From Thermoanaerobaculia bacterium (GTDB taxonomy: Bacteria > Acidobacteriota > Thermoanaerobaculia > UBA5066), in contig CAVRAY010000001.1 of assembly GCA_963719225.1 (NCBI GenBank), positions 2,272,001 through 2,336,000 on the forward strand: a stretch of DNA of 64,000 nt. Reading direction: 5' to 3'. Both the position numbers and the translations under genes were made by a program. Below, in pieces: positions 1 to 64,000 of this stretch (positions within the stretch are counted from its first letter, which is position 1; every line of letters starts with the position of its first letter). The notes beneath the pieces are model-generated. The model worked only from the letters and a program-made list of their open reading frames with translations. It had not been told where the DNA came from and did no database searches.

Positions 1-76
1 AGAACACCTTGTCCGGGTTGGTGATGGCCACTTCACGACCGGCGACCTCCAGGACCGTAATGCGCGCCGAGCCCAT
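1..76 (-). CDS. N-terminus of a LigD-type primase-polymerase domain protein (runs off the window edge)
   Basis: Manual translation from ATG at 76 gives MGSARITVLEVAGREVAITNPDKVF, resembling the 'V.G..V.isNPDKv.fP' start of LigD Pol domains. Only 25 codons are visible. Confidence 0.55.
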   Translation of the reverse strand, partial: MGSARITVLEVAGREVAITNPDKVF

Positions 77-97
77 GGAGGTCGCCCTGCCGGATTC

Positions 98-565
98 CTA
101 CTTCTTCCCCGCGGCCCCCGCGATCGTGAGCTTGAACCCGTCGGGGTCGGTCAGGGTGAAGTCGCGTACCCCCCAGGGGTCGTCGTGAGGCTCCTCGTCG
201 AGGGTGCCGCCCTTTGCCTTGATCTTCTTCGCGAGCGCGTCTACGTCCTGCTTCGTCTCGCAGTAGAGGCGGAAGCCCTCGCCCTTCTTCCGGTCGCGGC
301 CCTTCTTCCAGTCGTCCTGCCCGAGCATGAAGCGGACGTCGCCGGCGCGGACCATGACTCCCGCCAGCTTCCCCTCCTGCTCCCAACGCTCCTCGACTCC
401 GAACCCGAGGACGTCCCGGTACCAGGCGAGACTCTTCTGGATGTCGCCGACCGTGAAGGAAGGCGACGTCGAGCTCATGCTCAGGCCTTTCACCGGCGCG
501 GTCTTCGCTTTCCGAGCCGGCTTCTTCCTCGCCGGGGATTTCTTTTTCGAATTCTTGATGGCCAT
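98..565 (-). CDS. VOC/glyoxalase family protein with Lys-rich N-terminal tail
   Basis: SLAWYRDVLGF and PWGVRDFTLTDPDGFKL motifs. ATG at 565 follows a GGAGGG SD. Confidence 0.85.
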   Translation of the reverse strand: MAIKNSKKKSPARKKPARKAKTAPVKGLSMSSTSPSFTVGDIQKSLAWYRDVLGFGVEERWEQEGKLAGVMVRAGDVRFMLGQDDWKKGRDRKKGEGFRLYCETKQDVDALAKKIKAKGGTLDEEPHDDPWGVRDFTLTDPDGFKLTIAGAAGKK

Positions 566-575
566 CTCAACCCTC

Positions 576-1343
576 CTATTCACGGTAGATCGCAAACGCC
601 GCTCCCTGGGGATCCGCGAAGACGGCAAAGCGGCCCATTCCGGGGATGTCCGACGGAGGCACGTGCGTCGTCGCGCCGAGGGAGGCGGCCTTCGCGGCCG
701 CGGCGTCGCAATCCGCCACGGCGAAGTACGGGAGCCAGTGCGGCGGCGCAGGGACTTCGCTCGGCATCGCCATCATCCCGCCGATCGGCGCCTGGCCGAG
801 CAGCCACTCGGTGTATGTCATGCCGCCGTCCGAGCCGGTCTTCGCGCCCCAGCCGAAAAGGGCCTTGTAGAACGTCTCGGCGTTCGCCGTGTCGCTCGTG
901 TTGAGCTGCCCCCAGCAGAACGCACCCGGCTCGTTGTGGATGCCGATGCCCTTGTTTGCCTTCGCCTGCCAGACGCTGATGTGGGCGCCCTGGGGGTCGG
1001 CGAGGACCGCCATGCGGCCGAGGTCCATGACGTCGAACGCCGGCGCCATGACTTTCCCGCCAAGCTCGGCCGTGCGCCGGGCCGACGCGTCGGCGTCCGC
1101 CGTCGCGACGTAGAGCATCCAGTGCGGCGGGACCCCGGGCATCTTCGCGGCATCCAGCGCATAACAGGCGGCGACGTCGCGGCCCTTGAGCGTGAAGGTC
1201 GTGTAGATCATCGGCCCCATGTCGTTGTCCGTGAAGGACCAGCCGAAGAGCTGCGTGTAGAAGTCCTTCGCGGCCTTCTGGTCGGAGGTTCCCAGCTCGA
1301 TCCAGCAGAACGCGCCGGGCGGATGTGACGTGACTTCGGCCAT
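576..1343 (-). CDS. Two-domain VOC family protein (Cfp32/TB27.3-like)
   Basis: Duplicated PGAFCW..L.T.D...A..FY..LFGW and GR.AV.ADPQGA motifs. Confidence 0.9.
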   Translation of the reverse strand: MAEVTSHPPGAFCWIELGTSDQKAAKDFYTQLFGWSFTDNDMGPMIYTTFTLKGRDVAACYALDAAKMPGVPPHWMLYVATADADASARRTAELGGKVMAPAFDVMDLGRMAVLADPQGAHISVWQAKANKGIGIHNEPGAFCWGQLNTSDTANAETFYKALFGWGAKTGSDGGMTYTEWLLGQAPIGGMMAMPSEVPAPPHWLPYFAVADCDAAAAKAASLGATTHVPPSDIPGMGRFAVFADPQGAAFAIYRE

Positions 1344-1430
1344 GGGCGGAGCCTCCTCTTTCAGGGTTCTCGCTCATACGGGAGTCGCCCGCGTCGGATT
1401 TCAGACGTTCGCCGCGAATGACGGAGCGAC

Positions 1431-1466
1431 CTACTTCTCTCCCTACTTTTCTTCCTACTTCTCTTC
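1431..1466. repeat. 3 x 12-bp imperfect tandem repeat overlapping a stop codon
   Basis: CTACTTCTCTCC / CTACTTTTCTTC / CTACTTCTCTTC. Confidence 0.85.
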
Positions 1467-1844
1467 CAGCACGGAAAGGATGTTCCCGGCGGGATCCTTG
1501 AACCACGCGATCGTCGGTCCGCCGTCGCGGTGAATGCCTTTCTCGTCCGTCTTGATGTCGCCTTCATAGTGCTCGAACCGGACTCCCCGGCTCGAAAGCC
1601 CGTCCACGGCCTTCTCGACGTCGTCGACGGGGAAGTTCAGGATGGTAAATGTTGCGGGCATGTGGTTCGGTTTCGGATAAATCATGACCCCGGGACCGCT
1701 CCCGACGTGCAGCTTCAGAAAGCCGTGCTCGTCGGAGACCTCGAGTCCCAACGTCTTTTCGTAGAACTCTTTCGCCTTCCCGATGTCATTTACGGAAAAT
1801 CCGCTGAACGCCTTCTTTTCTTTGAACATCGTCTCTTTGAACAT
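1455..1844 (-). CDS. VOC/glyoxalase family protein
   Basis: [20 protein letters not shown] and [13 protein letters not shown] motifs. AAGGAG SD precedes ATG 1844. Confidence 0.88.
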
Positions 1845-1848
1845 CGTC
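1819..1848. repeat. Perfect 2 x 15-bp tandem repeat duplicating the start codon
   Basis: TCTTTGAACATCGTC occurs twice, giving [10 protein letters not shown]. Confidence 0.9.
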
Positions 1849-1909
1849 GCACTCCTTGTGGCTCGGAGGCCGCCCGGACGGATGGGTGCAAGAGCATGGC
1901 CAGACTCGA

Positions 1910-2296
1910 TCAGATGGGCGTGGCCGTCCTCACCGGGACGAGCGCCTTCAGGCGGCTCTCGCGAAGATAAATGCCGAGCCAGACCAGGATTCCGAGCACG
2001 ATCTGCATGATCGCGTTGTCGCCCACCCGCCACGCCGTACAGATCGTGCCCCCGACATATCCGGTCAGAAGGATCGCGCCCAGGACCGACGTGACCGGAA
2101 TCAGATAGATGACGGCGCATGCGATCTCGAGAATTGCGAGCGGAAGGGTCATCGAGTCCGGCAGTCCCAGGTGTGCCATTCCCTTGGCGAGATCGGGACC
2201 GCCCTTCAGTTTCAGGGCGGCGCTGAACAGGAACAGCAGCGACACGAGAACCGTAATCACCCCGCCGACCCTTGACATCCTGCCGCTCGCCGCCAT
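1910..2296 (-). CDS. DoxX family membrane protein
   Basis: Four hydrophobic segments, [19 protein letters not shown]-like motif, GGAGG SD. Confidence 0.85.
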
Positions 2297-2345
2297 CTCG
2301 GCCTCCTTCGAAGTGCGATGCTCTTTTCGGTCGCTCCGTACGCGG

Positions 2346-2765
2346 CTACCGCCTTGCTGCGATCTCCGCGCGCTGGCGCTCCTCCTGCTTCCTGAGCTCG
2401 GGCGTGAGGTTTTCGCCAAAATCCTCGGTCTCGAACACCTGACGAATCTCGATCTCCGTGCCGCCTCCGAAAGGCGCCCTCTTCATCCAGGCGATCGCCT
2501 CTTCCCTCGACTTCACCTGGATCAGCCAGAAGCCGGCGATCAGCTCTTTCGACTCCGTGAAGGGACCGTCGGTCACTGTGGTCTTTCCGCCCGAGAACTT
2601 GATGCGCGCGCCCTTCGACGTCGGGTGCAGACCCTCGCCCGCGAGCATGACTCCCGCCTTCACCATCTCCTCGTTGAACTTCCCCATGTCCTCCAAAATT
2701 TTCTTGTCCGGGAGAGCGCCAGCCTCGGAATTCTTGTCGGCAGGAACTATGACCATGAATCGCAT
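2346..2765 (-). CDS. YciI/DGPF domain protein
   Basis: MRFMVIV start, LAGEGLHPTSKG, TDGPFTESKELIAGFWLI. Confidence 0.92.
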   Translation of the reverse strand: MRFMVIVPADKNSEAGALPDKKILEDMGKFNEEMVKAGVMLAGEGLHPTSKGARIKFSGGKTTVTDGPFTESKELIAGFWLIQVKSREEAIAWMKRAPFGGGTEIEIRQVFETEDFGENLTPELRKQEERQRAEIAARR

Positions 2766-2820
2766 CGTCTTATCTCCTTTTGATCTCGGCCTCGAGGGGG
2801 TTGAACCCCGCCTCCACCAT

Positions 2821-2850
2821 GACGACGAACGAGGCTGGGCTAAATCGACA
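2821..2850 (-). promoter_or_regulatory. ECF42-type promoter (-35 TGTCGA, -10 CGTC) upstream of the DGPF gene
   Basis: Minus strand reads TGTCGATTTAGCCCAGCCTCGTTCGTCGTC. ECF42 sigma factors are known to drive DGPF genes from this motif. Confidence 0.7.
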
Positions 2851-2954
2851 CGTGGAAGTTTTTTCTGAGGCCCGGCACTTGCACGAAGAATGCAAGGGCC
2901 GGGCCCCACGCCTCGATAGTGGTCGAAAATGCTCACCGGCCGGAGGCCGACAGG

Positions 2955-3229
2955 ATGAGTCCCGAGGAAGGGTGTCCGCACATTCGGGGAATAGAGCGCG
3001 TGAAGAAGGCGAAGAAGCGCGAGTGTGAAGAGTGCGTGAAGATCGGAAGCGGTGTGGGTGCACCTCCGGACCTGCCAGACCTGCGGCGGCACGCGATGCT
3101 GCGACTCCTCGCCGAACAAGCACGCGAGCGCCACGCACGGAGCATCCGGGCATCCGGTGGTCAGTTCGGCCGAGACCGGCGAGAGATGGCTCTACTGCTA
3201 TCCCCGATGACGCGACCGCGGAGTACTGA
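2955..3229 (+). pseudogene. UBP-type zinc finger protein, frameshifted
   Basis: Pieces in different frames: CEECVKIG / WVHLRTCQTCG...CCDSSPNKHA / HPVVSSAETGERWLYCYPDD. Confidence 0.75.
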
Positions 3230-4875
3230 TGTCCGCGGCGAGCCCTCCCCCGAGGAGACTTCCCGAAGCTGACCGAAGAACAGCGCGCGCGAATCGCCGC
3301 TCTTCGCGCGGGAGCGGCGGTTCGCCGACGGCGAAGTGCTCTGGGAGCAGGGCGACTGCAACCGCCCGCTCTTCGTCGTCCTCGAGGGCCAGATCACGGT
3401 CCTGTCGGACACGGACCGCTTCGTCACGGCGCACAATCCGGCGGGTTCTAGCGGCGACGTCGACCTGCTTTCGGGCCGCCCCGTGATGGTGAGGGCGCGC
3501 GCGAGGGAGAGACGCGGGTCCTCGAGCTTCCCGCGGAGCGCCTGCGGGCGCTCGTCCAGACCGACCCGGAACTGTCCGAGATCTTCCTGCGCGCCTTCAT
3601 CCTCCGCCGCATCGCGCTCAGGCGCTGGGGCAGGGCAGCATCGTTCTCATCGGCTCGCAGCACTCGGCCGGCACGCTTCTCCTCCAGGAGTTCCTGACGC
3701 GCAACAGCCAGCCCTACACGTACCTCGACGTGGACCGGACCCCGACATGCAGGCGACTCTCGACAGCTTCCACGTCGGCGTGGACGACGTGCCCGTGTTC
3801 ATCTGCCGGGGCGACCGCGTCCTGAAGAAGCCGACCCTCGAGGAGGTGGGCGATTGCCTGGGCTTGAACCGGTTGAAGGAAGGCGCGGTGCAGACGTCGT
3901 GGTGTCGGGGCCGGCCCGGCCGGGCTCGCGGCCGCCGTTTACCGGCGCTTCCGAAGGGCTCGACGTGCTCGTACTCGAAGCAAACGCTCCCGGCGGGCAG
4001 GCTGGCACGAGCTCACGCATCGAAAACTATCTCGGCTTCCCCACGGGGATCTCCGGACAGGAGCTCGCGCAGCCACGCCTTCGTCCAGGCGGAGAAGTTC
4101 GGCGCGGAGTTCGCCGTGACGCGGACGGCGCATGCGGCTCTCGGTGCGAGCAGTCGTCCCTATCGGATCGAGCTCGCGGGGCGGCGTCCGCGTGCGAGGC
4201 GCGCACGGTGGTCATCGCCACCGGTGTCCAGTACCGGAAGCCCGACTGCCCGAACCTCGCGCGCTTCGAAGGGGCTCGGGCATCTATTACGCGGCGACCC
4301 CGATCGAGGCGAAGTTCGTGCGAGGGCGGAGACGTGATCGTCGTCGGGGGAGGGAACTCCGCGGGCCAGGCGGCGGTTTTCCTTTCGGCAAAGTGCGCCG
4401 GGTGCACATGCTCGTTCGGGGCGGGGGCCTCGCCGAGAGCATGTCGCGCTACTTATCCGCCGCATCGAGGAGACGCCGAACATCGAGCTTCTCACACGCA
4501 CCGAGATCGAGGCCCTCGAGGGCGAACGGCCACCTCGAGCGTGTGACGTGGGGCGACGCCGCCGGCTCGCGACCACGACCGCCGACGTGCGGCACGTCTT
4601 TCTGATGACCGGCGCCGACCCGAACACGGCCTGGCTCCGGGGCTGCGTCGCGCTCGACGAGAAGGGCTTCGTGAAAACCGGGCAGGACCTCACGCCCGGC
4701 GACCTCGCCGCCGCGAAATGGCCCGTCGCCCGCCCGCCGCTCCTATTCGAGACGAACCAGCCGGGTGTCTTCGCCGTCGGCGACGTGCGCGCCAACGAGC
4801 GTCAAGCGCGTCGCCGCGGCCGTGGGCGAAGGCTCCGTCTGCGTCCAGCTCGTCCACAGCGTCCTCGCGGAGTAG
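3229..4875 (+). pseudogene. cNMP-binding domain + thioredoxin reductase-like FAD oxidoreductase, multiply frameshifted
   Basis: LFVVLEG (cNMP), PGGQAGTSSRIENYLGFPTGISG, VVGGGNSAGQAA and FETNQPGVFAVGDVR are spread across all three frames. Confidence 0.8.
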
Positions 4876-4891
4876 GAAGAGGAGTCTTGCA

Positions 4892-5593
4892 ATGACATTC
4901 TCGGACAAGGTGGCCCTGGTGGCGGGCGGGACGGGAGGGCTGGGGCGCGAGGTGAGCCTCGCGTTCCTGGAGGAAGGCGCCACGGTCGGCGTCACTTACC
5001 GCAAGCAGGAAGAGTTCGCCGACCTGAAGGCCGCGGCGGGCGCGGATGGTGCCCGGCTCGAGGGACACGAAGTTGACGTCACGAACGAGGAAGCGGTCCG
5101 GGGGCTCGTCGACTCGATTCGGGGCCGCCACGGGCGGATCGACGTCCTCGTGAATGCGGTCGGCGCCTACGCGGGCGGGATGCCGCTCTGGGAGCAGGAC
5201 CCGGCGACTCTCGACCGGATGCTGAACGCGAACCTTCGCTCGGGCTGGGCGCTCCTCCGCGCGGCGGTCCCTGTGATGCTCTCGCAGGGGAGCGGCGCGA
5301 TCGTGAACGTGGCCTCCACGGCCGCGCTCGAACACGGGGCCGGAAACTCGGCCTATGCCGCCTCGAAGGCGGCGACCGTGGCCCTCGTGGATTCGCTGGC
5401 CGCAGATCTGAAGGGCACCACGGTGAGGGTGAATTCGATTCTCCCCAGCATCATCGACACGGAGGCGAACCGGAAGGCGATGCCGAAGGCCGACTTCTCG
5501 AAGTGGCCGAAACCCGAGGAGATCGCCCGCGTCGTCCTCTTCCTCGCCAGCGACGACGCGAAGCTCGTTCGCGGCGCGGCCATTCGCGTGTGA
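4892..5593 (+). CDS. Short-chain dehydrogenase/reductase (SDR)
   Basis: GGTGGLG Rossmann motif, YAASK catalytic motif, RVNSILPSIIDT. GAGGAG SD. Confidence 0.92.
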   Translation: MTFSDKVALVAGGTGGLGREVSLAFLEEGATVGVTYRKQEEFADLKAAAGADGARLEGHEVDVTNEEAVRGLVDSIRGRHGRIDVLVNAVGAYAGGMPLWEQDPATLDRMLNANLRSGWALLRAAVPVMLSQGSGAIVNVASTAALEHGAGNSAYAASKAATVALVDSLAADLKGTTVRVNSILPSIIDTEANRKAMPKADFSKWPKPEEIARVVLFLASDDAKLVRGAAIRV

Positions 5594-5818
5594 GACCGCT
5601 CGCTCTCCCCGACGTGAAAGACGACGCCATGCTTCTCCTGGAGGCTCTTCACGAGCTTCCCGACCTCCCGCCCGAGCACCTTCTCGAACGGAGGCTCCGG
5701 CGCGACGACGTCCACCGCCACGCCACGCTCCCGCAGTGAGGCCGCCGCCTCGAGCATCCTCGGCCAGAACGCCCGCCGTGAGGTCCGGACCCCGGAGCTC
5801 GCCTTCCGCGTTCGCCAT
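5590..5818 (-). pseudogene. Internally deleted remnant of a Rieske/FAD-dependent (ferredoxin reductase-like) oxidoreductase
   Basis: N-terminal MANAEGELRGPDLTAGV is joined out of frame to internal LEAAASLRERGVAVDVVAPE...VLGREVG...HGVVFH. Confidence 0.6.
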
Positions 5819-5833
5819 TCCGATTGCCTTCTA

Positions 5834-8371
5834 TCACGGGGCCTTGGGCGGCCGCGAGATCGTGTAAAGAGCGGCGAGACGCTCGGCGGTCGATTTGGCT
5901 TCGCGGCCCTCCAGGCCCGGGCCATCCTTCAAGGTCCCCCTCGCTTCGAGCAGAAAACGCTCGGCTTCGTCGTAGCGCCCCATCGCCGTGAAGGCTTCAC
6001 CTAGCAAGCTCTTCGCGATCGCGACGCGCCAGTCGCCTTCCCCGAAGGCATGTCGGCGGATCCGCAGCGCCTCCAGGAGCAACGGCTCGGCCTCTGCCGC
6101 CTTCTTTCGCATCAGGTATGAGCGAGCGAGGTTGACCTCGTAGGTGGCGACTTGCGGATGATCGTTGCCCAAGGCCGGCACGGCGATTTGCAGCGCCTCT
6201 TGGAGCGCGGAAACCGCTTCGTCGTACTTCCCCTGCTCTCGCAAAGGATAGGAGAGATTGTTGAGCTTGTTGGCGACGCTGGGGTGTTTGTCCCCCAGGG
6301 TCTTGCGGCTGATTGCCAGGGACTGACGAAACAGCGATTCGGCATCGGCAAAGTCATGTCTATCGGCAACGACCAGGGCCAGGTTGTTCAGTGTCGAGGA
6401 GACGTCAGGATGCTCATCGACTCGCGTCTTCCGAAAGATCGCCAGACACTGGCGGAAGAGCTCCTCGGCCCCCGAGAGCTCGCCCTTATGCCACAGGAGC
6501 AGGGCGAGCTCGTTCATGCTCGCGGCGGTATCGTGGTCCTGATTGCCGAGCGCCTTCTTCCGGATCGCTAGCGATTCTCGAAAGAGCGGCTCGGCGCGAT
6601 GATCGTTCCCCTGAGCGCTGTAGACACGGCCGAGCTCGACTAAGGTCTCCGCGACGTCCTCCTCGCGGCCCAAGGCTCTGCGCCGCATGGCGACGGCCTG
6701 CTCCAGCATCGGTGCGGCGGCGGCATAGTCGCCCTTCTCTCGCAACAGCACTCCGAGGTCGTTCAGACTCTCGGCGACCTGTTCGTGCTCCGGCCCGAAA
6801 ACGCGGCGTCGCGAGGACAGGGCCTCCTCCAGGAGCGGCCGCGCCTTGTCGTACTCGCCGAGGCGCTGGTACGTGCGGCCCATCACGGACAGCATCTCGG
6901 CTTTCACCTCCGGCTCGCCCGCTAGCTCTTTCCTGACGCGCGCCGCTCCCGCGTCGAGGAGGCCCCGGACGGTGACCTCCTGCGCATCTTTGCGGGACGC
7001 GTAGGGATCGGCTCCCGTCAGCAGTCCCGTCAACAGCTCGCTGACCTTTGCGGCTTTCTGTGCCTCCAGGCGAGCACGGTCCCGTTCCCTGGCCAGCCGC
7101 ACGGTGTAGAAGCCGACCAGGGCCGTCAGCAGCAGGACCACGGCCGCCGCCGACGCCACGCCACTCCGGTGTCGGCGGGCGAACTTCCTTGCTCGATAAG
7201 CGAGCGTGTCGGACCTGGCCCTGATCGGTTCGTCGGCAAGATACCGACGCACGTCGTCTGCAAGGGCGGTGACCGACGCGTAGCGCTCGGCGGGGTTCTT
7301 CTTCAGCGCCTTGGCGACGATCGTGTCGAGGTCCCCATGGAGGTCGCGGCGCAATCCCTCCGGTGTCGCGTTGCGCAGGGCGGCGTTCCGTTCGAGCGCC
7401 TCCGCCGTCTGACCCTTCGCCACGACGACTACGTCGGAAAGCCTCGGAGGCTCCGCGTCCACGATGGCGCGGACCAGTTCGGCAGGCGAGGAGAGCGCGA
7501 CCTCGGCCGGATGCCGGCCGCCCAGCAGCAGATAGAGCAGCACGCCCAAGGAATAGATGTCGGTCGCGGTCGTGATCGCGCCGCCGGTCACCTGCTCGGG
7601 CGCGGCGTACTCGGGGGTCAGCGCCCGTCCCCCCTCTCGCGTGAGCGCCGTGGCCGCTCCCGCGCCCCCCTCCTCTTCGAGCAGCTTCGCGATGCCGAAG
7701 TCGAGCAGCTTCACTTGCCCGCTCGTCGCCACGAGCACGTTCGACGGCTTGATGTCCCGGTGCACGATCAGGTTCGCGTGCGCATGCGCCACGGCGGCGA
7801 GCACCTCCAGGAAGAGGCGCAACCTTCCGTCGACGTCCAACGCCTTGCCGTCGCAGTAGCGATCGATCTGCTCGCCTTCGACGTACTCGAGCACGAGATA
7901 GGGCTGTCCAATGGAGGACACGCCCGCGTCGATCAGCCGCGCGATGTTCGGGTGCGTGAGGCGCGCCAAAAAGGTTCCCTCACGTTCGAAACGCGCTTCG
8001 CCCGCGCGGCCGACGAGGCTCACGTTCAGGAGCTTCACCGCCGCCTGGCCCTCGAAGCGGCCGTCGCTCCGCCGGGCAAGCCAGACGCTGCCCATGCCTC
8101 CCTGGCCGATGGGCGAGATCAGCGTGTAGGCGCCGATCGTCTGGCCCGCCAGGGATGCCGACGCGGGAGGCTTCAGGGCATCGTCTTCGAGGAAGCCTTC
8201 CCGGCTGAGAGTGCGTCGTTCCTCGAGAAGAGCCTCCACCTCGGAGGCCAGGTCCGGATCCTCCGCGCGCAGAGACTCCAGCCAGGCCTCCCGCTCGCCA
8301 TCCGCAATCTCCAGCGCGCGGTCCAGGTAGGGACTCACGATCCGCCAGCGATCCCTGCTCTCCGAGGACAC
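5834..8371 (-). CDS. Ser/Thr protein kinase with TM helix and C-terminal TPR repeats (ECF-associated type)
   Basis: GQGGMGSV, AVK, HRDIKPSN, DFG, TPEYAAPEQ, a TM segment and repeated LNNLA/HP.VA TPRs. Start codon uncertain. Confidence 0.92.
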   Translation of the reverse strand: MSSESRDRWRIVSPYLDRALEIADGEREAWLESLRAEDPDLASEVEALLEERRTLSREGFLEDDALKPPASASLAGQTIGAYTLISPIGQGGMGSVWLARRSDGRFEGQAAVKLLNVSLVGRAGEARFEREGTFLARLTHPNIARLIDAGVSSIGQPYLVLEYVEGEQIDRYCDGKALDVDGRLRLFLEVLAAVAHAHANLIVHRDIKPSNVLVATSGQVKLLDFGIAKLLEEEGGAGAATALTREGGRALTPEYAAPEQVTGGAITTATDIYSLGVLLYLLLGGRHPAEVALSSPAELVRAIVDAEPPRLSDVVVVAKGQTAEALERNAALRNATPEGLRRDLHGDLDTIVAKALKKNPAERYASVTALADDVRRYLADEPIRARSDTLAYRARKFARRHRSGVASAAAVVLLLTALVGFYTVRLARERDRARLEAQKAAKVSELLTGLLTGADPYASRKDAQEVTVRGLLDAGAARVRKELAGEPEVKAEMLSVMGRTYQRLGEYDKARPLLEEALSSRRRVFGPEHEQVAESLNDLGVLLREKGDYAAAAPMLEQAVAMRRRALGREEDVAETLVELGRVYSAQGNDHRAEPLFRESLAIRKKALGNQDHDTAASMNELALLLWHKGELSGAEELFRQCLAIFRKTRVDEHPDVSSTLNNLALVVADRHDFADAESLFRQSLAISRKTLGDKHPSVANKLNNLSYPLREQGKYDEAVSALQEALQIAVPALGNDHPQVATYEVNLARSYLMRKKAAEAEPLLLEALRIRRHAFGEGDWRVAIAKSLLGEAFTAMGRYDEAERFLLEARGTLKDGPGLEGREAKSTAERLAALYTISRPPKAP

Positions 8372-8387
8372 GGCTACGCTCCCGAGC

Positions 8388-8954
8388 TCACGCGGGGGCC
8401 ACCTGCTGGATCTCGCGGTGAAGATAGATGCGCGCCTTCTCCCAGCGGCGCTGCACGGTCCGTTCCGACAAGCCGCGCATCGCGGCGATCTCCGCAAACG
8501 AGAAGCCGCAGAAGAATTTCAGATCGACGACCTCGGCGAGTGACGCGTCGACGGAGGCCAGGCCGTCGAGCGCCGTGCTGATCCGGACCAGTTCGCTTTC
8601 ATCCGCGACGGCTTCGGCAACCGCGTCACCAACCGACGTGATCTCGAAGCCGCCGCCGCGTTTTTGCGCCTGCCGGCTGCGGGAGTAGTCGATGATGAGG
8701 CCGCGCATCACCTTCGCGGCATAGGCCATGAAGCGACCTTCGTCCGGGAAGCTCGCAGCTTCGCGTCCCGCGATGTTGAGGTATGCCTCGTGGAGCAGCG
8801 TCGTCGGGCTCAGCGTGACGGAAGGTCCTCTTCGCGCCAACTGATTCTTCGCGAGCCGGTGCAGCTCCGAGTAGAGCGAGGCGAAGAGCGCGTCCGCCGC
8901 GGATCGGTCGCCGGACTCGGTCGAGAGGATGAGCGAAGAGATGGTGTGCTTCAT
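8388..8954 (-). CDS. ECF-type sigma factor (TIGR02999-like, kinase-associated group)
   Basis: LY.ELHRLA, TL.PT.L.HEAYL, IDY.R...AQKRGGG, VVDLKFF.G.S..EIA, SERTVQRRW. Confidence 0.92.
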   Translation of the reverse strand: MKHTISSLILSTESGDRSAADALFASLYSELHRLAKNQLARRGPSVTLSPTTLLHEAYLNIAGREAASFPDEGRFMAYAAKVMRGLIIDYSRSRQAQKRGGGFEITSVGDAVAEAVADESELVRISTALDGLASVDASLAEVVDLKFFCGFSFAEIAAMRGLSERTVQRRWEKARIYLHREIQQVAPA

Positions 8955-9042
8955 CGGTTCTCATCCAGAACCAAGAACGTTCCGATGCTACTCCGCACCG
9001 AACGCAGGTGACAGAAATTACGGTCGGAGCGGTGCTCAGATT

Positions 9043-9110
9043 CCTTGTCGTCTTTTCCCTTCCGATTTCGATGGTCCAGCCCTTGTCGTCCTTCCCCTTC
9101 GAATTCCGAT
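9043..9110 (+). repeat. 30-bp imperfect direct repeat, candidate tandem ECF promoter
   Basis: 9043-9072 CCTTGTCGTCTTTTCCCTTCCGATTTCGAT vs 9081-9110 CCTTGTCGTCCTTCCCCTTCGAATTCCGAT (25/30 identical). Confidence 0.7.
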
Positions 9111-9179
9111 TCTCTGAGTGAGCGGCGACCATCCGCCCCCCGCGGATGGCGTCCCGGAATCGGCGAGAGGGAGGAAGCA

Positions 9180-10637
9180 ATGAAGACCTCGAGAACCGTG
9201 GAGGGAGCGATGTCCGAGAACACCCGCAAGACACGTGTGGGTCGAGTGTCCGGCTTCTGCCTGGCGGCCACACTCCTGGCAGCCGCGGGAACGAAGTCCT
9301 GGATCGCGTCGAGCGAGAGCAAGCACGATTTTCTCGAGCCGTTCGTGAACCCGACCGGCGCGGCCCAGACCTTCTCGACCGCCGGCCGCATCGACACCGA
9401 CAACCCTTTCTTCCAGGACCTCGGCACGAACGGGCGAACGTGCTTCACGTGCCACCGCCCCGAGAGCGGATGGACCATCACGCCGGCAGGCGTGCGGGAG
9501 CGCTTCGAGGCCACCGCCGGGCTCGACCCGATCTTCCGGACGAACGACGGCTCGAACTCGCCGAATGCAGACGTGGTGACCGTCGAAGCACGCCGAAACG
9601 CCTACAGCATGCTCCTCTCCAAGGGCCTCATCCGGGTCGGGATCGGCATTCCCGCCGACGCCGAGTTCACGCTCGATGCGGTGGACGACCCTTACGGGTT
9701 CGCGACGAGCCACGAGCTCTCGCTTTTCCGGCGTCCCCCTCCTTCCTCGAATCTGGCTTTCCTCAGCACGGTCATGCTCGACGGCCGCGAGACGTTCCCC
9801 GGGCAGACGATCGCCTTCGACCTATCGCACCAGGCGAATGAAGCCACGATGGGACACGCGCAAGCGAGCGTCCCGCTCTCGAACGAGCAGCGGGACCAGA
9901 TCGTCGCCTTCGAGACGGGGCTGTTCACGGCCCAGGTCTACGACATTGCCGCCGGAGATCTGAAGAGTCAGGGCGCGAAGGGCGGACCGAAGGCTCTGTC
10001 GAGGCAGGAGTTCTACATCGGGATCAACGACCCGCTGGGGCTGAATCCCACGGGGGCGCCATTCAGTCCGATCGTCTTCACCGACTTTTCGGCCTGGGCG
10101 AGGCTCAAGAGCAGTCACGGGGACGACGCCGACGAAGAGGACGAAAACGAGGGACGGACGGCGGCGCGGCTGACCGTGGCGCGGGGCGAAAAGCTGTTCA
10201 ACAGCAAGCGGATCAACATCACGGGAGTCAAGGGCCTCAACGACGACCTCGGCGTCGTGAGCATCCCGGGCACGTGCGGCACGTGTCACGACTCGCCGAA
10301 CGTCGGCGACCACTCCGTGGCGGCGCCCCTCGACATCGGCCTCTCCGACGCCTCGCGCCGGACACCCGACATGCCCCTCTACACGCTCAAGAGAAAGACG
10401 ACCGGCGAGACCGTCCAGACGACCGACCCCGGCAGGGCTCTCGTGTCCGGCCGGTGGAAGGATATCGGCCGGTTCAAGGGGCCGATCCTGCGCGGCCTCG
10501 CGGCCCGGGCGCCTTACTTCCACGACGGCTCGGCCGCCACGCTTGCCGATGCGGTGCGGTTCTACAACAACCGCTTCACCATCGGGCTGACGGAAGCAGA
10601 GGTTTCGGACCTCGTCGCGTTCCTGCGGGTCCAGTGA
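9180..10637 (+). CDS. Exported diheme cytochrome c (cytochrome c peroxidase/MauG-like)
   Basis: CFTCH and CGTCH heme motifs, DPGRAL..G and FK.P.LRGL..RAPYFHDGS..TL. N-terminal hydrophobic signal. Confidence 0.85.
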   Translation: MKTSRTVEGAMSENTRKTRVGRVSGFCLAATLLAAAGTKSWIASSESKHDFLEPFVNPTGAAQTFSTAGRIDTDNPFFQDLGTNGRTCFTCHRPESGWTITPAGVRERFEATAGLDPIFRTNDGSNSPNADVVTVEARRNAYSMLLSKGLIRVGIGIPADAEFTLDAVDDPYGFATSHELSLFRRPPPSSNLAFLSTVMLDGRETFPGQTIAFDLSHQANEATMGHAQASVPLSNEQRDQIVAFETGLFTAQVYDIAAGDLKSQGAKGGPKALSRQEFYIGINDPLGLNPTGAPFSPIVFTDFSAWARLKSSHGDDADEEDENEGRTAARLTVARGEKLFNSKRINITGVKGLNDDLGVVSIPGTCGTCHDSPNVGDHSVAAPLDIGLSDASRRTPDMPLYTLKRKTTGETVQTTDPGRALVSGRWKDIGRFKGPILRGLAARAPYFHDGSAATLADAVRFYNNRFTIGLTEAEVSDLVAFLRVQ

Positions 10638-10708
10638 TGGATTCGAACGCCGGTGCGGAGCCTTCAATCGCCGTCTAGCAACTGCCATGCTTCTGCTATA
10701 AACGCCGG

Positions 10709-11549
10709 ATGGGCGGATCCAGGCCGAGCGCGAAGGGCCACGGGTCGAGGATGCCCGAGGAGCGCTGGTATGTCCTGATCCACCAGCTCCCGCCGACGCC
10801 GCTCTACCTCCGAGCGAAGGTGCGGAATCGGCTCTCGAAGGTTGGAGCCGTCGCTTTGAAGAACTCCGTCTACGTCCTCCCGCAGACGGACGACTGTCTG
10901 GAAGACCTCCAGTGGATCGTCGAGGAGGCGGTCGCGGGAGGCGGGGAGGCGTTCGTCAGCGAGGCCCGCTTCGTGACCGGAATCTCGAACGAGGCGCTCG
11001 TGAAGCTCTTCCAGGGCCAGCGCCAGGCCGATTACGCGGCGCTTTCGGGTGAAATTCGAGAAGCCCTCTCCAGCCTGAAGCAGCGGAGCGGGGTGAACCC
11101 TCCGGAGCAGGATCTCAGGGGGAGCGCTCGCCCGCTTCAAGAAGAGGCTGGACGAGATCAAGGCGACGCGCCGCGGCATCCAGGTCGACCGCATCGCGTC
11201 CGCATGGCTGGTCCGCCGGTTCATCGATCCGACGGCGCGGTTCCGTTTCGTCGAGCCGAAGTCGGCCGCGGCCGTTCCGGGAGAGATCCGTTTCGACATG
11301 GTGCCGGGCGATTTCACGCACGAGGGCGACCATTGCACCTTCGAGACCCTCGTCGCGAAGACGAACGTCGGCGATCCCGCCGTCTCGCAGATCGCCGAGA
11401 TCGTCCATGACATCGACTTGAAGGACGGCAAGTACGGTTGCACCGATGCGCCCGGGATCCAGCGCCTGCTACTCGGCCTCGTCCTCTCTCACCCGGCGGA
11501 CGAAGACCGGCTCGCGCGCGCGTTCGCGTTGTTCGACGACTTGTACTGA
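10709..11549 (+). pseudogene. chrB: Chromate resistance regulator ChrB-like, frameshifted near 11120
   Basis: W..LIHQLP..P.YLR.KV..RL...GAV.LKNSVYVLP, then in another frame VDRIASAWLVRRFID, FTHEGDHCTFE, IAEIVHDIDLKD. Confidence 0.8.
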
Positions 11550-11565
11550 TCCTTCTCGAGCGCCG

Positions 11566-14500
11566 TCAGCCGGCCGGCTCAGCGAGAGCGGGGACCTCTG
11601 GCTTCCTCTCCTCAGCTCCCGCCGGAATCGCCTTGTGCGTCCGAGCCACGAGGACGTAGATCGACGGCACGACGAAGAGCGTGAACGCGGAGCCGATGAT
11701 CATGCCGCTGACGAGCATGATGCCGATCGAGTTGCGCGCGCCCGCTCCCGGGCCTCGCGCGAAGACGAGCGGGAGGTGGCCCATGACCGTCGCGGCCGTC
11801 GTCATGAGGATCGGCCTGAGACGCGTGCTCGCCGACTCGATGACCGCCTCCAGCTTCTCTTTCCCCGCCTCCTGGAGCTTGTTCGCGAACTCCACGATGA
11901 GGATCCCGTTCTTGGACACGAGGCCGACGAGCGTGATGAGTCCGACCTGGCTGAAGATGTTGAGCGTCGTCAGCCCGAGGAACGAGAACAGCAGCGAGCC
12001 CGACAGGGCGAGCGGGACCGACCCCGCGAGGACGATGAACGGGTCGCGGAAGCTCTCGAACTGCGCGGCGAGCACGAGATAGATCAGGATCCCCGAAAGC
12101 AGGAACGTGCCGAGGAACTTGCCGCCTTCGGTGCGCAGCTGTCGCGATTCGCCCGCGTAGTCGATCGTGAAACCCTTCGGCAGGATGCGCCGGGCCTCGT
12201 CTTCGAGGACGCGCAAGGCGTTGTCGAGCGAGACTCCCGGCGGGATAACCCCCTGGATGCGCACGGCATTCAGCTGCTGGAACCTCTTCAGCTCACGCGG
12301 CTCGGCCGAGGTCTTGAGAGTTGCGAAGGTCGACAGAGGGACGAGCTTGTTGTCCGCCCCGGTGACGTAAACCTGCTCGAGCTGGTCGGGCGTCAGGCGC
12401 TCGGTACGCTTGAGCTGCGGGATGACCTTGTAGCTGCGCCCCTGGATACTGAACCGGTTCACGTAGTCGCCGCCGAGGAGCGTCGAGAGATCCCGGCCGG
12501 CCTGGCTCAGGCTGACGCCCTGCGCTCTCAGCTTGTCGCGGTCGAAGACGATCTCGGCCTGCGGCTGGTCGAACTTGAGGTCCGCGTCGGCGAACATGAA
12601 GAGGCCGCTCTGGAAGGCCTTTCCCACGAGCTTGTTCGCGAACTCCGTGAGGCGCGCCGGCTCGGCGGTCGAGGCGATGACGAGGTCCACCGGAAAGTCT
12701 CCACCGCCCGGCAGGGCCGGCGGGGTCAGCGATATGACGCGCACGCCCGGGATCTTCGAGAGCTGAGCCGCGGCTTCCACCTGGAGCTGCTCGGTGCTCT
12801 TCTTCCTCGCGCTCCAGGGCTTCGTGACCATGCCGCCGAACCCCCCGTTCGGAAACGTGATCTGGAAGATGCTCTCGCTTTCCGGAAACGACCTGTAGAC
12901 GTCGTGGACCTGCGAGGCGAAGAGTTTCGTCTGGTCGATCGTCGCGTTCGGCGCCGCCTGGATGATCCCGAAGACGACGCTCTGGTCCTCCTTCGGCGCC
13001 AGCTCCTTCTGCGAGAACATGTAGAAGGGCACGCTCAGGGCCGCCACGATGATCCACAGCACGAAGACGACCGGCCGATAGTTCAGCGTTCCCGTCAGCA
13101 GGCGCCCGTACGTCCGCCGCACCACGTCGAAATGCCGGTTGATCATTCCGGCGAACCCACGCTCCGAGGCGCCGGACTTGAGCAGCCTGGAGCCCATCAT
13201 CGGCGAGAGCGTGAGCGCCACGACGCCGGAGACGATCACCGCGCCCGCGAGCGTGAACGCGAACTCCCGAAACAGCGCGCCGGTCAGTCCCCCCTGGATG
13301 CCGATGGGCGCGTAAACGGCCGCGAGCGTGATCGTCATGGCGATGATCGGCCCGACGAGCTCCCGCGCCGCGCGGATCGCCGCATCGAAGGGTTTCTCGC
13401 CCAGGTGCAGGTGCCGCTCCATGTTCTCGACCATGACGATCGCGTCGTCCACGACGAGGCCGACGGAGAGCACGATGGCGAGAAGCGTCAGGAGGTTGAT
13501 CGTGAAGCCGGCCACGAGCATTAGGAAGACCGCTCCGACGAGCGAAACCGGAATCGCGACGATCGGGATGAGGACGGAGCGGAACGAGCCCAGGAAGAGG
13601 AAGATGACGACAATCACGATGAGCAGGGTCTCCGTGAGCGTCTTGAGGACTTCGTTGATGGCGTCCTGGATGTACGCCGTCGAGTCGTAGGGGATCCCCA
13701 CCTTCATCCCCGCCGGAAGCTGTGCCTGGATGTCGGGGATCGCTTCGCGGACGCTCTTGATCACGTCGAGAGAGTTCGCCGTCGGCAGCACCCAGACTCC
13801 CATGAACGTGGCGCCCTGCCCGTTGAAACGGACGTCCGACTCGTAGTCCTCGGCCCCGAGAACGACGTCGGCGATCTCGCCGAGCCTCACGACGACGCCC
13901 TTCTCCTCCTTCACGACGAGGTTGCGAAATTCCTCCACCGTCTGGAGGTTCGTGTTCGCGACCAGGTTCACGGACACCATGGAGCCCTTCGTGCGCCCGA
14001 TCGCGGCCAGGGTGTTGTTGTTCGCCAGCGCCTCGCGGACCTGGGACGCCGACAGGCCGAGCGCGGCCATCTTCTCGGGCTTGAGCCAGAGGCGCATCGC
14101 AAACGTCCGGCTGCCGAGGATGTCCGCGCGCTGGACGCCGCTGATCGCGGAGAGCTTCGGCTGGACGACGCGCGTCAGGTAGTCGGTGATCTGGTTCTGG
14201 TCGAGATCCGGCGAGGAGAAGCCGATATACATCGCGGCGAACTGCGTATCGGCGGTCTCGAGCTCGATGACGGGCGCCTGCGCCTCCGGCGGCAGGTCGT
14301 TCCGGACCTGGGCGACCTTGGCCTGGATCTGCGTGAGGGCGGCGTTCGTGTCGTAGTTCAGCTTCAGGTGCACCGTGATCGTGCTGACGCCCTGCGCGCT
14401 CGAGGACTCCAGGTAGTCGATGCCGTCGGCGCTGGCGATCACGCGCTCGAGCGGCGTCGCGATGAAGCCACGCACGAGATCCGCATTGGCCCCGACGTAG

Positions 14501-14649
14501 GCGGTCGTCACCTTGACGACGGCGATGTCGCTGCGCGGGAACTGCCTCACGGAGAGCGAGCGGATCGCCTGGAGGCCGGCGATGAAGATGACGAGGCTGA
14601 CGACGGTCGCGAGAACCGGCCGCCTGATGAAGACGTCGGTGAACTTCAT
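11566..14649 (-). CDS. RND efflux permease (AcrB/MexI/MexW-like)
   Basis: 1027 aa. FIRRPV, GLVVDDAIVMVEN, KNGILIVEFAN, RLRPILMT. Confidence 0.96.
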   Translation of the reverse strand: MKFTDVFIRRPVLATVVSLVIFIAGLQAIRSLSVRQFPRSDIAVVKVTTAYVGANADLVRGFIATPLERVIASADGIDYLESSSAQGVSTITVHLKLNYDTNAALTQIQAKVAQVRNDLPPEAQAPVIELETADTQFAAMYIGFSSPDLDQNQITDYLTRVVQPKLSAISGVQRADILGSRTFAMRLWLKPEKMAALGLSASQVREALANNNTLAAIGRTKGSMVSVNLVANTNLQTVEEFRNLVVKEEKGVVVRLGEIADVVLGAEDYESDVRFNGQGATFMGVWVLPTANSLDVIKSVREAIPDIQAQLPAGMKVGIPYDSTAYIQDAINEVLKTLTETLLIVIVVIFLFLGSFRSVLIPIVAIPVSLVGAVFLMLVAGFTINLLTLLAIVLSVGLVVDDAIVMVENMERHLHLGEKPFDAAIRAARELVGPIIAMTITLAAVYAPIGIQGGLTGALFREFAFTLAGAVIVSGVVALTLSPMMGSRLLKSGASERGFAGMINRHFDVVRRTYGRLLTGTLNYRPVVFVLWIIVAALSVPFYMFSQKELAPKEDQSVVFGIIQAAPNATIDQTKLFASQVHDVYRSFPESESIFQITFPNGGFGGMVTKPWSARKKSTEQLQVEAAAQLSKIPGVRVISLTPPALPGGGDFPVDLVIASTAEPARLTEFANKLVGKAFQSGLFMFADADLKFDQPQAEIVFDRDKLRAQGVSLSQAGRDLSTLLGGDYVNRFSIQGRSYKVIPQLKRTERLTPDQLEQVYVTGADNKLVPLSTFATLKTSAEPRELKRFQQLNAVRIQGVIPPGVSLDNALRVLEDEARRILPKGFTIDYAGESRQLRTEGGKFLGTFLLSGILIYLVLAAQFESFRDPFIVLAGSVPLALSGSLLFSFLGLTTLNIFSQVGLITLVGLVSKNGILIVEFANKLQEAGKEKLEAVIESASTRLRPILMTTAATVMGHLPLVFARGPGAGARNSIGIMLVSGMIIGSAFTLFVVPSIYVLVARTHKAIPAGAEERKPEVPALAEPAG

Positions 14650-15785
14650 CAGCTGTCCTCGGGCTTGGGAGCGGGGTTGTTTCCCGGTTGGACCTTGTTG
14701 TTCACCTGAACGGGGGCGCCGTTGCGGAGCTTGAAGACGCCCGAGGTCACGACTTCCTGTCCTTCCTTGATGCCCGAAACCACGGCGACCTGATCGCCGC
14801 GCGAGCCCCCGAGCTTCACGAACTGCTGCTGGACGCCCCGAAAGGTGTTCCCCTTCGGACCCTCGAACGTCACGACGGCGAACACCGAATCACCGTACGG
14901 TGCGTAGCTGATCGCGGAAGCCGGGAGCGCGATGACCCTGCTGCCAGCGCCGAGATTCGCTTCCGCTTCCACGAACATCCCCGGCTTGATCTTGCCGTGC
15001 GGGTTCGCGAACGTGGCCTGGACCTGGACGTTGCGCGTCCCTTCGGCCACGACCGAGTCGACGGCCGTGACCTTGCCCGCGAGCTCCGCCGGGGGGCCGG
15101 CCGCCGAGGCCTCCGTCCGGACGCGCACGGCCGCGCCCGGACGCACGCGGCTGACCTCCTGCTGGGGGATCGAGAAGTTGACGTAGATCGGATCGAGGGA
15201 TTGAAGCGGCACGATCTTGTCGCCGGCGGCGAGGTACTGCCCGAGGTTCACCTGGCGGATCCCGAGGATCCCGGAGAACGGCGCCCGTATCGTCTTCCGT
15301 TCGATCGTGGCCCGGATCTCGCCGACGCGGGCTTCCGCCTGCGTCCGGTCCGCGGCGGCCTTGTCGTAGTCCGCCTGCGCGATGACACCCTTCTCCCTCA
15401 GCCCGCCGAGCCGGTCGAAGCTCAGGCGGGCCAGCTTGAGCTGCGCCTCGGCGGCGGCAAGCTGCGCGCGCTCCTGCCTCGCGTCCAGCTGCACGAGGAT
15501 CGCGCCGCGGGCCACCGCCCTTCCGGACTCGATGTTGATTCGATCGACGATGCCGGGGAGGTCCGCGCTGACCGTGACGCCCTGAACCGCGACGGCGGTC
15601 CCGATCGAGTTCAGGTTCGCCGGCCACTCTTCGCCCTTGGCGACCACCGTCGTCACCGCCTCGGGAGGCGGCTGAAAAGACGAGTTCTTGGCCATGGCCG
15701 CGCGCACCTGCTGGAACTTCAGAGTGCCGATGACCGCGATGAACGCGGCCGCGACGAGCAACATGAGGGTCATCCGCTTTTTCAT
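14649..15785 (-). CDS. RND periplasmic adaptor (membrane fusion protein)
   Basis: N-terminal anchor, IRAPFSG.LGIRQVNLGQY, VVTSG.FKLRNG. TGATG overlap with the permease. Alternative start at 15824. Confidence 0.93.
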   Translation of the reverse strand: MKKRMTLMLLVAAAFIAVIGTLKFQQVRAAMAKNSSFQPPPEAVTTVVAKGEEWPANLNSIGTAVAVQGVTVSADLPGIVDRINIESGRAVARGAILVQLDARQERAQLAAAEAQLKLARLSFDRLGGLREKGVIAQADYDKAAADRTQAEARVGEIRATIERKTIRAPFSGILGIRQVNLGQYLAAGDKIVPLQSLDPIYVNFSIPQQEVSRVRPGAAVRVRTEASAAGPPAELAGKVTAVDSVVAEGTRNVQVQATFANPHGKIKPGMFVEAEANLGAGSRVIALPASAISYAPYGDSVFAVVTFEGPKGNTFRGVQQQFVKLGGSRGDQVAVVSGIKEGQEVVTSGVFKLRNGAPVQVNNKVQPGNNPAPKPEDS

Positions 15786-16019
15786 GAGCCGGGACCTCCC
15801 GATGGAAAGTCCTACAGACTTCATGCCACGGAGTCGTCACAAGGTGAATGCGACTGAGATTCAGTGTTGAGAACGACTTAAGCGAGGGGATGTCAAAAGG
15901 GCGGTGGCCCCGCTCGCGAGCCGGCTCGCAGATTTTTCAGCGAGGTGTCCGGAAATCGACGTCCGAGCTCCAGAGGGCGCTCCACTAGAATCGAGAGCGA
16001 GAGGCTTCGAGACGACGTC

Positions 16020-16844
16020 ATGGCCGGATCGCGCATCGACCTCGAGGCGGAGCTCGACCGCCTGTTCGCCGTTCGGCCCGAAGAATTCGTCGCGGCGAGA
16101 AACGCGATCGCCGCCCACCTGAAAGCCTCGGGCAAAGGCGCGGACGCCGCCCGCATCAAGGCCCTGAAAAGGCCGAGCGTCCCCGCCTGGGCCGTCAACC
16201 AGCTCCGCTTCGAGACGCCCCGCGTTCTGGCGGCTCTCCTCGCCTCGGGCGACAAGCTTCGTTCCCGCTCCGTCGACATGCCGCGAACAATGGAGGCACG
16301 CCGCGAAGCGGTCGGTCAGGCACGAAAGAAGGCCGTGGAGATCCTCACGGCGGCGGGACACGCGGCCACGCCGCAGACGGTGCAGCGCGTGTCCGCGACT
16401 CTCGAGGCGCTGGCCACGTACGGCAACGCCCCCGATCGCGCCGTGGCAGGGCGGCTGACCGAGGAGCTGCCCGCTCCCGGGTTCGACGAGGTCGCCTCTC
16501 TCGGACTCCTGCGCGGCGCAGCCGGAAGCCCGAAAATCCAGGCTCCGCGCTCCCCTTCCCCGCCGGCTCCGGTCGCGCGTCCTTCCGATACGGCCGACCG
16601 CCCGAGCGCGCGCGAACGGGCGGTCCAGGCGAAGGCGCTGTCGGCGAGGAAACGGGAGGTCGCGAAGCTTCGCGGAACGCTCGCCGCGGCGGAGAAGAAC
16701 GCCGAGCGCGCGCGGAAGGCGAGGCAGGAGCTCGAGACCGCCCTGGCGGCAGCCTCTCAAGACGAGCGCAAGCACCAGGCAGCGGTGGACGCGGTTCGCA
16801 AGACCGTCGAAGCCGCGGACGCGGAGGTCGAGAGGCGCCGCTGA
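16020..16844 (+). CDS. Conserved hypothetical protein with C-terminal coiled coil
   Basis: LD.L....PEEFVAARN and LKRPSVPAWAVNQL motifs. GC-typical codon usage. Confidence 0.75.
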   Translation: MAGSRIDLEAELDRLFAVRPEEFVAARNAIAAHLKASGKGADAARIKALKRPSVPAWAVNQLRFETPRVLAALLASGDKLRSRSVDMPRTMEARREAVGQARKKAVEILTAAGHAATPQTVQRVSATLEALATYGNAPDRAVAGRLTEELPAPGFDEVASLGLLRGAAGSPKIQAPRSPSPPAPVARPSDTADRPSARERAVQAKALSARKREVAKLRGTLAAAEKNAERARKARQELETALAAASQDERKHQAAVDAVRKTVEAADAEVERRR

Positions 16845-16845
16845 A

Positions 16846-16949
16846 TCAGCGAGCGCGCCCGCGCGCCGGGGCTCCTTCCGCAGAAGGTCGATGACGCCGC
16901 GGCGCACCGGGTCGGCGAGCGCCGCGAGCGTCGCGTCGAGGTCGCTCAT
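16846..16949 (-). pseudogene. Truncated ArsR/SmtB HTH regulator (first ~35 codons only)
   Basis: MSDLDATLAALADPVRRGVIDLLRKEPRRAGALA starts with an ATGA overlap on the VOC gene. Similarity stops at the stop codon of the convergent gene. Confidence 0.7.
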
Positions 16950-17404
16950 CCCTTCGGCTTCGCGCTGCGCAGCCGCTCGGCGAACCACCAGTGGTGGCCG
17001 CCGACGTCGACACACTCGTAGCCCTTGTCCGCCCAGTAGTCCTCGCCGTAGTCCGAAACTTTGGGCTCCGTGACGATCCGGGCGCCCTTCGCGCGGGCCC
17101 TCGCGCAATGCGCCTCGACGTCGTCGACGTACATGAACATGTTCTGCGTGTTCGCGCCGCCGACCTGGCCCGGGCTCCTCACCTGAGGGTACTTGTCGGC
17201 CTTGTCCGAGCCGGCGGGCATGATGACCGCGTCGCCGCAGACGAGCTCGGAGTGCTCGATGCGGCCGCCGTCGCCCTCGACCTTGATGCGCACCTCGAAG
17301 CCGAAGGCGTCGCAGAGCCAGTCGATCGCCTTGGCGGCGTCGTCGTAATAGAGGGAGGAGGAGATGCGGGGCCAGCCGGGGGGAGTGGGTTTCAGGGCTG
17401 TCAT
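16946..17404 (-). CDS. VOC family protein (PhnB-like)
   Basis: YDDAAKAIDWLCDAFGF, IEHSEL, YVDDVEAHCARARAKGA, D..GHHWWF. Confidence 0.88.
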   Translation of the reverse strand: MTALKPTPPGWPRISSSLYYDDAAKAIDWLCDAFGFEVRIKVEGDGGRIEHSELVCGDAVIMPAGSDKADKYPQVRSPGQVGGANTQNMFMYVDDVEAHCARARAKGARIVTEPKVSDYGEDYWADKGYECVDVGGHHWWFAERLRSAKPKG

Positions 17405-17466
17405 GGAAACCTCCAGAAAAAGGACCGATCGTTAAGAATCCCGGGGAGACTTGCGGCCCTTGACCG

Positions 17467-18486
17467 TCAGTCCTGGTAGTACGTCCGCGCGATGACGTCT
17501 CCCTTCCGTCCGGCGAGCTGGACGGAGAAGGGATGGATTCCGCGCGGGCCCTCGGGCTTCACGAAGACGAGCACGTAGCGTCCTCCGAGGCTCCTGACGA
17601 CGCGGGAGAGCGCGCCGCCCGTGAAGATGTGCGTCTTTTCGTAACGACCTCCGGTCAGGTCGGCCGCCTCCATGAGACGCACTTCGAGCGTGTGGTAGTC
17701 CGCGTCCGAGATGTCGAGGGTGAACATGTTCACGCGGGCCTCGTAGAGCGCCGCGATCGCCTCCCCGGCGTCGCGTGCCTCCTTGGGCCCGTGATCCACC
17801 TGCAGCCCCCAGCCGAAAAAGAGCATCGCCTTCCCGCCGGGAATTTTCGAAAGAGCGTTCGCCACGAGGACGAGCGCCCGGTCCACCGAGGAAGCCTTCT
17901 TCGCCTCCGCGAAGTCGAAAGACCCGGCCAGGGACGGGAAGGAGCCGGGCGTCGGGCGACGAGGCTCGTCGAACGTGAACGACTCGAAGAAGGCTGCGCG
18001 GATCTCCTTCGGGTCGGCCGTGAAGTCGCGGCGCAGCTTCAGGTGGGAGTCGTAGGAGACGACCGCGACCCTGTCGGTGGGGAGGAGCGTCGAGAGGAAC
18101 CGATCCAGGTGCTGCCCCATGTTCATGAGGCCCTTTTGCCGCCGGCGCGTGAAGTCCTCCTGCACGAAGACGACGATCACGCGCCCGGGAGGCCAGGCGA
18201 GCGTCGCGGGGCCTTCACCCGCTCCGGCCAGCTCTTCGGGAGCGAGGGGAACCGCTTCGGGACGGCCCGCCGGAATCCACTCCACCGACTCCAGTTCCAC
18301 CGGACGGCCGGCTACCCTGACGCGAAAGTCGGCCGCCGTGAGATCCGGGATCGGCTCGCCCGATCCGGTCGTCACGTACGCGTCCACGAGGACCCGTTCC
18401 ACGCGCACCGTGCTCCGCACGCGGCCGGCCCGCTCCGCGTCCTGAGTCGACGCCAGGAGGAAGGCCAGCGCGAGAGCCGTGCGCAC
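17467..18486 (-). CDS. Exported VWA-domain protein (acidobacterial VWFA-related type)
   Basis: Signal peptide, V.V..V.VD..VT..SG.PI.DLT..DF.V, DRVAVVSYD, A..TGG.Y, R..Y terminus. Confidence 0.8.
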   Translation of the reverse strand: MRTALALAFLLASTQDAERAGRVRSTVRVERVLVDAYVTTGSGEPIPDLTAADFRVRVAGRPVELESVEWIPAGRPEAVPLAPEELAGAGEGPATLAWPPGRVIVVFVQEDFTRRRQKGLMNMGQHLDRFLSTLLPTDRVAVVSYDSHLKLRRDFTADPKEIRAAFFESFTFDEPRRPTPGSFPSLAGSFDFAEAKKASSVDRALVLVANALSKIPGGKAMLFFGWGLQVDHGPKEARDAGEAIAALYEARVNMFTLDISDADYHTLEVRLMEAADLTGGRYEKTHIFTGGALSRVVRSLGGRYVLVFVKPEGPRGIHPFSVQLAGRKGDVIARTYYQD

Positions 18487-18501
18487 GCCGAACCGCTTGG
18501 G

Positions 18502-18684
18502 CTAGCGCCGCCCCCGGAGCGCCGCCTCGACGGACTGCGCGCCGCGGACAGCCGCGTTCCGCGTCTTCCTGCCCGCAGCGGTACGCGCGGATTGGCGTGC
18601 GGCGCGCCTGCGAGAGAACCAGACAGCAAGGACACCGACACCGGCCGCAAGACTGAGGAGAAACGGAGTTGACACGGGTACCAC
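18502..18684 (-). CDS. Possible small single-TM protein
   Basis: Hydrophobic N-terminus followed by a basic tail. Fills the gap in a co-oriented gene run. Confidence 0.4.
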   Translation of the reverse strand: MVPVSTPFLLSLAAGVGVLAVWFSRRRAARQSARTAAGRKTRNAAVRGAQSVEAALRGRR

Positions 18685-18698
18685 CTGACGCAGGATAG

Positions 18699-18726
18699 GC
18701 GCCTTCGGGCAGGAAAGCGAAGGCGC
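18699..18726. terminator. GC-rich hairpin just downstream of the helicase stop
   Basis: GCGCCTTCG-N10-CGAAGGCGC. No U-tract on the minus strand. Confidence 0.4.
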
Positions 18727-18736
18727 TTTCCGCCTC

Positions 18737-21328
18737 TCAGCTCCCGATGCGGTGGATCCTCAGGATGGGGCCGTCGGGTGCGCCGGCATCCGTCAGGTCG
18801 ATGCTCGCGAAGATCGCCCAGGTGTGATCGCCCTTCGGGTCGAGGAGCGCGTGCGTGACCTCCCATTGCCTGGGCCCGATGGCTTTCAGGCGCGTCAGGT
18901 GGTGGAGACGCGCTTCGGCCCCCGAGAGAAGCTCGCCGTACTCGTCGAAGAAGGGCTTCGTCTCAGCCTCGAAGCGCTCCGCGTCCCAGGCGCCCTCGTC
19001 CGTGGCCGAGGGTCGAGTCGACTCGGGCTCCCGCCAGACGCGTTCCGCCGCCTCATCCCAGTCTTTCTTCGCGAGCGCCCGTACGAGAAGCTGCGCTTCC
19101 GCGCGGACGCGCGCCGCGAACACCCGCGGGTTCGACAGGAGCTCCGTGAGCCACGTTGCTTCCTTTTTCCTCGCCGGAGTCGGCACCACGTCCTTTTCCG
19201 CGAGGAGGAGCTCGGGATGTCGCATCCGCTCCCACTCTTCGAGAAGACTCGCGTCCGTCTCTCCGACGAGCGAGCGGAAGAAGCCGAGGACGTCCCAGAG
19301 CTCGTCGGTCTTCGCGGTCTCGGGCACCGTCTGGTCGAGCGTCCTGTAGAGCTGCGAGAGGTACCTGAGGAGGACACCTTCGCTACGCTCGATGCCGTAG
19401 CTCTTCACGTAGTCCGAAAAGCCGGCGAAAGTCTCGAACATCTCGCGTCCGATCGACTTGGGACTCACGTCCGAGCCGGCCGTCCAGGGGTGCGCGGCGC
19501 GGAACGCGTTGAAGGCGCCGTACAGGAAGTCCGCGAGCGGCTTGGGATGCGTCACCTCTTCGAGGCGCGCCATGCGCTCCTCGTAAGGGATGCCCTCTTC
19601 CTTCAGCTCCGCGACGAGCCTGCCCTTCGCCCGGTCCACCTGCCTGCGGAGAATCACGTCCGGGTCTTCCAGGATCGACTCGACGACGGTGAGGGCGTCG
19701 ACGGCGTATGTCGGGGACGCGGGATCGAGCTCTTCGAGCGCGGACAGGGCGAAAAGCGACAACGCCTGGTGGAGGGAGAAATCCCACTGCAGGTACTCGG
19801 CCACGACGACACGGTACGGGCGCCCCGGGGCGAGGCCGATGATCCCCGCCCGGTAGAGCGAGCGCACGAGGACGGCGGCCTGCTTGCGGAGCCGGCGCTT
19901 GGCGGCGTCCTCTTCGTGACAGCGCTCGATGAGGTCTCGCAAGGACGCGAAGTTGCGGGGCGCCGCCTCGCTCTCGTCCCGCTGGAGGAGAGACAGGACC
20001 ATCCCGTGCGTGAGCCGGAACCGCGACACCAGCGTTTCGGGCGGCCTCGAGATGAGCTTCCGGAACGTCTCGACCGTCCACGAGACGTCGCCCCTGGGCG
20101 GGCCCTTGAAAGTCCGCGACGTCTTCTTCCCCGAAGCCTCCGATCTCTTTTCCGCCTGCCGCTTCTCGACGATGTGCTCGGGCGCTTGCACGACGACGCT
20201 CCCCTTTTCGTCGAACCCGCGGCGGCCCGCGCGTCCCGAGATCTGCTTGAACTCGCGGATCGAGAGCAGCCCCACCTTCGTCCCGTCGAACTTCGCGAGC
20301 TTCGTGAAGAGGACCGTCCGGATCGGGATGTTCACGCCCACACCCAGCGTGTCGGTCCCGCAGATGACGTGGAGGAGCCCTCTCTGCGCGAGCTGCTCGA
20401 CGAGGAGGCGGTACTTCGGAAGGAGCCCGGCGTGATGGACTCCCACCCCGAACGAAAGGAACCTCCGGAACTCCTTGCCGTACGGCGTCGAGAGGCGGAT
20501 TCCGGCGACGACCTTCCGGATCTCCTCCCGCTCCTCGCGGGTCCCGATCTTCACGCTCGTGAGCGACTGCGCGAGCTCCGCGCACTCCCGCTGCGTGAAG
20601 TTCACGACGTAGACGGGGCTCTTCCTCGTGGCGAGGAGCTCTTCGATCGTCTCGTGGAGCGGCGTCTCGCGGTACTCGAAGTCGAGGGGGACCGGCCGCT
20701 CGTCGGACGACACGAGTGCCACTGCGCGTCCGGTGTCCTTCTCGAGCCGCGAGGCGATCGGGCTCGTGTCCCCGAGCGTCGCCGACATGAGGAGAAACTG
20801 GGTTTCCGGCAGGACGACGAGGGGGACCTGCCAGGCGACGCCGCGCTCCTTGTCGGCGTAATAGTGGAACTCGTCCATCACGACGTACGGAGCCTCGAGA
20901 GCCGGGCCGCGGCGGAGCGCCATGTTCGAGAGGACCTCCGCCGTGCAGCAGACGACGCTCGCCTCCCCGTTGATGCTCGCGTCACCCGTGAGCATGCCGA
21001 CGTTCTCGGGGCCGAGCTCGGCGCACAGCGAGAAGAACTTCTCGCTGGCGAGAGCCTTGATCGGGCTCGTGTAGAACGACACCTTGCCCTCGCAGATCGC
21101 CTTGAAGTGGAGGCCGAGAGCGACGAGCGACTTCCCCGAGCCCGTGGGCGTCCCGAGGATGACGTGCTTCCCGGCCATGACCTCGAGGAGCGCCTCCTCC
21201 TGCGCCGGGTAGAGGGTGAGACCGCTCGCCCAGACCCAGTCGAGGAAGAGGCTCAGGATCTCGTCGGGGTCGTTCGTCCCGCGGGGCGGGATCCGGTCCG
21301 CGAGGCGCGCACCGGGGCCAGGAGCCAC
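18737..21328 (-). CDS. Ski2/HelY-like DExH helicase with DUF3516-like C-terminus
   Basis: TPTGSGKS, PIKALASEK, DEFH, SAT, HHAGLLP, TDTLGVGVN, QISGRAGRRG. GTG 21328 overlaps the K1 TAG. Confidence 0.9.
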   Translation of the reverse strand: MAPGPGARLADRIPPRGTNDPDEILSLFLDWVWASGLTLYPAQEEALLEVMAGKHVILGTPTGSGKSLVALGLHFKAICEGKVSFYTSPIKALASEKFFSLCAELGPENVGMLTGDASINGEASVVCCTAEVLSNMALRRGPALEAPYVVMDEFHYYADKERGVAWQVPLVVLPETQFLLMSATLGDTSPIASRLEKDTGRAVALVSSDERPVPLDFEYRETPLHETIEELLATRKSPVYVVNFTQRECAELAQSLTSVKIGTREEREEIRKVVAGIRLSTPYGKEFRRFLSFGVGVHHAGLLPKYRLLVEQLAQRGLLHVICGTDTLGVGVNIPIRTVLFTKLAKFDGTKVGLLSIREFKQISGRAGRRGFDEKGSVVVQAPEHIVEKRQAEKRSEASGKKTSRTFKGPPRGDVSWTVETFRKLISRPPETLVSRFRLTHGMVLSLLQRDESEAAPRNFASLRDLIERCHEEDAAKRRLRKQAAVLVRSLYRAGIIGLAPGRPYRVVVAEYLQWDFSLHQALSLFALSALEELDPASPTYAVDALTVVESILEDPDVILRRQVDRAKGRLVAELKEEGIPYEERMARLEEVTHPKPLADFLYGAFNAFRAAHPWTAGSDVSPKSIGREMFETFAGFSDYVKSYGIERSEGVLLRYLSQLYRTLDQTVPETAKTDELWDVLGFFRSLVGETDASLLEEWERMRHPELLLAEKDVVPTPARKKEATWLTELLSNPRVFAARVRAEAQLLVRALAKKDWDEAAERVWREPESTRPSATDEGAWDAERFEAETKPFFDEYGELLSGAEARLHHLTRLKAIGPRQWEVTHALLDPKGDHTWAIFASIDLTDAGAPDGPILRIHRIGS

Positions 21329-24159
21329 TACCGCGATCCCGACGGCGCGAGGCGCTTGAGCTCCTGCGCAAAGTCCGAAACGAGGGTCACGTGGTTGGTC
21401 TCGAGCGTGCTCGCGGTCCCCTCCCGCGTCAGGACGAGAAACTTCTGGCCGTCCGGCGAGACGTCCCATCCGGCCGCGATCCGGCTGCCCATGTCGTACG
21501 ACTCGAGCCGGAAGAGCGTCTCCTCCTTCCCGAAGACCGGCGCGCCTCCCTCCGCCGAGACGCGGGTCGCCGCGACCGATCCGTCGCGGCGCAGGAAAAG
21601 CAGGGTCCCGTCGCGGCTCCAGCGCGGGTTCGAGCCCATCTGCTCCGAGACCTGCCATTTCGCGTCGCCGCCCGCGGCGCTCCGGACGAACACGTACCCG
21701 AGGCCTCCGTCGGTGGAGTCGTAGGCGAGCCAGCGACCATCCGGCGAGAAGACCGCGCCGCCCTCGTTCAAGGGACCGGCCACGACGATCGATGGCTCTC
21801 CGTCGGCTTCGCCATTCTTCAGCCGGATCACGCCGACGTCGAGCTGGGTCGCGGGCGTCGTCACCTGGTAGGCGAGCACCCGCCCGTCCGGCGAGAAGCT
21901 CGTCACTCCCAGGGTCCCCGCCGTCTTGAAGAGCAGACGCGGCGACCCCGAGCCGTCGGCCCGCTTCAGATACACGCCGCGGACCGTCGCGGGAGTGCCG
22001 CCCGGGCTCGTGACGAGCCCGAGCGATCGGTCGGACGTGAAGGCGACCTCGCGCCCGTCGGCGCTCCACACGGCCGTCTGACTGTCGCCTTCGAACGTGA
22101 GCTTCGAGAAGGCGTCGCGGGCGACGTCGTAGACCCAGACGTCGCTCTGCGTCCCGCCGCTGATCACGACGGCGGCGCGATTCCCGTCGGGCGCAAAACG
22201 CACGAACGCATAGCCGCGGGCCACGCCTGCCTTCTTCAGGACCGTCCCCTTCCGGTCGACGAGAGCGAGCTTGAAGACGGTTTCGTTCTCTCCCATGCGA
22301 TACGCGCAGGACCCCGAAGCCGACACGTCGATCTGGGCGCTGCCGTCGGAGGGCGCCTCGCCTCCGGTGGACGACATGATCTTCTCGAGGACCGGCACGG
22401 GACGCCCCGAGAGGACGAGCCGGCCCGCGTCGAAGGAGGCGGCGTAGATCGTGCCCTTCCGCGCGAAGAGGACGTGTCCGGACGGCGCCCAGCGCGGATA
22501 CGCTCCTCCCTTGTGGACGAGGGTCCTCTTCCCCGTCGCGAGCTCGACCGCCTCGACGTTCCCCTCGTCGTAGTCGGTGCCCGAGAACTGCGTCGAGAAG
22601 AGGACGGCCTTGCCGCCCGGAAGGGCCGCCGGCCAGCGGTGCGACCGCTCCCGCGCGGCGACGTCCGCCTTCGTCAGGGGCCTGGGCTCGCCGCCGTACG
22701 CCGAGACCTGCGAGAGGCCGCCCGTCGTCTGCGGCGCGAACACGATCGTGTCGTCCGACACCCACGCGCCGCCACGCGGGATGGACACGTCGCAGATCGT
22801 GGCCGGGGCGCCGCCCGAGACCGGCGCCTTGCGCAGCTTGCCGCGGGCGAAAAACCCGATCCACTTCCCGTCGGGCGAGAAGAAAGGGCTCAACGCGCCC
22901 TCCGACTCCGGGACCTCGACGGGAACCAGACGGTCGAGCCGCCTCAGGAAGAGGCGAGCCCGGGAGCCGCGCGTCACGTACGCGAGCAGGGTCCCGTCCG
23001 GCGAGACGACGACGGCGGCGCCCCCGCCGTCCATCAGCTCGTCGGACGAGAGGAGGATCTGGCCGCGTATGGACGGAACGGTTTGCCGGGCGCGAGCGCG
23101 CAGCGCGAGCGCCCCCGCCGCGGCCGCGAACGCGGCCGCAATCACCCAGGGGAGAAAGAGGGAGAGAGAGTTTTTGCTCCCTCTCGCCACTCTCGTCGCA
23201 TCGCGACGACCTACAGTGGGGCTGGGCACTGCGGTCTTTTCTTCGAAGGGTAATTGGCCGGAGGAGCTGGCCGTCGCGGCGAGCTCTTCGAGGTCCAGCC
23301 GCGCGTCTGCGATGTCGTGGAGGCGTTGCTTCGCCTCCCGCCTCAGACACTTTCCAAGCAACTCTCTTATCTTCCGGGGAGTCTTCTCCGGCAGCGCCGT
23401 CCAGTCCGGGTCTTTCGAGAGGATCGAGACGAGCGTGTCGCTGACGGTCTCCCCTTCGAAAGCGCGCTTGCCCGTCAGCATCTCGTAGAGCACGCACCCA
23501 AACGCCCAGACGTCCGTCCTTTTGTCGACCGGTTTCCCCCGCGCCTGCTCGGGCGACATGTACGCTGCCGTGCCCAGAATCATCCCGGCCGCTGTGGCGC
23601 GCGCCGTCAGCGTCGGCGAGTGGGTCACGGAAGGCGCCGAGGCCGCGCCTCCGTCCCCCTCGAAGATCTTCGCGAGGCCGAAGTCGAGAAGCTTCACGCG
23701 CCCGTCGGGCGTCACCTTTACGTTCGCGGGCTTGAGGTCGCGGTGGACGATCCCCTTCTCGTGCGCAGCCTCGAGCGCCTCGGCGATCTGTTTCGCGAAA
23801 GAAAGGGATTCTTCGAGTGGAAGAGGGCCGGACGAGAGGCGCTTCGCGAGGTCCTCCCCCTCGACGAGCTCCATGACGAGGAGGTGGCGCGTCGACGAGG
23901 AAGAAGACGAAGCGGGGATTTCTTCGAATGAATAGATGCCGGCGATGTTGGGATGGTTGAGCGCCGCGAGGAGTCGCGCTTCCCTCTCGAAGCGCTGTCT
24001 CCTCTCTTCACCTTCGAAGAATTCTTCCGGCAGGACCTTTAGGGCGACCTCTCGCGCGAGGCGAGCGTCCCGCGCCCGGTAGACCTCCCCCATTCCTCCC
24101 GCGCCGATCGCGCCGAGAATTTCGTAAGAACCGAGCTTCGCGCCTGTCTCGAGACTCAT
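21328..24159 (-). CDS. K1: Ser/Thr kinase-TM-TolB/PD40-like beta-propeller receptor
   Basis: [27 protein letters not shown] helix, multiple SPDG repeats. Confidence 0.95.
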   Translation of the reverse strand: MSLETGAKLGSYEILGAIGAGGMGEVYRARDARLAREVALKVLPEEFFEGEERRQRFEREARLLAALNHPNIAGIYSFEEIPASSSSSSTRHLLVMELVEGEDLAKRLSSGPLPLEESLSFAKQIAEALEAAHEKGIVHRDLKPANVKVTPDGRVKLLDFGLAKIFEGDGGAASAPSVTHSPTLTARATAAGMILGTAAYMSPEQARGKPVDKRTDVWAFGCVLYEMLTGKRAFEGETVSDTLVSILSKDPDWTALPEKTPRKIRELLGKCLRREAKQRLHDIADARLDLEELAATASSSGQLPFEEKTAVPSPTVGRRDATRVARGSKNSLSLFLPWVIAAAFAAAAGALALRARARQTVPSIRGQILLSSDELMDGGGAAVVVSPDGTLLAYVTRGSRARLFLRRLDRLVPVEVPESEGALSPFFSPDGKWIGFFARGKLRKAPVSGGAPATICDVSIPRGGAWVSDDTIVFAPQTTGGLSQVSAYGGEPRPLTKADVAARERSHRWPAALPGGKAVLFSTQFSGTDYDEGNVEAVELATGKRTLVHKGGAYPRWAPSGHVLFARKGTIYAASFDAGRLVLSGRPVPVLEKIMSSTGGEAPSDGSAQIDVSASGSCAYRMGENETVFKLALVDRKGTVLKKAGVARGYAFVRFAPDGNRAAVVISGGTQSDVWVYDVARDAFSKLTFEGDSQTAVWSADGREVAFTSDRSLGLVTSPGGTPATVRGVYLKRADGSGSPRLLFKTAGTLGVTSFSPDGRVLAYQVTTPATQLDVGVIRLKNGEADGEPSIVVAGPLNEGGAVFSPDGRWLAYDSTDGGLGYVFVRSAAGGDAKWQVSEQMGSNPRWSRDGTLLFLRRDGSVAATRVSAEGGAPVFGKEETLFRLESYDMGSRIAAGWDVSPDGQKFLVLTREGTASTLETNHVTLVSDFAQELKRLAPSGSR
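23090..23254. repeat. 165-bp juxtamembrane+TM cassette (other copies at 25845-26009, 42350-42514, 46824-46988)
   Basis: All four copies run GCGCGAGCGCGCAGCGCGAG...CTTCGAAGGGTAAT and have identical length. Confidence 0.85.
23917..24026. repeat. Intragenic box I/box II inverted motif pair, copy in K1
   Basis: GATTTCTTCGAATG at 23917 and CTCTTCACCTTCGAAGAATTCTT at 24004. Confidence 0.85.
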
Positions 24160-24169
24160 GGGCCTCGTT

Positions 24170-26923
24170 CTATCTTCCGATCGCAGGCCAGTTGAGAACG
24201 ACGACGGCGGGCTGATCCTGCCGGTCGTCGGCGGACGCGACGACGAGAAAGCGACTTCCGTCCGGGGCGGGCAGGTACTGGGAACGGCTGTCGGAGATCC
24301 CGTTCTGGGGCACGCGCACCGGGAAGAGAACCTTCGGGACGCCGACCTCGACGTCCCTCTTCAGGGACAGCTCGACTGCCATGAGCTTGCGGTCGCTCGA
24401 TAGGAAATAGAGCTCCCGCCCGTCTGCGCGCCAGAGCGGCTGGTCCCCGCCGTCCTTCGAGATCTGCCATTTCCCCCCCGACGGAGGGAACCTCTGAACG
24501 TACACCTCGGCGCGGCCCGTCTCGTCGGACACATACGCGAAGAACGCGCCGTCGGGCGACGGAGAGGCGTGAGCCGTGAATGCCTGCGGCGTACCGAGGA
24601 GGTGGACCGGCTTGCGCTCTCCGCGGAGCGGCAGCCTCCAGAGGTCGGAGCGGCCGCTTTCGTTCGGGCTTTCGTAAACGAGCCAGGCCCCGTCCGGCGA
24701 GATGAAGTCGCCGTAGTTGTCGAGCGAAGTGCCAAGGACCGGTTCGTCTCCGCCCGAGCCGTCCAGGGGGCGCCTGAAGAGGCCCATGCGCCCCTGACGG
24801 TTCGAGGAGAAATAGAGGAACTTGCCGTCCGGTGACGCCATCCCCGTGTTGTTGGCCTTGGGCCCGAACGTGAGCCGGGTCCACGTGCCGCGCACGAGGT
24901 CGATCTGCCAGAGGTCCGGAAGATCGGTGCGCTTGTCCGTCACGGCGATCCCGAGGCGCTGCGCGCCGAGGAACCAGAACGGTTCGAACATGACGGCGGG
25001 GTCCCCGACCGTCCCGAGGGACTTGCCCGCGCGATCGAACCACGTGAGTCTCTGCCGGGAGCTCGCCCGGCGCCTGTAGACGAGCGTGCCGTCTCCGCCG
25101 GCCGCGAAGGGCGCAAGACCCGTCCAGCCGCTTTCACCCTCGGCGACGATTCCGTCCACGACGAGCCCGGGCTCCCCGGACAGCCGGCGTCGGCCGGCGT
25201 CGAACACCTGCGCATAGAGCGAGCTCTCGCGTACGTAGAGGAGGCGGCCCGCGTCGTAGGCGGCCCATCCTCGCGTCGACACGACGAACGCGTCGTCGGT
25301 CGAGTCGAGGGAGGCGACGCGGATGCCGGTCCGAGCCGAGTCGTCGCTCAGGCAGAGGTAGAGGAAGTGGGATCCGTCCGGCAGCACCCTCGGCCAGCGG
25401 TGGGTGTAGTCCTTCGGGCCGAACGTCGTCGCCGGAACGGGGACTCCGCCCATCGCGCTGACCCGGTGGAGCGCGGTGCGGATCCCGGTGGAGAAGACGA
25501 TGACGCCTCGAGGGAGCCACGTTCCGCCGCGCCCATCCGTGACCGGGCAGATCGTCTGGGTCGGTCCCCCAGCCGCGCTCACGCGCGCGAGACGGTCGCC
25601 CGTGAAGAAGGCAATCGCGGTTCCGTCCGGGGACCAGAACGGGAACCGCGCGCCCTCGGTCTCGGCGAGAACCTGGGCGCCGATGGAGTCGAACGAGCGG
25701 ACGTAGAGCCGCTCGACGTCTTTCTCGTCCGACGCGACGAAAACGAGCCGGCGCCCGTCCGGCGAGACCGCCATCGAGTTGCCGAAGGACGTTCCCTCGG
25801 GAACCCGGACCTCGAACTGGACGGCTGGCGCGTCCCGCCGCGGGGCGCGAGCGCGCAGCGCGAGCGCCCCCGCCGCGGCCGCGCACGCTGCCGCAATCGC
25901 CCAGGGGAGAAAGAGGGAGAGAGAGTTCTTGCTCCCTCTCTCTCGACTCGCAGAAGCGCTTCGACCTACAGTGGGGCTCGGCGCCGCGGTCTTTTCTTCG
26001 AAGGGTAATAAGGGAGACGAGCTCCCGGCGCCGGCTGCGCCCAATTCCTCGAGGTCGAGGCGTGCGTCGGCGATGTCGTGCAGTCTCAGCCGTGCATCGC
26101 GCTGCAAGCACCTTCCAAGGATCTTTCTTATCGCCGCCGGCGTCTGCGCCGGCAGCGCCGCATAGTCGGGCTCTTTCGTGAGGATCGCCGCGAGCACGTC
26201 CGTCACAGTCTCCCCCTCGAAGGCGCGCTTGCCCGTCAGCATCTCGTAGAGCACGCAACCGAAGGCCCAGATGTCCGTCCGCTTGTCGAGCGCCTTACCC
26301 CGCGCCTGCTCGGGCGACATGTACGCGGCCGTCCCGAGGATCACGCCCGCCGCCGTGGCACGCGCCGTCATTGTCGGCGAGTGCGTGATGGACGGTGCGG
26401 AGCCAGGGACGGAATCCCCCTCGAGGATCTTCGCGAGGCCGAAGTCGAGGAGCTTGACCCGCCCGTCGGGCGTCAGCTTGACGTTCGCCGGCTTGAGGTC
26501 GCGGTGGACGATCCCCTTCTCGTGCGCCGTCTCCAGCGCCTCGGCGATCTGCTTCGCGTAGGAAAGAGACTCTTCGAGTGGAAGAGGGCCGGAGGAAATC
26601 CTCTGTGCGAGGTCCTCTCCCTCGACGAGCTCCATGACGAGGAGGTGACGAGTCGCAGGAGAAGAAGAAGACGAAGAGGGGATTTCTTCGAATGAGTAGA
26701 TCGCGGCAATTCCAGGATGGTTCAGCGCCGCGAGGAGCCGCGCTTCCCTCTCGAAACGCTGCCTCCTCTCTTCACCTTCAAAGAATTCTTCCGGCAGGAC
26801 CTTGATGGCGACCTCTCTCGCGAGGCGAGGGTCCCGCGCCCGGTACACCTCTCCCATCCCGCCCGCGCCGAGGGGCGAGAGCATCTCGTAGGGGCCGAGC
26901 TTCGTGCCGGGAGCGACCGTCAC
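24170..26923 (-). CDS. K2: Ser/Thr kinase-TM-beta-propeller receptor
   Basis: Same kinase motifs, TM and WSPDG/SPDG repeats. 917 aa. Confidence 0.95.
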   Translation of the reverse strand: MTVAPGTKLGPYEMLSPLGAGGMGEVYRARDPRLAREVAIKVLPEEFFEGEERRQRFEREARLLAALNHPGIAAIYSFEEIPSSSSSSPATRHLLVMELVEGEDLAQRISSGPLPLEESLSYAKQIAEALETAHEKGIVHRDLKPANVKLTPDGRVKLLDFGLAKILEGDSVPGSAPSITHSPTMTARATAAGVILGTAAYMSPEQARGKALDKRTDIWAFGCVLYEMLTGKRAFEGETVTDVLAAILTKEPDYAALPAQTPAAIRKILGRCLQRDARLRLHDIADARLDLEELGAAGAGSSSPLLPFEEKTAAPSPTVGRSASASRERGSKNSLSLFLPWAIAAACAAAAGALALRARAPRRDAPAVQFEVRVPEGTSFGNSMAVSPDGRRLVFVASDEKDVERLYVRSFDSIGAQVLAETEGARFPFWSPDGTAIAFFTGDRLARVSAAGGPTQTICPVTDGRGGTWLPRGVIVFSTGIRTALHRVSAMGGVPVPATTFGPKDYTHRWPRVLPDGSHFLYLCLSDDSARTGIRVASLDSTDDAFVVSTRGWAAYDAGRLLYVRESSLYAQVFDAGRRRLSGEPGLVVDGIVAEGESGWTGLAPFAAGGDGTLVYRRRASSRQRLTWFDRAGKSLGTVGDPAVMFEPFWFLGAQRLGIAVTDKRTDLPDLWQIDLVRGTWTRLTFGPKANNTGMASPDGKFLYFSSNRQGRMGLFRRPLDGSGGDEPVLGTSLDNYGDFISPDGAWLVYESPNESGRSDLWRLPLRGERKPVHLLGTPQAFTAHASPSPDGAFFAYVSDETGRAEVYVQRFPPSGGKWQISKDGGDQPLWRADGRELYFLSSDRKLMAVELSLKRDVEVGVPKVLFPVRVPQNGISDSRSQYLPAPDGSRFLVVASADDRQDQPAVVVLNWPAIGR
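26681..26790. repeat. Box I/box II pair, copy in K2
   Basis: GATTTCTTCGAATG at 26681 and CTCTTCACCTTCAAAGAATTCTT at 26768. Confidence 0.85.
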
Positions 26924-26924
26924 G

Positions 26925-29582
26925 TCACCGTCCCAGGTCCGCGTACCAATTCAGGACGACCGTCGTCGGCGTCATCGCGTCGCGCCCCAGCGGGGCCACC
27001 GTGAGGAAACGCTTCCCGTCGGCGGTCACGAGAAAGCGGTTGCGAGCGACTCCCGAGTCGAAACGACCCTGGAAGAGCGCGTGCGGGGTTCCGGCCGTGA
27101 TGCCGCTTCCGGTCTGAATGTCGACCGCCATGAGTTTCTGATCGAGCGTTCGGTAGTACAGCTCCTTGCCGTCGACGCGCCACTGCGGCTCTCGGCCGCC
27201 CGCGGTGGAGATCTGCCACTTGCCTCCGGGGCCGGGGAAGCTCTGGACGTAGACCTCCACGCGTCCCGACTCGTTCGACTGATACGCCAGAAAACGGCCG
27301 TCCGGCGAGAACACGGCCATCAGCTCGGCAAACGGGGTCTTCAGGAACGGGACGGGCTTGCGCTCGCCGGACATGGGCATGACCCAGATGTCCCAGTTCG
27401 TGTCCTTGCCGAGACTCGAGAAGGCGAGCATTTTCCCGTCGCGACTCCAGTCGCATGCGAACTTCGTCTCGTCCGACTTGAAGATCAGCTTCTCCTCTCC
27501 CTGGCCCTCGACGGCCTTCTCGAAGAGGTCGTCGCCCACGGCGAACACCATGCGGCGGCCGTCGGGAGACCACAGGGGAACGGTCGCAGCGCCGGCGCCG
27601 AACGTGAAGCGGGAGCTGACGCCGCGCTTCAGGTCCCGGACCCAGACGTCGGTCTTGCCGCTCCGCGGATCCGCGAGATCGAACGCGAGGCGATCGTAGC
27701 CCGGGGCGAACGCCGGATTGCGGTAGTCGCCCGGGTCGCCGACCGCTTCGCCCTCCTTGCCCGAGCGGTCCACCCAGACGAGCCTGTCCCCGCGCTCACC
27801 CGTGCGATACGCGAGGGCCCCGTCGCGCGAGACCGAGAAGAGAGCGAGGCCGACGCTGTCCGTGCCGATGTGCTCGGCAAGCGGAATCGGCTCGCCCGTC
27901 GTCTTCATGGCTTTCGCGTCAAACGGCTGGGCGACGAGCGTCCGGTCGCGCACGAAGAGGAGATAGCCGGGCGGCGCATACGTGACGAGCGTCTGTGCGG
28001 GCGCGAGGAGCTTCGTCTCCGCCGAGTCGAGCGTCCCGATCCGGTAAGCGCTGTCCTCCGCCTTCTGCCCGATCGCCATGTAGAGGAAGTGCCGGCCGTC
28101 CGGAAGGAACTCAGGCCAGCCGACCTGCCCCTCCTTGCGCGAAGCGTCAGGCTTTGCGGCGACGACGAGTGTTCCCCCCGCGGCCGAGACGCGGTTGATC
28201 GGCTGCGTGCCCGTGCCGTCGAAGAGAATGACACCCTCGGAGCTCCAGGATCCGTCGGCGCCTCCCGGCGCGTCGCAGATCTTCTGCGGCGGGCCGCCCG
28301 AGACCTCGACCTTCTTGAGCTTGCCCTCCGCGAAGAACCCGAGGAACCGGCTGTCGGGCGACCAGAAAGGCCGCGTCGTGTCCTCCGTGCCGGGGAGAGG
28401 TTGCGCGGCGAGAGCGTTGAGCGGCCGGATCCAGATGCGGCTCTTGCCGGACGCGTCGGTCGCGTTGAACGCGAGGTACCGCCCGTCCGGAGAGAGACGG
28501 GGCGCGTCGATCGTCGTGAGCCCCTCCGGGTTCGCGATCTCGAACCGGACCAGCTTCGGGCGGGCGGGGGCGCGCCGGACGAAGCCCACGGCCAGGGCCG
28601 CCGCCGCGAGGGCGGCAGCCGCCGCGAGAGCCCACGCGAGCCGTTCGCGGCTCTTCCTTCTGTGGGCGACGGGGGCCGGCAGCCCGACCTGCGATCCTCC
28701 CTCCGCGATCCACTGGAGCTGCAGCTTGATGTCGTGAGCCGTCTGGAAGCGGTCCTCGGGATCCTTCGCGAGACAGGTCTTCACGACACGGTCCAGCGCC
28801 GGGGGCGTCATCGGGGCGATCGTCGAGACAGGAGCGGGCTCGTCCTTGAGGATTGCCGAGATCAGGGCGGCGTGACTCTTTCCCTCGAAGGCCTTCCGGC
28901 CCGTCGCCATCTCGTAGATCACGGCGCCGAACGAGAAGATGTCGCTTCGCGCGTCGGATTCCTTGCCCTCGAGCTGCTCCGGCGCCATGTACTGGAACGT
29001 CCCGAGGATCGTGCCCTGCTGCGTGATCGAGCGCGGCATCTCGGTTGGCAGCGACGTGGCCGAGGACGAAGACTTCACGGGCGCCGCCGCCGTCTTCGCG
29101 AGGCCGAAGTCGAGAAGCTTCACCCCGGACTTCGTCAGCATGATGTTCCCCGGCTTCAAGTCGCGGTGGATGATGCCGGCGTGGTGAGCCGCGTCGAGCG
29201 CGCCCGCGATCTCGACCGAGATCTTCAGGAGCTGCTCGGGCTCGAGCGGGCCGCGCAGGAGCCGCTCGGCGATCGTCTCACCCGCGAGGAGCTCCATGAC
29301 GAGTAGATGGCGGGAGGACGAAGAAGGAGAGGAAGAGGGGATTTCTTCGAATGAATAGAGGGTGGCGATCCCGGGATGGTTCAGGCTCGCGAGCAGCCTG
29401 GCTTCCCGCTCGAAGCGGGCCTTGTTCTCTTCACCTTCTAAGAAATCTTGCGGCAGTACCTTCACCGCAACGTCGCGTCCGAGGCGGGAGTCCCTGGCCT
29501 TATAAACCTCTCCCATCCCTCCGGCGCCGAGCGACGAGAGGATTTCGTAAGACCCGAGCCTGTTGCCGGGAGAAAGTGTCAT
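26925..29582 (-). CDS. K3: Ser/Thr kinase-TM-beta-propeller receptor (885 aa)
   Basis: Likely start [10 protein letters not shown] at 29582 (ATGA overlap). [21 protein letters not shown]. Confidence 0.95.
29340..29449. repeat. Box I/box II pair, copy in K3
   Basis: GATTTCTTCGAATG at 29340 and CTCTTCACCTTCTAAGAAATCTT at 29427. Confidence 0.85.
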
Positions 29583-32161
29583 CGAGCCCCCTCCACAAGA
29601 AAAAGATGGGATGACATGCGGCGGCATGCGTACGCGTAGCTCTTGAGGTCGCCGCTGAAGACGAACGGCCCGACGTCCAGGACTCCAGTCAGGTCGGCGG
29701 GGCCGAGCGTGCGCATCGGTTCGCGCCGGCCCGTTGCGATCTCGAGCCTCTCGATGCGGGCGGGAACCTCCCCGCTGCGCGAGACGAGCATCGAACGGCC
29801 GTCTGGGCTCCACCGGATGACCTTGTCTTCGGGAGTCGCGCCCGCGACGGGCCGAGGCTCGCCTCCGTCGACTGGATAGAGGACGAGAGCGCCGCCGCTC
29901 GCCTTCACGAGGAGCAGCTGGCCGTCCGGCGACACGAACCCCTGGCTCGTTCCCTCCGGCGTCACGGGGCGGGGCTTGCCCGCTGCGACGTCCTGCACGA
30001 AGCACCGGACGGCCTTTCCCTCCTGGTGGCCGCAAACGACGATCCTCTTCCCGTCCGGGAAGAACTGCGCCCACTCGTAGCCGACGAGTCCTCCCCGCTC
30101 GAACTTGAGAGGCTCGCCAGCGCCGGTGGGATAGAGCACGAGCTGAGGGGGCGTCGTGAAAATGACGGCGAGCGCCCACTTCCCGTCACGGGACAGGTCG
30201 TTCGCGGCGCCTTCCCCGAGGCGGACGACCGGCGACCCGTCCGTCTGGCGCAGGCACACCGCGTAGTTCACGCCGACGCTCCCGCTCTCTTCCGAAAAGA
30301 GGAGCGTCCTGCCGTCTGAACTCAGAGCCGACGGGTCGGACAGGTCCAGCCACGAGAGGTCGCGCTCCCGAGTCTGGCCCGGCGCGAGGACCGGCATCTC
30401 GCGGAAGAAATCGTCCCGCGTCGTGAGCCAGCGCCCGTCCGACCGGACGTCGTGGATCGTGAGGCCTCCGGCGCTCTCGAGCGCGACTCGCCGCGTGCCC
30501 GCGAGGGTGACTCCGTAGACGCGGAAGTTGTTGTAGGCGTTTCCCGCGGAGAACATGACCTCGTCTCCCGACGGGGACCAGGCCAGTCCCTCCTCGCCCC
30601 AGTAGCCTTCCGAGAGGATCGTCTTCTTCCCGGCGAGGTCCACGACGACGACTTCTCCGCGGTCGTCGAACCGGAACGGATGCTGGAAGAAAGCGATCCG
30701 GTCCCCGCGCGGAGAGAACCGGGGATTGCTGAAGTAGCCGCCCGTCTCGGCGAGGACCTTGCCGGTCGGGTACTCCAGACGGTCCTTGCCCCCGAAGTCC
30801 CGGATCAACGCCAGGTTCGCGCCGTCGGGGGACCAGTCGGCCTCGCGCACACCGTCGAGGACGTCCCTCGGCGCGCCGCCCTCCAGCGGCATCCGCGCGA
30901 GGGTGCCTTCATAGAGGCTGTGACCCTTGTACCGGACGCGGGTGAGCACCGCCAGCTCTCCCTTCGATGAAATCGAAAGCAGGTGTCCGGCGAGCAGGGA
31001 GCGCGGGCTCGCGCCCGGGTAGTCCGCTCGAAGCGAGAAGATCTCCGGCGTGTTCCCGGACGGGGCCGCGCTATAGACGACCGTCTTTCCGTCCGGGGCG
31101 AGCCGGGCGTTGAAGATCGGCTCCTGCCGAAACGTGAGCTGCGCGAAGGACGGGACGGCGACGATCGAGCGCTTTCCCTTCCACAGCCCGACGCCAAACG
31201 ACGCCGCGGCAGCGAGGACGCCGACTGCAATCGCGGCGGCGGGAACCCAGCGACGGACGCTCCGCGTCGACGCAAGCGCGGCGGCCCGGCCGGACGCGGA
31301 GCTCCCGCCCAGCGCTTCGAGGTCGTACGCGAGGTCGCGAGCCGACTGGAACCGTTCCGCCGGGTTCTTCTCGAGGCAATGCCGGACGAGTCGGTCGAGC
31401 TCGGGCGGGATTTTCGCGCCCGAGACGTCCGGGTCGGGCGGCTCCTCCTTGAGGATCGCGTTCATCGTCTCGATCGCCGAGTCGCCCTTGAACGCGCGCC
31501 GGCCCGTCAGCATCTCGAAAAGGACGCAGCCGAACGCGAAGATGTCCGACCGGGCGTCGGCCGGCAGCCCTCTCACCTGCTCGGGCGCCATGTACCCGAC
31601 GGTCCCGAGGAGCGTCCCGGGATCCGTGGCCTTCGCGAGCGTCGGCGAGTTCGTGTCCTCGCCGGCCGTGACCGCGCGTTGCTTCGCGAGACCGAAGTCC
31701 AGGATCTTCGCGCGTCCGTCCTTCGTGAGGACGACGTTTTCGGGCTTGAGGTCCCTGTGAACGATTCCGCTCTCATGCGCCGCCGCGAGGCCGCGCGCGA
31801 TCTGCGCTCCGAGCTCCACGGCCTTGCGCAGAGGCAGGGCCCCCGCGGTGATCCGCTCGCGGAGCGTCTCCCCGTCCACGAGCTCCATCACGAGGAGGTG
31901 CCGGGGAGGAGAACCGGGGATTTCTTCGATTGAATAGATCGCCGCAATGTTCGGATGGTTCAGTGCCGCGACCAGCTTCGCTTCTCGCTCGAAGCGCGCC
32001 CGGCGCTCTTCACCTTCTAAGAAATCTTCCGGCAGCACTTTGACTGCGACGTCCCTCGCCAACCTCAGGTCCCTCCCTCGGTAGACCTCTCCCATCCCTC
32101 CCGCCCCGAGCGGCGAAACGATTTCGTACGCTCCCAGTTTCATTCCGGCGGCGAGCGTCAT
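29579..32161 (-). CDS. K4: Ser/Thr kinase-TM-beta-propeller receptor (second ectodomain class)
   Basis: [11 protein letters not shown]. Ectodomain begins F.QLTFRQ..IFNAR.APDG. Confidence 0.95.
31919..32028. repeat. Box I/box II pair, copy in K4
   Basis: GATTTCTTCGATTG at 31919 and CTCTTCACCTTCTAAGAAATCTT at 32006. Confidence 0.85.
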
Positions 32162-34753
32162 CGCGCTCCCTCCACGAGGAACAGGTGGGAGATGGTCCTC
32201 GAGAAGACGTATGCGTAGCTCTTCTCGTCACTTGCGAGAAACGGAGAGCCGATGGAATTCACGCCGCTCAGGTCCGGCGGTCCGAGCGTCCGCACAGCGT
32301 CACGCTTGCCGGATGAGAGAGACGCGCTCGATGCGCAGGGGAACGTCACTCTCCCGGCAGACGAGAAGCGAGCCTCCGTCCGGACTCCAGCGGATCGCCG
32401 CCTCGTCCGGAGTCGTGTCCGGCACCGGCCGCCCGTCGCCTCCTCCAACCGGATAGACCGCGAGTCCGCCACCACTCGCGCCAACCACGATCTGGCGCGC
32501 GTCCGGCGAGAGGATCCCTCGTGTCGTGCCTTCCGGCGTGATCGCCCGCGGCTTGCCGGCGCCGATCTCCTGAACATAGCACCGCGACGCATGCCCCGGC
32601 TCGTGGCCGCAGACGAGCGCCGACCGGCCGTCGGGGAAGAACCTGGCTGACTCGTAGCTCTCGATCCCGCCGCGATCTAGGCGGCGCGGCTCCCCGGCGC
32701 CGGTCGGATAGAGCACGAGCTGCTGCGGCGACGTGGGCACGACCGCCAGCGCCCATTTTCCGTCGGGGGACAGGTCCGTAGGCATCCCCTCGCCCAGCCG
32801 CACGACGGGCGAGCCGTCGGTGCGGCGCAGACAAACTGCGTAGTTGGCACCGAGGCTGCCGCTGTATTCGACGAAGACGATCGTCTTTCCGTCGGCCGAG
32901 AGCATGGGACGGTCTGAGAGGTCGAGCCACGAGAGGTCTCGCTCAGCGGTCTGGCCGGGCAGGACGACGGGCATGCCCTGGAAGAAGTCATCGCGTGTGG
33001 CGAGCCACCGCCCGTCAGAGCGCACGTCGCGGATCGTCAGGCCTCCCGCGCTCTCGAGCGCGGTCCTCCGGCGTCCGGAGAGCGTCACGGCGATGACCTT
33101 GAACGAGCTGAGGGTGCCGCCTGCCGAGAAGAGGACCTCCTGCCCGCCGGGCGACCACGCGAGGCCCTCCTCGCCCCAGAACCCGTCGGCAAGGACGGTC
33201 TTCTTGCCCTGGAGATCCACGACGGCGACGAGACCCCGGTCGTCCCACCGGACCGGATGCTCGAAGAACGCGATCCGGTCGCCCTTCGGCGAAAAGCGAA
33301 GGTCGCTGAAGTAACCGCCCGTCTCGCACAGAACCGTTCCCGTGGGGAACTCGAGGCGGTCCTTTCCGGCGACCTCGCGGATCAGGGCGAGGCTCGCGCC
33401 GTCGGGAGACCAATCCGCCTCGCGGACGTTCTCGAGAACGTCTCGCGGCGCCCCTCCTTCGAGCGGCATCTGTGCCAATGTGCCCTGGTAAATGTTGTGA
33501 TTGATGTAACGCGCACCCGTCAGCAGCGCGAGGTCGCCCCGCGAAGAGACGGAGAGGAGGTGCACGCCCCGCAGACCCAAGGGCCGGGGCTCGGGGAACT
33601 CCGGGCGCACGGTGAAGATCTCTGGCGTGTTGCCCTGCAGGGCCGCGCTGTAGATGATCGTCCGGCCGTCGGCAGCGAAGCGCGCGTTGAAGATCGCCTG
33701 CTGGCGGTACGTCAACTGGCTGAAAGAGGCGCCGCCCTGCCGGGAAGCGTTCTCCGCCCGCCGCCCGACGAAATAGGCCGCCACCCCGGTCCCGGCGAGG
33801 AGCGCGACGATCGCCACCGGAAGCAGCCCGCGTTTGGGCCTCGCGGAAAACGCCTGCGCGGGCGGGACGCTCGACGCCGAAACACCGGACAGCGCTTCCA
33901 GCGCGAACGCGACGTCGTGCGCCGAGTGAAACCGCTGTTCCGGGTTCTTCTCGATGCAGTGCCGGACGATGCGGTCGAGTCCGGGCGAGATGCTCTGGTT
34001 CGTGACGGAGAGCTCGGGCGGGTCTTCCCTCAGGATCGCCGACATCGTCTCGGCCGCCGAGTCGCCGTGGAACGCCCTCTTCCCCGAGAGCATCTCGTAC
34101 AGGATGGCTCCGAACGAGAAGATGTCCGACCGCGCGTCGGCCGGCTTGCCTTTGACCTGCTCGGGCGACATGTACCCGAGCGTGCCCATCACGACTCCGG
34201 GCTCTGTGCCCGCTGACGCCGTCGGGAGGTTCGTCGCCTGGCGGCCCTCTTCCGGGTGGGTTAGCTTGGCGAGACCGAAGTCGAGGATCTTGAGGCGGCC
34301 ATCCCTCGTCACGAACAGGTTCTCGGGCTTCAGATCGCGGTGCACGATCCCCTTCTCGTGTGCCGCGGCGAGGCCGTGCGAGATTTGCAATGCAAATTCG
34401 ATCGCCTTCCGTTGCGACAACTTTCCCGCCGCGAGGGCCGCGCGCAGCGTTTCGCCCTCGAGCAGCTCCATGACGAGGATGTGGCGCGAGGGGGCACCCG
34501 AAGAAACAGGGATTTCTTCGAATGAATGAATGGCGGCGATGTTCGGATGGTTCAGCGAGGCCAGCAGCTTCGCTTCACGCTCGAATCGCTGCCTTTTCTC
34601 TTCCCCTTCAAAGAATTCTTCCGGGAGGACCTTTACCGCGACGTCCCTCGCGAGCCTCGTGTCCTTCGCCCGGTACACCTCTCCCATCCCCCCCGCGCCG
34701 AGTGGCGCGAGGATCTCGTACGGGCCGAGCTTCGTGCCGGCAGTCAGCGTCAT
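32158..34753 (-). CDS. K5: Ser/Thr kinase-TM-beta-propeller receptor, frameshift near 32315-32322
   Basis: Start [10 protein letters not shown] at 34753. The frame stops at 32300, but the K4-like tail (..[20 protein letters not shown]) continues in another frame to 32158. Confidence 0.88.
34511..34620. repeat. Box I/box II pair, copy in K5
   Basis: GATTTCTTCGAATG at 34511 and CTCTTCCCCTTCAAAGAATTCTT at 34598. Confidence 0.85.
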
Positions 34754-37461
34754 CGGCTCGACTCCTCGCTCTTCTCGAGGAGCCGGGTCCAATGAACGAG
34801 CAGGCTCAGGGGCGGCGAGCCCTGCTCGTCGGGGACAGTGTTGACGAGGAACCTCTGGTGGTCTCCCGTGGCGTCGTAGGCCGATCCGTTCAGGCTCGGA
34901 TGGATCGCAAACAGGAGCGCGGGCGGCCCGGCGTGGAATCCGGAACTCGTGCCGAGCGGCACCGCCATGAGCTTGTTGTCCGGGGTGAGGAACGTGAGCT
35001 CCTTGCCGTCGCGGCGCCAGTGCGGCTGGCTGCCTCCCGCGGTCGAGATCTGCCAGCGGCCGCCGGGGCCCGGGAACGGGCGCACGTAGACCTCGAATCG
35101 CCCGGATTCGTCCGAATCGTATGCAAGCCATCGCCCGTCGGGCGAGAAGCGGCTGTCTCCTTGAAAGTTCGCTTCCGTGGCGAACGGACGGACTTTCTTC
35201 TCTCCCGACGCATCGGCGATCCACAGCTGGTTGTTCCGCTTTCCCTGCGCCGGGACGTTGTCGAGCGAGAGGAATTTTCCGTCCGGAGACCAGTCCTCGG
35301 GAGTCCGAGCGTCGGGAGATTCGAGCAGAACTTCCTCGGCGCTTCCGTCGAAGGACTTCGTCCAAAGATCCTGCCGGTGTCCCTTCGCCTTCCGGTCGGA
35401 CCCGAACAGCAGGCGGTCGCCGCGCGGAGCCCAGACGGGCGCGAAATTGTTCCCGCTGCCGAACACGAACTTCGTGCCGGCTCCTCCGGAGACGTCGTAG
35501 AGCCAGATGTCGGTCGTATTCCGGCCGAGATCGATGAGACCGACCGCGATCCTCCGGCCGTCGGGCGAGAGACGCGGGGCGAACCAGAGACCTGGCTCGC
35601 CGACCGTTCCGGCGGGCCGGCCGTTGCGGTCGAACCAGGCGAGCTGCGACGGGATGGCGAAGGCCGGGATCGAGAGGAGGAGGTCGTTCGACACCGTGAA
35701 CTGGCCGTATCCGTACCAGCTCGAGGTATTCAGGCGCTGCGCGATGGGGACGGGCTCTCCTTGCGCCTCGAGCCGCGCGAGATCGATCTTGACGGCGAAA
35801 AGCGCTCCCTCGTGGAGATAGAGAACGCGTCCCGCCGCGAATGCGGGATTCGAGGCGATCCCCGCGACCAGGGCTTTGTCCGTTTTGCCGTCGAGAGACC
35901 CCACGCGAATCGAGTTCGCGGGATCGCCCGTGTTCCCCGACAGGTTGGCGGCCATGTAAAGGAAGTGCCGCCCGTCCGGCAGGAACACGGGGTATCGATG
36001 GGCGGTGACGTGAAGAGACGCGTCGAGCCGCGTGACCGGTTCCGGCTTGCCGCCCGACGAGGAGACGCGGAACAGGGGCGAGGTCGGCGTCGGGCCGAAG
36101 ACGATGACGCCGTCGCGGTTCCACGCTCCGCCGACGCCCCGCGCCGCTTCGCAGACGGTGAGGGCGGGACCGCCGGACGGGTCGATCTTCTTCAGCGATC
36201 CCTGGGTGAAGTAGCCGATGAACCGGCTGTCGGGCGACCAGAATGGAAAGCTGGCTTCCTCGGCGCCGGCCACCGGGTGCGCCGCGGGGGAGCCGAGGTC
36301 CCTGATCCAGAGGCCCGGTTGCGCGCCCGCTATCGACGCGGTGAACGCCAGCGTTCTCCCGTCGGGAGAGAGCGCGATCGACTCGACGAACGTCTTCTCG
36401 GGAGGCGGGATCGCGGCGAAGATCGGCGCGGGGATGCGCGGAGCACGCCGGAGGAATCCGGCCACGAAGACGACTGCAGCGGCCGCCGCGACAGCCGCGA
36501 GCGTCCATGCGAGCTTCTCGCGGTTCTTCCGCCGGGCGGCGACGGGCGCCGGGAGTCCGGCCTGCGAGCCGCCCTCGCCGACCCACTGGAGCTGGAGCTT
36601 CACGTCGTGCGCCGTCTGGAGACGGTCCTCCGGGTCCTTCGAGAGGCAGGTCGCGATCAGCCGATCGAGCGCCGGCGGCGTCATCGGCGCGATCGACGAG
36701 ACGGGTGGCGGGTTGTCCTTCAGGATCGAGCCGATGAGGCTCGCCTGGCTTTTCCCGTCGAACGCCTTCTTCCCCGTCGCCATCTCGTAGAGCACCACGC
36801 CGAAGGAGAAGATGTCGCTGCGCGCGTCGGCCTCGCCCCCCTCGAGCTGCTCGGGCGCCATGTACTGGAACGTCCCGAGGATCGTGCCCTGCTGCGTCAG
36901 GTTCTGAGGAGGGGCCATCGTGGGCAGCGACGTGGCGCCGGACGTGTGAGCGGCGGGCGCGAGGACCTTCGCGAGGCCGAAGTCCAGGAGCTTCGCGCCG
37001 CTCTTCGTCAGCATGACGTTCCCGGGCTTGAGGTCTCGGTGCACGATCCCCTGCCGGTGCGCCTTGTCGAGCGCGTCGGCGATCTGCATCCCGATCGGCA
37101 GCAGCTGGTCGAGCGCCATCGGCCCCTTCGCGAGGCGGGCCATGAGCGTCTCTCCCTCGATCAGCTCCATGACAAGGACGTGACGCGTTACCGAAGAAGA
37201 GGAAGAAGAAGAACCGGCGATTTCTTCGAATGAAAAGACCGCCGCGATGTTCGGGTGGGTCAAGCCTGCGAGCAACTTCGCTTCCCGCTCGAAACGCGCC
37301 CTGTTCTCTTCACCTTCTAAGAAATCTTCGGGGAGTACCTTGACCGCGACGTCGCGTCCGAGGCGAAGGTCTCGGGCCCGGTAGACCTCTCCCATGCCTC
37401 CCTTGCCCAGCAAGGAGACGATCTCGTACGGACCGAGCCTGGTGCCGGGCGTCAGCGTCAT
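34750..37461 (-). CDS. K6: Ser/Thr kinase-TM-beta-propeller receptor (903 aa)
   Basis: Start [10 protein letters not shown] at 37461. [21 protein letters not shown]. Confidence 0.95.
37219..37328. repeat. Box I/box II pair, copy in K6
   Basis: GATTTCTTCGAATG at 37219 and CTCTTCACCTTCTAAGAAATCTT at 37306. Confidence 0.85.
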
Positions 37462-40067
37462 CTCAGCCCTTCGATGACGTAGAGCGTGCTGCGCTGCACG
37501 ATGTATCGCGCAGCCATCTGGCGACCGGCCTCGCTGAAGCGCATCGATGTGGCCTCGACGCCCACGTAGCCGGCGGGGTTGACGACGCGCCACGTCTGGC
37601 GTTTCCCGGTCGCGGGATCGAGCTTCCAGACCTCGATCGGAAAGCTGCCGGGCCTCGAGGCGTAGAAGCGCCCGTCGGGCGTCCACTGGATCAGCCGCTC
37701 GCCGTCCTCCAGACCCACGATGCGGCGCGGCGGCGCTTGCGGATGGCCGAGATCGAAGATCCCCCATCCAGCCTTCTCGCGCGCGAGGAAGCTCCGGCCG
37801 TCGGGGCTCAGGAACGGCCACGTGTCGAGACCCGTGACGCCCTCCGGCGTGATGGGCTTCGGCGTGCTCCCGTCGAGGCTCTGAACCCAGACGCGGTCCT
37901 CTTTCTCTCCCTCCGCGCCGATGAAGATCAGGCTCTTTCCGTCCTTCTGGAAAGCGACCGACTTGATCGAGCGGATGCCGTGGGCCGGGAGCTCGCGAGG
38001 ACTGCCCGTTCCCGTCGGATAGAGGACCCAGCGCCGGCTCGGCTTCTCGACCCACGCCGCCGCGAGCGATCCGTCCGGCGAGAGAGCGCCCCAGCCGCTG
38101 CTCTTCCCGAGCGGTGTCGCGTGGCCGCCGACGGCGGGCCTGAGGAACAGGTCGGGGAGCGGACCTTCCTCCTCCTCGAAGAGGAGTGTCTTTCCGTCGG
38201 CCGAGCAGTCGAGCAGGTAACTCCACGTGCGCCACGAGAGGTCGACCGGCTGCGCCTGCCCGTCGGCCTGCGCGAGGAGCCCGCCGCGCATCTCTTCCCG
38301 GCTCATGAGGACGCGCCCGTCCGGAGAGACGTCGTGAATCGACAATCCGCCGGCCTGGCTGAAGACCCTGCGCTCTCTTCCGGAAAGGTCCACGGCGTGA
38401 AGAGCGCGGTTGAGAACGTTCGTTCCGGCCGTGAACCAGACTTCCCGCTCTTTCCAGGCGAGCCCGCGGAGAGTGTCGTGATCCTTCGACAGGATCCGAG
38501 TCTTCCCCGCGTCGACGTCGAGGACGGCGACGCGCCCCGCGTCGTCTCCGGCGGCCGGGTGGTCGACGTACGCGAGCAGCTTGCCGTCCGCCGAAAACCT
38601 CAGGTCGCCGAACCACCCCGCGGATTCCGCCCGAACTTTTCCCTGCGGGTACTCGAGAAACGACCGCCCTCCCGCCTCACGTGCGAGCGCGAACTCGCCC
38701 TTCGGCCCGCAGGCGGACTGAAGGACGCCGCCGAGGAGTGGTTTGGGAGCCAGATCCACGCCGAGAGCCGAGCGAGCCAGTGTTCCCTCGAACTGCCACG
38801 TGTCGGCGACCTTGCTCTTCAGCCGCAGGGCCACTTCACCGGCGGGCGAAAGGTCCATGAGCTGAACGTCGCCCTGGCCGAGCGGCCTCTCCTTGGGGTC
38901 GGCGACGGGGGTCGAGAAGAGCTGCCACGGCTCCCCCTGCCAGCTCGCGTCGTAGACGACGTCCTGACCGCCGGGCGCGAACCGGGCCTTGCCGATACGG
39001 CCCTGGCGAAACGAGATCTGCTGGAAGGACGGCTGAGGATGGCGTCCCACGTGCACCGCGCCGGCCAGCCATGTGGCAGTGGCCACGGCCAGCACGGCCG
39101 CGGCACCGAGGCCGATCCACCTCCAGCGCTCGCCCTTCGGCCGGCCCCTTTGCTTCCCGCCGTCGACGGAGGAGATCGTCGTAATGGCTTGAAGGTCGAA
39201 GCCGATGTCTTTCATCGACTGGAAGCGGCTCTCGGGCGACTTCTCGAGGCAGTGAAGAACGAGGCGCTCCAGCGCCGGTGGCATCTGGCCCCGCGTGACC
39301 ACGAGCGCCGCCGGATCGTCGTGAAGGATGGCGTTCAGTGTCTCGACGCCCGACTTTCCTTCGAACGCCTTTCGCCCGCTCAGCATCTCGTACAGGACGA
39401 CCCCGAAGCTGAAGATGTCGGTCCGATGATCCGCGGGCTCGCCGCGCACCTGCTCCGGGCTCATGTAGCCGACGGTCCCCATGACGACGCCGGCCTGCGT
39501 GTGGTGGCTTCCCCCGGCCTCCGTTGGGGCGGTCGTCTGTTGGTCGCTCGGACCGGCCCACTTCGGCAGCTGCTTGGCGAGGCCGAAGTCCAGCAGCTTC
39601 ACCCGGCCGTCACGGCCCAGGAAAATGTTCTCCGGCTTCACGTCGCGGTGGACGATTCCGCGGAGGTGCGCCGCGGCGAGGCCCTCGGCCATCTGAGACG
39701 CCAGTTCGACGGCCTTCTTCGGCGCCAGCGCGCCAGCCCGAAGGCGATCGCGAAGCGACTCCCCTTCGAGCAGCTCCATGACGAGGATGTGGCGCGACGG
39801 CGAAGAGGAAGAAGGAGAGGAAGGGATTTCTTCGAATGAGTGGACGCCCGCGATGTTCGGATGGTTCAGCGAGGCCAGCAGCTTCGCTTCACGCTCGAAT
39901 CGCTGCCTTCTCTCTTCCCCTTCAAAGAATTCTTCCGGGAGGACCTTTACCGCGACGTCTCTCGCGAGCCTCGTGTCCTTCGCCCGGTACACCTCTCCCA
40001 TCCCCCCCGCGCCGATCGCGGAGAGGATTTCGTAGGGCCCCAACTTGGTGCCGGCGGCGAGCGTCAC
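37458..40067 (-). CDS. K7: Ser/Thr kinase-TM-beta-propeller receptor (second ectodomain class)
   Basis: HRDVKPEN, DFG. Ectodomain begins FQQISFRQG...ARFAPGG. Confidence 0.95.
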   Translation of the reverse strand: MTLAAGTKLGPYEILSAIGAGGMGEVYRAKDTRLARDVAVKVLPEEFFEGEERRQRFEREAKLLASLNHPNIAGVHSFEEIPSSPSSSSPSRHILVMELLEGESLRDRLRAGALAPKKAVELASQMAEGLAAAHLRGIVHRDVKPENIFLGRDGRVKLLDFGLAKQLPKWAGPSDQQTTAPTEAGGSHHTQAGVVMGTVGYMSPEQVRGEPADHRTDIFSFGVVLYEMLSGRKAFEGKSGVETLNAILHDDPAALVVTRGQMPPALERLVLHCLEKSPESRFQSMKDIGFDLQAITTISSVDGGKQRGRPKGERWRWIGLGAAAVLAVATATWLAGAVHVGRHPQPSFQQISFRQGRIGKARFAPGGQDVVYDASWQGEPWQLFSTPVADPKERPLGQGDVQLMDLSPAGEVALRLKSKVADTWQFEGTLARSALGVDLAPKPLLGGVLQSACGPKGEFALAREAGGRSFLEYPQGKVRAESAGWFGDLRFSADGKLLAYVDHPAAGDDAGRVAVLDVDAGKTRILSKDHDTLRGLAWKEREVWFTAGTNVLNRALHAVDLSGRERRVFSQAGGLSIHDVSPDGRVLMSREEMRGGLLAQADGQAQPVDLSWRTWSYLLDCSADGKTLLFEEEEGPLPDLFLRPAVGGHATPLGKSSGWGALSPDGSLAAAWVEKPSRRWVLYPTGTGSPRELPAHGIRSIKSVAFQKDGKSLIFIGAEGEKEDRVWVQSLDGSTPKPITPEGVTGLDTWPFLSPDGRSFLAREKAGWGIFDLGHPQAPPRRIVGLEDGERLIQWTPDGRFYASRPGSFPIEVWKLDPATGKRQTWRVVNPAGYVGVEATSMRFSEAGRQMAARYIVQRSTLYVIEGLR
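39825..39934. repeat. Box I/box II pair, copy in K7
   Basis: GATTTCTTCGAATG at 39825 and CTCTTCCCCTTCAAAGAATTCTT at 39912. Confidence 0.85.
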
Positions 40068-40666
40068 GGTTCCTCCTCGATCACGATCTCATCCCCGTCC
40101 ATCGACCTGATCCTGACGAGTGCCTCGACGGGTACGCCCAGGGATGCGACCGCATCGCGGCCACCCTCGAACGCCTTCTCGATGAGCGCGCCGACGCCGA
40201 CGATGCGCGCCCCGGCAGCGCCCGCGAGGCGGGCGAGGCCGAGGATCGTCGCGCCGGACGCGAGGAAGTCGTCCACGATGAGGACGCGCTCGGCGGCACC
40301 GAGGTACTCGGGTGAAACGATGAGCTCCACCGTGCGCCCCTTCGTGTGCGATGGCGCCAGGGTCAGGAAGACCTGGTCGGGCATCGTGATCGGCTTGCTC
40401 TTGCGGGCATAGACGACCGGGATCCCGAGGTGGAGGGCCGTGGCGACCGCGGGGGCGATGCCCGAAATCTCGGCGGTGAGCACCTTCGTCGCGCCCTCCG
40501 GCGCGAAGCGCCGGGCCAGCTCCTTCCCGCAGGTGTCCATGAGACGGGGATCCACCTGGTGGTTGATAAAGCCGTCCACCTTCAGGATCCCGCCACCGAG
40601 GTTGCAGCCGTCGCGCCGGATCCGGTCTGCGAGGAGCGCGTGCGCGCCCGTGGCGATCGGACTCAT
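40064..40666 (-). CDS. xpt: Xanthine phosphoribosyltransferase
   Basis: ILKVDGFINHQVDP.LM, VLTAEISGIAPA, PRPP-binding VLIVDDFLASG, IEKAFEGGR. 200 aa with RTGA overlaps at both ends. Confidence 0.93.
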   Translation of the reverse strand: MSPIATGAHALLADRIRRDGCNLGGGILKVDGFINHQVDPRLMDTCGKELARRFAPEGATKVLTAEISGIAPAVATALHLGIPVVYARKSKPITMPDQVFLTLAPSHTKGRTVELIVSPEYLGAAERVLIVDDFLASGATILGLARLAGAAGARIVGVGALIEKAFEGGRDAVASLGVPVEALVRIRSMDGDEIVIEEEP

Positions 40667-43431
40667 TTCCTGCCGCTCCGCTCCGCCGGCCAGTTCACGA
40701 CGAGGTCGAGCAGGGCATTGGGCTTCTGGCCCTCGCCGACGACGAGGAGGCGCTCGTGGTCGGCCGTCGGGGAGAAGCCCGGCGCCGCCGGGCTCGGGCC
40801 GGGGGCGCGCATGAGGGGCCGGCTCGCACCGACCTCGAGGCTCTCCCCCCGCGACTCGACGCTCACCGCCCGGACGATTCCGGACGTGTCGTGATACAGG
40901 ATTTCCTTGCCGTCGGCGCTCCAGAACGCGTACGCGCCCCCTTCGGTCGAGATCTGCCACTTCCGGCCGGCGCGCGGGAAGGAAGTGGCGTACACCTCCC
41001 AGCGGCCGGACTCGTCGGAGCTGTAGGGTAGCCACTTCCCGTCGGGCGAAAGCGGCGAGGCGACGAGGCTCGCTTTCGACTTGAGGACGACCTCCTGCGC
41101 GTGCGTGGCGTCGAGCGCGAGCGTCCGGATTTCCGCGCCCGGCGCATCGCCCCACTGGACGAACACGATCTTGCCTCCGTCCGGCGTCCAGGCCGACGCC
41201 TCCTTGTCGATGTCCGAGACGAGAAGGGGCTCCTCGTCTCCGGTGCCGTCGAGCGACTTGCGAAAGAGGTCCTCGTGGCCCTTTCGGACCGAGGAAAAGA
41301 CGATGGACCGCCCGTCCGGGGACCAGAGCGGCGACCGGTCGTTCGCGGGGTCGAACGTGAAGCGCGTCCTCACGCCGCGCGCCACGTCCACGATCCAGAT
41401 GTCGTAGGTGGACGTCGCGGCATCGAGGGCCGTCACGGCCGCGAGCTTGCCGTCGGGCGAAAGCACGGCGCCCTGATACTCGCCGGCCTCGCCAACGTAC
41501 TCGGCCGCCTTGCCATCGCGGGTGAACCACCGGAGCCGCGACGCGAGGTCCCCGCGCGCTCCCTGCGTCACGAGAACGCCGTTCTGCGACGCCGAGAAGC
41601 AGGCGATCGCCGTCTGGACCGACGGCATCACGATGCGGTCCACGAGAGGAGACGCCTCGCCCGTGAAAGTTCCATTCGCGTCGATCGGGCGCGCCATCAG
41701 CGTCGCGTCGCGCAGGTAGAGGAGATGGCCCGAGGCGAACTGGGGTGCGGCCGGAGAGCGCAGGAGGACCTTCTCGGCCCCCCCGTCGAGAGACGCGAGG
41801 ACGATCGGGAACCCTTCCGCGGCGGACGCCGCCGAGCGCGCAACGTAGAGGAACCGCTTCCCGTCGGGCAGGAACCGCGGGTGGCGGTGTGAGTTGTCGC
41901 CGCGCTTGAAGTCGATCTTCGTGACTTCGACCGAGTCCCCACCCTTTTCGGAGACCTTGAAGATCGATGTGTTCGCCGAGGGCGCGAAGAGGACGACGCC
42001 CACGGGGCTCCAGGCGCCACCCTTTCCTTCGGGCGCCGGGCAGAGCGTCAGCACCGACCCGTCCGCGACGCCGATCGTCTTCAGCTTCCCGGGCACGAAA
42101 AAGCCCAACGAGCGGCTGTCAGGCGACCAGAACGGGTACTGCGCGCCCTCGGTGTTCGGAAGCACCCGCGCTTCGGCGGCGTCCAGCGGGCGGACGTAGA
42201 GGTTCACCTTCCCGACGCCGTCCGCCGCCGAGAACGCGACGGATTTCCCGTCCGGCGAGACGATGGCCGGGCCAGGGGTGTTGGACTCGAGCCAGAAGCT
42301 CGTGCCCTCCGGAGGCGAGATTCGCGCGCGAACGACCGGCGCCCCCGGGGCGCGAGCGCGCAGCGCGAGTGCCCCAGCCGCGGCCGCGAACGCGGCCGCA
42401 ATCGCCCAGGGGAGAAAGAGGGAGAAAGACTTTTTGTTCCCTCGCTCCAGTCTCGTCCGTTCTGTGCTTGCTACAGCGGGGCTGGGCAACGCGGTCTTTT
42501 CTTCGAAGGGTAATGAGGAAGACGAGGTCGCCGCGCCGGCTGCGCTCAATTCCTCGAGGTCCAGCCTCGCATCGGCGATGTCGTGGAGGCGCTGCTTCGC
42601 GTCCCGCCTCAGGCACTTTCTGAGAATCTCCTTGACCTTCTCCGGTGTTCCCACCGGCAGCGCCTCCCAGTCCGGCTCACCTCTCAGGATCGCCGCGAGC
42701 GTGTCGGAGACGGTCTCGCCTTCGAAAGCGCGCTTGCCCGCGAGCATCTCGTAGAGAACGCAACCGAACGCCCAGACGTCCGTCCGCTTGTCGACCGTCT
42801 TTCCCCGCGCCTGCTCGGGGCTCATGTACGCCGCCGTCCCGAGGATCACGCCCGCCGCCGTCGCGCGCGCCGTCAGCGTCGGCGAATGCGTGACGCCCGC
42901 ACCCGACCCCGCGACCGAATCCCCCTCGAACATCTTCGCGAGGCCGAAGTCCAGGAGCTTCACGCGGCCCTCGGGCGTGACCTTCACGTTCGCGGGTTTC
43001 AGGTCCCGATGCACGATCGCCTTCTCGTGCGCGGACTCCAGCGCCTCGGCGATCTGACGGGCATATGAAAGAGATTCTTCGAGGGAAAGAGGGCCCGACG
43101 CGAGGCGCATTGCGAGGTCTTCTCCCTCGACCAGCTCCATCACGAGGAGATGCCGGGTCGACGGAGAGGAAGAGGAGGAAGAAGAGGGGATTTCTTCGAA
43201 TGCGTAAAGAACGGCGATTCCGGGATGATTCAGGCTCGCGAGCATCCGAGCTTCGCGCTCGAACCTCTGCCGCCTCTCTTCACCTTCGAAGAATTCTTCC
43301 GGCAAGACCTTCAGTGCCACCGCCCGATCGATGCGAACGTCCTTCGCCCGATAGACCTCTCCCATCCCTCCCGCGCCCAAGGGGTCGGTGATCTCGTAAG
43401 AGCCGAGCCTCGTCCCCGTCGCGAACGTCAC
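40663..43431 (-). CDS. K8: Ser/Thr kinase-TM-beta-propeller receptor (922 aa)
   Basis: GTG start (TFATGTRLG) at 43431. HRDLKPAN, DFG, SPDG repeats. Confidence 0.95.
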   Translation of the reverse strand: MTFATGTRLGSYEITDPLGAGGMGEVYRAKDVRIDRAVALKVLPEEFFEGEERRQRFEREARMLASLNHPGIAVLYAFEEIPSSSSSSSPSTRHLLVMELVEGEDLAMRLASGPLSLEESLSYARQIAEALESAHEKAIVHRDLKPANVKVTPEGRVKLLDFGLAKMFEGDSVAGSGAGVTHSPTLTARATAAGVILGTAAYMSPEQARGKTVDKRTDVWAFGCVLYEMLAGKRAFEGETVSDTLAAILRGEPDWEALPVGTPEKVKEILRKCLRRDAKQRLHDIADARLDLEELSAAGAATSSSSLPFEEKTALPSPAVASTERTRLERGNKKSFSLFLPWAIAAAFAAAAGALALRARAPGAPVVRARISPPEGTSFWLESNTPGPAIVSPDGKSVAFSAADGVGKVNLYVRPLDAAEARVLPNTEGAQYPFWSPDSRSLGFFVPGKLKTIGVADGSVLTLCPAPEGKGGAWSPVGVVLFAPSANTSIFKVSEKGGDSVEVTKIDFKRGDNSHRHPRFLPDGKRFLYVARSAASAAEGFPIVLASLDGGAEKVLLRSPAAPQFASGHLLYLRDATLMARPIDANGTFTGEASPLVDRIVMPSVQTAIACFSASQNGVLVTQGARGDLASRLRWFTRDGKAAEYVGEAGEYQGAVLSPDGKLAAVTALDAATSTYDIWIVDVARGVRTRFTFDPANDRSPLWSPDGRSIVFSSVRKGHEDLFRKSLDGTGDEEPLLVSDIDKEASAWTPDGGKIVFVQWGDAPGAEIRTLALDATHAQEVVLKSKASLVASPLSPDGKWLPYSSDESGRWEVYATSFPRAGRKWQISTEGGAYAFWSADGKEILYHDTSGIVRAVSVESRGESLEVGASRPLMRAPGPSPAAPGFSPTADHERLLVVGEGQKPNALLDLVVNWPAERSGRK
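43189..43298. repeat. Box I/box II pair, copy in K8
   Basis: GATTTCTTCGAATG at 43189 and CTCTTCACCTTCGAAGAATTCTT at 43276. Confidence 0.85.
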
Positions 43432-45086
43432 TTCGCGTCGTCCTTCAGCCCCAGCATCTCCCACCGCTGGAGGGAGAGCGGGACGTTCCCATTCTTGTAG
43501 ACGAAGTCGTGGAACGCGCGCAGCCGGAACGAGTCGCCCTGCGCCTTCTTCGCTTCGGCGAGGAGCCGCAAAACCTGGAGCTTCCCGATCTGGTACGTGA
43601 TCGCCTGTCCGGGCGACGACGCGAACGCCGCCGCCTCGGCTCGCGCGGTTTCGGCATCCATCGGGACTGCGGTCCTGAGGTACTCGGCCGCTTGTGGGAT
43701 CGTGAACGTCCCGAGCGCGAGCCTGACGTCCACCTCGACGCGCAGAGCCCTCAGGCGCATGTAGTTCGCGACCATCTCGCGTGTCTTCGGCGCGTCCGCG
43801 TAGAGGCCGGTCGAGAGGAGCAGCTCCTCGGAGTAGAACGCGAGGCCCTCGATCGGGCCGGAGTCGTAGAACGCTCGGCGGATCTCGTCCTCGTGCCGCG
43901 ACGCGAGCGCGAGCTGGAACGCGTGCCCCGGGATCCCCTCGTGCGACATGTGCGGACGCCGGTCCTTCGCCATCGAACCCGCGAAGTAGCCGAGCTTCGC
44001 GGACGGCTTCGGGATCCAGCGGATCGAGGGCTCGCCCGGCCGCGCCGTGTTCGCGAAAAGAGTCCACTCGCCGAAGCCGTCCAGCGCCTCGAGGTACGGC
44101 GGCACGGGCAGGTCGACGTAGCGCGGAAGGTCTGCGGGCACGCTCGCGATCCCCTTCTCCTCGAGGAACCGCCGGATCTCGGCCTCGGCGCGTGCCGTCA
44201 TCGCCGACTGGGCGGCCTGGTTCGGGACCATCGCGAGCTCGGGCGCGCCCGTGTTGCGCTGGCGCTCGTAGACCTCGAGCGCAACGGAGCGGTCGTACTC
44301 CTGCCGGCCCATGAGGAGCAGCTCCTCCGGCGTGAACGGTACGAGAGCGACCTCGCGGAGGAAGAAGAGATAGCCGTCGCGGCCGACCGGCTTCCGGTCC
44401 GACAGCAGCGGCAGACGGGCCTCGAGCCAGACCCTGAAGGACTCCAGCGCCGCGATCGCGCTTTCCGTTGCCGGGCCGACGCGCGCGCGCGCGTCCGGAG
44501 CGAGAAATGGGGAGAGCGCCGCCATGGACGCCTTCAGCTTCAAGCCGATCCTCTGCAGATCCTCGATCGCGAGCTTCGTGAACGGCGCGGCGGCTTCGTG
44601 GAGCATGGCTTGCGCCTGATCCAGCGTGCGCGGGATCGACTCCAGCCGCACCGCGAGGTCCGTGCTGCGCGCCTCGTCGAAGGGTGGCGGCGACAGCATC
44701 GCGTCCACGAGAACCGGCAGCGTCTGGTCCACCCAGAACGTCGGGTCGCGCCGCCACGAGCGCTTGACGTCCAGCTCCCAGCGCACGCGCGCGAGAGCCG
44801 AGCCGATCAGGCGCCGATCCACTTGCCACGGGACCGGACGCGACGGATCGGCGAGCGCCTTCAGGCGTTCCTCGAAGAGGACGAGCGTCCGGCGCCGGGT
44901 CTCGATGGAGTCCGCCGACCAGTCGGGCGCCCAGCCGTGCGGCCGGACGACTCGCGCCACGTCGTCGCGGTCCATCGGCTTCGTGACCGCGCGCCAGGAC
45001 CAGAAGTCGCGGGAAAGCGTCAGGAGGTCGTCGGCCGCGGCCGGGCACGCGAAGGACAGCACGAGTGCGATCGCGACGGATCTCAT
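43428..45086 (-). CDS. Exported DUF885 family protein
   Basis: Signal peptide MRSVAIALVLSFACPAAA, HEGIPGH.FQL, EG.AFYSEE, PGQAITYQIGK, LR.FHD. Confidence 0.85.
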   Translation of the reverse strand: MRSVAIALVLSFACPAAADDLLTLSRDFWSWRAVTKPMDRDDVARVVRPHGWAPDWSADSIETRRRTLVLFEERLKALADPSRPVPWQVDRRLIGSALARVRWELDVKRSWRRDPTFWVDQTLPVLVDAMLSPPPFDEARSTDLAVRLESIPRTLDQAQAMLHEAAAPFTKLAIEDLQRIGLKLKASMAALSPFLAPDARARVGPATESAIAALESFRVWLEARLPLLSDRKPVGRDGYLFFLREVALVPFTPEELLLMGRQEYDRSVALEVYERQRNTGAPELAMVPNQAAQSAMTARAEAEIRRFLEEKGIASVPADLPRYVDLPVPPYLEALDGFGEWTLFANTARPGEPSIRWIPKPSAKLGYFAGSMAKDRRPHMSHEGIPGHAFQLALASRHEDEIRRAFYDSGPIEGLAFYSEELLLSTGLYADAPKTREMVANYMRLRALRVEVDVRLALGTFTIPQAAEYLRTAVPMDAETARAEAAAFASSPGQAITYQIGKLQVLRLLAEAKKAQGDSFRLRAFHDFVYKNGNVPLSLQRWEMLGLKDDAK

Positions 45087-47893
45087 TTCGTCTTCACCGT
45101 CACGGCCCAGTTCTGGACGAGGGTCAGCGGCGTCGAGGCCTTCTCGGTGACGACCGCGTTCACGATGAACTTCTGCCCGTCCGGGAACGGGTCGTACTGG
45201 GGGATGTTCGTCCGCCGACTCTGCAGCGTGAACAGCTCGTGCGGCGTGCCTTTCTCGAACGCCGCTCCGGTCTTCACACTCACCGAGGTGAGGCGGAATC
45301 CTTCCGCGAGGTAGAAGAGCTCGCGTCCGTCGCGGCTCCACCTCGGCTGGGAGCCTCCTCCCGCGGAGATTTGCCATTTCCCCCCGGCGCCGCTCGACGG
45401 CCGGACGTAGACCTCCTGCCTCCCGGTCTCGTTGGACATGTACGCGACCCAGAGACCGTCTCGGGAGAAGGCCGCGTCGCGTTCCGAAGCCGGCGTGCGC
45501 AGGAACTCGCGAGCCTTGCCGTCGGCGGCGGAGAGCAGCCAGATGTCGTCCGCCATCTCCGCCGTCGAGCCGTTGTAGACGATGAACCGTCCGTCGGGAG
45601 TCCAGTCCGTCAGAAACTTGGATCCGGGGGAAAGGAAGGCGTCCGCCGGCGAGGAGACGGGCGCCGAACCTGTCGGCGCCGCCCGGGCGACGATCCGCTC
45701 CTCGTCGCCGCCCACGAGGGTCTTCTCGAAGATGAACCACAGGCCCTTCCGGAAGGAGCCGAACGCAAAGCGCCTCCCGTCCGGAGAGAAAACGGGCGTG
45801 TAGTCGTCACCGGGATCGAACGTCCGTCGTACTGGTTGCTCCGCACCGACCGCGTCGAACGTCCAGATGTCGCGATTGCTGCTCACGGGGTCGATCAATT
45901 CCGTGACGACGAGCCTTCCATCCGGCGACACGCGCGGAGTCCAGTAGTTCCCGACGTCTCCCAGCGTGCGAAGGACCTTTCCGGCGCGGTCGTAAACCGC
46001 AAGTCGGGAGTTTCCGATCGTCCCCCCCGCGGCGTAGGCGAGGAGGCCTCCCGCGGAGGCGGTGAAGATGCCGGTTCCGCCGTCCGCGAGGTACTGGACG
46101 CGCGGCACCAGGACGATCGGATCGCCGGTCGTCTCGAGCCGGCCGGCGTCGAACGCCTGCGCCATGAGACTCCCGTTCCACGAATAGAGGAGGTGGCCGG
46201 GGACGTAGATCGCGCGGGTCGCGGCCCTGACGAGCAACTTCCTTTCCTTGTGGCCGACGGCCTGGACATAGAGCTCGCTCTCGTTCCGCCGCGTCTCCCG
46301 GTCGACGCGCTGGACGATGTAGAGAAAATGCACCCCGTCCGGAAGAAACTGCGGCCACTGGTGGGAGCTCTCTCCACGCGTCTCGTCCACCGTCGTGACC
46401 TGCACGCGCTCTTTTCGTCCCGGCATGATTCTGAAGATCGCGTTGAGCAGCGCCGGCGAATAAAGGATCGTGCCGTCCGGGCCCCACGCGGCTCCGCGGC
46501 CGGGACCGCTCGCCGCGATGAACTCGACCGCGCCGCCCGAAGAGGGAATGGCCGCGAGGCCCGTCGCCTGGCCCATGAAGCCGATCATCCGGCCGTCCGA
46601 TGACCAGAACACGTTCCGCACGGCCTCCGTGCCGGGAAGCAGAAGCGACTCGCCGGACGCGAGGGACCTCACGCAAAGCTGGTTCTTCTTTCCGTCCGTG
46701 ACGAGGAACGCGAGCCGCGAGCCGTCCGGCGAGAGGACGGGGGGACCGCCGAGAAGGTCGAATGTCCAGCCTTCCGGCGGCAGGAGCGACGCCGTCAGGC
46801 TCGACGCCGCCGGCGACTGCGGGGCGCGAGCGCGCAGCGCGAGCGCCCCCGCCGCGGCCGCGCACGCGGCCGCAATCGCCCAGGGCAGAAAGATAGAGAG
46901 AGAGGTTTTGCTCCTCCTCTCACGACTCGCTCGTTCCGCGCTTGCTACAGTGGGGCTGGGCACGGCTGCATTTGCTTCGAAGGGTAATTGGCCGGATATG
47001 CCAGCCGTCGCGGCCGTCTCCTCCTCGAGGGCGATGCGCGCGTCCCCGATGTCCCGCAGGCGCTGCTTGGCGTCGCGCTGAAGGCACCTGCGCAGCAGCT
47101 CTTTCACCTTCGAGGAAATCGGCGCGCGAAGCGCGCTCCAGTCCGGCTCTTTCATGAGGATCGCCGCCAGCGTGTCGCTCACGGTCTCCCCTTCGAAGGC
47201 CCTCTTCCCGGTCAGCATCTCGAAGAACACACACCCGAACGCCCAGACGTCCGTCCGCTTGTCGACGGGCTTTCCGCGCGCCTGCTCGGGACTCATGTAC
47301 GCCGCCGTCCCCAGGATCACCCCCGCCGCCGTCGCCCGCGCCGTGAGTGTCGGCGAGTGCGTCACGCCCGCGGAGGACGCGGAGGTTCCGTCCCCTTCGA
47401 AGATCTTCGCGAGACCGAAGTCCAGGAGCTTCACGCGCCCTTCGGGTGTGACCTTCACGTTCGCGGGTTTCAGGTCCCGGTGCACGATTCCCTTCTCGTG
47501 CGCGGCCTCCAGCGCCTCGGCGATCTGCTTCGCAAGAGAAAGCGATTCTTCGAGTGGAAGAGGGCCCGACGCGAGGCGCACCGCGAGATCTTCCCCCTCG
47601 ACCAGCTCCATGACGAGGAGATGGCGGGACGATGAAGAAGAGGAAGAGGGGATTTCTTCGAATGAGTAGATCGACGCGATCCCCGGATGATTCAGGCTCG
47701 CCAGGGCGCGCGCTTCCCTTTCGAAACGCGTCCTTCTCTCTTCACCTTCAAAGAATTCTTCCGGCAAGACCTTGACCGCGACATCACGATTGAGGCGAGG
47801 GTCCTTCGCCCGATAGACCTCTCCCATTCCCCCAGCACCGAGAGGCGCAAGAATTTCGTACGGTCCGAGTCGGACGCCAGAAGCAATCGTCAC
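45083..47893 (-). CDS. K9: Ser/Thr kinase-TM-beta-propeller receptor, first gene of the array
   Basis: Kinase motifs, TM and SPDG repeats. 936 aa. Confidence 0.95.
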   Translation of the reverse strand: MTIASGVRLGPYEILAPLGAGGMGEVYRAKDPRLNRDVAVKVLPEEFFEGEERRTRFEREARALASLNHPGIASIYSFEEIPSSSSSSSRHLLVMELVEGEDLAVRLASGPLPLEESLSLAKQIAEALEAAHEKGIVHRDLKPANVKVTPEGRVKLLDFGLAKIFEGDGTSASSAGVTHSPTLTARATAAGVILGTAAYMSPEQARGKPVDKRTDVWAFGCVFFEMLTGKRAFEGETVSDTLAAILMKEPDWSALRAPISSKVKELLRRCLQRDAKQRLRDIGDARIALEEETAATAGISGQLPFEANAAVPSPTVASAERASRERRSKTSLSIFLPWAIAAACAAAAGALALRARAPQSPAASSLTASLLPPEGWTFDLLGGPPVLSPDGSRLAFLVTDGKKNQLCVRSLASGESLLLPGTEAVRNVFWSSDGRMIGFMGQATGLAAIPSSGGAVEFIAASGPGRGAAWGPDGTILYSPALLNAIFRIMPGRKERVQVTTVDETRGESSHQWPQFLPDGVHFLYIVQRVDRETRRNESELYVQAVGHKERKLLVRAATRAIYVPGHLLYSWNGSLMAQAFDAGRLETTGDPIVLVPRVQYLADGGTGIFTASAGGLLAYAAGGTIGNSRLAVYDRAGKVLRTLGDVGNYWTPRVSPDGRLVVTELIDPVSSNRDIWTFDAVGAEQPVRRTFDPGDDYTPVFSPDGRRFAFGSFRKGLWFIFEKTLVGGDEERIVARAAPTGSAPVSSPADAFLSPGSKFLTDWTPDGRFIVYNGSTAEMADDIWLLSAADGKAREFLRTPASERDAAFSRDGLWVAYMSNETGRQEVYVRPSSGAGGKWQISAGGGSQPRWSRDGRELFYLAEGFRLTSVSVKTGAAFEKGTPHELFTLQSRRTNIPQYDPFPDGQKFIVNAVVTEKASTPLTLVQNWAVTVKTK
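47651..47760. repeat. Box I/box II pair, copy in K9
   Basis: GATTTCTTCGAATG at 47651 and CTCTTCACCTTCAAAGAATTCTT at 47738. Confidence 0.85.
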
Positions 47894-47905
47894 GTGTTTG
47901 ACCGG

Positions 47906-47911
47906 ATTCTA
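47906..47911 (-). promoter_or_regulatory. Candidate -10 element (TAGAAT) for the kinase array, near-leaderless
   Basis: TAGAAT lies 12 nt upstream of the K9 GTG. No SD and no clear -35. Confidence 0.35.
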
Positions 47912-47958
47912 GCCGCGAATGTGAAGGAGGGTATGCGCTTTGCACGAATTTCCGCGCG

Positions 47959-48909
47959 ATGGAGGACTATATGGAAGAAATGACAAGGACGACGAGAAGG
48001 TCGAGCGGAATTCGCACGATGGTGGTCGCGAGCGCGGTCGGCGTGATGCTCGCAACCGGGGGCTGCGCGTACAAGGAGCGCGACCAGCTCCGCGCCGAAA
48101 AGGTGCAGCTCACAGCCGAGAAGCAAAAGCTCTCGGATCAGCTGCAATCGATCCAGTCCCAATCGGCCGACGCGAACGCGACGCTGGACGAGGTGCAGAA
48201 GAGCCTGGAAGAAATCCGCGCCAAGGAGCTGAAGGTCATCCAGTCCTCGATCCGGGTGGCCCAGGAAGGACAGGGAAAAACTGCCGGACGTGAGCGGCTC
48301 GAGGCCGAGCTCCAGATGATCCGGGACGCCGTCCACAAAAACCTGGCGAAGCTCGCGCGCCTCGAAAAGGCGAACAAGGCGAGCGGCATCCGTGTCGCAT
48401 CGCTCGAGAAGCTCGGCGAGGAGCTCAAGAAGTCGCTCGAGGAGAAGGCGGCGACGGTCGCCGAGCTCGAGAGAAGGGTCGGGGACCTCTCCAAGACGGT
48501 CCAGACGCAGGCGACGAGCATCGCGGAGAAGGAAGAGACAATTCACAAGGGAGAGACCGAAGTCGCACAGAAGACCAAGGAGCTCAACACCGCGTACGTG
48601 GCGGTCGCCTCCAAGAACGTCCTGCAGAAGAAGGGTGTCGTCGAGAAGAGGGGCTCCATCGCCGGTCTCGGCGGCCGGTGGATCGAGACCGGCAAGTTCG
48701 ATCCCGAGGTCTTCCGCGAGATCGACGTCACGAAGGAGATGGAGGTCGCGATCCCCGCGCCCGCTTCGAAGGTGCAGGTCGTGACCGCGCAGCCGAAAGA
48801 GAGCTACGAGATCGTGGACGGCGGCCCGACCGGCTCGAGGCTCGCCGTGAAGGATCCCTCCGCGTTCTGGAAAGGCGACCGGTATCTCGTCGTGATGATT
48901 CCCAACTGA
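47959..48909 (+). CDS. Coiled-coil lipoprotein of unknown function
   Basis: Lipobox-like LATGGC, long heptad region, C-terminal ..I/V.DP..FW....YLVV motif. Start may be downstream (47980). Confidence 0.8.
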   Translation: MEDYMEEMTRTTRRSSGIRTMVVASAVGVMLATGGCAYKERDQLRAEKVQLTAEKQKLSDQLQSIQSQSADANATLDEVQKSLEEIRAKELKVIQSSIRVAQEGQGKTAGRERLEAELQMIRDAVHKNLAKLARLEKANKASGIRVASLEKLGEELKKSLEEKAATVAELERRVGDLSKTVQTQATSIAEKEETIHKGETEVAQKTKELNTAYVAVASKNVLQKKGVVEKRGSIAGLGGRWIETGKFDPEVFREIDVTKEMEVAIPAPASKVQVVTAQPKESYEIVDGGPTGSRLAVKDPSAFWKGDRYLVVMIPN

Positions 48910-48932
48910 GCTCTGGTCATCCGACGGAATCG

Positions 48933-50245
48933 CTAGAGCTCAGACCGGATGGGGGTCACGAGCCACTCCGTCACTCTCTTCTTCAGCGGGCGTGACCCCC
49001 ACATCGCGTGCGTGTACGGACGGCATCGCGACAGGTCCCGGAGATAGCTCTCTTTCATCTGCGAGGAGAAGGCGGCGTCGTAGACGAACAGGTTGATCTC
49101 CTCGTTCAGGTGGAAGGACCGGTCGTCGAAGTTCGCCGACCCCACCGTGGAGAAGACCCCGTCCACGACCATCGCCTTCACGTGAAACATCGTCGGCTGG
49201 TATTCGAAGATCTTCACGCCCCCCGCGAGGAGCGGTCCGAAGGCCGAACGTCCTGCCGCTTTGGTCGCGGGCACGTCGTTCTGCTCGTCCGACGGAACGA
49301 TCACCCGTACGTCGACCCCCCTCTTCACGGCGGCGACCAGGAGGCCGGCCGTCGCCTCGTCGGGAAGGAAGTACGAGTTCGCGATCCAGATCTCCTTCGC
49401 GGCGGCTGCCAGCGAGATCGCGTAGACGCGGCCCGCTCCCGACATCGCCGCGAGCGGTGACGACGGCACGACGGCGACGGAGCTCGTGCCGGCCTGCAGG
49501 AGAGGGGAAAAAATTCCTCGCCGACGAGCGGCTCGCCCGTCACCTCCGACCAGTTCTCCTGGAACGCCCGCTGGAGGCCGCGGACGGCAGGTCCTTCAAC
49601 CCGCAACTGTGTATCGCGCCAGTGCTCCTTGGAATCGGCGTTGCCCCGCCAGGGATCGGCGAAGCCCACCCCGCCGGTGAAGCCGAGCGCGCCGTCCACC
49701 ACGAGAATGCGCCGGTGGTTGCGATGGTTGAACACCCAGAGCATCCAGGGCTTCATCGAGTGGAAGAACTCCACGTGGCAGCCGGCCCGGCGCAGGACCT
49801 CGACGTCGCCCGCCTTCATGCGTCTGCCCGAGGATCCGACCGCGTCGAGGAGGACGCGGACCTGGACGCCGTGCGCGGCCCGTTCCGCGAGCGCGTCGCG
49901 AAAGCGCATGCCGACCTCGTCCGACCAGAAGATGTACGCCTCGAAGTTCACGGTCTTCCGGGCGGACGAGATGGCGGCGAGCATCGCGGGGAAGATCGCG
50001 TCGCCGTTCTCGAGAAGCTCGAGCTTGTTGCCGGACGTCATCGACGCGCCGGGCAGCGCCGACGGGAGAAACGTCGTCTCTTTCAAGGTGAAGTCGTGGG
50101 GCAGCTCGTAGACGGTCCGTTTCGGAGCGCCGGACTTCGCAATCGTGACGGCGAGAGCGTAGCCGGCAGCGACCGAAACGAGGATGATCGCGAAGACGGG
50201 CAGCCGCTTCGGGCGCCGGGGTGCGGAGGATTTCACCGATCCCAA
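48933..50245 (-). CDS. cls: Cardiolipin synthase/phospholipase D, frameshifted near 49500
   Basis: LLENGDAIFPAML, NHRRILVVDG..GFTGG, WRDT, then in another frame YFLPD and FHVKAMVVDG.FSTVGSANFD.RS..LN.E. The shift lies at G4/A6 homopolymers. Confidence 0.85.
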
Positions 50246-50247
50246 GA

Positions 50248-51696
50248 CTATCCCTTCTCGCCGGCCTGCTTGCCTGGCGGAACCGGCCCTTCCGAGCCTC
50301 GAGGCCGATCCGTTCGCAGTCCCCCGGCTTGACCTTCCTTCGCGAACCAGCCCGCGGCGCCGACGAGATGTAACGACGTCCCGTTTTCTCCGAGCCCGAG
50401 TCCGAGGGAGAGTGCCCCCTTCCGCACGAGAAGGGCTCCCCAATGGCGGCCGCGGACCTCGCGCCAGTCCGCATCGATCGAGAATGTCCCGGCTTCCGCA
50501 CGGGCCGGCGACAGGGCGAGGAGACCCCGCGAGATGCGCAGGCGGCCCGACGCCTCGAAATCCCGCAGGTCGAGAAGGCCCGCGATCCACTTCGGCGGGG
50601 CGGAGGGCAGCAGGGCCAGGAGCGGCCGTCCGTCTCCCAACCGCGCCGAGAGATGCGCGTCGAGTGATCCGTCCTTGACCCCGAGGCGCGCCTGTCGCGC
50701 TTCGAATACGCCGCTCCACGGCGCGCCGGTCGCACCCTCGAGCGAGACGTCCTTCACTCTGACGCGCGTGCCGTCGAGCGCCACGCTCCACGCCGGAAAG
50801 TCGATCCGGCGCGCAATGACGTTCGCCCGGACCGCGCCCCGCACCGTCCTCTTTCCGAGCCTTGCGACGACCGACGTCGCTTCGGCGTCGATCCGGGCGG
50901 TCCCGCGCCCGTCCCGCAATGCGACGCGCGCGCGAACGATCCCGGCCCCGCCGGGTGCGAGACGCGGCCCGCCGCCCGCGGGCGCGAGAAACGCGAGGCC
51001 GTCGAGCGTGCCGCGGAGGGACGCCCCGCCCGACATGATCTTCCAGACCTCGTTGCCCGCGTAGACCTGCGTGTCGAACCGCGGAAGAGACGCGCGCACG
51101 CTCCCGGTGGTCTCCCGTGAAACGGTTTCTCTTCCCCAGTTCAGAGTGCCCTGCCCTACGGCCAGCTCGCTCGGGAATACCTCGGCCTCGAGGCCTGGAC
51201 GGAGGAAGAGCCCCCCGGTCACACGAGCCGCGCCCGTCCAATGCCAGGAATCGATCCAGATCTCGCGCACGAGCCCCACTCTCAGGTCGTCCACGACGAC
51301 GCTCCAGGGATTGCCGGGTGGGACGGCGGCGGCGCCCGGAGGATCGCGGAGCGGTGGCTCGGCGAATCCGGAGATGCGTGGATATCGCGCGAGTCGGGCG
51401 GGTGTCGCCTCGGAGGGCTCGAGACGCTCCCGAAGGCGAAACGAGAGGGCCTCCGCTCGAACGGAGCCCGCCCGGAAACGCCGCGTCAGAAGGCTCGAGA
51501 GGCGAACGTGAACCGACACTCCTTCGAGTCGGGCCTCCCATTCGATGTTCGAGTCCCGGCTCCGGAGGATGAGGGTGTCGAACCGAAGGCGCCCCGGCAC
51601 GAACGATCGCGCGCCGGTATGCGTGACAAAGAGCTCCGCGGGATCGGAGTTGATGAGCCCGGAGAGCCGATCCGACCGCAGAGCGAGGTTCGTCAC
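50248..51696 (-). CDS. Hypothetical beta-rich membrane-anchored protein
   Basis: 482-aa ORF. An in-frame hydrophobic segment lies upstream of the called GTG, so the true start is probably near 51790. Confidence 0.65.
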   Translation of the reverse strand: MTNLALRSDRLSGLINSDPAELFVTHTGARSFVPGRLRFDTLILRSRDSNIEWEARLEGVSVHVRLSSLLTRRFRAGSVRAEALSFRLRERLEPSEATPARLARYPRISGFAEPPLRDPPGAAAVPPGNPWSVVVDDLRVGLVREIWIDSWHWTGAARVTGGLFLRPGLEAEVFPSELAVGQGTLNWGRETVSRETTGSVRASLPRFDTQVYAGNEVWKIMSGGASLRGTLDGLAFLAPAGGGPRLAPGGAGIVRARVALRDGRGTARIDAEATSVVARLGKRTVRGAVRANVIARRIDFPAWSVALDGTRVRVKDVSLEGATGAPWSGVFEARQARLGVKDGSLDAHLSARLGDGRPLLALLPSAPPKWIAGLLDLRDFEASGRLRISRGLLALSPARAEAGTFSIDADWREVRGRHWGALLVRKGALSLGLGLGENGTSLHLVGAAGWFAKEGQAGGLRTDRPRGSEGPVPPGKQAGEKG

Positions 51697-51817
51697 ACCG
51701 ACGAGGCTGAGGAAAACGACCGCCGCGGCACCGGCGACGATCAGAATCGCCCGGCGGAGGCCGACACTCCTCCTGCGACCTCGGGGCGTGATTCCGCGAA
51801 ATGCGAGCAGGAGTCTC

Positions 51818-52261
51818 TCAGCCTTCGATCTTGACCGTCACTCGGCGGGCCTTGTCGTCGCCGGTCTGCTCGGTGAGGCGCACGCGAGATCCGACGGCGA
51901 CCCCCGGGTCGACCGCGAGGGCCGTGTCCTTTGCGTCGAGGGCGACCGTGTGGGTCTTCTTCTCGCCGGTCATGACTTCAATCTTCTTACCCGGCTCGTA
52001 GATCGTAACCGTGCCGACGTACGTCTCGACCTTGCCCTTCACGGTGCCGGCGCCCGTCTCCGTCTTCGTCTCGGTCTTCGCCTCCAGCGTGTTGCCGACC
52101 TGCTTCGACTCCTGGGTCGTCTTCACCTCGCCCTGGGCGGTCTTCGTCGTCGACTCCGACTTGCGCTCGATCGCGCCCGGCTCTTTAGCGCAGGCGAAAG
52201 CCGCCACGAGCAGTGCGGCTGCCAGGGTGCTTGGAAGAAAGGTGTACCTGCGGTGTTGCAT
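51818..52261 (-). CDS. Hypothetical lipoprotein
   Basis: Lipobox AAFAC, Thr/Lys-rich. AGGAG SD. Confidence 0.75.
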   Translation of the reverse strand: MQHRRYTFLPSTLAAALLVAAFACAKEPGAIERKSESTTKTAQGEVKTTQESKQVGNTLEAKTETKTETGAGTVKGKVETYVGTVTIYEPGKKIEVMTGEKKTHTVALDAKDTALAVDPGVAVGSRVRLTEQTGDDKARRVTVKIEG

Positions 52262-52289
52262 GAAGTTGATGTCTCCTGACGGGTGAAAA

Positions 52290-52304
52290 GCAGAGGTCGT
52301 GCCA
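52290..52304 (-). promoter_or_regulatory. Sigma54 -24/-12 promoter
   Basis: TGGCAC-GACCT-CTGC upstream of the ATG at 52261. Confidence 0.65.
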
Positions 52305-52374
52305 GCAGATCCTTCAAGCGCCAAGCGTTAGTTCGGCACGCGTTACCGATTGCAGCGGCAAGAATGTCCGAGCC

Positions 52375-52887
52375 GTGAACCGAGAAATCGACAGGATAGC
52401 GGCGGCCCGGGCGACCGAGTCCGGCATGCGGTGTGCTCTTCTCCACTCCGTGGTAGACCGACTCAACTCCCTCCTGCGTCTCGAGCTCGCGGCCGTGGCC
52501 GGATATCACAAGGCCCTCCGGGCGGTGAAGAAGAAGGCCGTCGTCGACAGCGACCATCTCCTGCAGCTCGCCTCCGATCACCAGCGAACGGTCGCCGTTC
52601 TGCAAGGCTCCGTCCAGGCCCGAGGCGGTGCACCGGTGCTCGAAGGGGACCCCTGGGAGGCCTCGGTCGCCGCCGGTTTCCCCGGCAACGGCACGTCGGC
52701 CGCCCTGGAAAGGCAGAAGTTCGTAGGCGCGCTCCTCGAGGTCGAGCGGCGTGGTCTCGCCGAGTACGAAGCCGCTCTGGGCTCGCTCGACGACGACGCC
52801 CGGGATCTCGTCGAGCTCGAGCTGATCCCGCGGCAGCAGAAACACGTCGCGGGGCTCCTCGCCATGCTGGCCCTCCTCACCGTGTGA
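52375..52887 (+). CDS. Ferritin-like DUF2383-type protein
   Basis: LNSLLR.ELAAV..Y..AL, H..., LLE.E..GL..YE.AL, LIP.Q..H. Confidence 0.75.
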   Translation: MNREIDRIAAARATESGMRCALLHSVVDRLNSLLRLELAAVAGYHKALRAVKKKAVVDSDHLLQLASDHQRTVAVLQGSVQARGGAPVLEGDPWEASVAAGFPGNGTSAALERQKFVGALLEVERRGLAEYEAALGSLDDDARDLVELELIPRQQKHVAGLLAMLALLTV

Positions 52888-52951
52888 TCCGACTTACGCC
52901 AGAGAACGAGGCGCGCACCTGGGTGAGTGTGCTAGCTTCGCTGCTCGTCGA

Positions 52952-53620
52952 ATGGACGCTCCGCCTCTTCCCGACCTTGGCGGCGGATCCGCTCGTACCC
53001 TGCTTGCTCTTCGGCATGCCCTGGCCGACCCGCTCTCGGGCGCCGCGCTGAAGCTCGACCTCGTGGAGCGGCGGCTCGCGGCACCCGCTGGTGCCGATCC
53101 GTCCTGGATCGTGGAGCGTGTTCGGGCGGTACAGGCCGACGTGGGGACGGCGAATCGACTCCTCGACCTCCTGCTCCGCCTCGCGGAGATCGCGGGCGAG
53201 CCGGCGGGCGAGACGTCTCTCCGCGACGTCTGCCGCTCCGCGGGCATTCCGCTCGACGAGGCTGCCGCGGCCGTTCCGCGTCTCGCGCTGCGCCAAAGGG
53301 CTTCGGCCGAAGCGATCCAGAGCGTCGCGTCGTTCGGACGGGGTGACGGCGGCCCCTCCCCGATTGGAAGAGCGGGACTCGAGAGCGGGCGGGTGACCCT
53401 GACCCTAGAAGGGTCGCGGGTGGCGAGCGATGGCCGCCCCGAACGGCTTCTCGATCTGCCTCATGGGATCGAGGATGCGGAGGCTCTCTTCGTGGCCCGG
53501 GCCGCGGTCGAGGCCGATGGGGGTCGCCTGGAGCTCAGCGAGCGCGGCGGACGCCTCGTCGCGCTCTTTTCGTGGCCCATCCGTCTTGAAAGCGAGCCCG
53601 GGGGAAAGGACAGTCCATGA
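52952..53620 (+). CDS. Sensorless histidine-kinase-like protein with degenerate ATPase domain
   Basis: H-box-like LRHALADPLSG. The C-terminal LFVARAAVEADGGRLEL lacks G-boxes. ATGA overlap with the response regulator. Confidence 0.6.
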   Translation: MDAPPLPDLGGGSARTLLALRHALADPLSGAALKLDLVERRLAAPAGADPSWIVERVRAVQADVGTANRLLDLLLRLAEIAGEPAGETSLRDVCRSAGIPLDEAAAAVPRLALRQRASAEAIQSVASFGRGDGGPSPIGRAGLESGRVTLTLEGSRVASDGRPERLLDLPHGIEDAEALFVARAAVEADGGRLELSERGGRLVALFSWPIRLESEPGGKDSP

Positions 53621-55023
53621 AGGTCCTCGTGGTCGAGGACGAGCCGGGCGTCCGGGCGTCGCTCGTCGAGCTCATCCGGGAGCTCGGATACGAGGCATCC
53701 GCGGTGGGCTCGGTGGCGGACGCACGCGACGCTTTGACTCGCCTGGCGCCGGACGTCTGCATCGCCGACCTCGGGCTGCCGGACGGGAACGGGCTCGACG
53801 TCGTGCGCGCCGCGAAGGCGGATGGAGCGGACTGCGCGGTCCTGGTTCTCACGGGTCAGGGTTCGATCCTGGCTGCGGTCGAGGCGATGAGGGCCGGCGC
53901 CCACGACTTCCTGCTCAAGCCGCTCAAGCCCGCCCTCCTCGCGTCGGCTCTCGCGCGCCTTTCGGAGCGTCACGATCCGCAACCTGCGGCGCACCCCGAG
54001 AGGGCGGCCGCGGGTCAGCTCGGGGAGATGGTCGGCCGCTCCGCGGCGATGCAGGAAGTCTTCCGCCTGATCGCCCGCGTGGCGGGTTCGGAAGCGCCCG
54101 TGATGATCACCGGCGAGAGCGGCACGGGCAAGGAGGTCGCGGCCCGCACCGTTCACGCCCTGTCGCGCCGCCGTCGAGGGCCGTTCGTCGCGGTCAACTG
54201 CGGCGCGATCTCGCCGACCCTCGTCGAGAGCGAGCTCTTCGGACACGAGAAGGGTTCGTTCACCGGGGCGGAGCGGCGTCATGCCGGCACTTTCGAGATG
54301 GCCCACGGAGGAACCCTGTTCCTGGACGAAGTGACGGAGATGCCGCCCGAGCTGCAGGTGAAGTTCCTTCGCGTCCTCGACACCCGCGCCTTTCGGCGGG
54401 TCGGCGGAAACGAGGAGCTGGACGTCGACGTCCGTCTCGTGGCCAGCTCGAATCGCGACCTCAACGAGGCGGTGCGCAGCGGGTCGTTCCGACCCGACCT
54501 CTTCTATCGGCTGAACGTCTTCCCGCTGCGCATGCCGACCTTGCGCGAACGCAAGGCCGACATCCCGGCGCTCGCGAGTCACTTCCTGTCCCAGCTCGAG
54601 GAGAAGGAGCGACGCGGCTTCACGGCGTTCGAGAGCGGGGCGCTCGAGGCGCTGGACCGGCACGACTGGCCGGGAAACGTGCGAGAGCTGAGAAATGCGG
54701 TGCATCGGACCTATGTCCTGAGCGACCCGCCGGTCGTTCAGACGGAGGCGGCGGAAGCGGTCCTCCAGGGGTCGCACCCGGTCGGCGGTCAGCCCGGGGT
54801 AGGCGCGGACGAGGAGTCATGGCCCGAGGTGCCCGTGCGCGTCGGAGAGAAGCTGGAGGCGGTCGAGCGCAAGCTGCTGCTCGCCACATTGCAGGCCGTG
54901 AACGGGGACCGGAGAACGGCGGCCGAGATCCTCGGCATCAGCCTCAAGACCGTCTACAACCGGCTCAAGCAGTACGGCCTCGATCACCACGCGATTCCCA
55001 AGGGACGAAATCGAGGTTCCTGA
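53617..55023 (+). CDS. NtrC-family sigma54-dependent response regulator
   Basis: REC (VEDE, DLGLPD), [34 protein letters not shown], Fis-type HTH. Confidence 0.96.
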
Positions 55024-55038
55024 GCGAAATCGGCGCCG

Positions 55039-55407
55039 TCAAGGGCACGAAACCTCGATGCCCTGCCCGGAGGGAGCGACACCCCCATCGAGATAGGAAA
55101 TCACGAGGCGCAGGGAGGAGACCGGCGACATCCACGCCGCGCTCGCCCGCGGCGCCAGCAGGGAAACGTCGGACCACGCGTCTCCGTCATCCGCGGACAT
55201 CACGGTGCCCACGGCGATGAGCGTCCACGACACGGTAACGCCGGCCCGTGTGTTGTTCGTCACCATGATGGTCGGCTGCTGCCAGGCGTCACACCACGCG
55301 AGCATGGTGATTTGAGCCCGCAGGTGCACCACCGAGGGCGGCCCGGCTGGCGCAACAGGCCGATGCGGGCTTAACGCGAGCGCGACGACAAGCAGGAGGG
55401 GATTCAT
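55039..55407 (-). CDS. Hypothetical exported protein
   Basis: MNPLLLVVALAL signal peptide. GAAGGA SD. Confidence 0.55.
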   Translation of the reverse strand: MNPLLLVVALALSPHRPVAPAGPPSVVHLRAQITMLAWCDAWQQPTIMVTNNTRAGVTVSWTLIAVGTVMSADDGDAWSDVSLLAPRASAAWMSPVSSLRLVISYLDGGVAPSGQGIEVSCP

Positions 55408-55477
55408 GTGTCCTTCTCCCCTTCTCCTCCGCAAGGGCGATGCCGCGCTTCGCGGCGTCGTCGGTTCTCGGAACCCC

Positions 55478-55708
55478 TTACGTCCGGAAGAGGTAACCCT
55501 GGACGAGAACCACTCCGCCCACGCCGAGCGAAAGGAGTCCGGCGAGCACGAGGACGCCCAGCGAGAGCAGTCCCGCGAGCCGGGGAAGAGAAACGACCAA
55601 TTGTTCCTCGACGGCCGATACCGCGGGATCTGCGGACGGCGGGCTCGCCACTCTTTCGGCTGGAGAAGCACCGCCGCGGCGCGGGCCGAGATCGTGAAAG
55701 GGACTCAT
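55478..55708 (-). CDS. Small hypothetical membrane protein
   Basis: C-terminal hydrophobic (LAGLLSLGV)x2. Lies downstream of a sigma54 motif. Confidence 0.5.
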   Translation of the reverse strand: MSPFHDLGPRRGGASPAERVASPPSADPAVSAVEEQLVVSLPRLAGLLSLGVLVLAGLLSLGVGGVVLVQGYLFRT

Positions 55709-55756
55709 TGGGACGCGTTTACTTTCTTCAAGGTTTCCATCCGAGCGCAGCACTCT

Positions 55757-55771
55757 GCAAGCCAGGTGCCG
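55757..55771 (-). promoter_or_regulatory. Sigma54 -24/-12 promoter
   Basis: CGGCAC-CTGGC-TTGC. Confidence 0.65.
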
Positions 55772-55886
55772 GTCGAAACGTCGAGGAACGACGTCGGCTG
55801 TCCAACACAACGGCACATTTTTCCGGAAAGAGCTGCAAAGCGTGCTGGGCGTGCGCGCCGAGCTCTCCGGCGAATTTACGACCGGC

Positions 55887-57537
55887 TCACGAAGGTCCGC
55901 CTCGATCGCTCCCCGCCTCCAGGAGGACGAGCTCGAGTCTCTTGAGCTGGACAGGCTTTGCGAAGTGATGATCGAACCCGGCCGACCGGGACCTTGCCCG
56001 ATCGTCCGGCTGGACCCAGCCGGAAAGGGCGACGAGGAGGAGCCCGCTCAGCTCCGGCTCAGCCCGGAGGCGACGCGCCGCCTCGTATCCATCGAACCCG
56101 GGGAGCCCGATGTCCAGGATCGCGACGTCGGGGCTCAGGCGGCGCGCCGCGTCGACTCCGGATGGGCCATCGTGCGCGACGTGCGTCTCGTGCCCCCCGA
56201 GCGCCAGGAGCTCTGCGAGCGTGAGAGCGGCCTCGACGTTGTCGTCCACGATGAGGATCCGGCGTGGCGGCGCCGGCGCGCCCGGCGCCGCCTGCGCGGC
56301 CGGAGGAGCTGCGGCGTCGGCGGCCGCGCACGCGAGACGGAGCGTGAAGACACTGCCCTTGCCTTCGCCCTCGCTCGCCGCGGTCAGGCTGCCGCCGTGC
56401 AGCTCGGTGAGGCTCTTCGCGAGCGCCAGGCCGATCCCGAGGCCTCCGTAGACCGCCTTGTTGGCCCGGTGCCCCTGTCCGAACATCGTGAAGACGTGGG
56501 CGAGCAGCGCCGCCGGGATGCCGATGCCCGAGTCGATGACCGATACCACGAGATCCTCGCCGTCTCGCACGGCCTCGAGTCGGATTCGCCCGCCCGGCTC
56601 GGTGTACTTGGCGGCGTTCGACAGGAGGTTCGACAGGACCTGCGCGAGCCGCATCGGATCGGCGTGCAGGAGCACCGGCGCCTCGGGCACGATCAGCTCG
56701 AACTCCTGCCGGCGGCCGAGAAGGAGAGGCTCGGCGGTCTCGAGCGCGCTCTCGACGACGGCCGCGAGGGACACCCACTCGCGGCGCAGCTCCAGCTTCC
56801 CGTGCGTGATGCGGGAGAGGTCGAGAAGCTCGTCGATCAGGCGCACCATGTGCCTCACCTGCCGCTCGATCACGCGCAGCGCCCGCTCGCGCCTCTCTCC
56901 TTCCTCGCGCGTGTCGCCCGTTCGCGACAGGATCTCGGTTGCGCTCGAGAGCGGCGCGAGCGGGTTGCGGAGCTCGTGCGCCAGCGTGGCGAGGAACTCG
57001 TCCTTCCGGCGGTCCACGTCGCGAAGCGCGCGCGCGGCCGCGCGCCGCTCGGCCACTTCGGCCGCCAGCGCCTCGTTCATGGTCTCGAGCGCGTCGGCGC
57101 GCTCGGCGACACGAGTCTCCAGCTCGTCTCGAATGTGGCGGAGCGCCGCCTCGCGCTTCGAAGCCGCGACCGCGTATCGGATCGAGCGCTCGAGCAGCTC
57201 CGAGTCGAGACGACTCCCGACGAGGTAGTCCTCGGCTCCGCTCTCCATCGCCGCGAGGTCCTCGGTTCGCTCCGGCTCATCGGCGATCAGGATCACGGCA
57301 CCCTCGCCGCCGGACTCGCGGTATTCACGCAGGAGGTCGACGCCGCTCTTCTTGTCGAGCCGGCAGGCCACGAGGTGGACGTCGTAGCGGTGGCGACGAC
57401 ATGCGCTCGAGGCCGACGTCGTAGGTCGCGGCCCGCTCCACGTCCGCGGGAACCGCCATCCCGGCCATCAGGCCGCGCATCAGAACGGAGCTGTCCTGGT
57501 CGGCGTCCACGAGCAGGACGCGCATCGGGGTCGGCAT
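55887..57537 (-). CDS. Hybrid histidine kinase (pseudo-REC, HisKA, HATPase, REC), frameshift near 57395
   Basis: FLATLAHELRNPLAP, NLLSNAAKYT, DSGIG, GLGIGL, C-terminal VDDN...DIGLP. The N-terminal MRVLLVD is in another frame. Confidence 0.88.
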
Positions 57538-57631
57538 CGAGCCAAGGCCTCGAAAAGAGCATAGGTCTCGCTCGATCGTGGCGTCAACGAACGGACCCGG
57601 CGAGCTTCGGCGGCGGTCGCCCGCTACCGGA

Positions 57632-57646
57632 TGGCACTGTTGTCGC
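57632..57646 (+). promoter_or_regulatory. Sigma54-like promoter
   Basis: TGGCAC-TGTTG-TCGC. Confidence 0.45.
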
Positions 57647-57748
57647 GGTGCCGAGATTTCCGGATGCTCGTCGACCCGGTCTATGGAACGAATGCAATCC
57701 GACGCCTCTGCGGCGCAACGGTCGAGCTCAAGCACGGGAGGAACGACG

Positions 57749-57945
57749 ATGAAATGGATGGGCGCTTTCTTTCTCGGCTACGTCCTTCTGCTCGCGGGCT
57801 CTTTGCGGCCCTCTGGAAGCTCGGAGTCCTGAAGAACGTGAGCGGGGTCTGGATCGGTATCGGGGCCCTCATCGCGGTGGGTGTCGGGCTCATGGTCGCG
57901 GTGGCCAACAGCGGGCGCAAGGAAACCACCCAGATCGACAAGTAG
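57749..57945 (+). CDS. Small two-TM protein, frameshift near 57800
   Basis: MKWMGAFFLGYVLLLAG continues in another frame as LFAALWKLGVL...IGIGALIAVGVGLMVAV. GGAGG SD. Confidence 0.6.
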
Positions 57946-58027
57946 ACGAAAAGTTTGCCGGATCTCCGGAAGGACTTACCTCTCCGAGCGTTCGTTCGCT
58001 CGAAGAGGTACCTCCCGTCAGCGGGAA

Positions 58028-58414
58028 TCAGTTGTAGATGACGCGCTCGGTCGACCAGTGTCCTGGGATGTATCGCGTTCCGCCCCGCACCCTCTGATAT
58101 CGGGCGCCGATCCAGCGCGCGTGGGCGCGCGGCGGCTCGGCCCAGCGGCCGTCACTCCAGTTCCACTCCGAACCTGTGTGATGCCAGTACCCGCCCTGCC
58201 ACACGTGATGCCGGCCCGGCCGCTCGGAACGGACTTCGCGTCGGAGCGCCGGCCGCGGGCTGTTCACGATGCGAACGTGGAGGTCGCCCGGCATGAAAGA
58301 TACACCTGGCGGCATCGGGGGTTGAGGCTGCGCGATCGCCGTGCCCGCGAAGGGCACCGCGGCAGCCATGGCGAAGAGAGCGGCGGCTAGAGTGAAATGC
58401 TTCGTTTGTCTCAT
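58028..58414 (-). CDS. Exported YXWGXW/WXXGXW repeat protein
   Basis: Signal peptide, VWQGGYW, WSDGRW, YIPGHW. Confidence 0.8.
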   Translation of the reverse strand: MRQTKHFTLAAALFAMAAAVPFAGTAIAQPQPPMPPGVSFMPGDLHVRIVNSPRPALRREVRSERPGRHHVWQGGYWHHTGSEWNWSDGRWAEPPRAHARWIGARYQRVRGGTRYIPGHWSTERVIYN

Positions 58415-58426
58415 GGTGACGACTCT

Positions 58427-58441
58427 GCAAGCGGCAGGCCA
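58427..58441 (-). promoter_or_regulatory. Sigma54 promoter, possibly leaderless
   Basis: TGGCCT-GCCGC-TTGC ends 12 nt before ATG 58414. Confidence 0.55.
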
Positions 58442-58620
58442 CGAGTTCAGGCGTGAAGCGTGACGCGCGCACGGGCCAAGACGTGGTCGGTCCCAAGGTG
58501 GACGCCGACGCTCTCCCGACCTAGGGAGCGGCATGAAAGACGTCGGCAGGTTTTTCCGACGAGATCGGCAAGACGTGCCAATGCGCGAGGCGTGACCTCG
58601 GTTCTGGCTCCTCTTTCATC

Positions 58621-58647
58621 AAAAGGCCCCCGCGCGCGCGGGGGCCT
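58621..58647 (-). terminator. Intrinsic terminator
   Basis: AGGCCCCC-GCGCGCGC-GGGGGCCT hairpin followed by TTT on the minus strand, just after the stop at 58672. Confidence 0.7.
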
Positions 58648-58671
58648 CTGCGTCACCACGTCGAGCGAAGA

Positions 58672-59163
58672 TTACGGTTTGAGAACGTGGCGAACCCGGT
58701 TCCACGCGTCGCGACTCGCGTCGCGAACGTCCTCCCAGGCATGGCGCGTCTCACCCCGGGCGGCCGCCCAGCCTTTGGCGAGGTGGGATTTCTCCGCCTC
58801 CTCGAATGTCATGCCCTTCTTCGTCACCGCGTTCTCCCAGCCGTACCGATAGGCGGCCTCATAGTCTCCGAACGTCTTGCCCTGTTTGTAATACGGGCGC
58901 GTCTTGTAGTTCAGGCGCCAGTAGTCCGTCTCCACGGACGGATCAAGAGCCTCGGCGGCGGCGTGGCCACTGACCGCGCCGACAGCCGCGCCGACAGCCG
59001 CTCCGACCGCTGCGCCGACCGGGCCGCCGACAGCCGCTCCGCCCAGAGCACCGGCTCCGGCGCCGCCTGCGGCCCCAACGGCCGTACCGACGGGATGAGA
59101 CTGTGCAGGGCTTGTCTCCACCTTCACCTTGGTGATCGTGTCGGGATTCTTCGTTGTGCTCAT
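58672..59163 (-). CDS. Glycine-zipper hypothetical (general-stress type) protein
   Basis: HPVGT.VGAAGG.. GPVGAAVGA, YWR..Y..RPYY, AYRYGWE, W..VR.A.RDAW.R. AGGAGG SD. Confidence 0.8.
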   Translation of the reverse strand: MSTTKNPDTITKVKVETSPAQSHPVGTAVGAAGGAGAGALGGAAVGGPVGAAVGAAVGAAVGAVSGHAAAEALDPSVETDYWRLNYKTRPYYKQGKTFGDYEAAYRYGWENAVTKKGMTFEEAEKSHLAKGWAAARGETRHAWEDVRDASRDAWNRVRHVLKP

Positions 59164-59223
59164 CGTCAAGCCTCCTGCCGACCGCGACGCAACTGCCTTG
59201 AAGGTCGGCATCGTGTGGCAGGA

Positions 59224-59238
59224 GCAAGCGGCGTGCCC
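59224..59238 (-). promoter_or_regulatory. Sigma54 promoter
   Basis: GGGCAC-GCCGC-TTGC. Confidence 0.6.
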
Positions 59239-59312
59239 TGAAGTTCGCCCTGAAAGACGGCTAGCGGTAAAGGCCCGATGAGTGGTTCACTCGGGCCCTC
59301 GAGCTCCGCCAA

Positions 59313-59393
59313 TCACCCGCGTCTGCTGTTCCAATAATAGCCGCCGCCCCCGAACAGAAGGAGCAACACGACAACTAAGAGGATGAGGTTCAT
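59313..59393 (-). CDS. 26-aa single-TM small protein (DUF3309-like), absent from the ORF track
   Basis: MNLILLVVVLLLLFGGGGYYWNSRRG*. Purine-rich SD and its own sigma54 motif. Confidence 0.7.
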   Translation of the reverse strand: MNLILLVVVLLLLFGGGGYYWNSRRG

Positions 59394-59425
59394 GATCTTT
59401 CCCCCCTTTCTCAAGAGGCAAGGGA

Positions 59426-59440
59426 GCACGGGGCGTGCCA
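59426..59440 (-). promoter_or_regulatory. Sigma54 promoter
   Basis: TGGCAC-GCCCC-GTGC. Confidence 0.6.
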
Positions 59441-59514
59441 GTCGCGTAACAGTACCGAAGGGGTCGAAGGCGGCGCCACCGGGTCACGCGCCGCCACAGC
59501 GCCGCTGCCTCACG

Positions 59515-59529
59515 TGGCACCGGGCTTGC
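59515..59529 (+). promoter_or_regulatory. Sigma54 promoter (consensus)
   Basis: TGGCAC-CGGGC-TTGC. Confidence 0.7.
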
Positions 59530-59611
59530 GGTCTCTGTGGCAAGGTTTTGATGCGGTCGGAATCCCCGCTCCCTTGCGAGCGGTTCCGGCTGCCAGGAAG
59601 GAAACTCGACT

Positions 59612-60124
59612 ATGAAAACACAGCATCTCACGGTTCTCGTCCCTGGCATCTTTGCCGCTGCCGCATTCGTGCTGGCCGCGAGCATCCGTGCCCAGACGCC
59701 TGCGCCTCCGGCTACCACGAGCTCTCAGGCGGCCCCGACGACCGGCCACCACAAGCCCATCGCTGCGAAGTCCAAGCACGACGCTGACATGAACTCGGAG
59801 TGTCAGGCCATGATGGCGAAGAAGCAGGAGATGCAGAACAAGCTCCAGGCGATGGACGCCACGCTGGACAAGCTCGTGGCGGAGATGAACGCCGCGAAAG
59901 GGTCCAAAGAAGTCGACGCCCTGGAGAAGCCGATGGCGGCTGTCCTCAACGAGCTCGTCGCCCAGCGCAAGGCCCTTCGCTCCATGATGATGGAGATGCA
60001 ACCCGCGATGATGGCGCACATGATGCATCACATGCACGGCACGAAGGGTGCGATGGAATGCCCGATGATGAAGATGGGCACTGCTCCCGAACCAAAGGCG
60101 GAGGAGAAGAAGCCCATGATGTGA
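59612..60124 (+). CDS. Exported Met/His-rich helical protein, possible copper binding
   Basis: Signal peptide, MMAHMMHHM, MECPMM. Confidence 0.75.
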   Translation: MKTQHLTVLVPGIFAAAAFVLAASIRAQTPAPPATTSSQAAPTTGHHKPIAAKSKHDADMNSECQAMMAKKQEMQNKLQAMDATLDKLVAEMNAAKGSKEVDALEKPMAAVLNELVAQRKALRSMMMEMQPAMMAHMMHHMHGTKGAMECPMMKMGTAPEPKAEEKKPMM

Positions 60125-60232
60125 AGAGCCCGCAGGACGGCGGGACGTCTCGATTGGAGCCCCCGCCGCGCGGCCGATTCCCGCGCAGTGTCTGACGCCA
60201 GCCGTCGCGGGCTGGAGGGGAGGTACTTCGAA

Positions 60233-60409
60233 ATGGTCAAGGATCCTGTTTGCGGCATGGCCGTCGACGACAAATCCGTCCACAGAAGCATGCATGCGGG
60301 GCAGATCTACGTGTTCTGCTGTTCTACCTGCAAGACGAAGTTCGACAAGGAGCCGGGACGGTACGTGGCTCCTGCAGGGACAGAAGTCCAGCGAGGGAGC
60401 AGACCATGA
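60233..60409 (+). CDS. YHS-domain protein
   Basis: KDPVCGM.V...Y.FCC..CK.KF..EP.RY. Confidence 0.88.
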   Translation: MVKDPVCGMAVDDKSVHRSMHAGQIYVFCCSTCKTKFDKEPGRYVAPAGTEVQRGSRP

Positions 60410-60522
60410 TGCCCGGCGGAGGATGGCCTGGAATGGGCGGAGGGATGTGGCTTTGGACGGTGATCGGCGTGCTGGTGGTGGTTCTGCTGGTCGTCCTGAT
60501 CAACAGGTTGTCCAAGAAGTAG
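60406..60522 (+). CDS. 38-aa single-TM protein
   Basis: MMPGGGWPGMGGGMWLWTVIGVLVVVLLVVLINRLSKK. ATGA overlap with the YHS gene. Confidence 0.65.
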   Translation: MMPGGGWPGMGGGMWLWTVIGVLVVVLLVVLINRLSKK

Positions 60523-60636
60523 TCCCCCTCGGCGAGAGCGGGTAGCGCTCGTGGCGGGCTGATCGTCTCGACAGTTCGTGGTTTTATCGGGTCCCGGCGG
60601 AGGTAGTGACGGCAGGGCGCCACAGGAGAGCGTTTG

Positions 60637-60651
60637 TGGCATGCCGCATGC
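60637..60651 (+). promoter_or_regulatory. Sigma54 promoter
   Basis: TGGCAT-GCCGC-ATGC upstream of csbD. Confidence 0.6.
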
Positions 60652-60677
60652 AGCCTTTCGCAGAAAAGGAGAACTCC

Positions 60678-60881
60678 GTGAGCAAACAAGAAGTCGGCGG
60701 AAAAGTTAAGAACGTCAAAGGGAAAGTGAAAGAGGCGGTCGGGATCCTTACCGGCGACAAGAGGATGGAGCGGGAGGGCTCGGCGCAGCGTGCCGAGGGA
60801 TCGATAGAGGAGGGTCTCGGCAAGGCGCGCCGCAAAGTCGGTGAGGTCCTGACGAATCTCGGCAACGCCGTCAAGAAGTAG
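60678..60881 (+). CDS. csbD: CsbD family general stress protein
   Basis: GK....KGKVKEAVG.LTGD.....EG.....EG..EE..G. AAGGAG SD. Confidence 0.88.
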   Translation: MSKQEVGGKVKNVKGKVKEAVGILTGDKRMEREGSAQRAEGSIEEGLGKARRKVGEVLTNLGNAVKK

Positions 60882-60966
60882 ACCGGGCCGCTCGCCTCGA
60901 ACCGTCGAGAGGTGCGAGGGCGAAGCCATTACGCTCTTCGCACCCGGCGCGTGGATAATCACGGGC

Positions 60967-62298
60967 GTGCCGAAAAACGCCCTCGACCTCCCCACCCAGG
61001 TCGACGCGGTCGTCTGCGGGGGCGGTCCCGGGGGCTCCACGTTCGCGACGCTGATGGCGCGGATGGGCCATCGCGCCGTCGTCTTCGAGCGCGAGAAGTT
61101 TCCCCGCTTCCACATCGGCGAGTCGCTCCTGCCCTGGAACGTGCCGCTCTTCGAGCGCATCGGCGTTCTCGAGAAGCTGAAGGCGACGGCTCCCCAGGTG
61201 AAATACGGGGCCCGCTTCTACCATCAGGGAACGGACTTCACGCGCCCGGTGCTGTTCGTGAACGGCGTCGACCGCGACCACGCGACCTCGTTCCAGGTGA
61301 AACGGGCCGAGTTCGACGCGCTCCTCCTGAACCACGCGCGGGATTCGGGAGCGGCCGTCTTCGAGGAAGCGCGCGTCACGGAAGTGCTCTTCAGCGCGGA
61401 CGGCAAGAGGGCGCGAGGCGTGAAGGTGCTCCTCACAGGGGAAAACGAGCCGCGCACCGTGGAGGCGAAGGTGGTCGTGGATGCCACCGGCCGCGATGCG
61501 CTTCTCTCACGCCACCTCGGCGGGCGGCGCCGGGATCCCCTTCTCGACCGTTCGGCCGCGTTCACCCACTACGACACCTTCAGGCGCGAGGAAGGGCCCA
61601 CCGGCGGCGACATCGTCATCGTCACGACGCCGGAAGGCTGGTGGTGGCTGATCCCGTTCTCGGACGGCTCGGTCTCGGTCGGAATCGTGATGCCTTCGCG
61701 GCGCTTCAAGGAGCGGCAGGGCACCGTGGAGCAGCTCTTCGAGGAGTCGGTCCTGGTCACACCGGAAGTGCGAGAGCTCCTCGCGGGCTCGAAGCGGACG
61801 ATGGACGTGCAGGCCATCGCGGACTACTCGTACGCGACGCCCCGCATCTCCGGCGACGGCTTCTGCCTCGTGGGTGACGCGGCCTGCTTCCTCGATCCCG
61901 TCTTCTCGACGGGCGTCCTCCTGGCGATGCAGTCGGCCGAGATCGCAGCCGCGTCTGTCGACCGCGCGCTCCGCCGAAAGGGTCGCGTCGACGCGGCCGA
62001 TCTCAGGAGCTTCGAAAGGACGTTCCGCGGCGCGACCCGTCGATTCGAGCGCTTCGTCCACGGCTTCTACGAGCCGCACGTCCTCGAGACGTTCTACACT
62101 CCGGCTCCGAGCGCCTGGATCGGCCGCGGCGTCACGACGGTGCTCGGCGGCGGCGTCTTTCATCCGACGTTCAAAGCCCGCCTCTGGATCTTCTCCTTTC
62201 ATGTCTGCGCCGCGTTCGTCAGGGTCGTGCAGGCATTTCGTGGCCGAGGCGCTTTCGAAAGGGCGACGGAAATTCTCGAGCCCGAGAAAACGCCGTGA
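60967..62298 (+). CDS. FAD-dependent oxidoreductase of the flavin halogenase-like family
   Basis: GGGPGG, FPRFHIGESLLP, WWWLIP (WxWxIP), GDAACFLDPVFSTGV. Confidence 0.9.
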   Translation: MPKNALDLPTQVDAVVCGGGPGGSTFATLMARMGHRAVVFEREKFPRFHIGESLLPWNVPLFERIGVLEKLKATAPQVKYGARFYHQGTDFTRPVLFVNGVDRDHATSFQVKRAEFDALLLNHARDSGAAVFEEARVTEVLFSADGKRARGVKVLLTGENEPRTVEAKVVVDATGRDALLSRHLGGRRRDPLLDRSAAFTHYDTFRREEGPTGGDIVIVTTPEGWWWLIPFSDGSVSVGIVMPSRRFKERQGTVEQLFEESVLVTPEVRELLAGSKRTMDVQAIADYSYATPRISGDGFCLVGDAACFLDPVFSTGVLLAMQSAEIAAASVDRALRRKGRVDAADLRSFERTFRGATRRFERFVHGFYEPHVLETFYTPAPSAWIGRGVTTVLGGGVFHPTFKARLWIFSFHVCAAFVRVVQAFRGRGAFERATEILEPEKTP

Positions 62299-63602
62299 GC
62301 TTCCGACGCGGCCTGAAGCTCGCGGGTTTCGCGCGCCGACACCTGGGCCGCATGCGCCGCGGGCGCGCCGAGGTGATGGAGCACCTCTCCGCTCCCGATT
62401 CCGCCGACCTCCCGATGCCCACGTTCGTGCAGCTGCGCGTCACGAACCTCTGCAACCTCCGCTGCAAGATGTGCGGACAGTGGGGAGACACGGGGATCTT
62501 TCGCGCGGGAGCCGAGGCGTCGGCGTCCGACGGGGAAAGGGAGAGACGCCGGATTCGCGAGCTGATCGGGCTGAACCGCCAGATGGCGCTCCCCGACTAT
62601 GTCCGCCTCCTCGACGAGCTCGCGCCGTCGAAGCCCATCATCAGCCTCTTCGGCGGGGAACCGCTGCTCTATCCCGACATCCTGCCTCTCATCCGGGAGG
62701 TGAAGGCGCGCGGCCTCACGTGCTCGCTCATCACGAACGGCTGGCGGCTCGAGGAATTGGCCCGCGAGCTCGTCGAGGCCGGCGTGGACTCGATCATGGT
62801 CTCCATCGACAGCCTGCCCGCCGTTCACGACCGGATCCGGGGACAGGCCGGCAGCTTCGCACGTGCGGCGGCCGGCGTCCGGGCCGTCGCCCGCGTACGG
62901 GACGAACACCGGTCCGCGGCGCCGATGCTCCTCGCCATCCTGCCGATCACCGAGCTCAACCTCGAAGACGTCGCGCCGGCGCTCGAGGAGCTTCGAAAGC
63001 TTCCGCTCGACACGGTCAACGTCGGGCTTCGCTGGTTCGTCTCGAAGGACACCGGCGCGGAGTACGAGAAGGTGATGTCCGAGACCTTCGGCGTCTCGGG
63101 CAGCTCCTGGAAGGGATTCGAGTTCGACGGCGCGGACTTCGCGGTCACGAAGGGGCGTCAGCTGACGCAGCTCGTGAAGCTCCTGAAGGGCCTCCGTCGC
63201 CGGCGCTTTCTCGACTCCGCGCGAGGCCTCCCTTGGATCTCGTTCGTGCCCGACGTGCCCGCCAAGGGCGTGCCCGACTACTTCGCCGACGCGACGAAGA
63301 CCTTCGGCCACGACCTCTGCCCCGTGGCCTGGTACTTCGCCCAGGTCGAGCCGGACGGCCAGGTCTGCTTCTGCGGGGACTTTCCCGACTACTTCATCGG
63401 GAACGTGCGGAAGACGCCGTTCCGCGAGATCTGGACCGGGGAGCGCGCGGGCCGCTTCCGCGAAAAGCTCGCGAAGGAGCCGCTCCCCATCTGCAGCCGG
63501 TGCTGCGGAAACTTCGTCTACGGCGCGTGGGCGCGCCCGTCGGATTCGGGCCGCGCCCTCGAGCCTCCTTCCGAAGCGCTTCCGTCCTTCCAGAACCGGT
63601 AG
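62295..63602 (+). CDS. Radical SAM protein with SPASM/twitch domain
   Basis: CNLRCKMC, GGEPLL, TNG, C-terminal C....G.V.FC...IGNV....CSRCC. Confidence 0.92.
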   Translation: MSFRRGLKLAGFARRHLGRMRRGRAEVMEHLSAPDSADLPMPTFVQLRVTNLCNLRCKMCGQWGDTGIFRAGAEASASDGERERRRIRELIGLNRQMALPDYVRLLDELAPSKPIISLFGGEPLLYPDILPLIREVKARGLTCSLITNGWRLEELARELVEAGVDSIMVSIDSLPAVHDRIRGQAGSFARAAAGVRAVARVRDEHRSAAPMLLAILPITELNLEDVAPALEELRKLPLDTVNVGLRWFVSKDTGAEYEKVMSETFGVSGSSWKGFEFDGADFAVTKGRQLTQLVKLLKGLRRRRFLDSARGLPWISFVPDVPAKGVPDYFADATKTFGHDLCPVAWYFAQVEPDGQVCFCGDFPDYFIGNVRKTPFREIWTGERAGRFREKLAKEPLPICSRCCGNFVYGAWARPSDSGRALEPPSEALPSFQNR

Positions 63603-64000
63603 AAGTTGAACCACTGAGTCGGGTGCGCGCGCACGACGCCTTCCAGGTCGGCGGCCACGCGGCTCATGATGCGGCGCGCGTCCTCCTCGGGAGAAAGCGT
63701 TTCGTCGGCGCCGATCGGCGCCCCCCAGACGTTGAAGTACGCTCCGTCGGGCCTGCGCAGGAAGAAGCCCGGAAGGATCTCGCACCGGCAGAAGCGGGCG
63801 AGGAGGGCCGGCGAGCGGAGAAAAGGCGTGGGGCGGCCGAAGTAGGAGACGACCACCTGGTCCTCCGGGTAGGCGCGGTCGACGAGGAGCGCAACCGCCC
63901 GCCCCGCCTCGACGGCCGTCCGCACCCTCAGCGCAGTCGCCATGGAAGAGCCGATGTCGATCGACTCGACGCCGAGGCGCGTCCTGAGGCTCAGGCGCAT
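63518..64000 (-). CDS. LpxL-like lysophospholipid acyltransferase, C-terminal part
   Basis: VALLVDR, V.YFG..TPF, LE..VR.HPTQWFNFY.FW. Confidence 0.85.
   Translation of the reverse strand: MRLSLRTRLGVESIDIGSSMATALRVRTAVEAGRAVALLVDRAYPEDQVVVSYFGRPTPFLRSPALLARFCRCEILPGFFLRRPDGAYFNVWGAPIGADETLSPEEDARRIMSRVAADLEGVVRAHPTQWFNFYRFWKDGSASEGGSRARPESDGRAHAP

Follow-up and report, generated by a model that had tools for sequence, protein, structure and literature searches.

Can a row of neighbouring receptor kinase genes in a bacterial genome act as a set of sensors that is re-dealt by recombination, or does it record ordinary ancient duplication? The question is raised by the minus strand of the 64,000-nucleotide stretch analysed here (the window), taken from a Thermoanaerobaculia bacterium, where nine head-to-tail, co-oriented genes, each encoding a kinase domain, a transmembrane (TM) segment and a putative double propeller, occupy positions 21328-47893 (26,566 bp). 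The array is real and is more than ordinary paralogy, and its mechanism has a precedent. The row is probably a receptor Ser/Thr kinase operon in which old sensor cassettes have been re-dealt by ordinary homologous recombination in the shared 5' end of the kinase genes. It would thus show a route to a large, exchangeable receptor-kinase set, in which recombination within one lobe re-deals intact sensor cassettes.

The genes are numbered 1-9 from the low coordinate, gene 9 being the first in the operon (Table 1). Their composition bears out the initial annotation, which had listed nine co-oriented kinase-TM-propeller genes with intact motifs: Pkinase and PD40 matches occur in all nine; the Gly loop, VAxK, alphaC Glu, HRDxKPxN, DFG and APE-like/YMxPEQ motifs are intact in all nine ORFs; and, on hydropathy only, each protein has a lone hydrophobic stretch joining kinase and sensor, with a KD19 of 1.86-2.23 as against 1.54 or less for any other stretch. 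The extent originally assigned to the tandem, 18737..47893, has to be shortened, as its low-coordinate end is a helicase that is not a fixed part of the array, given that no kinase gene lies upstream of it in any of 13 same-genus genomes (the upstream flank being short in two); the helicase was thus ruled out as an array anchor. The description of a nine-member tandem array calls for two further corrections. The kinase row is broken by two other genes, one for a DUF885 protein and one for a phosphoribosyltransferase, and gene 5, as assembled, has a frameshift within a run of CT dinucleotides that costs the protein about 45 residues at its end. A likely cause of this break is an assembly error, the only grounds being that the two-contig assembly has a frameshift in purM too and an excess of G and C runs of 11; in the sequencing runs searched, none of which was listed as RNA and whose best share was 0.08, no record bridges it. 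Of the eleven junctions between gene 9 and the helicase, nine overlap and the other two are gaps of 1 and 10 nt, and the nine-gene row is likely a single operon. Before its first gene neither a sigma-70 promoter nor a terminator was scored.

Table 1. Features of the receptor kinase array and its surroundings (window coordinates)
Feature	Position	Strand	Remarks
Conserved promoter-like leader	47894..47917	-	24 nt before gene 9 start; putative function
Receptor kinase gene 9	45083..47893	-	First in operon; C-lobe subtype A, ectodomain class A
DUF885 passenger gene	43428..45086	-	Changes place within arrays of relatives
Receptor kinase gene 8	40663..43431	-	Subtype A, class A; in G005 its ectodomain rides a subtype C kinase
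Phosphoribosyltransferase (xpt-like) passenger gene	40064..40666	-	
Receptor kinase gene 7	37458..40067	-	Subtype B, class B; N-lobe replaced relative to sister-genus orthologue
Recent conversion tract in gene 7, common to gene 5	39849..40016	-	Ends approximate
Receptor kinase gene 6	34750..37461	-	Subtype C, class A
Receptor kinase gene 5	32158..34753	-	Subtype B, class B; frameshift near 32315, open frame ends 32300
Conversion-tract partner copy in gene 5	34535..34702	-	Ends approximate
Receptor kinase gene 4	29579..32161	-	Subtype B, class B; ectodomain predicted all-beta, pLDDT 89
Receptor kinase gene 3	26925..29582	-	Subtype C, class A; ectodomain model matches TolB propeller, Z 26.6-27.9
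Receptor kinase gene 2	24170..26923	-	Subtype A, class A
Receptor kinase gene 1	21328..24159	-	Subtype A, class A; in G013 its ectodomain rides a subtype B kinase
DUF3516 DEAD-box helicase	18737..21328	-	Coupled to last kinase here; neighbour, outside the system
Gene 1 N-lobe motif pair	23905..24035	.	Cores 23929 minus, 24012 plus, 83 bp apart
Gene 2-5 motif pair cores	26693/26776, 29352/29435, 31931/32014, 34523/34606		
Gene 6-9 motif pair cores	37231/37314, 39837/39920, 43201/43284, 47663/47746		

The two lobes of the kinase domain have different histories. By identity and by starred tree clades, the C-lobes fall into the three subtypes proposed at the outset (A, genes 1, 2, 8 and 9; B, genes 4, 5 and 7; C, genes 3 and 6), with 35-51% identity between subtypes in the distal C-lobe as against 68-89% among the N-lobes of all nine. 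In other families each C-lobe subtype has its own N-lobe, whereas in this genus, and in part also in the sister genus, a single N-lobe type is found on all three ancient subtypes. This swept type accounts for 85 of 100 array N-lobes in the genus and for 0 of 51 in two other families. With the residues coded by a DNA motif (described below) masked, the identity of swept N-lobes is 0.74-0.80 between those on subtypes A, B and C, compared with 0.67-0.69 to the ancestral lobe of their own subtype. The homogenised constant part that the initial annotation had attributed to the array is real as a product of recombination but mainly confined to the N-lobe.

Trees of the separate domains are incongruent, in line with the earlier suggestion of a recombination-diversified family. 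The IQ-TREE analysis used 41 of 97 rows, made up of the nine genes of this array and a random sample from each class, leaving out the frameshifted genes of G006 and G004a and kinases not classed A, B or C. The C-lobe tree has 2 subtype changes, with clades A, B and C all starred, and a single clade of swept-N-lobe genes is rejected on it (p-AU 2.5e-105). The N-lobe tree, with motif-coded columns removed, has 10 subtype changes and 2 N-lobe-type changes; it has only 65 columns and its AU values are borderline (p 0.05 against the B clade, 0.068 against the C clade).

Orthologue alignments locate the switch. Between gene 7 and its orthologue in the sister-genus genome G050, identity rises sharply at the hinge, from 46% in the distal N-lobe to 87% in the C-lobe, and is 76% in the ectodomain; for these three parts, two cross-genus orthologue pairs together span 42-46%, 84-87% and 76-78%, respectively. 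Synonymous divergence is higher in the N-lobe than in the C-lobe in 31 of 33 same-ectodomain pairs. Within the genome only one clearly recent conversion tract is present, a near-identical stretch of about 166 nt with 2 mismatches in genes 5 and 7. In relatives, 77 high-identity tracts between paralogues of one genome were found, and their ends are scattered along the kinase domain, which indicates a homologous process. This process is slow, as paralogues are barely more alike within than between genomes at fourfold sites (e.g. 0.54 vs 0.50).

Arrays of relatives were read in 19 stretches and 5 more, with one genome per species compared and several arrays cut by contig ends or frameshifted. Most have 4-17 kinase starts (17 in G013, 14 in G001, 13 in G025). 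Their order and content differ in every array read, no two being in the same order, so the comparison across relatives called for by the initial annotation revealed no fixed arrangement; some adjacencies do recur, such as gene 4 followed by gene 3 in 5 genomes. Loci matching the N-lobe DNA pattern number 23 among 185,579 species, all titled Thermoanaerobaculia or Acidobacteriota.

The position of the junctions follows from what stays together. The spacer 3' of a gene tracks the ectodomain of that gene regardless of the next one; for the gene-3 type, the offset is 5 nt whichever of three named ectodomain types comes next. Sequences just upstream of the start codon are 0.62-0.73 identical in 26 pairs with the same upstream but a different own ectodomain, 0.31-0.36 in 54 pairs with the same own but a different upstream ectodomain and 0.29-0.30 in the unrelated background (1262 pairs), a signal that is partly trivial where genes overlap but that holds after long spacers too. 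The 24-nt leader of gene 9 also precedes two other ectodomain types in five relatives. Since spacer, start codon and promoter-like leader go with the upstream gene, the junctions must be placed at the 5' end of the kinase gene or within it. The moving unit thus consists of C-lobe, TM segment, ectodomain and spacer or passenger gene, up to the next kinase start. C-lobe and ectodomain mostly travel together: clear cross-subtype kinase swaps were found in two of 27 multi-member ectodomain clusters, with the junction in the juxtamembrane/TM stretch, and swaps within subtypes are also seen. Passenger genes are less strictly placed: those for DUF885, globin, glycosyltransferase and aminotransferase are each found behind at least two ectodomains, so junctions also fall at start codons by short similarity; one passenger placement runs through the remnant of a kinase start.

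The ectodomains, of ~540 residues, belong to two divergent classes, as first described (class A, genes 1, 2, 3, 6, 8 and 9; class B, genes 4, 5 and 7), with 17-24% identity between and 29-66% within classes. Both are predicted to be all-beta (pLDDT 89), and the profiles of both match TolB. The class A model (residues 260-532) resembles a TolB-type six-bladed propeller (Z 27.9, rmsd 2.5, 254 aligned); the same fold search also matched the PknD sensor 1rwi (Z 19.5). Length and strand count point to two propellers per sensor, and the ligands are most likely envelope peptides or proteins, to judge only from the TolB-like fold. Class A was found in 27 and class B in 26 of the 27 genomes of the order searched; on sequence comparison, kinase subtypes and ectodomain classes predate the genus.

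The initial annotation had expected a variable sensor repertoire. The sequences instead identify the sensors as old, conserved orthologous classes under purifying selection that move intact. Orthologous ectodomains have dN/dS of 0.09-0.31 (33 pairs), and nine clusters contain no 20-codon window with a pN/pS above 0.68; these pairwise and 20-codon window tests reach selection on stretches, single-site selection lying outside their range. Mosaic ectodomains were rejected, as just 3 windows in 65 ectodomains fit another cluster better, each by at most 2 residues, and no cross-class mosaics were seen among them. The gene 4 ectodomain has a counterpart in genus g12 with 83% identity, compared with 68% for the PurM fragment there, which suggests either cross-genus exchange or unusually strong constraint. 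What varies in the sensor repertoire is which members are present, in what order and on which kinase, rather than their sequence through hypermutation, and the array looks like a set of sensors that reshuffles slowly, not like an immune repertoire that mutates fast.

A precedent for such a process is the lpl tandem paralogue cluster of S. aureus (Tsuru and Kobayashi 2008), for which the report describes a conserved stretch within the ORF as the recombination site, order and content that vary among genomes, and a kept unit that begins in the 3' part of a gene and runs across the spacer into the 5' part of its neighbour (PMC2568036). As in lpl, the trees of the 5' and 3' ORF parts are incongruent here (the N-lobe AU tests being borderline), and 3' part, spacer and next start are kept as a unit, with passenger-gene exceptions. 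In contrast to lpl, the present cluster consists of receptor kinase genes, its shared stretch is a 5' N-lobe that crosses three ancient subtypes and carries a genome-wide motif pair, and the comparison is between species, whereas that of lpl is between strains (PMC2568036). The best reading by this analogy is lpl-like cassette shuffling through homologous recombination, applied to receptor kinases; unequal crossing-over, gene conversion and inter-species cassette exchange of the RecA type would build the pattern over evolutionary time.

The functional meaning of a common N-lobe may be approached through PknB, whose dimer interface, according to the accessible text, centres on the N-lobe, with Leu33 entering a partner pocket between alphaC and beta4/5 (10.64898/2026.10.08.757607). 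The swept segment spans both flanks of this pocket. At the K-7 register, which we take to locate the Leu33-equivalent in the array kinases, Leu is found in eight genes and Ile in one. An N-lobe interface in PknB, a retained Leu or Ile and swept pocket flanks lead to a model in which the swept N-lobe is, by analogy, a predicted dimerisation module and hence an exchangeable activation module, the C-lobe-TM-sensor unit being the functional cassette. Ligand binding to the periplasmic double propeller would cause the kinases to dimerise back-to-back via the N-lobe in a PknB-like manner, so that any receptor could activate any other, while the C-lobe would keep substrate choice tied to the sensor and array order would set which sensor is promoter-proximal. 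Complex prediction for the kinase domains of genes 4 and 3 scored 0.25, under the mark for a call either way. The array proteins share with PknB-type Hanks kinases and with PknD, which has a propeller sensor, the order of kinase, TM segment and extracytoplasmic sensor, the catalytic motifs and the Leu33-equivalent; unlike them, they are encoded in a tandem array and probably have two TolB/PD40-like propellers, and no phosphatase or FHA gene was found among the window proteins scanned. The sensor of PknB consists of PASTA domains, and that of PknD of one NHL propeller.

Two copies of a low-GC motif with the core CTTC(T/G)AAGAA encode the odd residues of the swept N-lobe, which lie at the start of alphaC and in the Ser-rich beta4-beta5 loop. 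At score 20 the genome contains 732 sites, compared with 112 for the reversed control. The sites form divergent pairs 55-200 bp apart (355, vs 17 in the other orientation), are six times denser between genes than within them, peak around the GC-skew maximum and reach a 2-4 times higher density in the half of the genome inferred to hold the terminus. A factor reading the pair, in DNA uptake or recombination loading, might prefer motif-bearing N-lobe DNA as donor, so that the N-lobe invades homologous kinases and the array becomes a recombination hot spot. This reading, which we consider rather unlikely, draws on several observations: all nine N-lobes have the pair at 83 bp, all 25 motif matches in the window lie inside kinase genes, and no other 27-kb cluster in the genome is as rich in pairs as the array, which has 10. 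Both sites are present in the N-lobe of 14 of 66 kinases, five of them outside the array, and in same-genus arrays 62 of the 85 swept N-lobes carry both halves. The motif is confined to the genus (29/29 genomes, own included) and, weakly, the sister genus (5/8), with single matches at most elsewhere among 151 genomes. A ComEC-type gene is also present, but ComEC occurs in 10 of 14 control genomes as well. Against a motif-driven sweep, motif-free genus g12 homogenises its kinases too (G048, 10 genes: N-lobe 78%, C-lobe 73%, ectodomain 25%), G032 has the swept peptide with weak motif scores, conversion-tract ends are not pinned to the motif, and no linked recombinase was found. Nor do the arms of the pairs have excess complementarity (18.93 vs 18.80 +/- 0.18), covariation or helical phasing. 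The genes near the densest motif clusters include no candidate motif reader.

The Neisseriaceae/Pasteurellaceae DNA uptake sequences, present in hundreds of lineage-specific copies according to the available part of PMC2817400, are similarly lineage-specific, over-represented and written into coding DNA with a peptide imprint, but differ from this motif, which forms divergent pairs and is concentrated towards the inferred terminus. We doubt, though with some reserve, that a DNA signal has shaped protein-domain evolution here, a factor reading the genus-specific pair having spread one N-lobe through the receptor family and, through a shared activation interface, cassette trade between species and re-ranking behind a common promoter, made the array an integrase-free integron of receptor kinases. 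Were the motif to drive the sweep, dozens of sensors would share one activation interface. The array in any case ties an unexplained genus-wide DNA motif to a concrete site at which its effect on recombination can be measured.

Recombination in the kinase 5' end, as preferred here, also has to be weighed against an immune-like surveillance repertoire, as in plant RLK/NLR clusters, whose sensors would diversify fast against phages or competitors; the initial annotation had raised such a role as a possibility, and we regard it as very unlikely. Plant RLK/NLR clusters are tandem receptors with birth-and-death and domain swaps. These features recur here, and presence/absence turnover with order shuffling, an ectodomain distance untied to host distance (Spearman 0.19, n=26, non-independent) and ectodomain dN/dS slightly above that of the helicase (0.14-0.19, 10 pairs) would fit the idea. 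In contrast to the plant clusters, no hypervariable or positively selected sensor surface was detected, and no defence link. The low window-wise pN/pS and the near absence of mosaic signal speak against fast diversification; PADLOC models gave 0 matches for the 2 ectodomains tested and only generic ones for the kinase domains, and passenger genes look metabolic or envelope-related. Purifying selection has moreover already been reported for acidobacterial STK paralogues, in the available text of PMC3174227. An immune function in the NLR/RLK sense thus finds no support here, and on present evidence this array does not provide an NLR-like variable receptor system in bacteria.

That the genes are ordinary ancient paralogues side by side, their N-lobe likeness due to strong constraint and convergent motif writing, is extremely improbable. 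Subtypes and ectodomain classes older than the genus, the recurring adjacencies and the motif written over purM and tmk by substitution, with neither indels nor any recombination-sized change and kept there in several species, would agree with it. Opposed to it are the likeness that survives masking, the sharp hinge switch, the tract in genes 5 and 7 and the unconserved order; the identity upstream of start codons, the C-lobe tree, the tracts and the orthologue junctions have already largely refuted it.

There is hardly any chance that a dedicated site-specific recombinase acts at the motif pair in an integron- or shufflon-like manner: attC lengths resemble the pair spacing (mostly 55-130 bp), each cassette has one pair and the conserved leader faces different cassettes, but no recombinase or transposase family was found among 45 window proteins scanned, the nearest of 6 tyrosine recombinases in the genome is ~290 kb from the array, most pairs sit in unrelated genes and spacers, and tracts are not pinned to the motif. 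An attC-like hairpin at the pair was rejected, as arm covariation and phasing are lacking.

Homologous re-dealing of cassettes would set this array apart within a wider trend. Planctomycetota, Myxobacteria and Solibacter have expanded kinase-WD40/TPR repertoires with tandem duplicates and purifying selection, as described in the available parts of PMC11032199 and PMC3174227. The present genome, with 68 kinase-domain ORFs, has a comparable lineage-specific expansion of membrane kinases with propeller or TPR sensors, but N-lobe replacement across subtypes and cassette shuffling are not reported in those parts of the two sources, and the term "gene conversion" has 0 occurrences in the available text of PMC11032199. 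The re-wired lobes of ancient kinase subtypes offer a natural test of N- and C-lobe modularity, that is, of activation versus substrate choice. The host is a soil-type acidobacterium.

The swept N-lobe, the type found across all three C-lobe subtypes of the array kinases, is also carried by unlinked kinases on both contigs (C1 and C2) of the same genome, G000, and the sweep therefore extends beyond the array. Two of these unlinked kinases have a different C-terminal part, which we take to be TPR-like. The window itself holds a tenth kinase, the kinase-TPR gene, which belongs to another clade and is free of the low-GC motif (core CTTC(T/G)AAGAA).

Features of the window and of the G000 genome discussed in this part
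Feature	Location	Position
Unlinked kinases with the swept N-lobe	G000 C1	1361k, 1632k, 1645k, 1738k, 3708k, 3839k
Unlinked kinase with the swept N-lobe	G000 C2	144k
ECF sigma factor gene and the adjoining kinase-TPR gene	window	5834-8954
Additional single motif copies, subtype A kinases, juxtamembrane linker	window	23248, 26003, 42508
Additional single motif copies, subtype A kinases, past the hinge	window	23818, 43084, 47555
Gene run: glyoxalase/VOC, DoxX, YCII	window	98-2696 and 16946-17404
Divergent coiled-coil protein gene	window	47959-48909
Phospholipase D-like matches in two separate frames	window	48933-51541

The motif is present at about 730-860 sites in G000, where the copies are arranged as divergent pairs with a spacing of 55-200 bp, and its distribution is centred on the genus. 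Its density is higher in the inferred terminus half of the genome; within the window it is confined to kinase genes (23248-47746). The juxtamembrane linker of the subtype A kinases, a site of additional single copies, is similar to non-kinase stretches of G000 (C1, about 1749600, 1078550 and 1910370). Copies of the motif are also written into the sequence of purM, tmk and other genes. In the G000 assembly purM (L084, C1 901500-902583) is also frameshifted, a sign of indel errors.

Arrays in the relatives differ in kinase composition. In a genome of the same genus, G012, a four-gene array (L045, C17 27001-47000) carries ancestral N-lobes, those proper to each subtype, and no motif; the N-lobes of three of its four genes are near-identical, and the array is possibly a recent import. 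In a motif-free genus (L107-L109 of G048, L110-L111 of G044), subtype A kinases stand under nearly all sensors, one with a class B ectodomain included, which is homogenisation of the whole kinase. Further arrays (L021-L024, L030-L035 and L042) contain passenger genes, among them a DUF885 gene, globin-, glycosyltransferase- and hydrolase-like genes and, on the opposite strand, an aminotransferase-like gene, the "-like" labels being given by sequence reading. In two relatives, G001 (L013, C12) and G006 (L007, C20), an array-family kinase starts immediately downstream of the DUF3516 helicase gene, an order that mirrors the G000 layout.

Beside the array, one short intergenic region is common to the array leader and the divergent coiled-coil gene, and the phospholipase D-like matches possibly represent a single gene broken by a frameshift.

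Follow-up and report, generated by a model that had tools for sequence, protein, structure and literature searches.

The window, a stretch of 64,000 nucleotides from a soil-type Acidobacteria genome of the class Thermoanaerobaculia, carries a tandem array of nine kinase genes, each with two AT-rich boxes in inverted orientation (Table 1). As given in the preliminary description, box I was present at all nine positions and box II started exactly 87 nt further on in every gene. The two boxes are one motif written on opposite strands, with centres 93 bp apart in the kinases, and 12 further copies (13–22 bits) lie inside four of the nine genes. The kinase at 5834–8338, described as free of the boxes, has no box pair and a single 10-bit match at 8190.

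Table 1 Motif copies, motif pairs and host genes in the window
Feature	Position	Strand	Detail
Motif copy (box I), kinase 1	23917..23930	+	28 bits
Motif copy (box II) facing box I, kinase 1	24004..24026	-	30 bits
Convergent motif pair, kinase 2	26681..26790	.	centres 93 bp apart
Convergent motif pair, kinase 3	29340..29449	.	
Convergent motif pair, kinase 4	31919..32028	.	
Convergent motif pair, kinase 5	34511..34620	.	
Convergent motif pair, kinase 6	37219..37328	.	
Convergent motif pair, kinase 7	39825..39934	.	
Convergent motif pair, kinase 8	43189..43298	.	
Convergent motif pair, kinase 9	47651..47760	.	
Second, weaker convergent pair, kinase 1	23230..23370	.	centres 23243+/23356-
Second pair, kinase 2	25985..26130	.	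25998+/26117-
Second pair, kinase 8	42490..42635	.	42503+/42622-
Second pair, kinase 9	46965..47125	.	46977+/47113-
Extra same-direction copy ~110 bp outside box I, giving a ++- array	23800..23825	+	
Equivalent extra copies outside box I (++- arrays)	26574, 43079, 47550		
Kinase 1, host gene	21328..24159	-	Ser/Thr kinase + PD40 propeller, 943 aa
Kinase 2, host gene	24170..26923	-	
Kinase 3, host gene	26925..29582	-	
Kinase 4, host gene	29579..32161	-	
Kinase 5, host gene	32300..34753	-	
Kinase 6, host gene	34750..37461	-	
Kinase 7, host gene	37458..40067	-	
Kinase 8, host gene	40663..43431	-	
Kinase 9, host gene	45083..47893	-	

The boxes fix rare AT-rich codons, namely GAA (8/8, 9/9, 9/9, 9/9 and 9/9), TCA (8/8) and GGT (7/9); genome-wide, TCA makes up 1.8% of Ser codons and GGT 6% of Gly codons. 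Most synonymous sites flanking the kinase boxes are freely variable, although between the boxes GAA at E74 (9/9) and CAT at H83 (8/9) are likewise skewed. The refuting condition set in the preliminary description, that FEE peptides use the same codons genome-wide, did not hold: the peptide FEE was encoded as TTCGAAGAA in 10 of 277 cases outside motif sites versus 45 of 49 inside them, the latter figure being partly circular. The original proposal of a nucleotide-level signal overlaid on the coding sequence is supported. Box I and box II are predicted to pair, with a stem pairing probability of 0.75–0.99 as DNA and 0.92–0.98 as RNA in tightly cut fragments; when 12 nt of flank were included, the coding strand of six of the nine kinases had this stem as its DNA fold of lowest energy. 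The reported alternation of the W/H mismatch tracks the peptide variants EEFF and EDFL, and both positions are mismatched in four genes.

The idea that the boxes are a feature of the kinase array was not borne out, as the array holds 9 of approximately 300 genomic pairs, a number that likewise rules out a kinase-only element. The pair was present in 15 of the 63 paralogous kinases; six of these 15 lie outside the array. Box II takes the place of kinase residues without an indel and the pair interiors are native coding sequence; the kinase pair probably has a single origin by substitution, in the common ancestor of the 15-member subfamily. The poly-Ser stretch inserted behind FEEIP reads as the reverse complement of the motif's purine flank and probably expanded within a tolerant loop. 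A mobile element with a conserved interior was rejected, since 306 pairs fell into 264 clusters, interiors clustered only among paralogs and in low-complexity flanks, and box II had entered without an indel.

Copy number, geometry and codon cost of the motif

The oriented motif approximates RRR(A/T)TTTCTT(A/C/T)GAA(G/A/T)G(G/T)GAA with a purine-rich flank; the outer flanks are rich in G and A and contain no conserved TAAC/GTT. At a threshold of at least 18 bits, the genome contains 778 sites versus approximately 10 in a Markov simulation. Of 271 neighbouring sites in facing (+/-) order, 241 lie at most 300 bp apart, versus 8 of 271 that face away (-/+), and the 296 unpaired sites have a weaker partner that faces them in 122 cases and faces away in 10. 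The same geometry was found in relatives (facing versus away: 46 versus 3 in G013, 71 versus 2 in G006) and among 80 GTDB loci (58 versus 1). Sites show no strand bias by replichore (383 versus 395; unpaired sites 142 versus 154).

Preferred pair spacing is 70–89 bp, and pairs inside genes span 40–290 bp. Helical (10.5-bp) phasing of the spacing was absent (Rayleigh p = 0.99), which counts against a rigid short loop. The spacing suggested a 60-bp period (global p = 0.005, log-normal null), but most of it comes from a sharp peak at about 76 together with a bump at about 136, the latter weak among the non-homologous pairs of G013 and G006; quantised spacing is therefore not claimed. Neither flanks nor interiors gave a 10–11 bp bendability signal, pair interiors were no more structured than controls, and the two arms of a pair were as alike as arms of different pairs (0.672 versus 0.673).

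Just over half of the sites (452/778) lie within predicted coding sequences, in similar numbers in sense and antisense (237 versus 215), and 114 of the 241 pairs sit inside a single gene, in all three frames; most pairs are in single-copy genes. Site density is approximately five times higher in intergenic than in coding DNA, and pairs located between genes frequently begin 20–40 nt past a stop codon. The cost to coding sequence is visible in the TTA codons, 56 of 239 of which fall in motif sites covering 0.4% of the genome, and in the peptides FLEGEE, PSKKSSSS and FEEIP-poly-Ser into which the motif is written. Here, a DNA signal shapes protein sequence, and such peptides could otherwise be mistaken for protein features.

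Distribution along the chromosome and across relatives

Motif density rises from the origin towards dif. Sites per 100 kb near dif versus near the origin numbered 28.5/6.9, 23.5/4.2, 31.7/2.5 and 5.5/0.6 in four genomes, a 4–13-fold terminus enrichment in all four genomes tested, versus ratios of 0.9–1.4 for seven control words. Intergenic density drops from 11 to 1–5 per 10 kb, and the distribution is a gradient across the whole chromosome, not a bounded domain. Two pairs flank dif in G000, and a site lies at most 200 bp from dif in six of the eight genus genomes examined and also in G174; none was found near dif in G017 and G024. Seemingly recently acquired regions are poor in sites.

One genus of Thermoanaerobaculia has the motif in abundance and a related genus has it sparsely; the rest of the class almost lacks it. 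The codon position of the motif is kept in orthologs at 70–90% identity and across genera in alr, rnr, alaS and lysS, gene names that we assigned by recognition. Exact copies within the genus range from 51 to 341 and the sites are largely decayed in G082, such that the system is dispensable in some relatives. De novo searches of 200 kb each in G028 and G082 found no analogous paired motif, while G033 carries a different element.

A protein that follows this distribution was sought among known chromosome-organising families. MatP (PF06303) was not detected in any of five genomes at E ≤ 0.1, with the E. coli positive control recovered, whereas ZapA was present in all five. The genome encodes, at C1:2377015–2377557, a MerR_1 protein similar in layout to ZapT, the only one found, but its recognition helix is nearly identical in motif-less relatives, and no HU/IHF gene lay beside the MerR_1 gene at 30 of 30 loci (flanks of up to 1.5 kb). 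A second ParB beside dif was likewise set aside, being order-wide (19/19 genomes) with a similar HTH and with outgroups lacking the motif near it; canonical parS is a separate site (C2:333827), and no shared palindrome was found near dif. The distribution of ParC does not follow the motif, ComEC occurs in 15 of 15 genomes including motif-less ones, and IntI, the integron integrase, is encoded by 12 of the 17 other genomes rich in the motif and by 10 of the 12 genomes that belong to neither motif genus. Histones (PF00808 and PF09123) were not found, inspection by eye of HU/IHF genes, small basic proteins and the neighbours of ori, parC and xerD gave no candidate, and neither did synteny screens of 200–460 kb per genome.

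Proposed role and alternative explanations

Among the three options first offered for the boxes, a site bound by a protein gives the best fit. Hairpin formation is physically feasible but shows no clear covariation, and a recombination site fared poorly. We put at about even the chance that the pairs are duplex-binding sites of a putative lineage-specific terminus-organising protein. In each copy, the purine flanks would give direction to a pseudo-palindromic core (TTTC-NNN-GAAR), and two protein units could bind face to face, clamping or looping the GC-rich DNA between them, optimally over 70–90 bp. Because the spacing lacks helical phasing, the link between the units would have to be flexible. 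Hundreds of such micro-loops might label, condense or anchor the part of the chromosome that replicates late, in a role comparable to that of MatP/matS or ZapT.

The facing copies might instead pair with each other while the lagging-strand template is transiently single-stranded, forming a long-loop hairpin that a protein would read as a replication, restart or processing signal, as with attC or primosome-assembly hairpins. This we consider unlikely, although it would account for the missing helical phasing and is consistent with the DNA stem pairing predicted in all nine kinases. Across 140 pairs, mean stem pairing was 0.63 versus 0.58 in score-matched swaps (p = 0.05); unmatched arm swaps had given p = 0.0005, a comparison biased by weak–weak combinations, and the effect shrank after score matching. 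Duplex energies do not separate true from swapped pairs (-13.75 versus -13.63, p = 0.96) and position-wise covariation is absent in 241 pairs. G–T mismatches in the arms lean to the lagging template (810:684, or 54:46, p = 0.001; random pseudo-pairs 50.6%), but an equal bias (54%) occurs in the inner flank outside the stem, and the leading strand of this genome is enriched in G-rich words regardless. A hairpin could also form in either orientation, yet the pairs occur only facing; attC R-boxes are missing beside the arms, the integron of this genome carries a separate attC-type site of the ordinary kind, and no Y1 transposase (PF01797) was found in G000 (97% complete). An RNA-level role, as mRNA stems, sites for RNA-binding proteins or promoter/operator elements of a very large regulon, seems most improbable. 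The RNA pairing predicted in the kinases, the intergenic enrichment and the frequent starts shortly after stop codons would suit it, but sense and antisense copies are similarly common, a dif-linked gradient is unexpected for a transcript signal, and there was no Rfam match. G–U preference is absent from intergenic pairs (176:176) and slight in genes (291:250), with G–U and A–C mismatches near-symmetric on the mRNA strand.

There is a small chance that the motif serves in DNA uptake or a similar form of self-recognition, its copies having built up through biased uptake plus recombination and its receptor preferring two facing sites. The copies are lineage-specific and run to hundreds, and they overprint proteins in every frame and in either orientation, as is described for uptake sequences (PMC2817400); the genome encodes ComEC, and few sites occur in the seemingly recently acquired regions. 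The same account describes uptake sequences as spaced more evenly than random (PMC2817400), in contrast to the terminus gradient here; uptake-sequence dyads are intergenic whereas nearly half of the present pairs lie within one gene, and ComEC is shared with motif-less genomes. Recombination or gene-conversion signals, which in the tandem array would shuffle N-lobes between paralogs, are very unlikely to explain the pairs. The left/right genealogy correlation of 16 kinases is lowest at box I (-0.05 to 0.07), four of the 24 pairwise breakpoints that reached significance lie at codons 78–82, and we take the motif core to resemble an 11-bp tyrosine-recombinase arm (the left arm of B. subtilis dif). 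However, mosaicism is domain-wide, with 10 of the 24 breakpoints at codons 151–163, and recombination would be destructive in the single-copy genes that house most pairs. The genome's own dif arms are unlike the motif, the window holds no recombinase, and five of the 17 motif-rich genomes yielded no integron integrase, an enzyme that motif-less genomes do encode.

Comparison with known systems

KOPS, Chi and AIMS are genome-wide architecture words, some of which become denser towards the terminus. Unlike these words, which are strand-biased by replichore, the present motif is unbiased. Integron attC sites are characterised by R boxes and covarying arms. The pairs share with attC their inverted arms, a variable interior of similar length and possible single-strand folding, but lack the R'' and R' boxes and covariation (one borderline result at p = 0.05), conserve sequence and not structure, and are not tracked by IntI. 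REP/BIME elements, described as two inverted copies with a variable linker (PMC3333891), have a similar layout; here, however, the GTAG tetranucleotide is absent, no Y1 transposase was found in G000, and the pairs are not confined to intergenic DNA. As in DUS/USS, the copies number in the hundreds, are lineage-specific and non-palindromic, and alter peptides and codon choice in either orientation. Those sequences are reported to be evenly spread and to pair mainly between genes (PMC2817400), unlike the uneven, terminus-biased motif with its pairs at 40–290 bp inside genes.

Terminus-organising systems offer two further parallels. Like matS, the motif is a short, repeated, terminus-biased site, although protein binding here is only inferred. 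The matS site is described as 13 bp long with 23 copies in 800 kb (PMC3330122), and matS–matS bridging is reported to be infrequent (10.1101/755397), whereas the present genome has approximately 780 asymmetric sites, mostly in facing pairs, along a whole-chromosome gradient, and MatP was not found in five genomes. In Caulobacter, the ZapT–ZauP–ZapA system links ter through ZapT binding that is reported as ter-biased and mostly inside ORFs, with 10 ChIP peaks and, in the account given of them, no consensus motif (PMC7188993). The ter bias, the MerR_1 protein of similar layout and the presence of ZapA resemble this system; by contrast, the local MerR_1 gene does not adjoin ihfA and also occurs in motif-less relatives. 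Tentatively, and with somewhat less than even confidence, the pairs may represent a new class of chromosome-architecture element, comprising hundreds of facing pairs with a preferred span of 70–90 bp, read as duplex micro-loops or lagging-strand hairpins by a protein family unrelated to MatP, ZapT, ParB or Noc. Such a system would have originated in the common ancestor of two Acidobacteria genera and expanded in one of them, with enough strength to rewrite core proteins. Among means of organising and tethering the terminus half of the chromosome in bacteria without MatP, the best-studied one, ZapT, had no consensus site; here, a defined sequence, geometry and gradient, together with a presence/absence pattern in which one genus is rich in the motif, a related one shows graded loss and other relatives lack it, make the postulated protein findable.

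Paired motifs in the kinase array and across the genome

The nine pairs of boxes noted in the preliminary description were all recovered in place, box II lying 87 nt from box I, in the N-lobe region of nine minus-strand kinase-PD40 genes arranged in tandem. The box codons are held at rare synonyms (GAA throughout the five Glu columns, TCA 8/8, GGT 7/9; genome codon usage from our own gene caller) and the codons flanking the boxes mostly vary in the alignment of kinase paralogs, while FEE is encoded by TTCGAAGAA in 10 of 277 cases outside motif sites. The boxes therefore carry a signal at the DNA level, as had been proposed. Nine array members and six kinases located outside the array carry the pair, 15 of 63 paralogs in all; one further paralog, close to the origin, has a degenerate version.

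The two boxes, once brought into the same orientation, prove to be one motif, approximately RRR(A/T)TTTCTT(A/C/T)GAA(G/A/T)G(G/T)GAA, surrounded by purine-rich flank. A matrix grown from the box word identified 778 sites at ≥18 bits in the host genome (G000), where simulation with an order-4 Markov model gives about 10, making the feature larger than first reported. By our gene calls, 452 sites are coding (237 sense, 215 antisense) and 326 lie in the 12% of DNA that is intergenic. Single genes contain 114 of the 241 pairs, in all three frames; peptides encoded by in-gene sites include FLEGEE, LLRRK, PSKKSSSS and FEEIP, and sites account for 56 of the 239 TTA codons in the genome.

Facing (+/-) neighbours lie within 300 bp in 241 of 271 cases, versus 8 of 271 for diverging (-/+) neighbours, and 122 of 296 unpaired sites have a weaker facing partner (≥10 bits), versus 10 on the other side. 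Facing arrangements also outnumber diverging ones in two further genomes (G013, 46 vs 3; G006, 71 vs 2; 460 kb of each) and among the 80 GTDB loci listed (58 vs 1). Centre-to-centre spacing in 264 de-duplicated pairs rises steeply at 65-70 bp, peaks at 70-79 bp and tails to about 290 bp, with a second bump at 130-139 bp and no 10.5-bp phasing found. Pair interiors are GC-rich (0.72) and show no extra structure relative to matched controls (68 intergenic, 86 coding).

Lineage restriction and chromosomal gradient

All 80 GTDB matches listed for a 23-mer are titled Thermoanaerobaculia or Acidobacteriota. An 11-mer occurs in 51-341 copies in all 26 other genomes of the genus and in 1-45 copies in 7/7 genomes of a related genus, compared with 0-2 in the remaining 26 members of the family (as many as 19 for the reversed control). 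Leaving aside the genus and G174, 236 of 251 genomes drawn from across the class have 0-1 copies of a 16-mer. Some tallies, that of the 16-mer among them, take in the unpublished G025, on which no claim rests. Site positions are kept in orthologs within the genus and between the two motif genera, the latter in genes whose sequences identify them, in our reading, as alr, rnr, alaS and lysS. The kinase pair recurs in G174, again spaced at 93 bp, and in G082 the orthologous sites are decayed. As the genomes are kin and not independent, they count as one origin followed by expansion in a single lineage. The motif is apparently undescribed: a literature search, thin on subscription journals, found no description of it, and an exact 12-mer is listed once in each of two unrelated human studies.

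Site density falls from 27-30 per 100 kb near the terminus site dif to 6-8 near the origin, in every quartile of a codon score (sites themselves lower this score). Stretches of 60-200 kb in G013, G020 and G174 replicate the contrast, seven control words gave dif/origin ratios of 0.9-1.4, and no replichore bias of sites was found. Two pairs bracket dif in the host genome, and a site lies ≤200 bp from dif in six of eight genus genomes (not G017 or G024). The motif is a selected, lineage-specific, terminus-graded DNA element arranged in facing pairs. Separately, G213 and G082 have several dif-like sites (4 and 2), which suggests Xer-integrated elements.

Coordinates of features (C1, C2, contigs; L, fetched loci)
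Feature	Position	Observation
Kinase paralogs	window 21328-47893	Mosaic; kinases 5 and 7 identical at 88-94% before box I, about 60-70% beyond
Phosphoribosyltransferase and DUF885 genes	window 40064-40666, 43428-45086	Break up kinase array; 4-nt overlaps with neighbours
DUF3516 DEAD helicase	window 18737-21328	After last kinase of array
dnaA, parAB, one parS	G000 C2:326-335 kb	Origin markers
Canonical dif	G000 C1:2037568	Window about 250 kb away
Second parA-parB operon	L002:9866-11525 (G000 C1:2037865-2039524)	End about 270 bp from dif; possible terminus partition system
Chromosomal integron integrase	L253 (G000 C1:1113546-1117484)	One or more ordinary attC-type sites, plus several IS genes downstream; cassettes appear to lie 3' of intI
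Second GyrA/ParC-family gene	G000 C1:1029222-1031546	In 12/12 family f1 genomes searched, not found in 3/3 of neighbouring families; no parE seen beside it
ZapT-like MerR protein	L329 (G000 C1:2377015-2377557)	Single-copy, conserved order-wide, beside der and rnr
Contig 2 end	G000 C2:780000-871796	No motif sites, lower GC; genes look alphaproteobacterial, flagellar/chemotaxis-like; possibly part of 6% contamination
Outgroup G033 repeats	L169-L178 (C1:880-1080 kb)	Different class, ~20 hairpins in 200 kb; arms tandem 7-8-mer repeats (CAGGTTT-like, ATCGGGTG-like), interiors complementary

Proposed duplex recognition and its alternatives

On the alternative of a single-strand hairpin signal, the arms of a pair are able to anneal as single strands: mean P is 0.63 over 140 strong pairs, and tightly cut fragments of the kinase boxes give P=0.75-0.99. 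However, arms within a pair resemble each other no more than randomly chosen arms do and their duplex energy equals that of score-matched swaps (p=0.96), with a borderline excess in ensemble pairing only (0.63 vs 0.58 for score-matched swaps, p=0.05); an arm-swap p=0.0005 came from unmatched swaps. A small G-T mismatch preference on the lagging template (54%), also seen in the inner flank, may reflect G-rich leading-strand words. The conserved feature is the sequence and not the structure, which favours a protein that would read the motif as duplex DNA; a hairpin signal is unlikely. In mRNA, arm mismatches show no clear G-U preference, and an RNA or regulatory signal is highly improbable. As to the suggested recombination at the boxes, the left and right genealogies of 16 kinases agree least at box I. 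Of 24 significant breakpoints, 4 lie within codons 78-82 but 10 within codons 151-163, and we regard a recombination site as very unlikely.

The leading explanation, which we judge about as likely as not, is that facing sites are bound by a sequence-specific protein that would organise or tether the late-replicating half of the chromosome. Two units of this putative protein would bind the two sites and clamp or loop the roughly 70-90 bp between them through a flexible link, and pairs so held would do the organising or tethering.

Candidate proteins and known systems

Candidate binders were sought by comparing fetched genome stretches, a search far from exhaustive, and MatP, Y1 transposase and histones were not found in the genomes searched. 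The second ParB beside dif, present in 19/19 genomes searched across the order (dif within the fetched flank at 16 loci) and with a recognition helix unlike that of the origin ParB, does not track the motif. IntI, ParC and ComEC are likewise present with distributions that do not follow it. The same holds for the ZapT-like MerR protein: its HTH is invariant in 16/16 genomes aligned from the two motif genera, but relatives lacking the motif have almost the same HTH, and the gene is not beside ihfA.

The motif presumably resembles the B. subtilis dif arm and Noc/parS half-sites, and general features of attC and KOPS also entered the comparison. That the pairs form a categorically new system is a tentative proposal, which we hold slightly less probable than its opposite. 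As far as the consulted portions of the sources extend (including PMC7858052), the motif works like matS and ZapT sites but falls outside both systems on their membership tests (PMC3330122, 10.1101/755397, PMC7188993), and it shares pairing with BIME and attC elements but lacks the hallmarks of either (PMC3333891 for BIME). An uptake or drive sequence is improbable: overprinting of proteins is common to the motif and uptake sequences as covered in part of PMC2817400, whereas the motif is not evenly spread.

Follow-up and report, generated by a model that had tools for sequence, protein, structure and literature searches.

A kinase-linker-transmembrane module shared by tandem receptor kinases of a Thermoanaerobaculia bacterium and a genome-wide DNA signal within its linker

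The window analysed in this work (the whole stretch of 64,000 nucleotides of a Thermoanaerobaculia bacterium) harbors a tandem array of nine receptor kinases, four of which carry the same 165-nt block at the linker and transmembrane (TM) region. We consider it rather probable that this block represents the shared 3' edge of a kinase-linker-TM module, placed on at least 14 ectodomain families through repeated gene conversion and unequal recombination, and that its first 100 nt are the long form of a DNA signal, a putative protein docking site. These are known kinds of process in a new combination, together with a DNA signal of putative function; literature searches (subscription papers and supplements being outside their scope) did not retrieve any description of this array or of this signal.

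The nine genes code for proteins composed of a Pkinase domain, a TM and PD40 repeats, and are organized as follows:

21328..24159, minus strand: K1, Hanks-type Ser/Thr kinase with cassette linker and TM and a PD40/TolB-like ectodomain (943 aa)
24170..26923, minus strand: K2, architecture as K1 (917 aa), the ectodomain matching solved TolB structures
26925..40067, minus strand: K3-K7, five array kinases without the cassette, each with an N-lobe signal pair (26925-29582, 29579-32161, 32300-34753, 34750-37461 and 37458-40067)
40663..43431, minus strand: K8, cassette kinase (922 aa)
45083..47893, minus strand: K9, cassette kinase (936 aa)

The Pfam profile scan, which covered seven window proteins, returned the Pkinase domain above the cut-off (162-170 bits), and the HRDLK and DFG catalytic motifs are present. 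A single TM, judged from the sequence and a hydropathy window, precedes the PD40/TolB-like repeats. From their domain content, the array kinases are assigned to the Hanks-type receptor kinases with a PD40 propeller, and their ectodomain is predicted to be periplasmic. The textbook case of a propeller-bearing receptor kinase is PknD of M. tuberculosis. Bacterial Hanks-type receptor Ser/Thr kinases with beta-propeller ectodomains are a known family (PMC2877116). The array shares with this family the kinase-TM-propeller layout, the Pfam combination Pkinase + PD40 and the best PDB matches (TolB structures, in the case of the K2 ectodomain); it differs in its tandem organisation of nine genes, in the mosaic nature of some members and in the DNA signal present in the N-lobe and linker.

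The four blocks proposed by the sequence-only reading are all found, gapless, in minus-strand genes:

23090..23254, minus strand: K1 cassette; arm core 23239-23247, middle box 23211-23221, third box 23174-23183, TM-coding part 23088-23151
25845..26009, minus strand: K2 cassette; arm core 25994-26002, middle box 25966-25976, third box 25929-25938, TM part 25843-25906
42350..42514, minus strand: K8 cassette; arm core 42499-42507, middle box 42471-42481, third box 42434-42443, TM part 42348-42411
46824..46988, minus strand: K9 cassette; arm core 46973-46981, middle box 46945-46955, third box 46908-46916, TM part 46822-46885

The four copies are 84-89% identical overall. Ungapped nucleotide identity among them is 73-85 out of 100 in the first part and 61-63 out of 65 (94-97%) in the last one, and falls to 11-25 out of 60 (background) downstream, so that both the near-identity of the TM end as DNA and the collapse of similarity right after ALALRARA are borne out. 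The absence of indels, in turn, holds for these four copies and not across the genus, where the cassette shows many length variants. Moreover, a kinase and TM module is indeed shared, but conservation is not limited to the block, the entire kinase domain being common to the four genes (79-82% amino acid identity vs. 28-36% for the ectodomains).

The fourfold-degenerate differences, summed over the six pairs of cassette genes, amount to 12/111 (11%) in the TM part, 14/65 (22%) in the 5' part, 331/818 (40%) in the kinase domain and 364/687 (53%) in the ectodomain, saturation given the codon usage of this genome being 48-61%. Two patterns would have spoken against the grafting of one module onto different ectodomains, i.e., an ectodomain synonymous divergence equal to that of the cassette, or a cassette conserved as protein only; neither was found. 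Since its silent-site differences are far below those of the ectodomain, the cassette is conserved as DNA. The GC3 of its 5' part is 0.52-0.61 vs. about 0.9 in the ectodomains. The cassette consists of two parts: the first ~100 nt, belonging to a genome-wide signal, and the last 65 nt, coding for the TM and conserved at silent sites. The sequence-only reading had overlooked that ~100 nt of the block belong to this signal and are not kinase-specific.

The cassette, complete or partial, is found ahead of at least 14 ectodomain clusters at a 58% identity cut (14 of the 23 clusters among those listed, the other nine being dropped as antisense, frameshifted or non-cassette matches). Trees and the AU test were built on 24 proteins hand-picked from 62, with the group chosen after seeing the data; the frameshifted G006 was excluded from the trees, as it was from the tract counts given below. 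The cassette label requires four changes on the kinase tree, a value as low as which was reached by 0/500 shuffles, and nine on the ectodomain tree, where 471/500 shuffles were as low; in this set of proteins the AU test rejects a cassette clade for the ectodomains (p about 1e-51). Furthermore, as the sequence-only reading had asked, orthologous ectodomains, although 65-85% conserved between species, are attached to kinases of different clades in relatives. In G013, a K1-type ectodomain (80-85% identical) is joined to a 55%-identical kinase, with the switch located within the TM just before AGALALRARA; in G020, a K8-type ectodomain lies on a K3/K6-type kinase. In a G020 gene, the cassette TM and a third ectodomain type follow a kinase that matches the neighbouring gene at 82-100% identity over codons 90-285, and in G017 two genes share codons 15-165 at 93-100% identity and have unlike ectodomains. 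Because frameshifts affect G006 and some other assemblies, an isolated odd junction could be an error. Within the window, one tract is nearly identical between two kinases:

39850..40015, minus strand: K7/K5 near-identical tract (166 nt, 2 mismatches); K5 copy at 34536-34701

This tract likely represents a recent conversion, the two kinases being otherwise ~69% identical as protein and neither carrying the cassette.

According to these data, the grafting of the same kinase and TM module onto different ectodomains, with its conflicting trees and mosaic genes, is upheld, and module exchange among ectodomains is supported. It is highly improbable that plain duplication, followed by purifying selection on the kinase/TM protein and fast ectodomain divergence, gave rise to this pattern with no exchange at all. 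The kinase silent sites near saturation among the four genes (40%), and the finding that K1, K2, K8 and K9 each have orthologues with a matching kinase in other species, would fit such a history; conserved ectodomains on kinases of different clades, the K5/K7 tract, the silent-site conservation of the cassette and, unless they are assembly chimeras, the mosaic genes contradict it.

The within-genome tracts of at least 25 codons are 12 and are scattered from codon 19 to codon 324. Such tracts occur in 12/545 pairs within genomes vs. 92/3920 between genomes (orthologues included), and kinase silent divergence is 39% within vs. 41% between genomes (p=0.03). Since both measures are nearly equal within and between genomes, most of the homogenisation appears to be old or cross-species; the individual tracts are clear. 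As regards sequencing data, no RNA run was present among the runs listed, and 11 DNA runs contained the sequence in small shares; four of these runs yielded mostly relatives' contigs, one of which, with a K1-like ectodomain and a K2-like segment, was too weak to count.

The sequence-only reading had also pointed to the ALALRARA tract as the crossover zone, and a single zone at this place is not supported. A dedicated site-specific crossover at this GC-rich tract, grafting the module onto new ectodomains, would find some support in the TM itself: some of its Ala codons are invariant (21/21), the tract holds a 9-bp inverted repeat, the G013 recombinant switches beside it, and the cassette TM differs at 19% of silent sites across species vs. 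50-63% for K3/K6-type TMs. We nevertheless regard this as very unlikely. Junctions lie upstream of the TM, inside it and after it, some following AAAFAA or AAAAGA and some accompanied by insertions of 3 codons; exchange of parts is seen in non-cassette kinases as well (K5/K7 and K3/K6 types); the tract is confined to the cassette kinases; folding is only weakly better than that of synonymous recodings (mean z -0.84), and the array ORFs showed nothing resembling a recombinase gene (seven window proteins scanned). With scattered tracts, several junctions and swaps among non-cassette kinases, ALALRARA is to be considered the edge of shared homology rather than a proven crossover site. TM silent-site differences are 80/410 (19.5%) within genomes and 588/3047 (19.3%) between them (p=0.54; G006 included). 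Given this equality and the 50-63% of K3/K6-type TMs, the cassette TM is either held as DNA or spreading across species.

The reading that we favor is that repeated gene conversion and unequal recombination in the tandem array would have spread one kinase-linker-TM module. Exchange may start in the homologous kinase domain and resolve anywhere up to the end of the shared sequence, often in the GC-rich run of Ala codons of the TM, where microhomology with other Ala-rich TMs would be available; with no homology beyond ALALRARAP, the edge there would stay sharp. In this way, one signalling output would be kept while the predicted periplasmic sensors diversify.

The signal to which the first ~100 nt of the cassette belong has the core CCTTC[T/G]AAGAAA. 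No other 8-mers of the genome are as over-represented as its core words (TTTCTTAG occurs 216 times vs. 6.3 expected); a weight matrix retrieved 510 sites above 24 bits vs. 35 in the reversed-genome control, and ~745 arms are found with at most two core mismatches, at a density of about 160 arms per Mb. Neighbouring arms within 300 nt are 255 back-to-back, 9 face-to-face and 56 tandem, about 9 being expected per class. The back-to-back pairs are mostly 65-170 nt apart (mode 75-79), with no helical phasing of the spacing (highest Rayleigh z 3.8, for a period of 8). Within genes, all six reading frames occur among the arms, which occupy permissive coding positions; according to our own gene calls, the 205 nearest pairs outside the array fall within one predicted gene (111), across a gene end (35) or in intergenic regions (59). 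The screening of arm-rich genes for a putative binder retrieved housekeeping genes and no candidate.

The long form in the cassette consists of an arm, a middle box and a third box, the distance between the arm and the third box being 64 nt in 16/20 cassettes; genome-wide, 15 of 33 box matches lie at +61 to +69 from an arm, with about one expected. The BLASTN search of the block over the genome, suggested by the sequence-only reading, did retrieve non-kinase matches, although only through the first ~105 nt or short TM-like pieces; outside kinases, the matches to the first ~105 nt are antisense within other genes or intergenic. The long form is present at several non-kinase loci of this genome. 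Of 24 loci examined in relatives, four are kinases; the other 20 correspond to five unrelated non-kinase genes of this genome, where the signal lies at orthologous places and is read in antisense frames. Loci with the long form including its middle box are few, and copying from one to another could account for them. The long-form signal accounts for the odd codons of the cassette and, through the preferred 64-nt box spacing, for the missing indels in the four copies. Selection on the DNA for the signal, and not on the peptide, would then fix LPFEEK...PSPTVG...ERGSK and its length, the signal acting as a spaced docking site for a putative protein. The K1 C-lobe carries a further arm, which is below threshold in K2, K8 and K9:

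23352..23360, plus strand: K1 C-lobe arm of opposite orientation, coding around KIRELL and lying 113 nt away from the arm of the cassette

A pair of arms was also found in the N-lobe of all nine array kinases, where it is read as PEEFFEGEE and YSFEEIP, with a Ser-rich (poly-Ser) insert:

23910..24030: K1 N-lobe signal pair, arm centres 23924 (minus) and 24017 (plus), 93 nt apart
The same 93-nt pair in K2 (26688/26781), K3 (29347/29440), K4 (31926/32019) and K5 (34518/34611)
The same 93-nt pair in K6 (37226/37319), K7 (39832/39925), K8 (43196/43289) and K9 (47658/47751)

In this genome, 17 of the 67 kinase-like ORFs carry an arm, and K1 carries five; an N-lobe arm is present in 86 of 95 array-type kinases. 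Five other genera gave 27 kinases, read at 30 loci, and none of them has an arm. Since these armless N-lobes are mostly of equal length between the two arm positions, the arms originated by substitution around native sequence.

Concerning its distribution, the signal counts 14-125 copies in 28/28 genus relatives and none in eight other genera of the family. Among 251 genomes of the class, 15 contain exact pairs (14 belonging to this genus, one to a sister genus), and a looser core gave 33-245 copies in 25 genus genomes, 1-28 in five sister-genus genomes and no more than two in 81 others; the unpublished genome G037 contributes a single row to these distribution counts; the public loci with a paired signal, among the matches listed (80), are all titled Acidobacteria or Thermoanaerobaculia. 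The signal is restricted to one genus and, at low copy, its sister genus. Along the chromosome, arm density rises away from dnaA (rho 0.69, p 7e-8), on the assumption that the two contigs, in this order, form one circle; in G028, the 100 sites among the matches listed look fairly even over 2.9 Mb. The terminus-ward rise suggests either a role in chromosome organisation or a weaker counter-selection there. Sites of the terminus macrodomain are known from matS/MatP, a few palindromes confined to the terminus; the signal is likewise a short motif denser toward the terminus, but its arms are asymmetric and paired, number in the hundreds and follow a broad gradient. A KOPS/Chi-like polar signal was rejected, the split of single arms between replichores being 91 vs. 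69 (p=0.10). Hairpin or RNA structure as a cause was also rejected, owing to inconsistent folding (z of the four cassette 5' halves: -2.0, -1.6, +0.2 and +0.3) and to the absence of Rfam matches at the gathering score within 21000-48000.

It might be proposed that the 5' part of the cassette, and the signal in general, are mobile elements of the MITE/REP/RPE type, or fossils of such elements, that were inserted in frame into the linker. This we judge unlikely, even if the long form is common to unrelated genes in different frames, the arms form inverted pairs in which unlike partners are more frequent than expected (36 vs. 25.5, out of 80 loci), GTAG is found in the middle box, genomes differ in copy number (1-28 in the sister genus), and 13/15 TTTGCAGA(A/C)C words, which we take to resemble IS ends, come directly after an arm. 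Indeed, the N-lobe arms replace native codons around a native spacer (for the linker copy, the outgroup linkers do not align); spacers are mutually unrelated and fold no better than controls, and no co-variation of arms within pairs was found (the observed value was reached in 397/2000 shuffles). Inspection by eye revealed neither sharp ends nor target duplications, and sites lie at orthologous places across species. Y1_Tnp is absent here and from 24/27 genus relatives (25/28 genus genomes), and a RAYT-driven REP was rejected, no RAYT (Y1 tyrosine transposase) being found in this genome and three of the 27 genus relatives harboring it. A nine-copy IS of 1.34 kb with CTAG ends embeds one weak arm, but it was not taken as the source of the signal because its terminal repeats differ.

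Quite unlikely, too, is that the signal is a DNA-uptake-like or recombination-promoting tag, spread by biased uptake or conversion and itself driving the shuffling of kinase modules. The permissive, six-frame placement of the arms, the five arms of K1 and the frequency of N-lobe arms are in its favor, together with N-lobe identity, which is equal within and between kinase clades, whereas C-lobes keep the clade structure; however, codons 1-38, without the signal, are equally homogenised, and the ends of the 12 tracts do not obviously cluster at arms, as judged by eye. Homologues of comEC and comEA are present, but they also occur in most control genomes. No arm was found in the 60 kb after the array, where codon use is atypical; of the 14 longest arm-free gaps, two or three show atypical codon use and most show ordinary codon use. 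According to PMC2397512, DUS are linked to conversion tracts in Neisseria and occur once per 1.1-1.5 kb, well above the density of the arms, and terminator DUS lie within 21 nt of each other, not 65-170 nt apart as the pairs described here.

A further and still doubtful reading is that the paired multi-box signal represents a new chromosome-wide recognition code, read by a putative factor and able to rewrite the kinase N-lobe and linker; in this case, it would promote recombination between tagged genes, and the array would be a signal-driven generator of receptor combinations.

By analogy, the signal would work most like DUS/USS or REP dimers. As DUS/USS uptake sequences, it is a lineage-specific word with hundreds of copies, inside genes at permissive places and conserved as DNA; it differs from them in its longer, asymmetric arm, in the prevalence of back-to-back pairs, in the secondary boxes at a preferred distance, in the lower density and in the terminus gradient. 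REP/BIME/REPIN dimers with RAYT and Rickettsia palindromic elements, as presented in PMC3733652 and PMC10969869, are comparable for the inverted dimers, the variable spacers, the often unlike partners and the intragenic copies read as peptide; unlike them, the signal lacks a stem-loop per unit, arm co-variation and, mostly, a Y1 transposase, and its arms arise by substitution around native coding sequence. As for the exchange of modules, a partial gene conversion of TM and signalling domain between tandem paralogues is described for mammalian TLR1/TLR6 (PMC2077338). In both systems, the signalling domain and the TM are homogenised, the sensor is divergent and a sharp edge lies near the TM; the present one is bacterial, with at least 14 ectodomain families, several exchanging kinase clades and a TM without within-species identity excess. 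Domain shuffling in CEACAM is reportedly another tandem-receptor case.

The array thus represents a clear bacterial case in which receptor kinases keep one signalling end and exchange sensor domains, and its natural chimeras can be used to test the free modularity of ectodomain and kinase. Since it is defined how the arms pair, how they are spaced and in which lineages they occur, with a sister genus at low copy, the reader of the signal can be sought by phyletic profiling and pull-down. Finally, the apparent protein conservation of the linker peptide, and of the 13-residue peptide with poly-Ser, would be imposed by the DNA signal, and peptides of this kind would mislead both annotation and phylogeny in this genus.

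The kinase array (K1-K9) is broken by two non-kinase genes, which we take from their motifs to be xanthine phosphoribosyltransferase-like and DUF885-like, respectively, and start and stop codons overlap at these points:

Window 40064-40666, minus strand, first non-kinase gene
Window 43428-45086, minus strand, second non-kinase gene

As for the cassette (the linker and TM block joining kinase to ectodomain), its TM attaches at mid-ectodomain in two loci of relatives, L023 (G022) and L225 (G003); the joint is in frame in the former and out of frame in the latter, which may represent an assembly error. Elsewhere in the source genome, two adjacent kinase ORFs share the same N-terminal sequence, which represents either a recent duplication or an assembly repeat:

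C1:1477502-1480222, kinase ORF
C1:1481390-1482844, adjacent kinase ORF

Concerning the arms (single copies of the genus-restricted signal), their outer flanks fall into recurring types across the genome, that is, TCTTCTCTT, ATCCCCGGT, AATCCGAAT, and TTTGCAGA(A/C)C, the last of which directly follows an arm in 13 of its 15 copies. Three housekeeping genes, judged from their N-termini, harbor five to six arms each:

C1:2438276-2441080, AlaRS-like
C1:2113423-2116416, IleRS-like
C1:2394073-2395872, NuoG-like

A weak arm also lies about 80 nt in from the right end of a 1.34-kb insertion sequence with CTAG at either end and a single transposase ORF, presumably IS5-like; its nine copies show 99.7-100% identity:

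C1:766247-767583, one copy
C1:1348821, 2033783, 2195399, 2504663, 3739390, 3785885 and C2:91872, 423211, eight further copies

No strong arm was found over 60 kb past the array (window 47760-64000, on to C1:2380001), a stretch embedded in the arm-rich half of the chromosome. Since its genes have the lowest codon score among the long arm gaps, it is possibly acquired DNA.

Lastly, the signal core counts in the sister genus g18 were 2 (G101), 28 (G183), 1 (G276), 5 (G291), and 10 (G301), and the signal may be either rising or decaying there. The sister genus is helpful in the search for the binder, the protein proposed to read the signal.

Follow-up and report, generated by a model that had tools for sequence, protein, structure and literature searches.

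A paired, inward-facing DNA motif of one Thermoanaerobaculia genus and the probable conversion of a kinase N-lobe that carries it

The window, meaning here the whole 64-kb stretch of DNA that was analyzed, corresponds to positions 2272001-2336000 of contig C1 in a Thermoanaerobaculia genome of 4.75 Mb and 68% GC. Genomes are denoted by labels of the form G0xx (G000 being the genome of the window itself), the host genus is labeled g1, and a related genus is labeled g11. Genes were called with a custom codon-model script, not taken from a standard annotation. Nine kinase genes (K1-K9), all on the minus strand, lie in the window, and the four that were scanned for domains combine Pkinase with PD40:

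21328..24159, minus strand: K1, Ser/Thr kinase with a membrane segment (by inspection) and a PD40 beta-propeller (domain scan)
24170..26923, minus strand: K2, kinase gene
26925..29582, minus strand: K3, kinase gene, Pkinase and PD40 (domain scan)
29579..32161, minus strand: K4, kinase gene
32158..34753, minus strand: K5, kinase gene, open reading frame stop at 32300 and frameshift near 32310 (domain scan)
34750..37461, minus strand: K6, kinase gene
37458..40067, minus strand: K7, kinase gene, Pkinase and PD40 (domain scan)
40663..43431, minus strand: K8, kinase gene
45083..47893, minus strand: K9, kinase gene

The array is broken by a phosphoribosyltransferase gene (40064-40666) and a DUF885 gene (43428-45086), with overlapping stop and start codons. 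The frameshift of K5 near 32310 falls at a CT repeat (32158-32320), and the tail of the gene runs in another frame up to the start of K4; this is either an assembly error or a real break. Elsewhere in G000, the two halves of contig C2 are inverted copies of each other (139 kb aligned, 68-85% identical), with smpB, glmU, murF, and kinases doubled. C2 is a chimeric mirror join of two related genomes, in line with a contamination of 6%.

A preliminary description of this DNA had claimed that K5 and K7 share an almost identical tract within much more divergent genes, and both parts of the claim hold. The two copies match at 164 of 166 nt, whereas identity over the remaining kinase past codon 100 is 0.56-0.73 and that of the ectodomains is 0.51:

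34536..34701, minus strand: K5 copy of the putative 166-nt conversion tract, codons 18-73, N-lobe (alignment and permutation)
39850..40015, minus strand: K7 copy of the tract, two A/G differences from K5 (alignment and permutation)

By codon alignment, identity between the two genes is 0.75 over codons 1-20, 0.98 over codons 21-60, 0.92 over codons 61-80, and 0.80 over codons 81-100. The maximal segment, codons 18-73, was equaled in none of 300 codon permutations. The tract does hold box II, one of two boxes in the kinase N-lobe, as had been described, but the similarity does not end beside box I. Two further stretches are identical between K5 and K7, namely 18 nt of box I (34508-34525 and 39822-39839) and the 32 nt that lead to the VMELLE hinge; the unit of exchange is therefore more aptly described as the N-lobe as far as VMELLE. 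In the tract, K7 is 0.98 identical to K5 versus 0.73-0.79 to its own four best C-lobe matches; in the C-lobe this pattern is reversed, with 0.77-0.85 to the four best matches versus 0.64 to K5. The near-identity of K5 and K7 is likely the result of ordinary gene-to-gene copying, that is, gene conversion of the kinase N-lobe, with either gene as the possible donor.

An assembly or polishing artifact is an improbable source of this identity. The assembly does have a chimeric second contig as well as frameshifts that are either real or due to indel errors (K5), and K5 and K7 are each recorded from a single contig. However, the tract contains two A/G differences, more identical blocks come after it beyond a cluster of mismatches, similar imperfect tracts across subtypes occur in G001, G005, G006, and G013, and the flanks, at about 65-75% identity, would be too dissimilar for reads to cross-map.

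The wider claim, that recent segmental conversion has homogenized the N-lobe across kinase subtypes, is likewise supported. A permutation scan of 598 within-genome kinase pairs gave 22 pairs with a high-scoring segment, seven of which link divergent subtypes in the N-lobe (K5/K7 and six further tracts in G001, G005, G006, and G013), each of them equaled in 0 of 300 permutations. Most of the remaining segments join close paralogues or fall in the C-lobe; four come from motif-free genomes (0/300 permutations in G029 and 3/300 in G025). The lobe trees, for which 83 kinases were used (117 collected from the own genome and its relatives, 101 kept with the full domain), are incongruent: the label "motif-bearing" changes 13 times on the C-lobe tree, at least nine of these being forced by strong branches, and four times on the N-lobe tree built without the box columns (65 columns; SH-aLRT of the main split, 48). 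Orthologues of K7 carry three different N-lobes, namely an ancestral one (P0002), a KDFLEGEE/KEFFEGEE type (G001, G010, and G013), and the K5 type. Within the K6 clade, motif-free N-lobes are nested among motif-bearing ones, so the spread of the N-lobe may not be one-way. Trees that disagree in this way fit the recombinational spread of one K1-type N-lobe, perhaps with some reversals in the K6 clade. Both boxes are present in 55 of 67 sampled g1 kinases, a sample picked by similarity to K5 and by membership in the array. The idea that breakpoints fall at the boxes, or that the boxes drive the exchange, found no support: the tract ends are the ends of homology, and tracts occur in motif-free relatives too.

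Ectopic conversion between paralogues, as treated in the part of PMC6053082 considered here, accounts for the K5/K7 tract and the N-lobe mosaicism. Unlike the cases in that part of the source, the unit exchanged here would be a half-domain that ends at the hinge and carries a non-coding signal, and the exchange would cross subtypes that are about 60% identical in the C-lobe.

The box II variants are distributed as had been claimed, with DFLEGEE in K3, K4, and K6 and EFFEGEE in the other six genes, and they do cut across C-lobe subtypes, since K4, K5, and K7 sit on one C-lobe branch. Their proposed meaning as a mark of common exchange is another matter. Outside box II, the mean identity between DFLEGEE genes is 0.72 versus 0.71 between DFLEGEE and EFFEGEE genes, which rules out DFLEGEE as a conversion marker; K4 itself is 0.78/0.77 identical to K5/K7 versus 0.69/0.73 to K3/K6. 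Because DFLEGEE genes are no closer to each other than to EFFEGEE genes outside the box, and DFLEGEE is the translation of the genome-wide motif consensus, the split reads as convergence on that consensus and not as common conversion.

Boxes II and I together form one inward-facing pair of the most over-represented non-homopolymer motif of the genome, TTTCTTAGAAGG, with purine-rich arms. The sense strand carries the motif at box II and the opposite strand carries it at box I, and the pair measures 104 bp end to end in nine of nine genes. After homopolymers, the top over-represented 10-mer is TTTCTTAGAA (197 copies versus 15 expected), and a weight matrix finds 825 sites in G000 compared with 120 for the reversed matrix. 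All 28 sites of the window lie within K1-K9. No site was found at window positions 1-21327 and 47894-64000, and these flanks belong to site-free blocks of 35 kb and 60 kb with accessory-looking genes. The pairs and additional sites are as follows, pairs being given without strand:

23919..24022: motif pair, K1 N-lobe (motif scan)
26683..26786: motif pair, K2 N-lobe (motif scan)
29342..29445: motif pair, K3 N-lobe, consensus-type box II DFLEGEE (motif scan)
31921..32024: motif pair, K4 N-lobe, DFLEGEE (motif scan)
34513..34616: inward pair in K5, span 104 bp, box I core start at 34513 (plus strand) and box II core end at 34616 (minus strand)
37221..37324: motif pair, K6 N-lobe, DFLEGEE (motif scan)
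39827..39930: inward pair, K7 (motif scan)
43191..43294: motif pair, K8 N-lobe (motif scan)
47653..47756: motif pair, K9 N-lobe (motif scan)
23238..23361: second pair in K1, at the C-lobe end and juxtamembrane PFEEK
25993 (K2), 42498 (K8), and 46972 (K9, partner at 47118), plus strand: sites matching the second pair of K1
23808..23817, plus strand: extra site at LEESL in K1, with counterparts at 26569 (K2), 43074 (K8), and 47545 (K9)

The K1-type kinases (K1 at 23100-23250 and the matching parts of K2, K8, and K9) have a juxtamembrane PFEEK...SLSLFLPW stretch that is absent from the other subtypes and consists of a motif site and a pyrimidine tract. Among the 69 kinase matches of G000, 16 contain the motif pair, and the boxes are thus not peculiar to the K1-K9 array.

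Across the genome, neighboring sites 30-300 bp apart face inward in 253 cases, point in the same direction in 36 and 26 cases, and face outward in five; 1000 strand shuffles gave a mean of 80 and a maximum of 107 inward pairs. In total, 551 of the 825 sites belong to inward pairs at 40-300 bp, and 81 of the 274 apparent singletons have a weaker inward partner, versus 10 with one on the outer side. The inward spans have their mode at 86-87 bp and a tail to about 250 bp in the own genome. In a pair search of GTDB genomes over the range 79-109 bp, 30 of the 80 loci listed, from at least 118, fell at 86-87 bp, and all 80 were titled Thermoanaerobaculia or Acidobacteriota. Helical periodicity of the spans beyond the first peak was not found (Rayleigh p of at least 0.05 at the best period). 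The 253 pairs lie within one predicted gene in 151 cases, in intergenic sequence in 66, and in mixed positions or over two genes in 36; their host genes include what we take, by eye, to be ileS, hisS, mnmA, and ispE. Spacers mostly have no relative (213 of 244), and the 31 related ones are largely from kinase paralogues and C2 duplicates. Similarity within pairs is slightly above chance (core z, 2.5; outer arm, 7.81 versus 7.50 ± 0.14), with no covariation in the other flanks (z of 0.8, 0.3, -0.6, and 0.8).

Motif sites also occur near the ends of insertion sequences. Five copies of an element that we label IS110-like (G000:C1 1111421-1112942 and 2198824-2210162) each contain a single perfect core of the motif, at about 70 bp from the end, and adjoin GTTAGGC/GTTAGAC-like words, which suggests that they insert into integron attC sites. 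In a 1.34-kb insertion sequence with nine copies in G000 (e.g., C1:2033783-2035122), a weak site of the motif lies 77 bp away from one of the ends.

The motif marks one genus, sits mostly inside genes, and has altered their proteins. Among 157 genomes, every one of the 26 from g1 has 27-245 exact copies of a 12-mer, every one of the 7 from g11 has 1-25, and the remaining 124 (one of which, G019, is unpublished) have 0-3; inward pairs are also present in g11, within 300 kb chosen around known matches. The gene ileS was compared at 28 of 30 loci, two fragments being left out. Its sites occupy the same alignment columns in 19 g1 genomes, are weaker and fewer in three g11 genomes, and are absent in six outgroups. 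The spacers align to outgroup protein, whereas poly-Ser and Lys/Glu/Arg tracts have been inserted outside the pairs. At these conserved positions the pairs have replaced native sequence, with poly-Ser growing outward; the inserted tracts range from 0 to about 20 codons depending on the species. Synonymous divergence along ileS is near saturation. In 64 kinases, the boxes use GAA 57 times (22% in the genome), TCA 49 times (2%), and GGT 44 times (6.5%). A bias toward purines and A/T at four-fold sites reaches about 100 bp outward of the pairs, and 25 of 40 runs of at least five serines lie no more than 45 bp from a site. Peptides encoded by the motif are enriched accordingly (FEEI, 54 versus 7.5 expected; PSKK, 36 versus 5.9; FLEG, 93 versus 31.9). 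Site frequency is lowest in codon-optimal genes (1% versus 20% by quintile), a comparison that is partly circular and weaker after masking. Conserved ileS columns, native spacers, and rare box codons together point to an old signal that acts at the DNA level and overwrites resident sequence.

The sites are also unevenly distributed along the chromosome. A dif-like site at C1:2037584, called like the parS sites with a general consensus sequence, coincides with the switch in skew and is conserved beside a parAB pair. Each 200 kb of C1 holds 37-67 sites up to 1 Mb from dif and 12-39 at greater distances, and distance to dif keeps its effect (z = -5.5) when gene length and codon score are accounted for. 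On the dif contig of G133, the initial 0.8 Mb contains 39 sites and the 1.0 Mb after it 14 (among the 100 of 133 sites listed), with density rising again past 1.8 Mb. The origin side of the gradient in G000 is unreliable because C2 is a mirror chimera. Near the terminus there are site-free stretches of 30-60 kb, and accessory blocks are empty; genes shared with the related genus hold 43 sites in 166 kb and inserted genes hold 9 in 69 kb, a roughly twofold difference in density within a small and region-biased sample. As a separate matter, a second parA-parB operon (G000:C1:2037584-2039524) directly adjoins the dif-like site. Of 30 genomes of the order, 29 have the dif-linked ParB, and in 25 of these 29 the locus includes dif; the operon is possibly a terminus-linked partition system.

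A DNA-binding protein probably docks at the motif. Six candidates for the binder failed or were not specific: (i) the Y1/RAYT transposase (PF01797) was found in 0 of 3 g1 genomes; (ii) the DUF1931 histone fold, the only histone family searched, was found in 0 of 5 genomes; (iii) reverse transcriptase was found in 1 of 5, only in G000; (iv) tyrosine recombinases, ComEC, ParB, FtsK, and SMC are present in motif-positive and motif-free genomes alike; (v) the HU gene beside ftsK is widespread (123 of 157 genomes overall and 90 of the 97 from other families); and (vi) the dif-linked ParB has the same recognition helix in motif-free genera. The query with this HU-family gene (G000:C1:2998748) found it in 0 of 17 g17 genomes and did not find it in several other genera of the same family.

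Several identities for the motif itself were also discarded. It is not a XerC arm, as the dif candidate has a different left arm, and the pairs that flank dif in G000 are not a conserved feature, with sites no more than 400 bp from dif in six of nine g1 genomes. An anti-Shine-Dalgarno mimic does not fit a canonical 16S end and a motif without sense bias, and no autonomous element was found between two distant sites. The parS/NBS type (14-16 bp palindromes read by ParB or Noc) was rejected since the ParB helix does not track the motif and canonical parS lies near dnaA. KOPS and Chi are polar, purine-rich, and over-represented, and the motif is like them in all three respects; however, its orientation does not follow the replichore (123 of 274 singletons are on the leading strand), and genera without the motif have an identical FtsK gamma helix.

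As a tentative explanation, to which we give somewhat less than an even chance, each inward pair would be bound by one bridging or wrapping complex that organizes the terminus half of the chromosome, and the N-lobe bearing the pair would have been spread by conversion, most recently in K5/K7. A protein would read the motif and hold both sites of a pair at once, the shortest common span of about 80-87 bp forming a small loop or a single wrap; the sharp lower peak of the spans may then represent the minimal loop or wrap of the complex, which would help organize the terminus half. Among kinase subtypes, the N-lobe would have moved by ordinary gene conversion, with the K5/K7 tract as the likely latest event, and a conversion that brings a ready-made pair could be favored as it replaces about a dozen point mutations. 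A chromosome-organizing role is preferred over uptake or recombination drive because of the pair geometry and the terminus bias. Several results weigh against it: the six binder candidates failed, the helical periodicity that a rigid loop would predict is lacking, site-free stretches of 30-60 kb lie near the terminus, and outward tracts of 0 to about 20 codons look more like runaway drive than an optimum. Likewise, the origin side of the gradient is unreliable and density in G133 goes up again after 1.8 Mb. For the conversion part, the occurrence of conversion in motif-free genomes, the nesting in the K6 clade, and the SH-aLRT of 48 for the N-lobe split count on the other side. Bacterial matS and the extra XerD sites of Bacillus are few (tens or fewer) and palindromic or half-dif, unlike the 825 polar sites here, which are paired, spread over about 2 Mb, mostly within genes, and also far from dif. 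In its enrichment toward the terminus, the motif resembles matS/MatP (as presented in the part of PMC8669397 considered), which makes it a candidate site for a chromosome-organizing protein.

A less probable reading, yet one that has to be taken seriously, is a drive in which a DNA-uptake, packaging, or recombination-processing machine prefers the pair; alleles would then be passed on more often the better their pairs and the longer their purine arms, and the kinase sweep would be biased conversion. It would better account for the runaway tracts and the accessory gaps, and, in the small region-biased sample, sites are denser in shared than in inserted genes; FEEI, PSKK, and FLEG are enriched, sites are rarest in codon-optimal genes, 55 of 67 sampled g1 kinases have both boxes, and ComEC is present. 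However, the kinases sampled had been selected for their similarity to K5 and their place in the array, all 5 genomes examined for ComEC have it, both motif-free relatives among them, and the 86-bp geometry and terminus bias would be left unexplained. The pattern parallels the uptake sequences of Neisseria (DUS) and of Haemophilus and other Pasteurellaceae (USS) as covered in the parts of PMC2817400 and PMC2397512 considered here: hundreds of taxon-specific copies, many in open reading frames and with biased flanks, raise the frequency of encoded peptides, and a higher density in shared than in recently gained genes may be a further parallel. According to the same part of PMC2397512, though, a neisserial DUS functions as a single site, and DUS in inverted pairs are close neighbors (no more than 21 nt apart) that act as terminators. 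With 551 of 825 sites in inward pairs, and not mostly single with close terminator pairs, a classic uptake sequence was rejected; most sites here are in inward pairs 80-200 bp apart, with purine arms of about 100 bp, in-frame tract insertions, and terminus bias. Whether the bridging complex or drive applies, the boxes need not cause the kinase exchange; their part would be to provide sequence in common and perhaps to benefit the allele that has been converted.

The pair could also act as a single-stranded hairpin (RNA, or unwound DNA) with a large loop, which we regard as unlikely. Minimum-energy folds of single-stranded DNA pair both cores in 58 of 82 sampled pairs, a count without a control, and similarity within pairs is in slight excess (core z, 2.5; outer arm, 7.81 versus 7.50 ± 0.14); on the other hand, any two copies of one motif would pair, the other flanks show no covariation, and mismatches on the mRNA strand are 297 G.U-compatible versus 281 A.C. 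Least probable, in our judgment, is that the pairs are the ends or scars of a miniature mobile element of the REPIN, MITE, or RPE type. Inverted ends around a spacer of about 60-200 bp, and a perfect core near the end of the IS110-like element, would suit such an origin, but it fails because the spacers are unique (213 of 244 without a relative) and native, consisting of in-frame homologous protein sequence, and because Y1/RAYT transposase is found in 0 of 3 g1 genomes. Rickettsia palindromic elements and intragenic MITEs are inserted units with a conserved interior that alter many proteins in frame. The motif also changes many proteins in frame, but unlike them it replaces the sequence already in place with its ends, and insertion is limited to the outer tracts; a whole inserted unit is rejected by the alignment of ileS and kinase spacers to outgroup protein. 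REPINs share the arrangement of two inverted motif copies and a spacer, but in the parts of PMC3337134 and PMC3116915 considered they are extragenic mobile units with a transposase, whereas the spacers here are unique host sequence and mostly coding. That identity was rejected on 151 of 253 pairs lying in one coding sequence, only 31 of 244 spacers being related, and PF01797 in 0 of 3 g1 genomes.

Taken alone, the K5/K7 conversion tract is ordinary. The paired motif, in contrast, is apparently an undescribed variant of genome-wide DNA signals; no earlier description of it was found among the papers listed on the motif sequence, Thermoanaerobaculia repeats, paired over-represented motifs, and Acidobacteria kinase conversion, as judged by titles and the starts of abstracts, with few subscription papers and no supplements. 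It is possible, although we would not call it probable, that one Thermoanaerobaculia clade has a sequence-programmed chromosome unit without a described bacterial counterpart: hundreds of inward polar sites with 100-bp purine arms that place mini-loops or wraps of at least about 80 bp over the terminus half. Such a unit would have the strength to replace sequence in conserved enzymes, to extend poly-Ser and Lys/Glu/Arg tracts in them, and to carry one N-lobe through a whole receptor-kinase family. Bacterial DNA signals with a known effect on the proteome are few, and the searched literature yielded none that has this paired geometry. The sharp taxon boundary (strong in g1, weak in g11, absent in 124 other genomes of the order) should make the binder findable by gene presence and absence, and it offers a natural experiment on selection versus molecular drive. 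The motif is usable as a genus marker for binning, and the odd peptides of this lineage (FLEGEE, FEEI, PSKK, and poly-Ser) are explained as DNA-level signals, not as protein motifs.

Follow-up and report, generated by a model that had tools for sequence, protein, structure and literature searches.

The kinase gene K9 lies in a 64,000-nucleotide stretch of a Thermoanaerobaculia genome (the window). It carries two boxes of a motif, I and II, and further copies of this motif at other places, one of them in a different reading frame. This raises the question of whether the copies merely follow from the encoded protein or represent a signal in the DNA itself. The analysis indicates the latter; the copies are sites of a polar 20-base DNA word, consensus RRRWTTTCTTAGAAGGKGAA, which occurs at 839 sites in the 4.75-Mb genome. 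In the comparisons the source genome is labeled G000, and G028, G001 and G065 are relatives; G037 is one out-of-family row, on which no claim rests.

The copies in K9 and its neighbors

The sites in K9 and in the kinase genes K1 to K8 are listed here; spacings are centre to centre.

45083..47893, minus strand: K9, Ser/Thr kinase (PF00069) with PD40 repeats, 936 aa, host of five sites
46883..46967, plus strand: block common to K1, K2, K8 and 7 unrelated loci, which here flanks the 46968 site on its outer side
46968..46989, plus strand: K9 pair 2, left arm (21.9 bits), running antisense to K9 and coding for LPFEANA
47101..47122, minus strand: K9 pair 2, right arm (21.0 bits), in sense phase 0 (ISSKVK), partner 46968 at 136 bp
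47541..47562, plus strand: third site of K9 (PLPLEES), weaker (16.2 bits) and facing box II, 201 bp away
47649..47670, plus strand: box I (YSFEEIP, 27.8 bits), K9 pair 1, left arm
47739..47760, minus strand: box II (EEFFEGEE, 31.6 bits), K9 pair 1, right arm, box I at 93 bp
23234..23365: K1 pair 2, 23234 plus (24 bits) and 23344 minus (16 bits), 113 bp
23804..24026: K1 third site (23804 plus) and pair 1 (23915 plus, 24005 minus), 93 bp
25989..26126: K2 pair 2, 25989 plus (26 bits) and 26105 minus (13.7 bits), 119 bp
26565..26790: K2 third site (26565 plus) and pair 1 (26679 plus, 26769 minus), 93 bp
29338..29449: K3 pair 1, 93 bp
31917..32028: K4 pair 1, 93 bp
34509..34620: K5 pair 1, 93 bp
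37217..37328: K6 pair 1, 93 bp
39823..39934: K7 pair 1, 93 bp
42494..42632: K8 pair 2, 42494 plus (25 bits), partner near 42622 minus weak (10.7 bits)
43070..43298: K8 third site (43070 plus) and pair 1 (43187 plus, 43277 minus), 93 bp

All strings quoted in the preliminary description were recovered, at 47103, at 23237 (also 25992 and 42497), at 23807 (also 47544) and at 26109. The copy at 47103 had been called a 16/18 match to box II, and it does differ from the box II 18-mer of K1 and K8 at 2/18 positions. It is also in a different codon phase, as was said (sense 0 vs sense 1 for box II). Frame independence extends to the partners in K1 and K2 (23356 and 26117, sense phase 2), but not to the LPFEEK and PLPLEES copies, which share antisense phase 1 with box I. 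Genes do indeed carry several sites, which point both ways and use more than one frame; their orientations, however, are not free, since the sites pair convergently. The 47101 copy pairs with 46968 (136 bp) as box II does with box I (93 bp), and the spacing of K9 pair 2 is identical in the K9 homologues of G001 and G065.

The site had been described as of the type YTCGAAGAA. A site at the DNA level is present, but YTCGAAGAA corresponds, in reverse, to no more than a minor variant of it; the centre of the consensus is TTA, not TTC, its variable base is A (0.51) or C (0.31), and TTCGAA itself is not over-represented (1.02). The suggested matrix, built from the 18 boxes only, gave no significant excess outside boxes I and II (3 hits vs 1.1-1.5, maximum 4) because it is over-fitted to kinase codons. 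The genome-wide matrix had been refined on its own hits. The kinase test used a separate matrix, trained on 259 intergenic sites distant from kinase genes. With this independent matrix K1 to K9 contain 13 hits of at least 12 bits outside boxes I and II, a rate above the codon-shuffled background of 1.1 for genome-codon resampling (maximum 5, 100 runs) and 1.6 for a within-gene synonymous shuffle (maximum 4, 100 runs).

The expected enrichment in kinase genes was found, at about twice the genome mean (0.34 vs 0.18 sites per kb), but it is not specific to kinases; the word is spread genome-wide, with 44/839 sites in kinase genes and 795/839 elsewhere. Sites are carried by 18 of the 56 called kinase genes and by 289 of 3925 genes overall. 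The genes were called with a home-made caller, which started some site-bearing genes (K9, K6) too late; the intergenic share of sites, 35% vs 11% of the DNA, is therefore somewhat overstated.

A clade-specific word in facing pairs

The word, which is AT/purine-rich, has many copies in every genome of the genus (29/29) and few in one sister genus. It was not found in the 26 other genomes of the family that were searched. For DNA consisting mostly of kinase loci, 0 sites were present in 96 kb of the motif-free genera, whereas 56 kb from the sister genus contained 25. A search of the open-access literature, by title and the start of the abstract, returned general or unrelated papers and none on this motif.

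The sites form convergent (facing) pairs. Among 897 sites, 283 neighboring pairs are convergent and 14 divergent, where permutation of the strands gives 92/93 (maximum 112, 500 runs). A convergent partner was found for 77% of 707 strong sites and a divergent one for 2.4%. The same polarity is seen in 1.6 Mb of G028 (216 convergent vs 13 divergent) and in exact pairs across the 29 genomes of the genus (1150 vs 28). A stem-loop could form in either arrangement; hence the polarity points to oriented recognition. The spacing has an optimum of 75-77 bp, which accounts for 27/71 independent loci in an allowed range of 64-92, and 44/101 pairs present only in G028 fall at 66-81 bp; spacings up to about 250 bp are tolerated. 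G000 showed another hump, at 130-145 bp, that was absent from the G028-only pairs (7 vs 10 and 1 in the adjoining bins). The 60-bp ladder that G000 had suggested (power 9.9 at period 60) was not replicated and was dropped. What is favored is the oriented pair with a preferred spacing and not the single word, and this pair fits none of the families tested.

Conservation of the signal acts on the DNA itself, also within genes. Sites occur in all six frames on both strands, and 162/283 pairs lie wholly within genes. For 207 of 408 in-gene sites, which could be aligned between G000 and G028, the rare AT-ending synonymous codons are identical at 328/391 core positions vs 1028/2697 far away (84% vs 38%). 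The sites contain 64 of the genome's 258 TTA codons. Peptides encoded by the sites outnumber their reversals (FLEG 91 vs 23, FEEI 52 vs 11, PFEE 36 vs 6); FLRR, SKKS and FSSK are not in excess over theirs. The purine-rich outer flank of K9 box I is the antisense of a poly-Ser loop. Motif-free genera have other peptides at both box places of the kinases, and the sites rewrote the kinase peptides. Where a G000 pair has a collinear homologue in G028, at least two sites are present there in 118/138 cases, and the same spacing is kept for only 42/114 pairs, which resembles the turnover of binding sites. The sites arose by two routes, gain or loss of whole units between genes together with flank copying, and substitution in place within coding DNA.

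Explanations for the paired sites

The best explanation is that the polar paired sites are bridged by a clade-specific DNA-binding protein, likely with a chromosome-organizing role, a reading that we hold with as much doubt as confidence. Recognition by a protein, bridging and role are inferred. A two-fold symmetric protein restricted to the clade would bind the facing pairs on double-stranded DNA and hold both arms together, with the filler between them bent or looped. Organization of the chromosome, biased to the terminus, would be the most likely role of such paired binding. Rigid looping usually gives 10.5-bp phasing; none was detected among the spacings (power 1.1). The number of sites per 100 kb is about 30 within 300 kb of dif, 21-25 up to 1.2 Mb and 12 beyond. 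An approximately 2x difference with position is also found within homologous DNA (31 vs 14 and 40 vs 19; G000 and G028). The bias to the terminus is a 2-2.5x gradient and not a confinement. A site lies within 300 bp of dif in 16/20 genomes of the genus, which are kin, vs 104/421 control gaps; the other 4/20 are without a site beside dif. There is no link to the direction of replication (272 leading vs 273 lagging sites in pairs).

Among candidate proteins, MatP, the histone fold (PF00808) and Lsr2 were not found in G000, and the genome has four HU/IHF matches. An H-NS-like hit was rejected as partner; it occurs only in G000 (1/63 genomes), in a stretch that looks foreign. A second ParB was also rejected; it is order-wide, being present in each of the 17 genera searched, and its helix-turn-helix is similar in genera that lack the motif. 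A fuller account is tentative and, taken as a whole, rather doubtful. The clade may have evolved its own system for marking the chromosome, in which about 300 facing pairs per genome, with a 76-bp optimum, would be clamped by a protein still to be named. The pairs would be graded towards dif and flank it, and would have been seeded by a small repeat and favored to the point of rewriting conserved proteins, including a helix and a loop of the kinases.

It is unlikely, though it deserves serious weight, that the pairs are driven in the manner of uptake sequences. In that case a machine for uptake, packaging or recombination would prefer fragments with a facing pair, and the pairs would spread by homologous recombination wherever the encoded proteins allow it, with no job on the chromosome. 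The six frames, the use of both strands and the excess of site-encoded peptides over reversals agree with this, as does the patchy presence of one unit across species. Core DNA has about twice (2-2.5x) the density of accessory DNA (per 100 kb, 40 vs 23 in one bin and 19 vs 8 in another, with no difference in a third, 180-kb bin, 19.5 vs 21.2), and an uptake drive predicts a core excess equally well. The genome contains comEC, but comEC was also matched in 10/14 control genomes and does not discriminate. The density of 0.18/kb is well below the 0.8-0.9/kb given for USS/DUS cores in the cited part of PMC2817400. The gradient centred on dif, the filler of 60-250 bp and the placement of intergenic pairs, which show no preference for convergent gene gaps (6/78 pairs; such gaps are 201/2043), are likewise unlike USS/DUS.

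A decayed MITE, REP dimer or RPE-like repeat, in which the arms are the ends of an element that spread by copy and paste and has no present function, is distinctly improbable. Some of the data do point to mobility. Where G000 lacks a site, 24/27 G028 loci are longer by at least 48 bp, 11 of them by 116-135 bp. Between genes, whole units of 120-135 bp come and go between species, as gains or losses; several cases look like losses. Presence and absence of units was seen at two loci across the genus, and one unit is patchy across species. The fillers of the 75-77 class have a weak oriented consensus (alignment score 6.6 vs 5.1 flipped and 2.2 shuffled). The 46883..46967 block belongs to a flank subfamily marked by CTACAGTGGGG and codes in frame for the linker that joins the kinase and a membrane segment. 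A 73-nt flank profile based on 7 copies outside kinase genes matches K1 (E 1e-7) and K2 (E 4.5e-5), and both matches lie 21 nt from a site. The flank of one subfamily was copied into the kinase linkers. Against a repeat, 242/275 fillers are unique, with the kinase paralogues as the largest group, and none of the 3 hits of a profile of the filler alone is a G000 pair. Inside genes the filler consists of native coding sequence, as in the alphaC region of the kinases, where the filler aligns gap-free to motif-free homologues, and most pairs shared by G000 and G028 show small length differences. The RAYT transposase (PF01797, Y1_Tnp) was not found in G000, which is 97% complete. By eye, no target duplication was seen in 22 alignments and no transposase-like gene in 12 long brackets, in genomes only about 77% identical. 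The conservation of sites at synonymous positions had already weakened the reading. The whole-unit indels and the oriented filler consensus show a mobile-repeat side that a bridging protein does not itself explain.

We also consider it distinctly improbable that the arms pair as a hairpin in RNA or single-stranded DNA and act in termination, decay or processing of transcripts. The arms are reverse complements of one consensus and able to pair, sites are enriched between genes, one unit occupies a convergent gene gap, and the folds of the fillers are slightly more stable than those of shuffled sequences (mean z -1.1, n 82). However, divergent pairs, which could pair as well, are missing, most pairs lie wholly in genes, and there is no strand bias with transcription (281 sense vs 267 antisense sites). 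The arms do not covary in G000 (283 pairs, summed identity 22.88 vs 22.77 +/- 0.19), in G028 (192 pairs) or in metagenome loci (93), all |z| <= 1.7, and no G.U bias was found between them (651 vs 616). In the three sets, true duplexes are not more stable than re-paired ones (-43.4 vs -42.7, -44.8 vs -44.8 and -43.5 vs -42.6 kcal). RNA pairing is hence not the conserved property. Rfam gave no match at 42000-49000 (E 0.1).

Inverton-like recombination sites, between which the filler is inverted or excised, are very improbable. The inverted arms about 60-250 bp apart, the loss of units between species and six tyrosine recombinases in the genome would suit them, but some fillers encode catalytic portions of kinases and of housekeeping enzymes (names assigned by eye), filler coding orientation is kept in the kinase homologues read, and the two arms of a pair resemble each other no more than random arms do. 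A feature of the kinase family or a by-product of FE/FEE peptides is refuted here; although synonymous resampling recovers the box-only matrix (17.4 of 18) and this matrix shows no excess outside the boxes, the independent matrix scores the boxes at 18 vs 6.9-8.3 after resampling, nearly all sites are outside kinase genes, TTCGAA is not in excess, and motif-free genera differ in their peptides.

Comparison with known systems

Few DNA signals are known whose advantage suffices to alter protein sequence across a whole genome, the classic example being uptake sequences. The present signal explains odd lineage-specific peptides which could otherwise be read as protein adaptations, and it predicts an undescribed machine for DNA binding or DNA transfer with a sharp phylogenetic boundary (one genus and, more weakly, a sister genus). 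DUS, REP, MITE and matS were rejected as the identity of the word by the tests run.

In the cited part of PMC2817400, the USS of Pasteurellaceae and the DUS of Neisseria are described as short, non-palindromic, clade-restricted words with hundreds of copies on both strands and in six frames. They enrich the encoded peptides, are rarer in genes and accessory DNA, arise by in-place substitution and are evenly spread (cores 0.8-0.9/kb), with pairs as terminator hairpins. The word reported here is similarly over-represented and clade-specific, uses all six frames, enriches peptides, is rarer in genes, is depleted in accessory DNA and can likewise arise by in-place substitution. Unlike USS/DUS, about three quarters of its strong sites face a partner at a distance of 60-250 bp, mostly in one gene; its density is 4-5x lower, it is graded to dif, and whole units are gained or lost between genes.

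REP dimers, BIMEs and REPINs, as portrayed in the cited passages (PMC3733652, PMC6907758), are inverted dimers whose spacers, 20-100 bp long, can vary in sequence; one orientation is favored and some copies lie within ORFs. Their GC-rich hairpin is tagged GTAG or CGTC and served by a RAYT transposase. A GTAG tetranucleotide occurs here in the flank of one 11-copy subfamily, though its folds are inconsistent. The present unit is instead an AT/purine-rich polar word in a genome where RAYT was not found, and most pairs span native coding DNA. With MITEs and Rickettsia palindromic elements (RPE; PMC10969869) the pairs share inverted ends, units of about 120-150 bp and presence or absence between species; as in RPE, a flank block was inserted in frame, in the kinase linker of K1, K2, K8 and K9. 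Except for this linker block, in-gene pairs are mostly substitutions around native sequence. There is no conserved multi-copy body, the arms are under constraint at the DNA level, and neither target duplication nor bracketed transposase was seen by eye at about 77% identity.

The matS sites have 13 bp and, in the cited passages of PMC6907758, 23 copies about 35 kb apart that occur only in Ter and are read by the site-bridging protein MatP. The present word resembles matS as a short dispersed signal biased to the terminus side. It differs from matS, in a genome where MatP was not found, by its about 800 sites in close facing pairs, which follow a 2-2.5x gradient.

Sites in and around the kinase genes

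The sites considered here are copies of a polar 20-base DNA signal. Those in the kinase gene K9 are as follows (window coordinates).

The kinase array and the sites in K9
21.3-47.9 kb, minus strand: K1-K9, nine Ser/Thr kinase genes
46968, plus strand: left arm of the 136-bp pair
47101, minus strand: copy named in the preliminary description; right arm of the second (136-bp) pair; sense phase 0
47541, plus strand: PLPLEES copy
47649, plus strand: box I, 93-bp pair
47739, minus strand: box II, 93-bp pair; sense phase 1

PF00069 plus PD40 repeats were found in K1, K2, K4, K7 and K9, the five kinases scanned of the nine. K9 contains two pairs, with spacings of 93 and 136 bp; the spacing of the second is unchanged in the homologues from two related genomes, G001 and G065. 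Every string quoted in the preliminary description was found where it had been placed, and the copy at 47101 does lie in a different codon phase from box II (sense phase 0 versus 1). The claimed frame independence holds for this copy and for the partner sites in K1 and K2 (sense phase 2); it fails for the LPFEEK and PLPLEES copies, which share the phase of box I.

The proposed excess of copies in K1-K9 was borne out by a matrix whose training set was 259 intergenic, non-kinase sites: 13 matches lie outside the boxes versus 1.1-1.6 after synonymous resampling (maximum 5 in 100 resamplings), and at 15 bits the boxes themselves gave 18 versus 6.9-8.3. The matrix built from the boxes only, which had been suggested for this purpose, gave 3 matches versus 1.1-1.5, which is not significant. 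The word is not specific to kinase genes; these hold only 44 of the 839 sites in the source genome, G000. Both flanks of the array (window 1-23200 and 47760-64000) have zero sites at 12 bits, and the gap on the right extends 60 kb further.

Abundance, pairing and conservation

G000 is a 4.75-Mb genome of 68% GC in two contigs (C1 and C2); the window corresponds to C1:2272001-2336000. Its top 16-mer, except poly-A/T, is TTTCTTAGAAGGTGAA (41 copies), and TTAGAAGG shows the strongest over-representation of any 8-mer. An iterated matrix gave the consensus RRRWTTTCTTAGAAGGKGAARR, with 839 sites at 16 bits versus about 19 under a fifth-order Markov null. Of these, 291 are intergenic and 548 fall within genes, where they use all six frames (281 sense, 267 antisense) and are spread evenly along gene length. 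Sites occur in 289 of 3925 called genes; by eye, the matches listed include aminoacyl-tRNA synthetases, Mur ligases, IspE and RmlB.

Neighbours 35-330 bp apart among 897 sites are convergent in 283 cases and divergent in 14, versus 92 and 93 expected from strand permutation. Exact pairs across the genus show the same orientation (1150 convergent versus 28 divergent; gap ranges 30-300 and 10-300). The spacing peaks at 75-77 bp, is rarely below 60 and has a tail reaching about 250; no 10.5-bp phasing was detected. The GC-rich fillers between the arms are mostly unique (242 of 275).

It is the DNA sequence that is conserved, not base pairing between the arms. True partner arms resemble each other no more closely than re-paired ones (three data sets), and they show no wobble bias. 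AT-ending synonymous codons are identical between G000 and its relative G028 in 328/391 cases in the core versus 1028/2697 far away, and a quarter of the TTA codons of G000 fall in sites. G028 holds at least two sites at 118 of 138 comparable G000 pairs, often with altered spacing.

Distribution and origin of the units

The exact 15-mer occurs in all 28 other genomes of the genus (38-184 copies each), in none of 8 genomes from other genera of the family, and as a single copy in 4 of 24 genomes of the order. The paired pattern is present in 29/29 genus genomes (11-98 each) and in 7/8 of a sister genus (1-12 each), and was found in 0/26 other genomes searched. Class-wide, copies of TTCTTAGAAGG number 51-201 in each of 10 genus genomes; the remaining 131 searched have 0-2. 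At least 119 GTDB records carry the paired pattern; the 80 listed are all titled Thermoanaerobaculia or Acidobacteriota. Homologues of K9 in motif-free genera have no site and carry different peptides there (PEAFAADAERLARFERE and IYGLEESGGVRALVMEL); the region between the boxes aligns with K9 free of gaps. Box II arose by substitution, and the origin of box I included a short Ser-rich insertion. One FFE/SFEEI-type kinase with one site occurs in G063 (L258), from a genus without pairs, explained either by transfer out of the motif clade or by faulty binning.

Of 208 G028 pairs compared, 173 have collinear flanks in G000. At the 27 of these where G000 lacks a site, the G028 counterpart is longer in 24, most frequently by 116-135 bp. 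Two loci traced through the family occur in full, single-arm and empty form in a scatter of species, and their fillers vary; this may reflect either gain or loss. A weak oriented filler consensus is seen in the 75-77 spacing class, and an 11-copy subfamily has about 85 nt in common outside one arm. A profile of its 7 non-kinase copies matches K1 and K2, and the K9 block at 46883-46967 aligns with the K1 block with a score of 24, far over background (99th percentile 4.9); repeat DNA has thus been copied, on one occasion into the linker of a kinase. No RAYT was found in G000, nor a conserved body among the fillers, and no target duplication was seen by eye at the units. At many units, TTCGGA-like short-repeat runs often replace the purine tract just outside an arm (for example L285, L333, G000:C1:1068235).

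Other repeats were seen in G000. GCTGAGCTTGATATCGTTA has 13 copies (C1:1.10 Mb and 2.197-2.208 Mb), nine on one strand and mostly 0.55-2.5 kb apart, an array which we take to resemble integron cassettes. TCCGTGAACCACAGGT has 14 copies about 123-132 bp apart (C1:366 kb and 2.497-2.499 Mb), probably repeats within coding sequence. An element of 1337 bp, bounded by inverted ends and containing a single long ORF (C1:766247-767583 and eight other copies) is by eye an insertion sequence with no relation to the paired motif. C2 is site-free from 746 kb onward; its end (C2:855000-871796) has an H-NS-like gene without counterpart in 62 other family genomes and, by eye, transposase-like and reverse-transcriptase-like ORFs, and may be of foreign origin or the product of a mis-join (contamination 6.2%).

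Chromosomal position and possible role

Chromosomal landmarks in G000
C1:2037573: dif-like site (L123, L476)
C2, near 326-334 kb: dnaA and parS

Site density in G000 is about 30 per 100 kb near dif and declines to 12 at distances over 1.2 Mb; the difference persists in homologous DNA, in both G000 and G028. In two of three bins, sites are about twice as dense in core as in accessory DNA, and exact sites are sparse around parB in G019 and G028. Two pairs flank dif in G000, and a site lies within 300 bp of dif in 16 of 20 genus genomes. This terminus gradient points to chromosome organisation. A second parA-parB pair directly adjoins the dif-like site in G000. The neighbourhood is the same in each of the five further genomes read, which reach as far as another family of the order; the second ParB was found in 17 genera. 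This is a terminus-linked ParAB system, separate from the usual one that adjoins parS and dnaA.

The best fit, to which we give an even chance, is a symmetric protein that would grip two oriented sites on duplex DNA. This reading follows from the polarity, the spacing optimum and the DNA-level conservation, together with the lack of dependence on filler, strand, frame or replication direction. Of the candidates tried for the binding role (MatP, histone fold, Lsr2, H-NS-like, second ParB), none fits. An uptake-type drive that spreads the word would account equally well for the core bias and the patchiness; we consider it unlikely.

The literature searched holds no description of the motif. Uptake sequences, REP dimers, MITE/RPE and matS each have a defining test that the paired word fails. 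REP dimers (PMC3733652) and MITE/RPE (PMC10969869) are similar to it in outline and matS has a similar positional bias (PMC6907758), while the closest likeness is to uptake sequences, in their way of reshaping proteins (PMC2817400).
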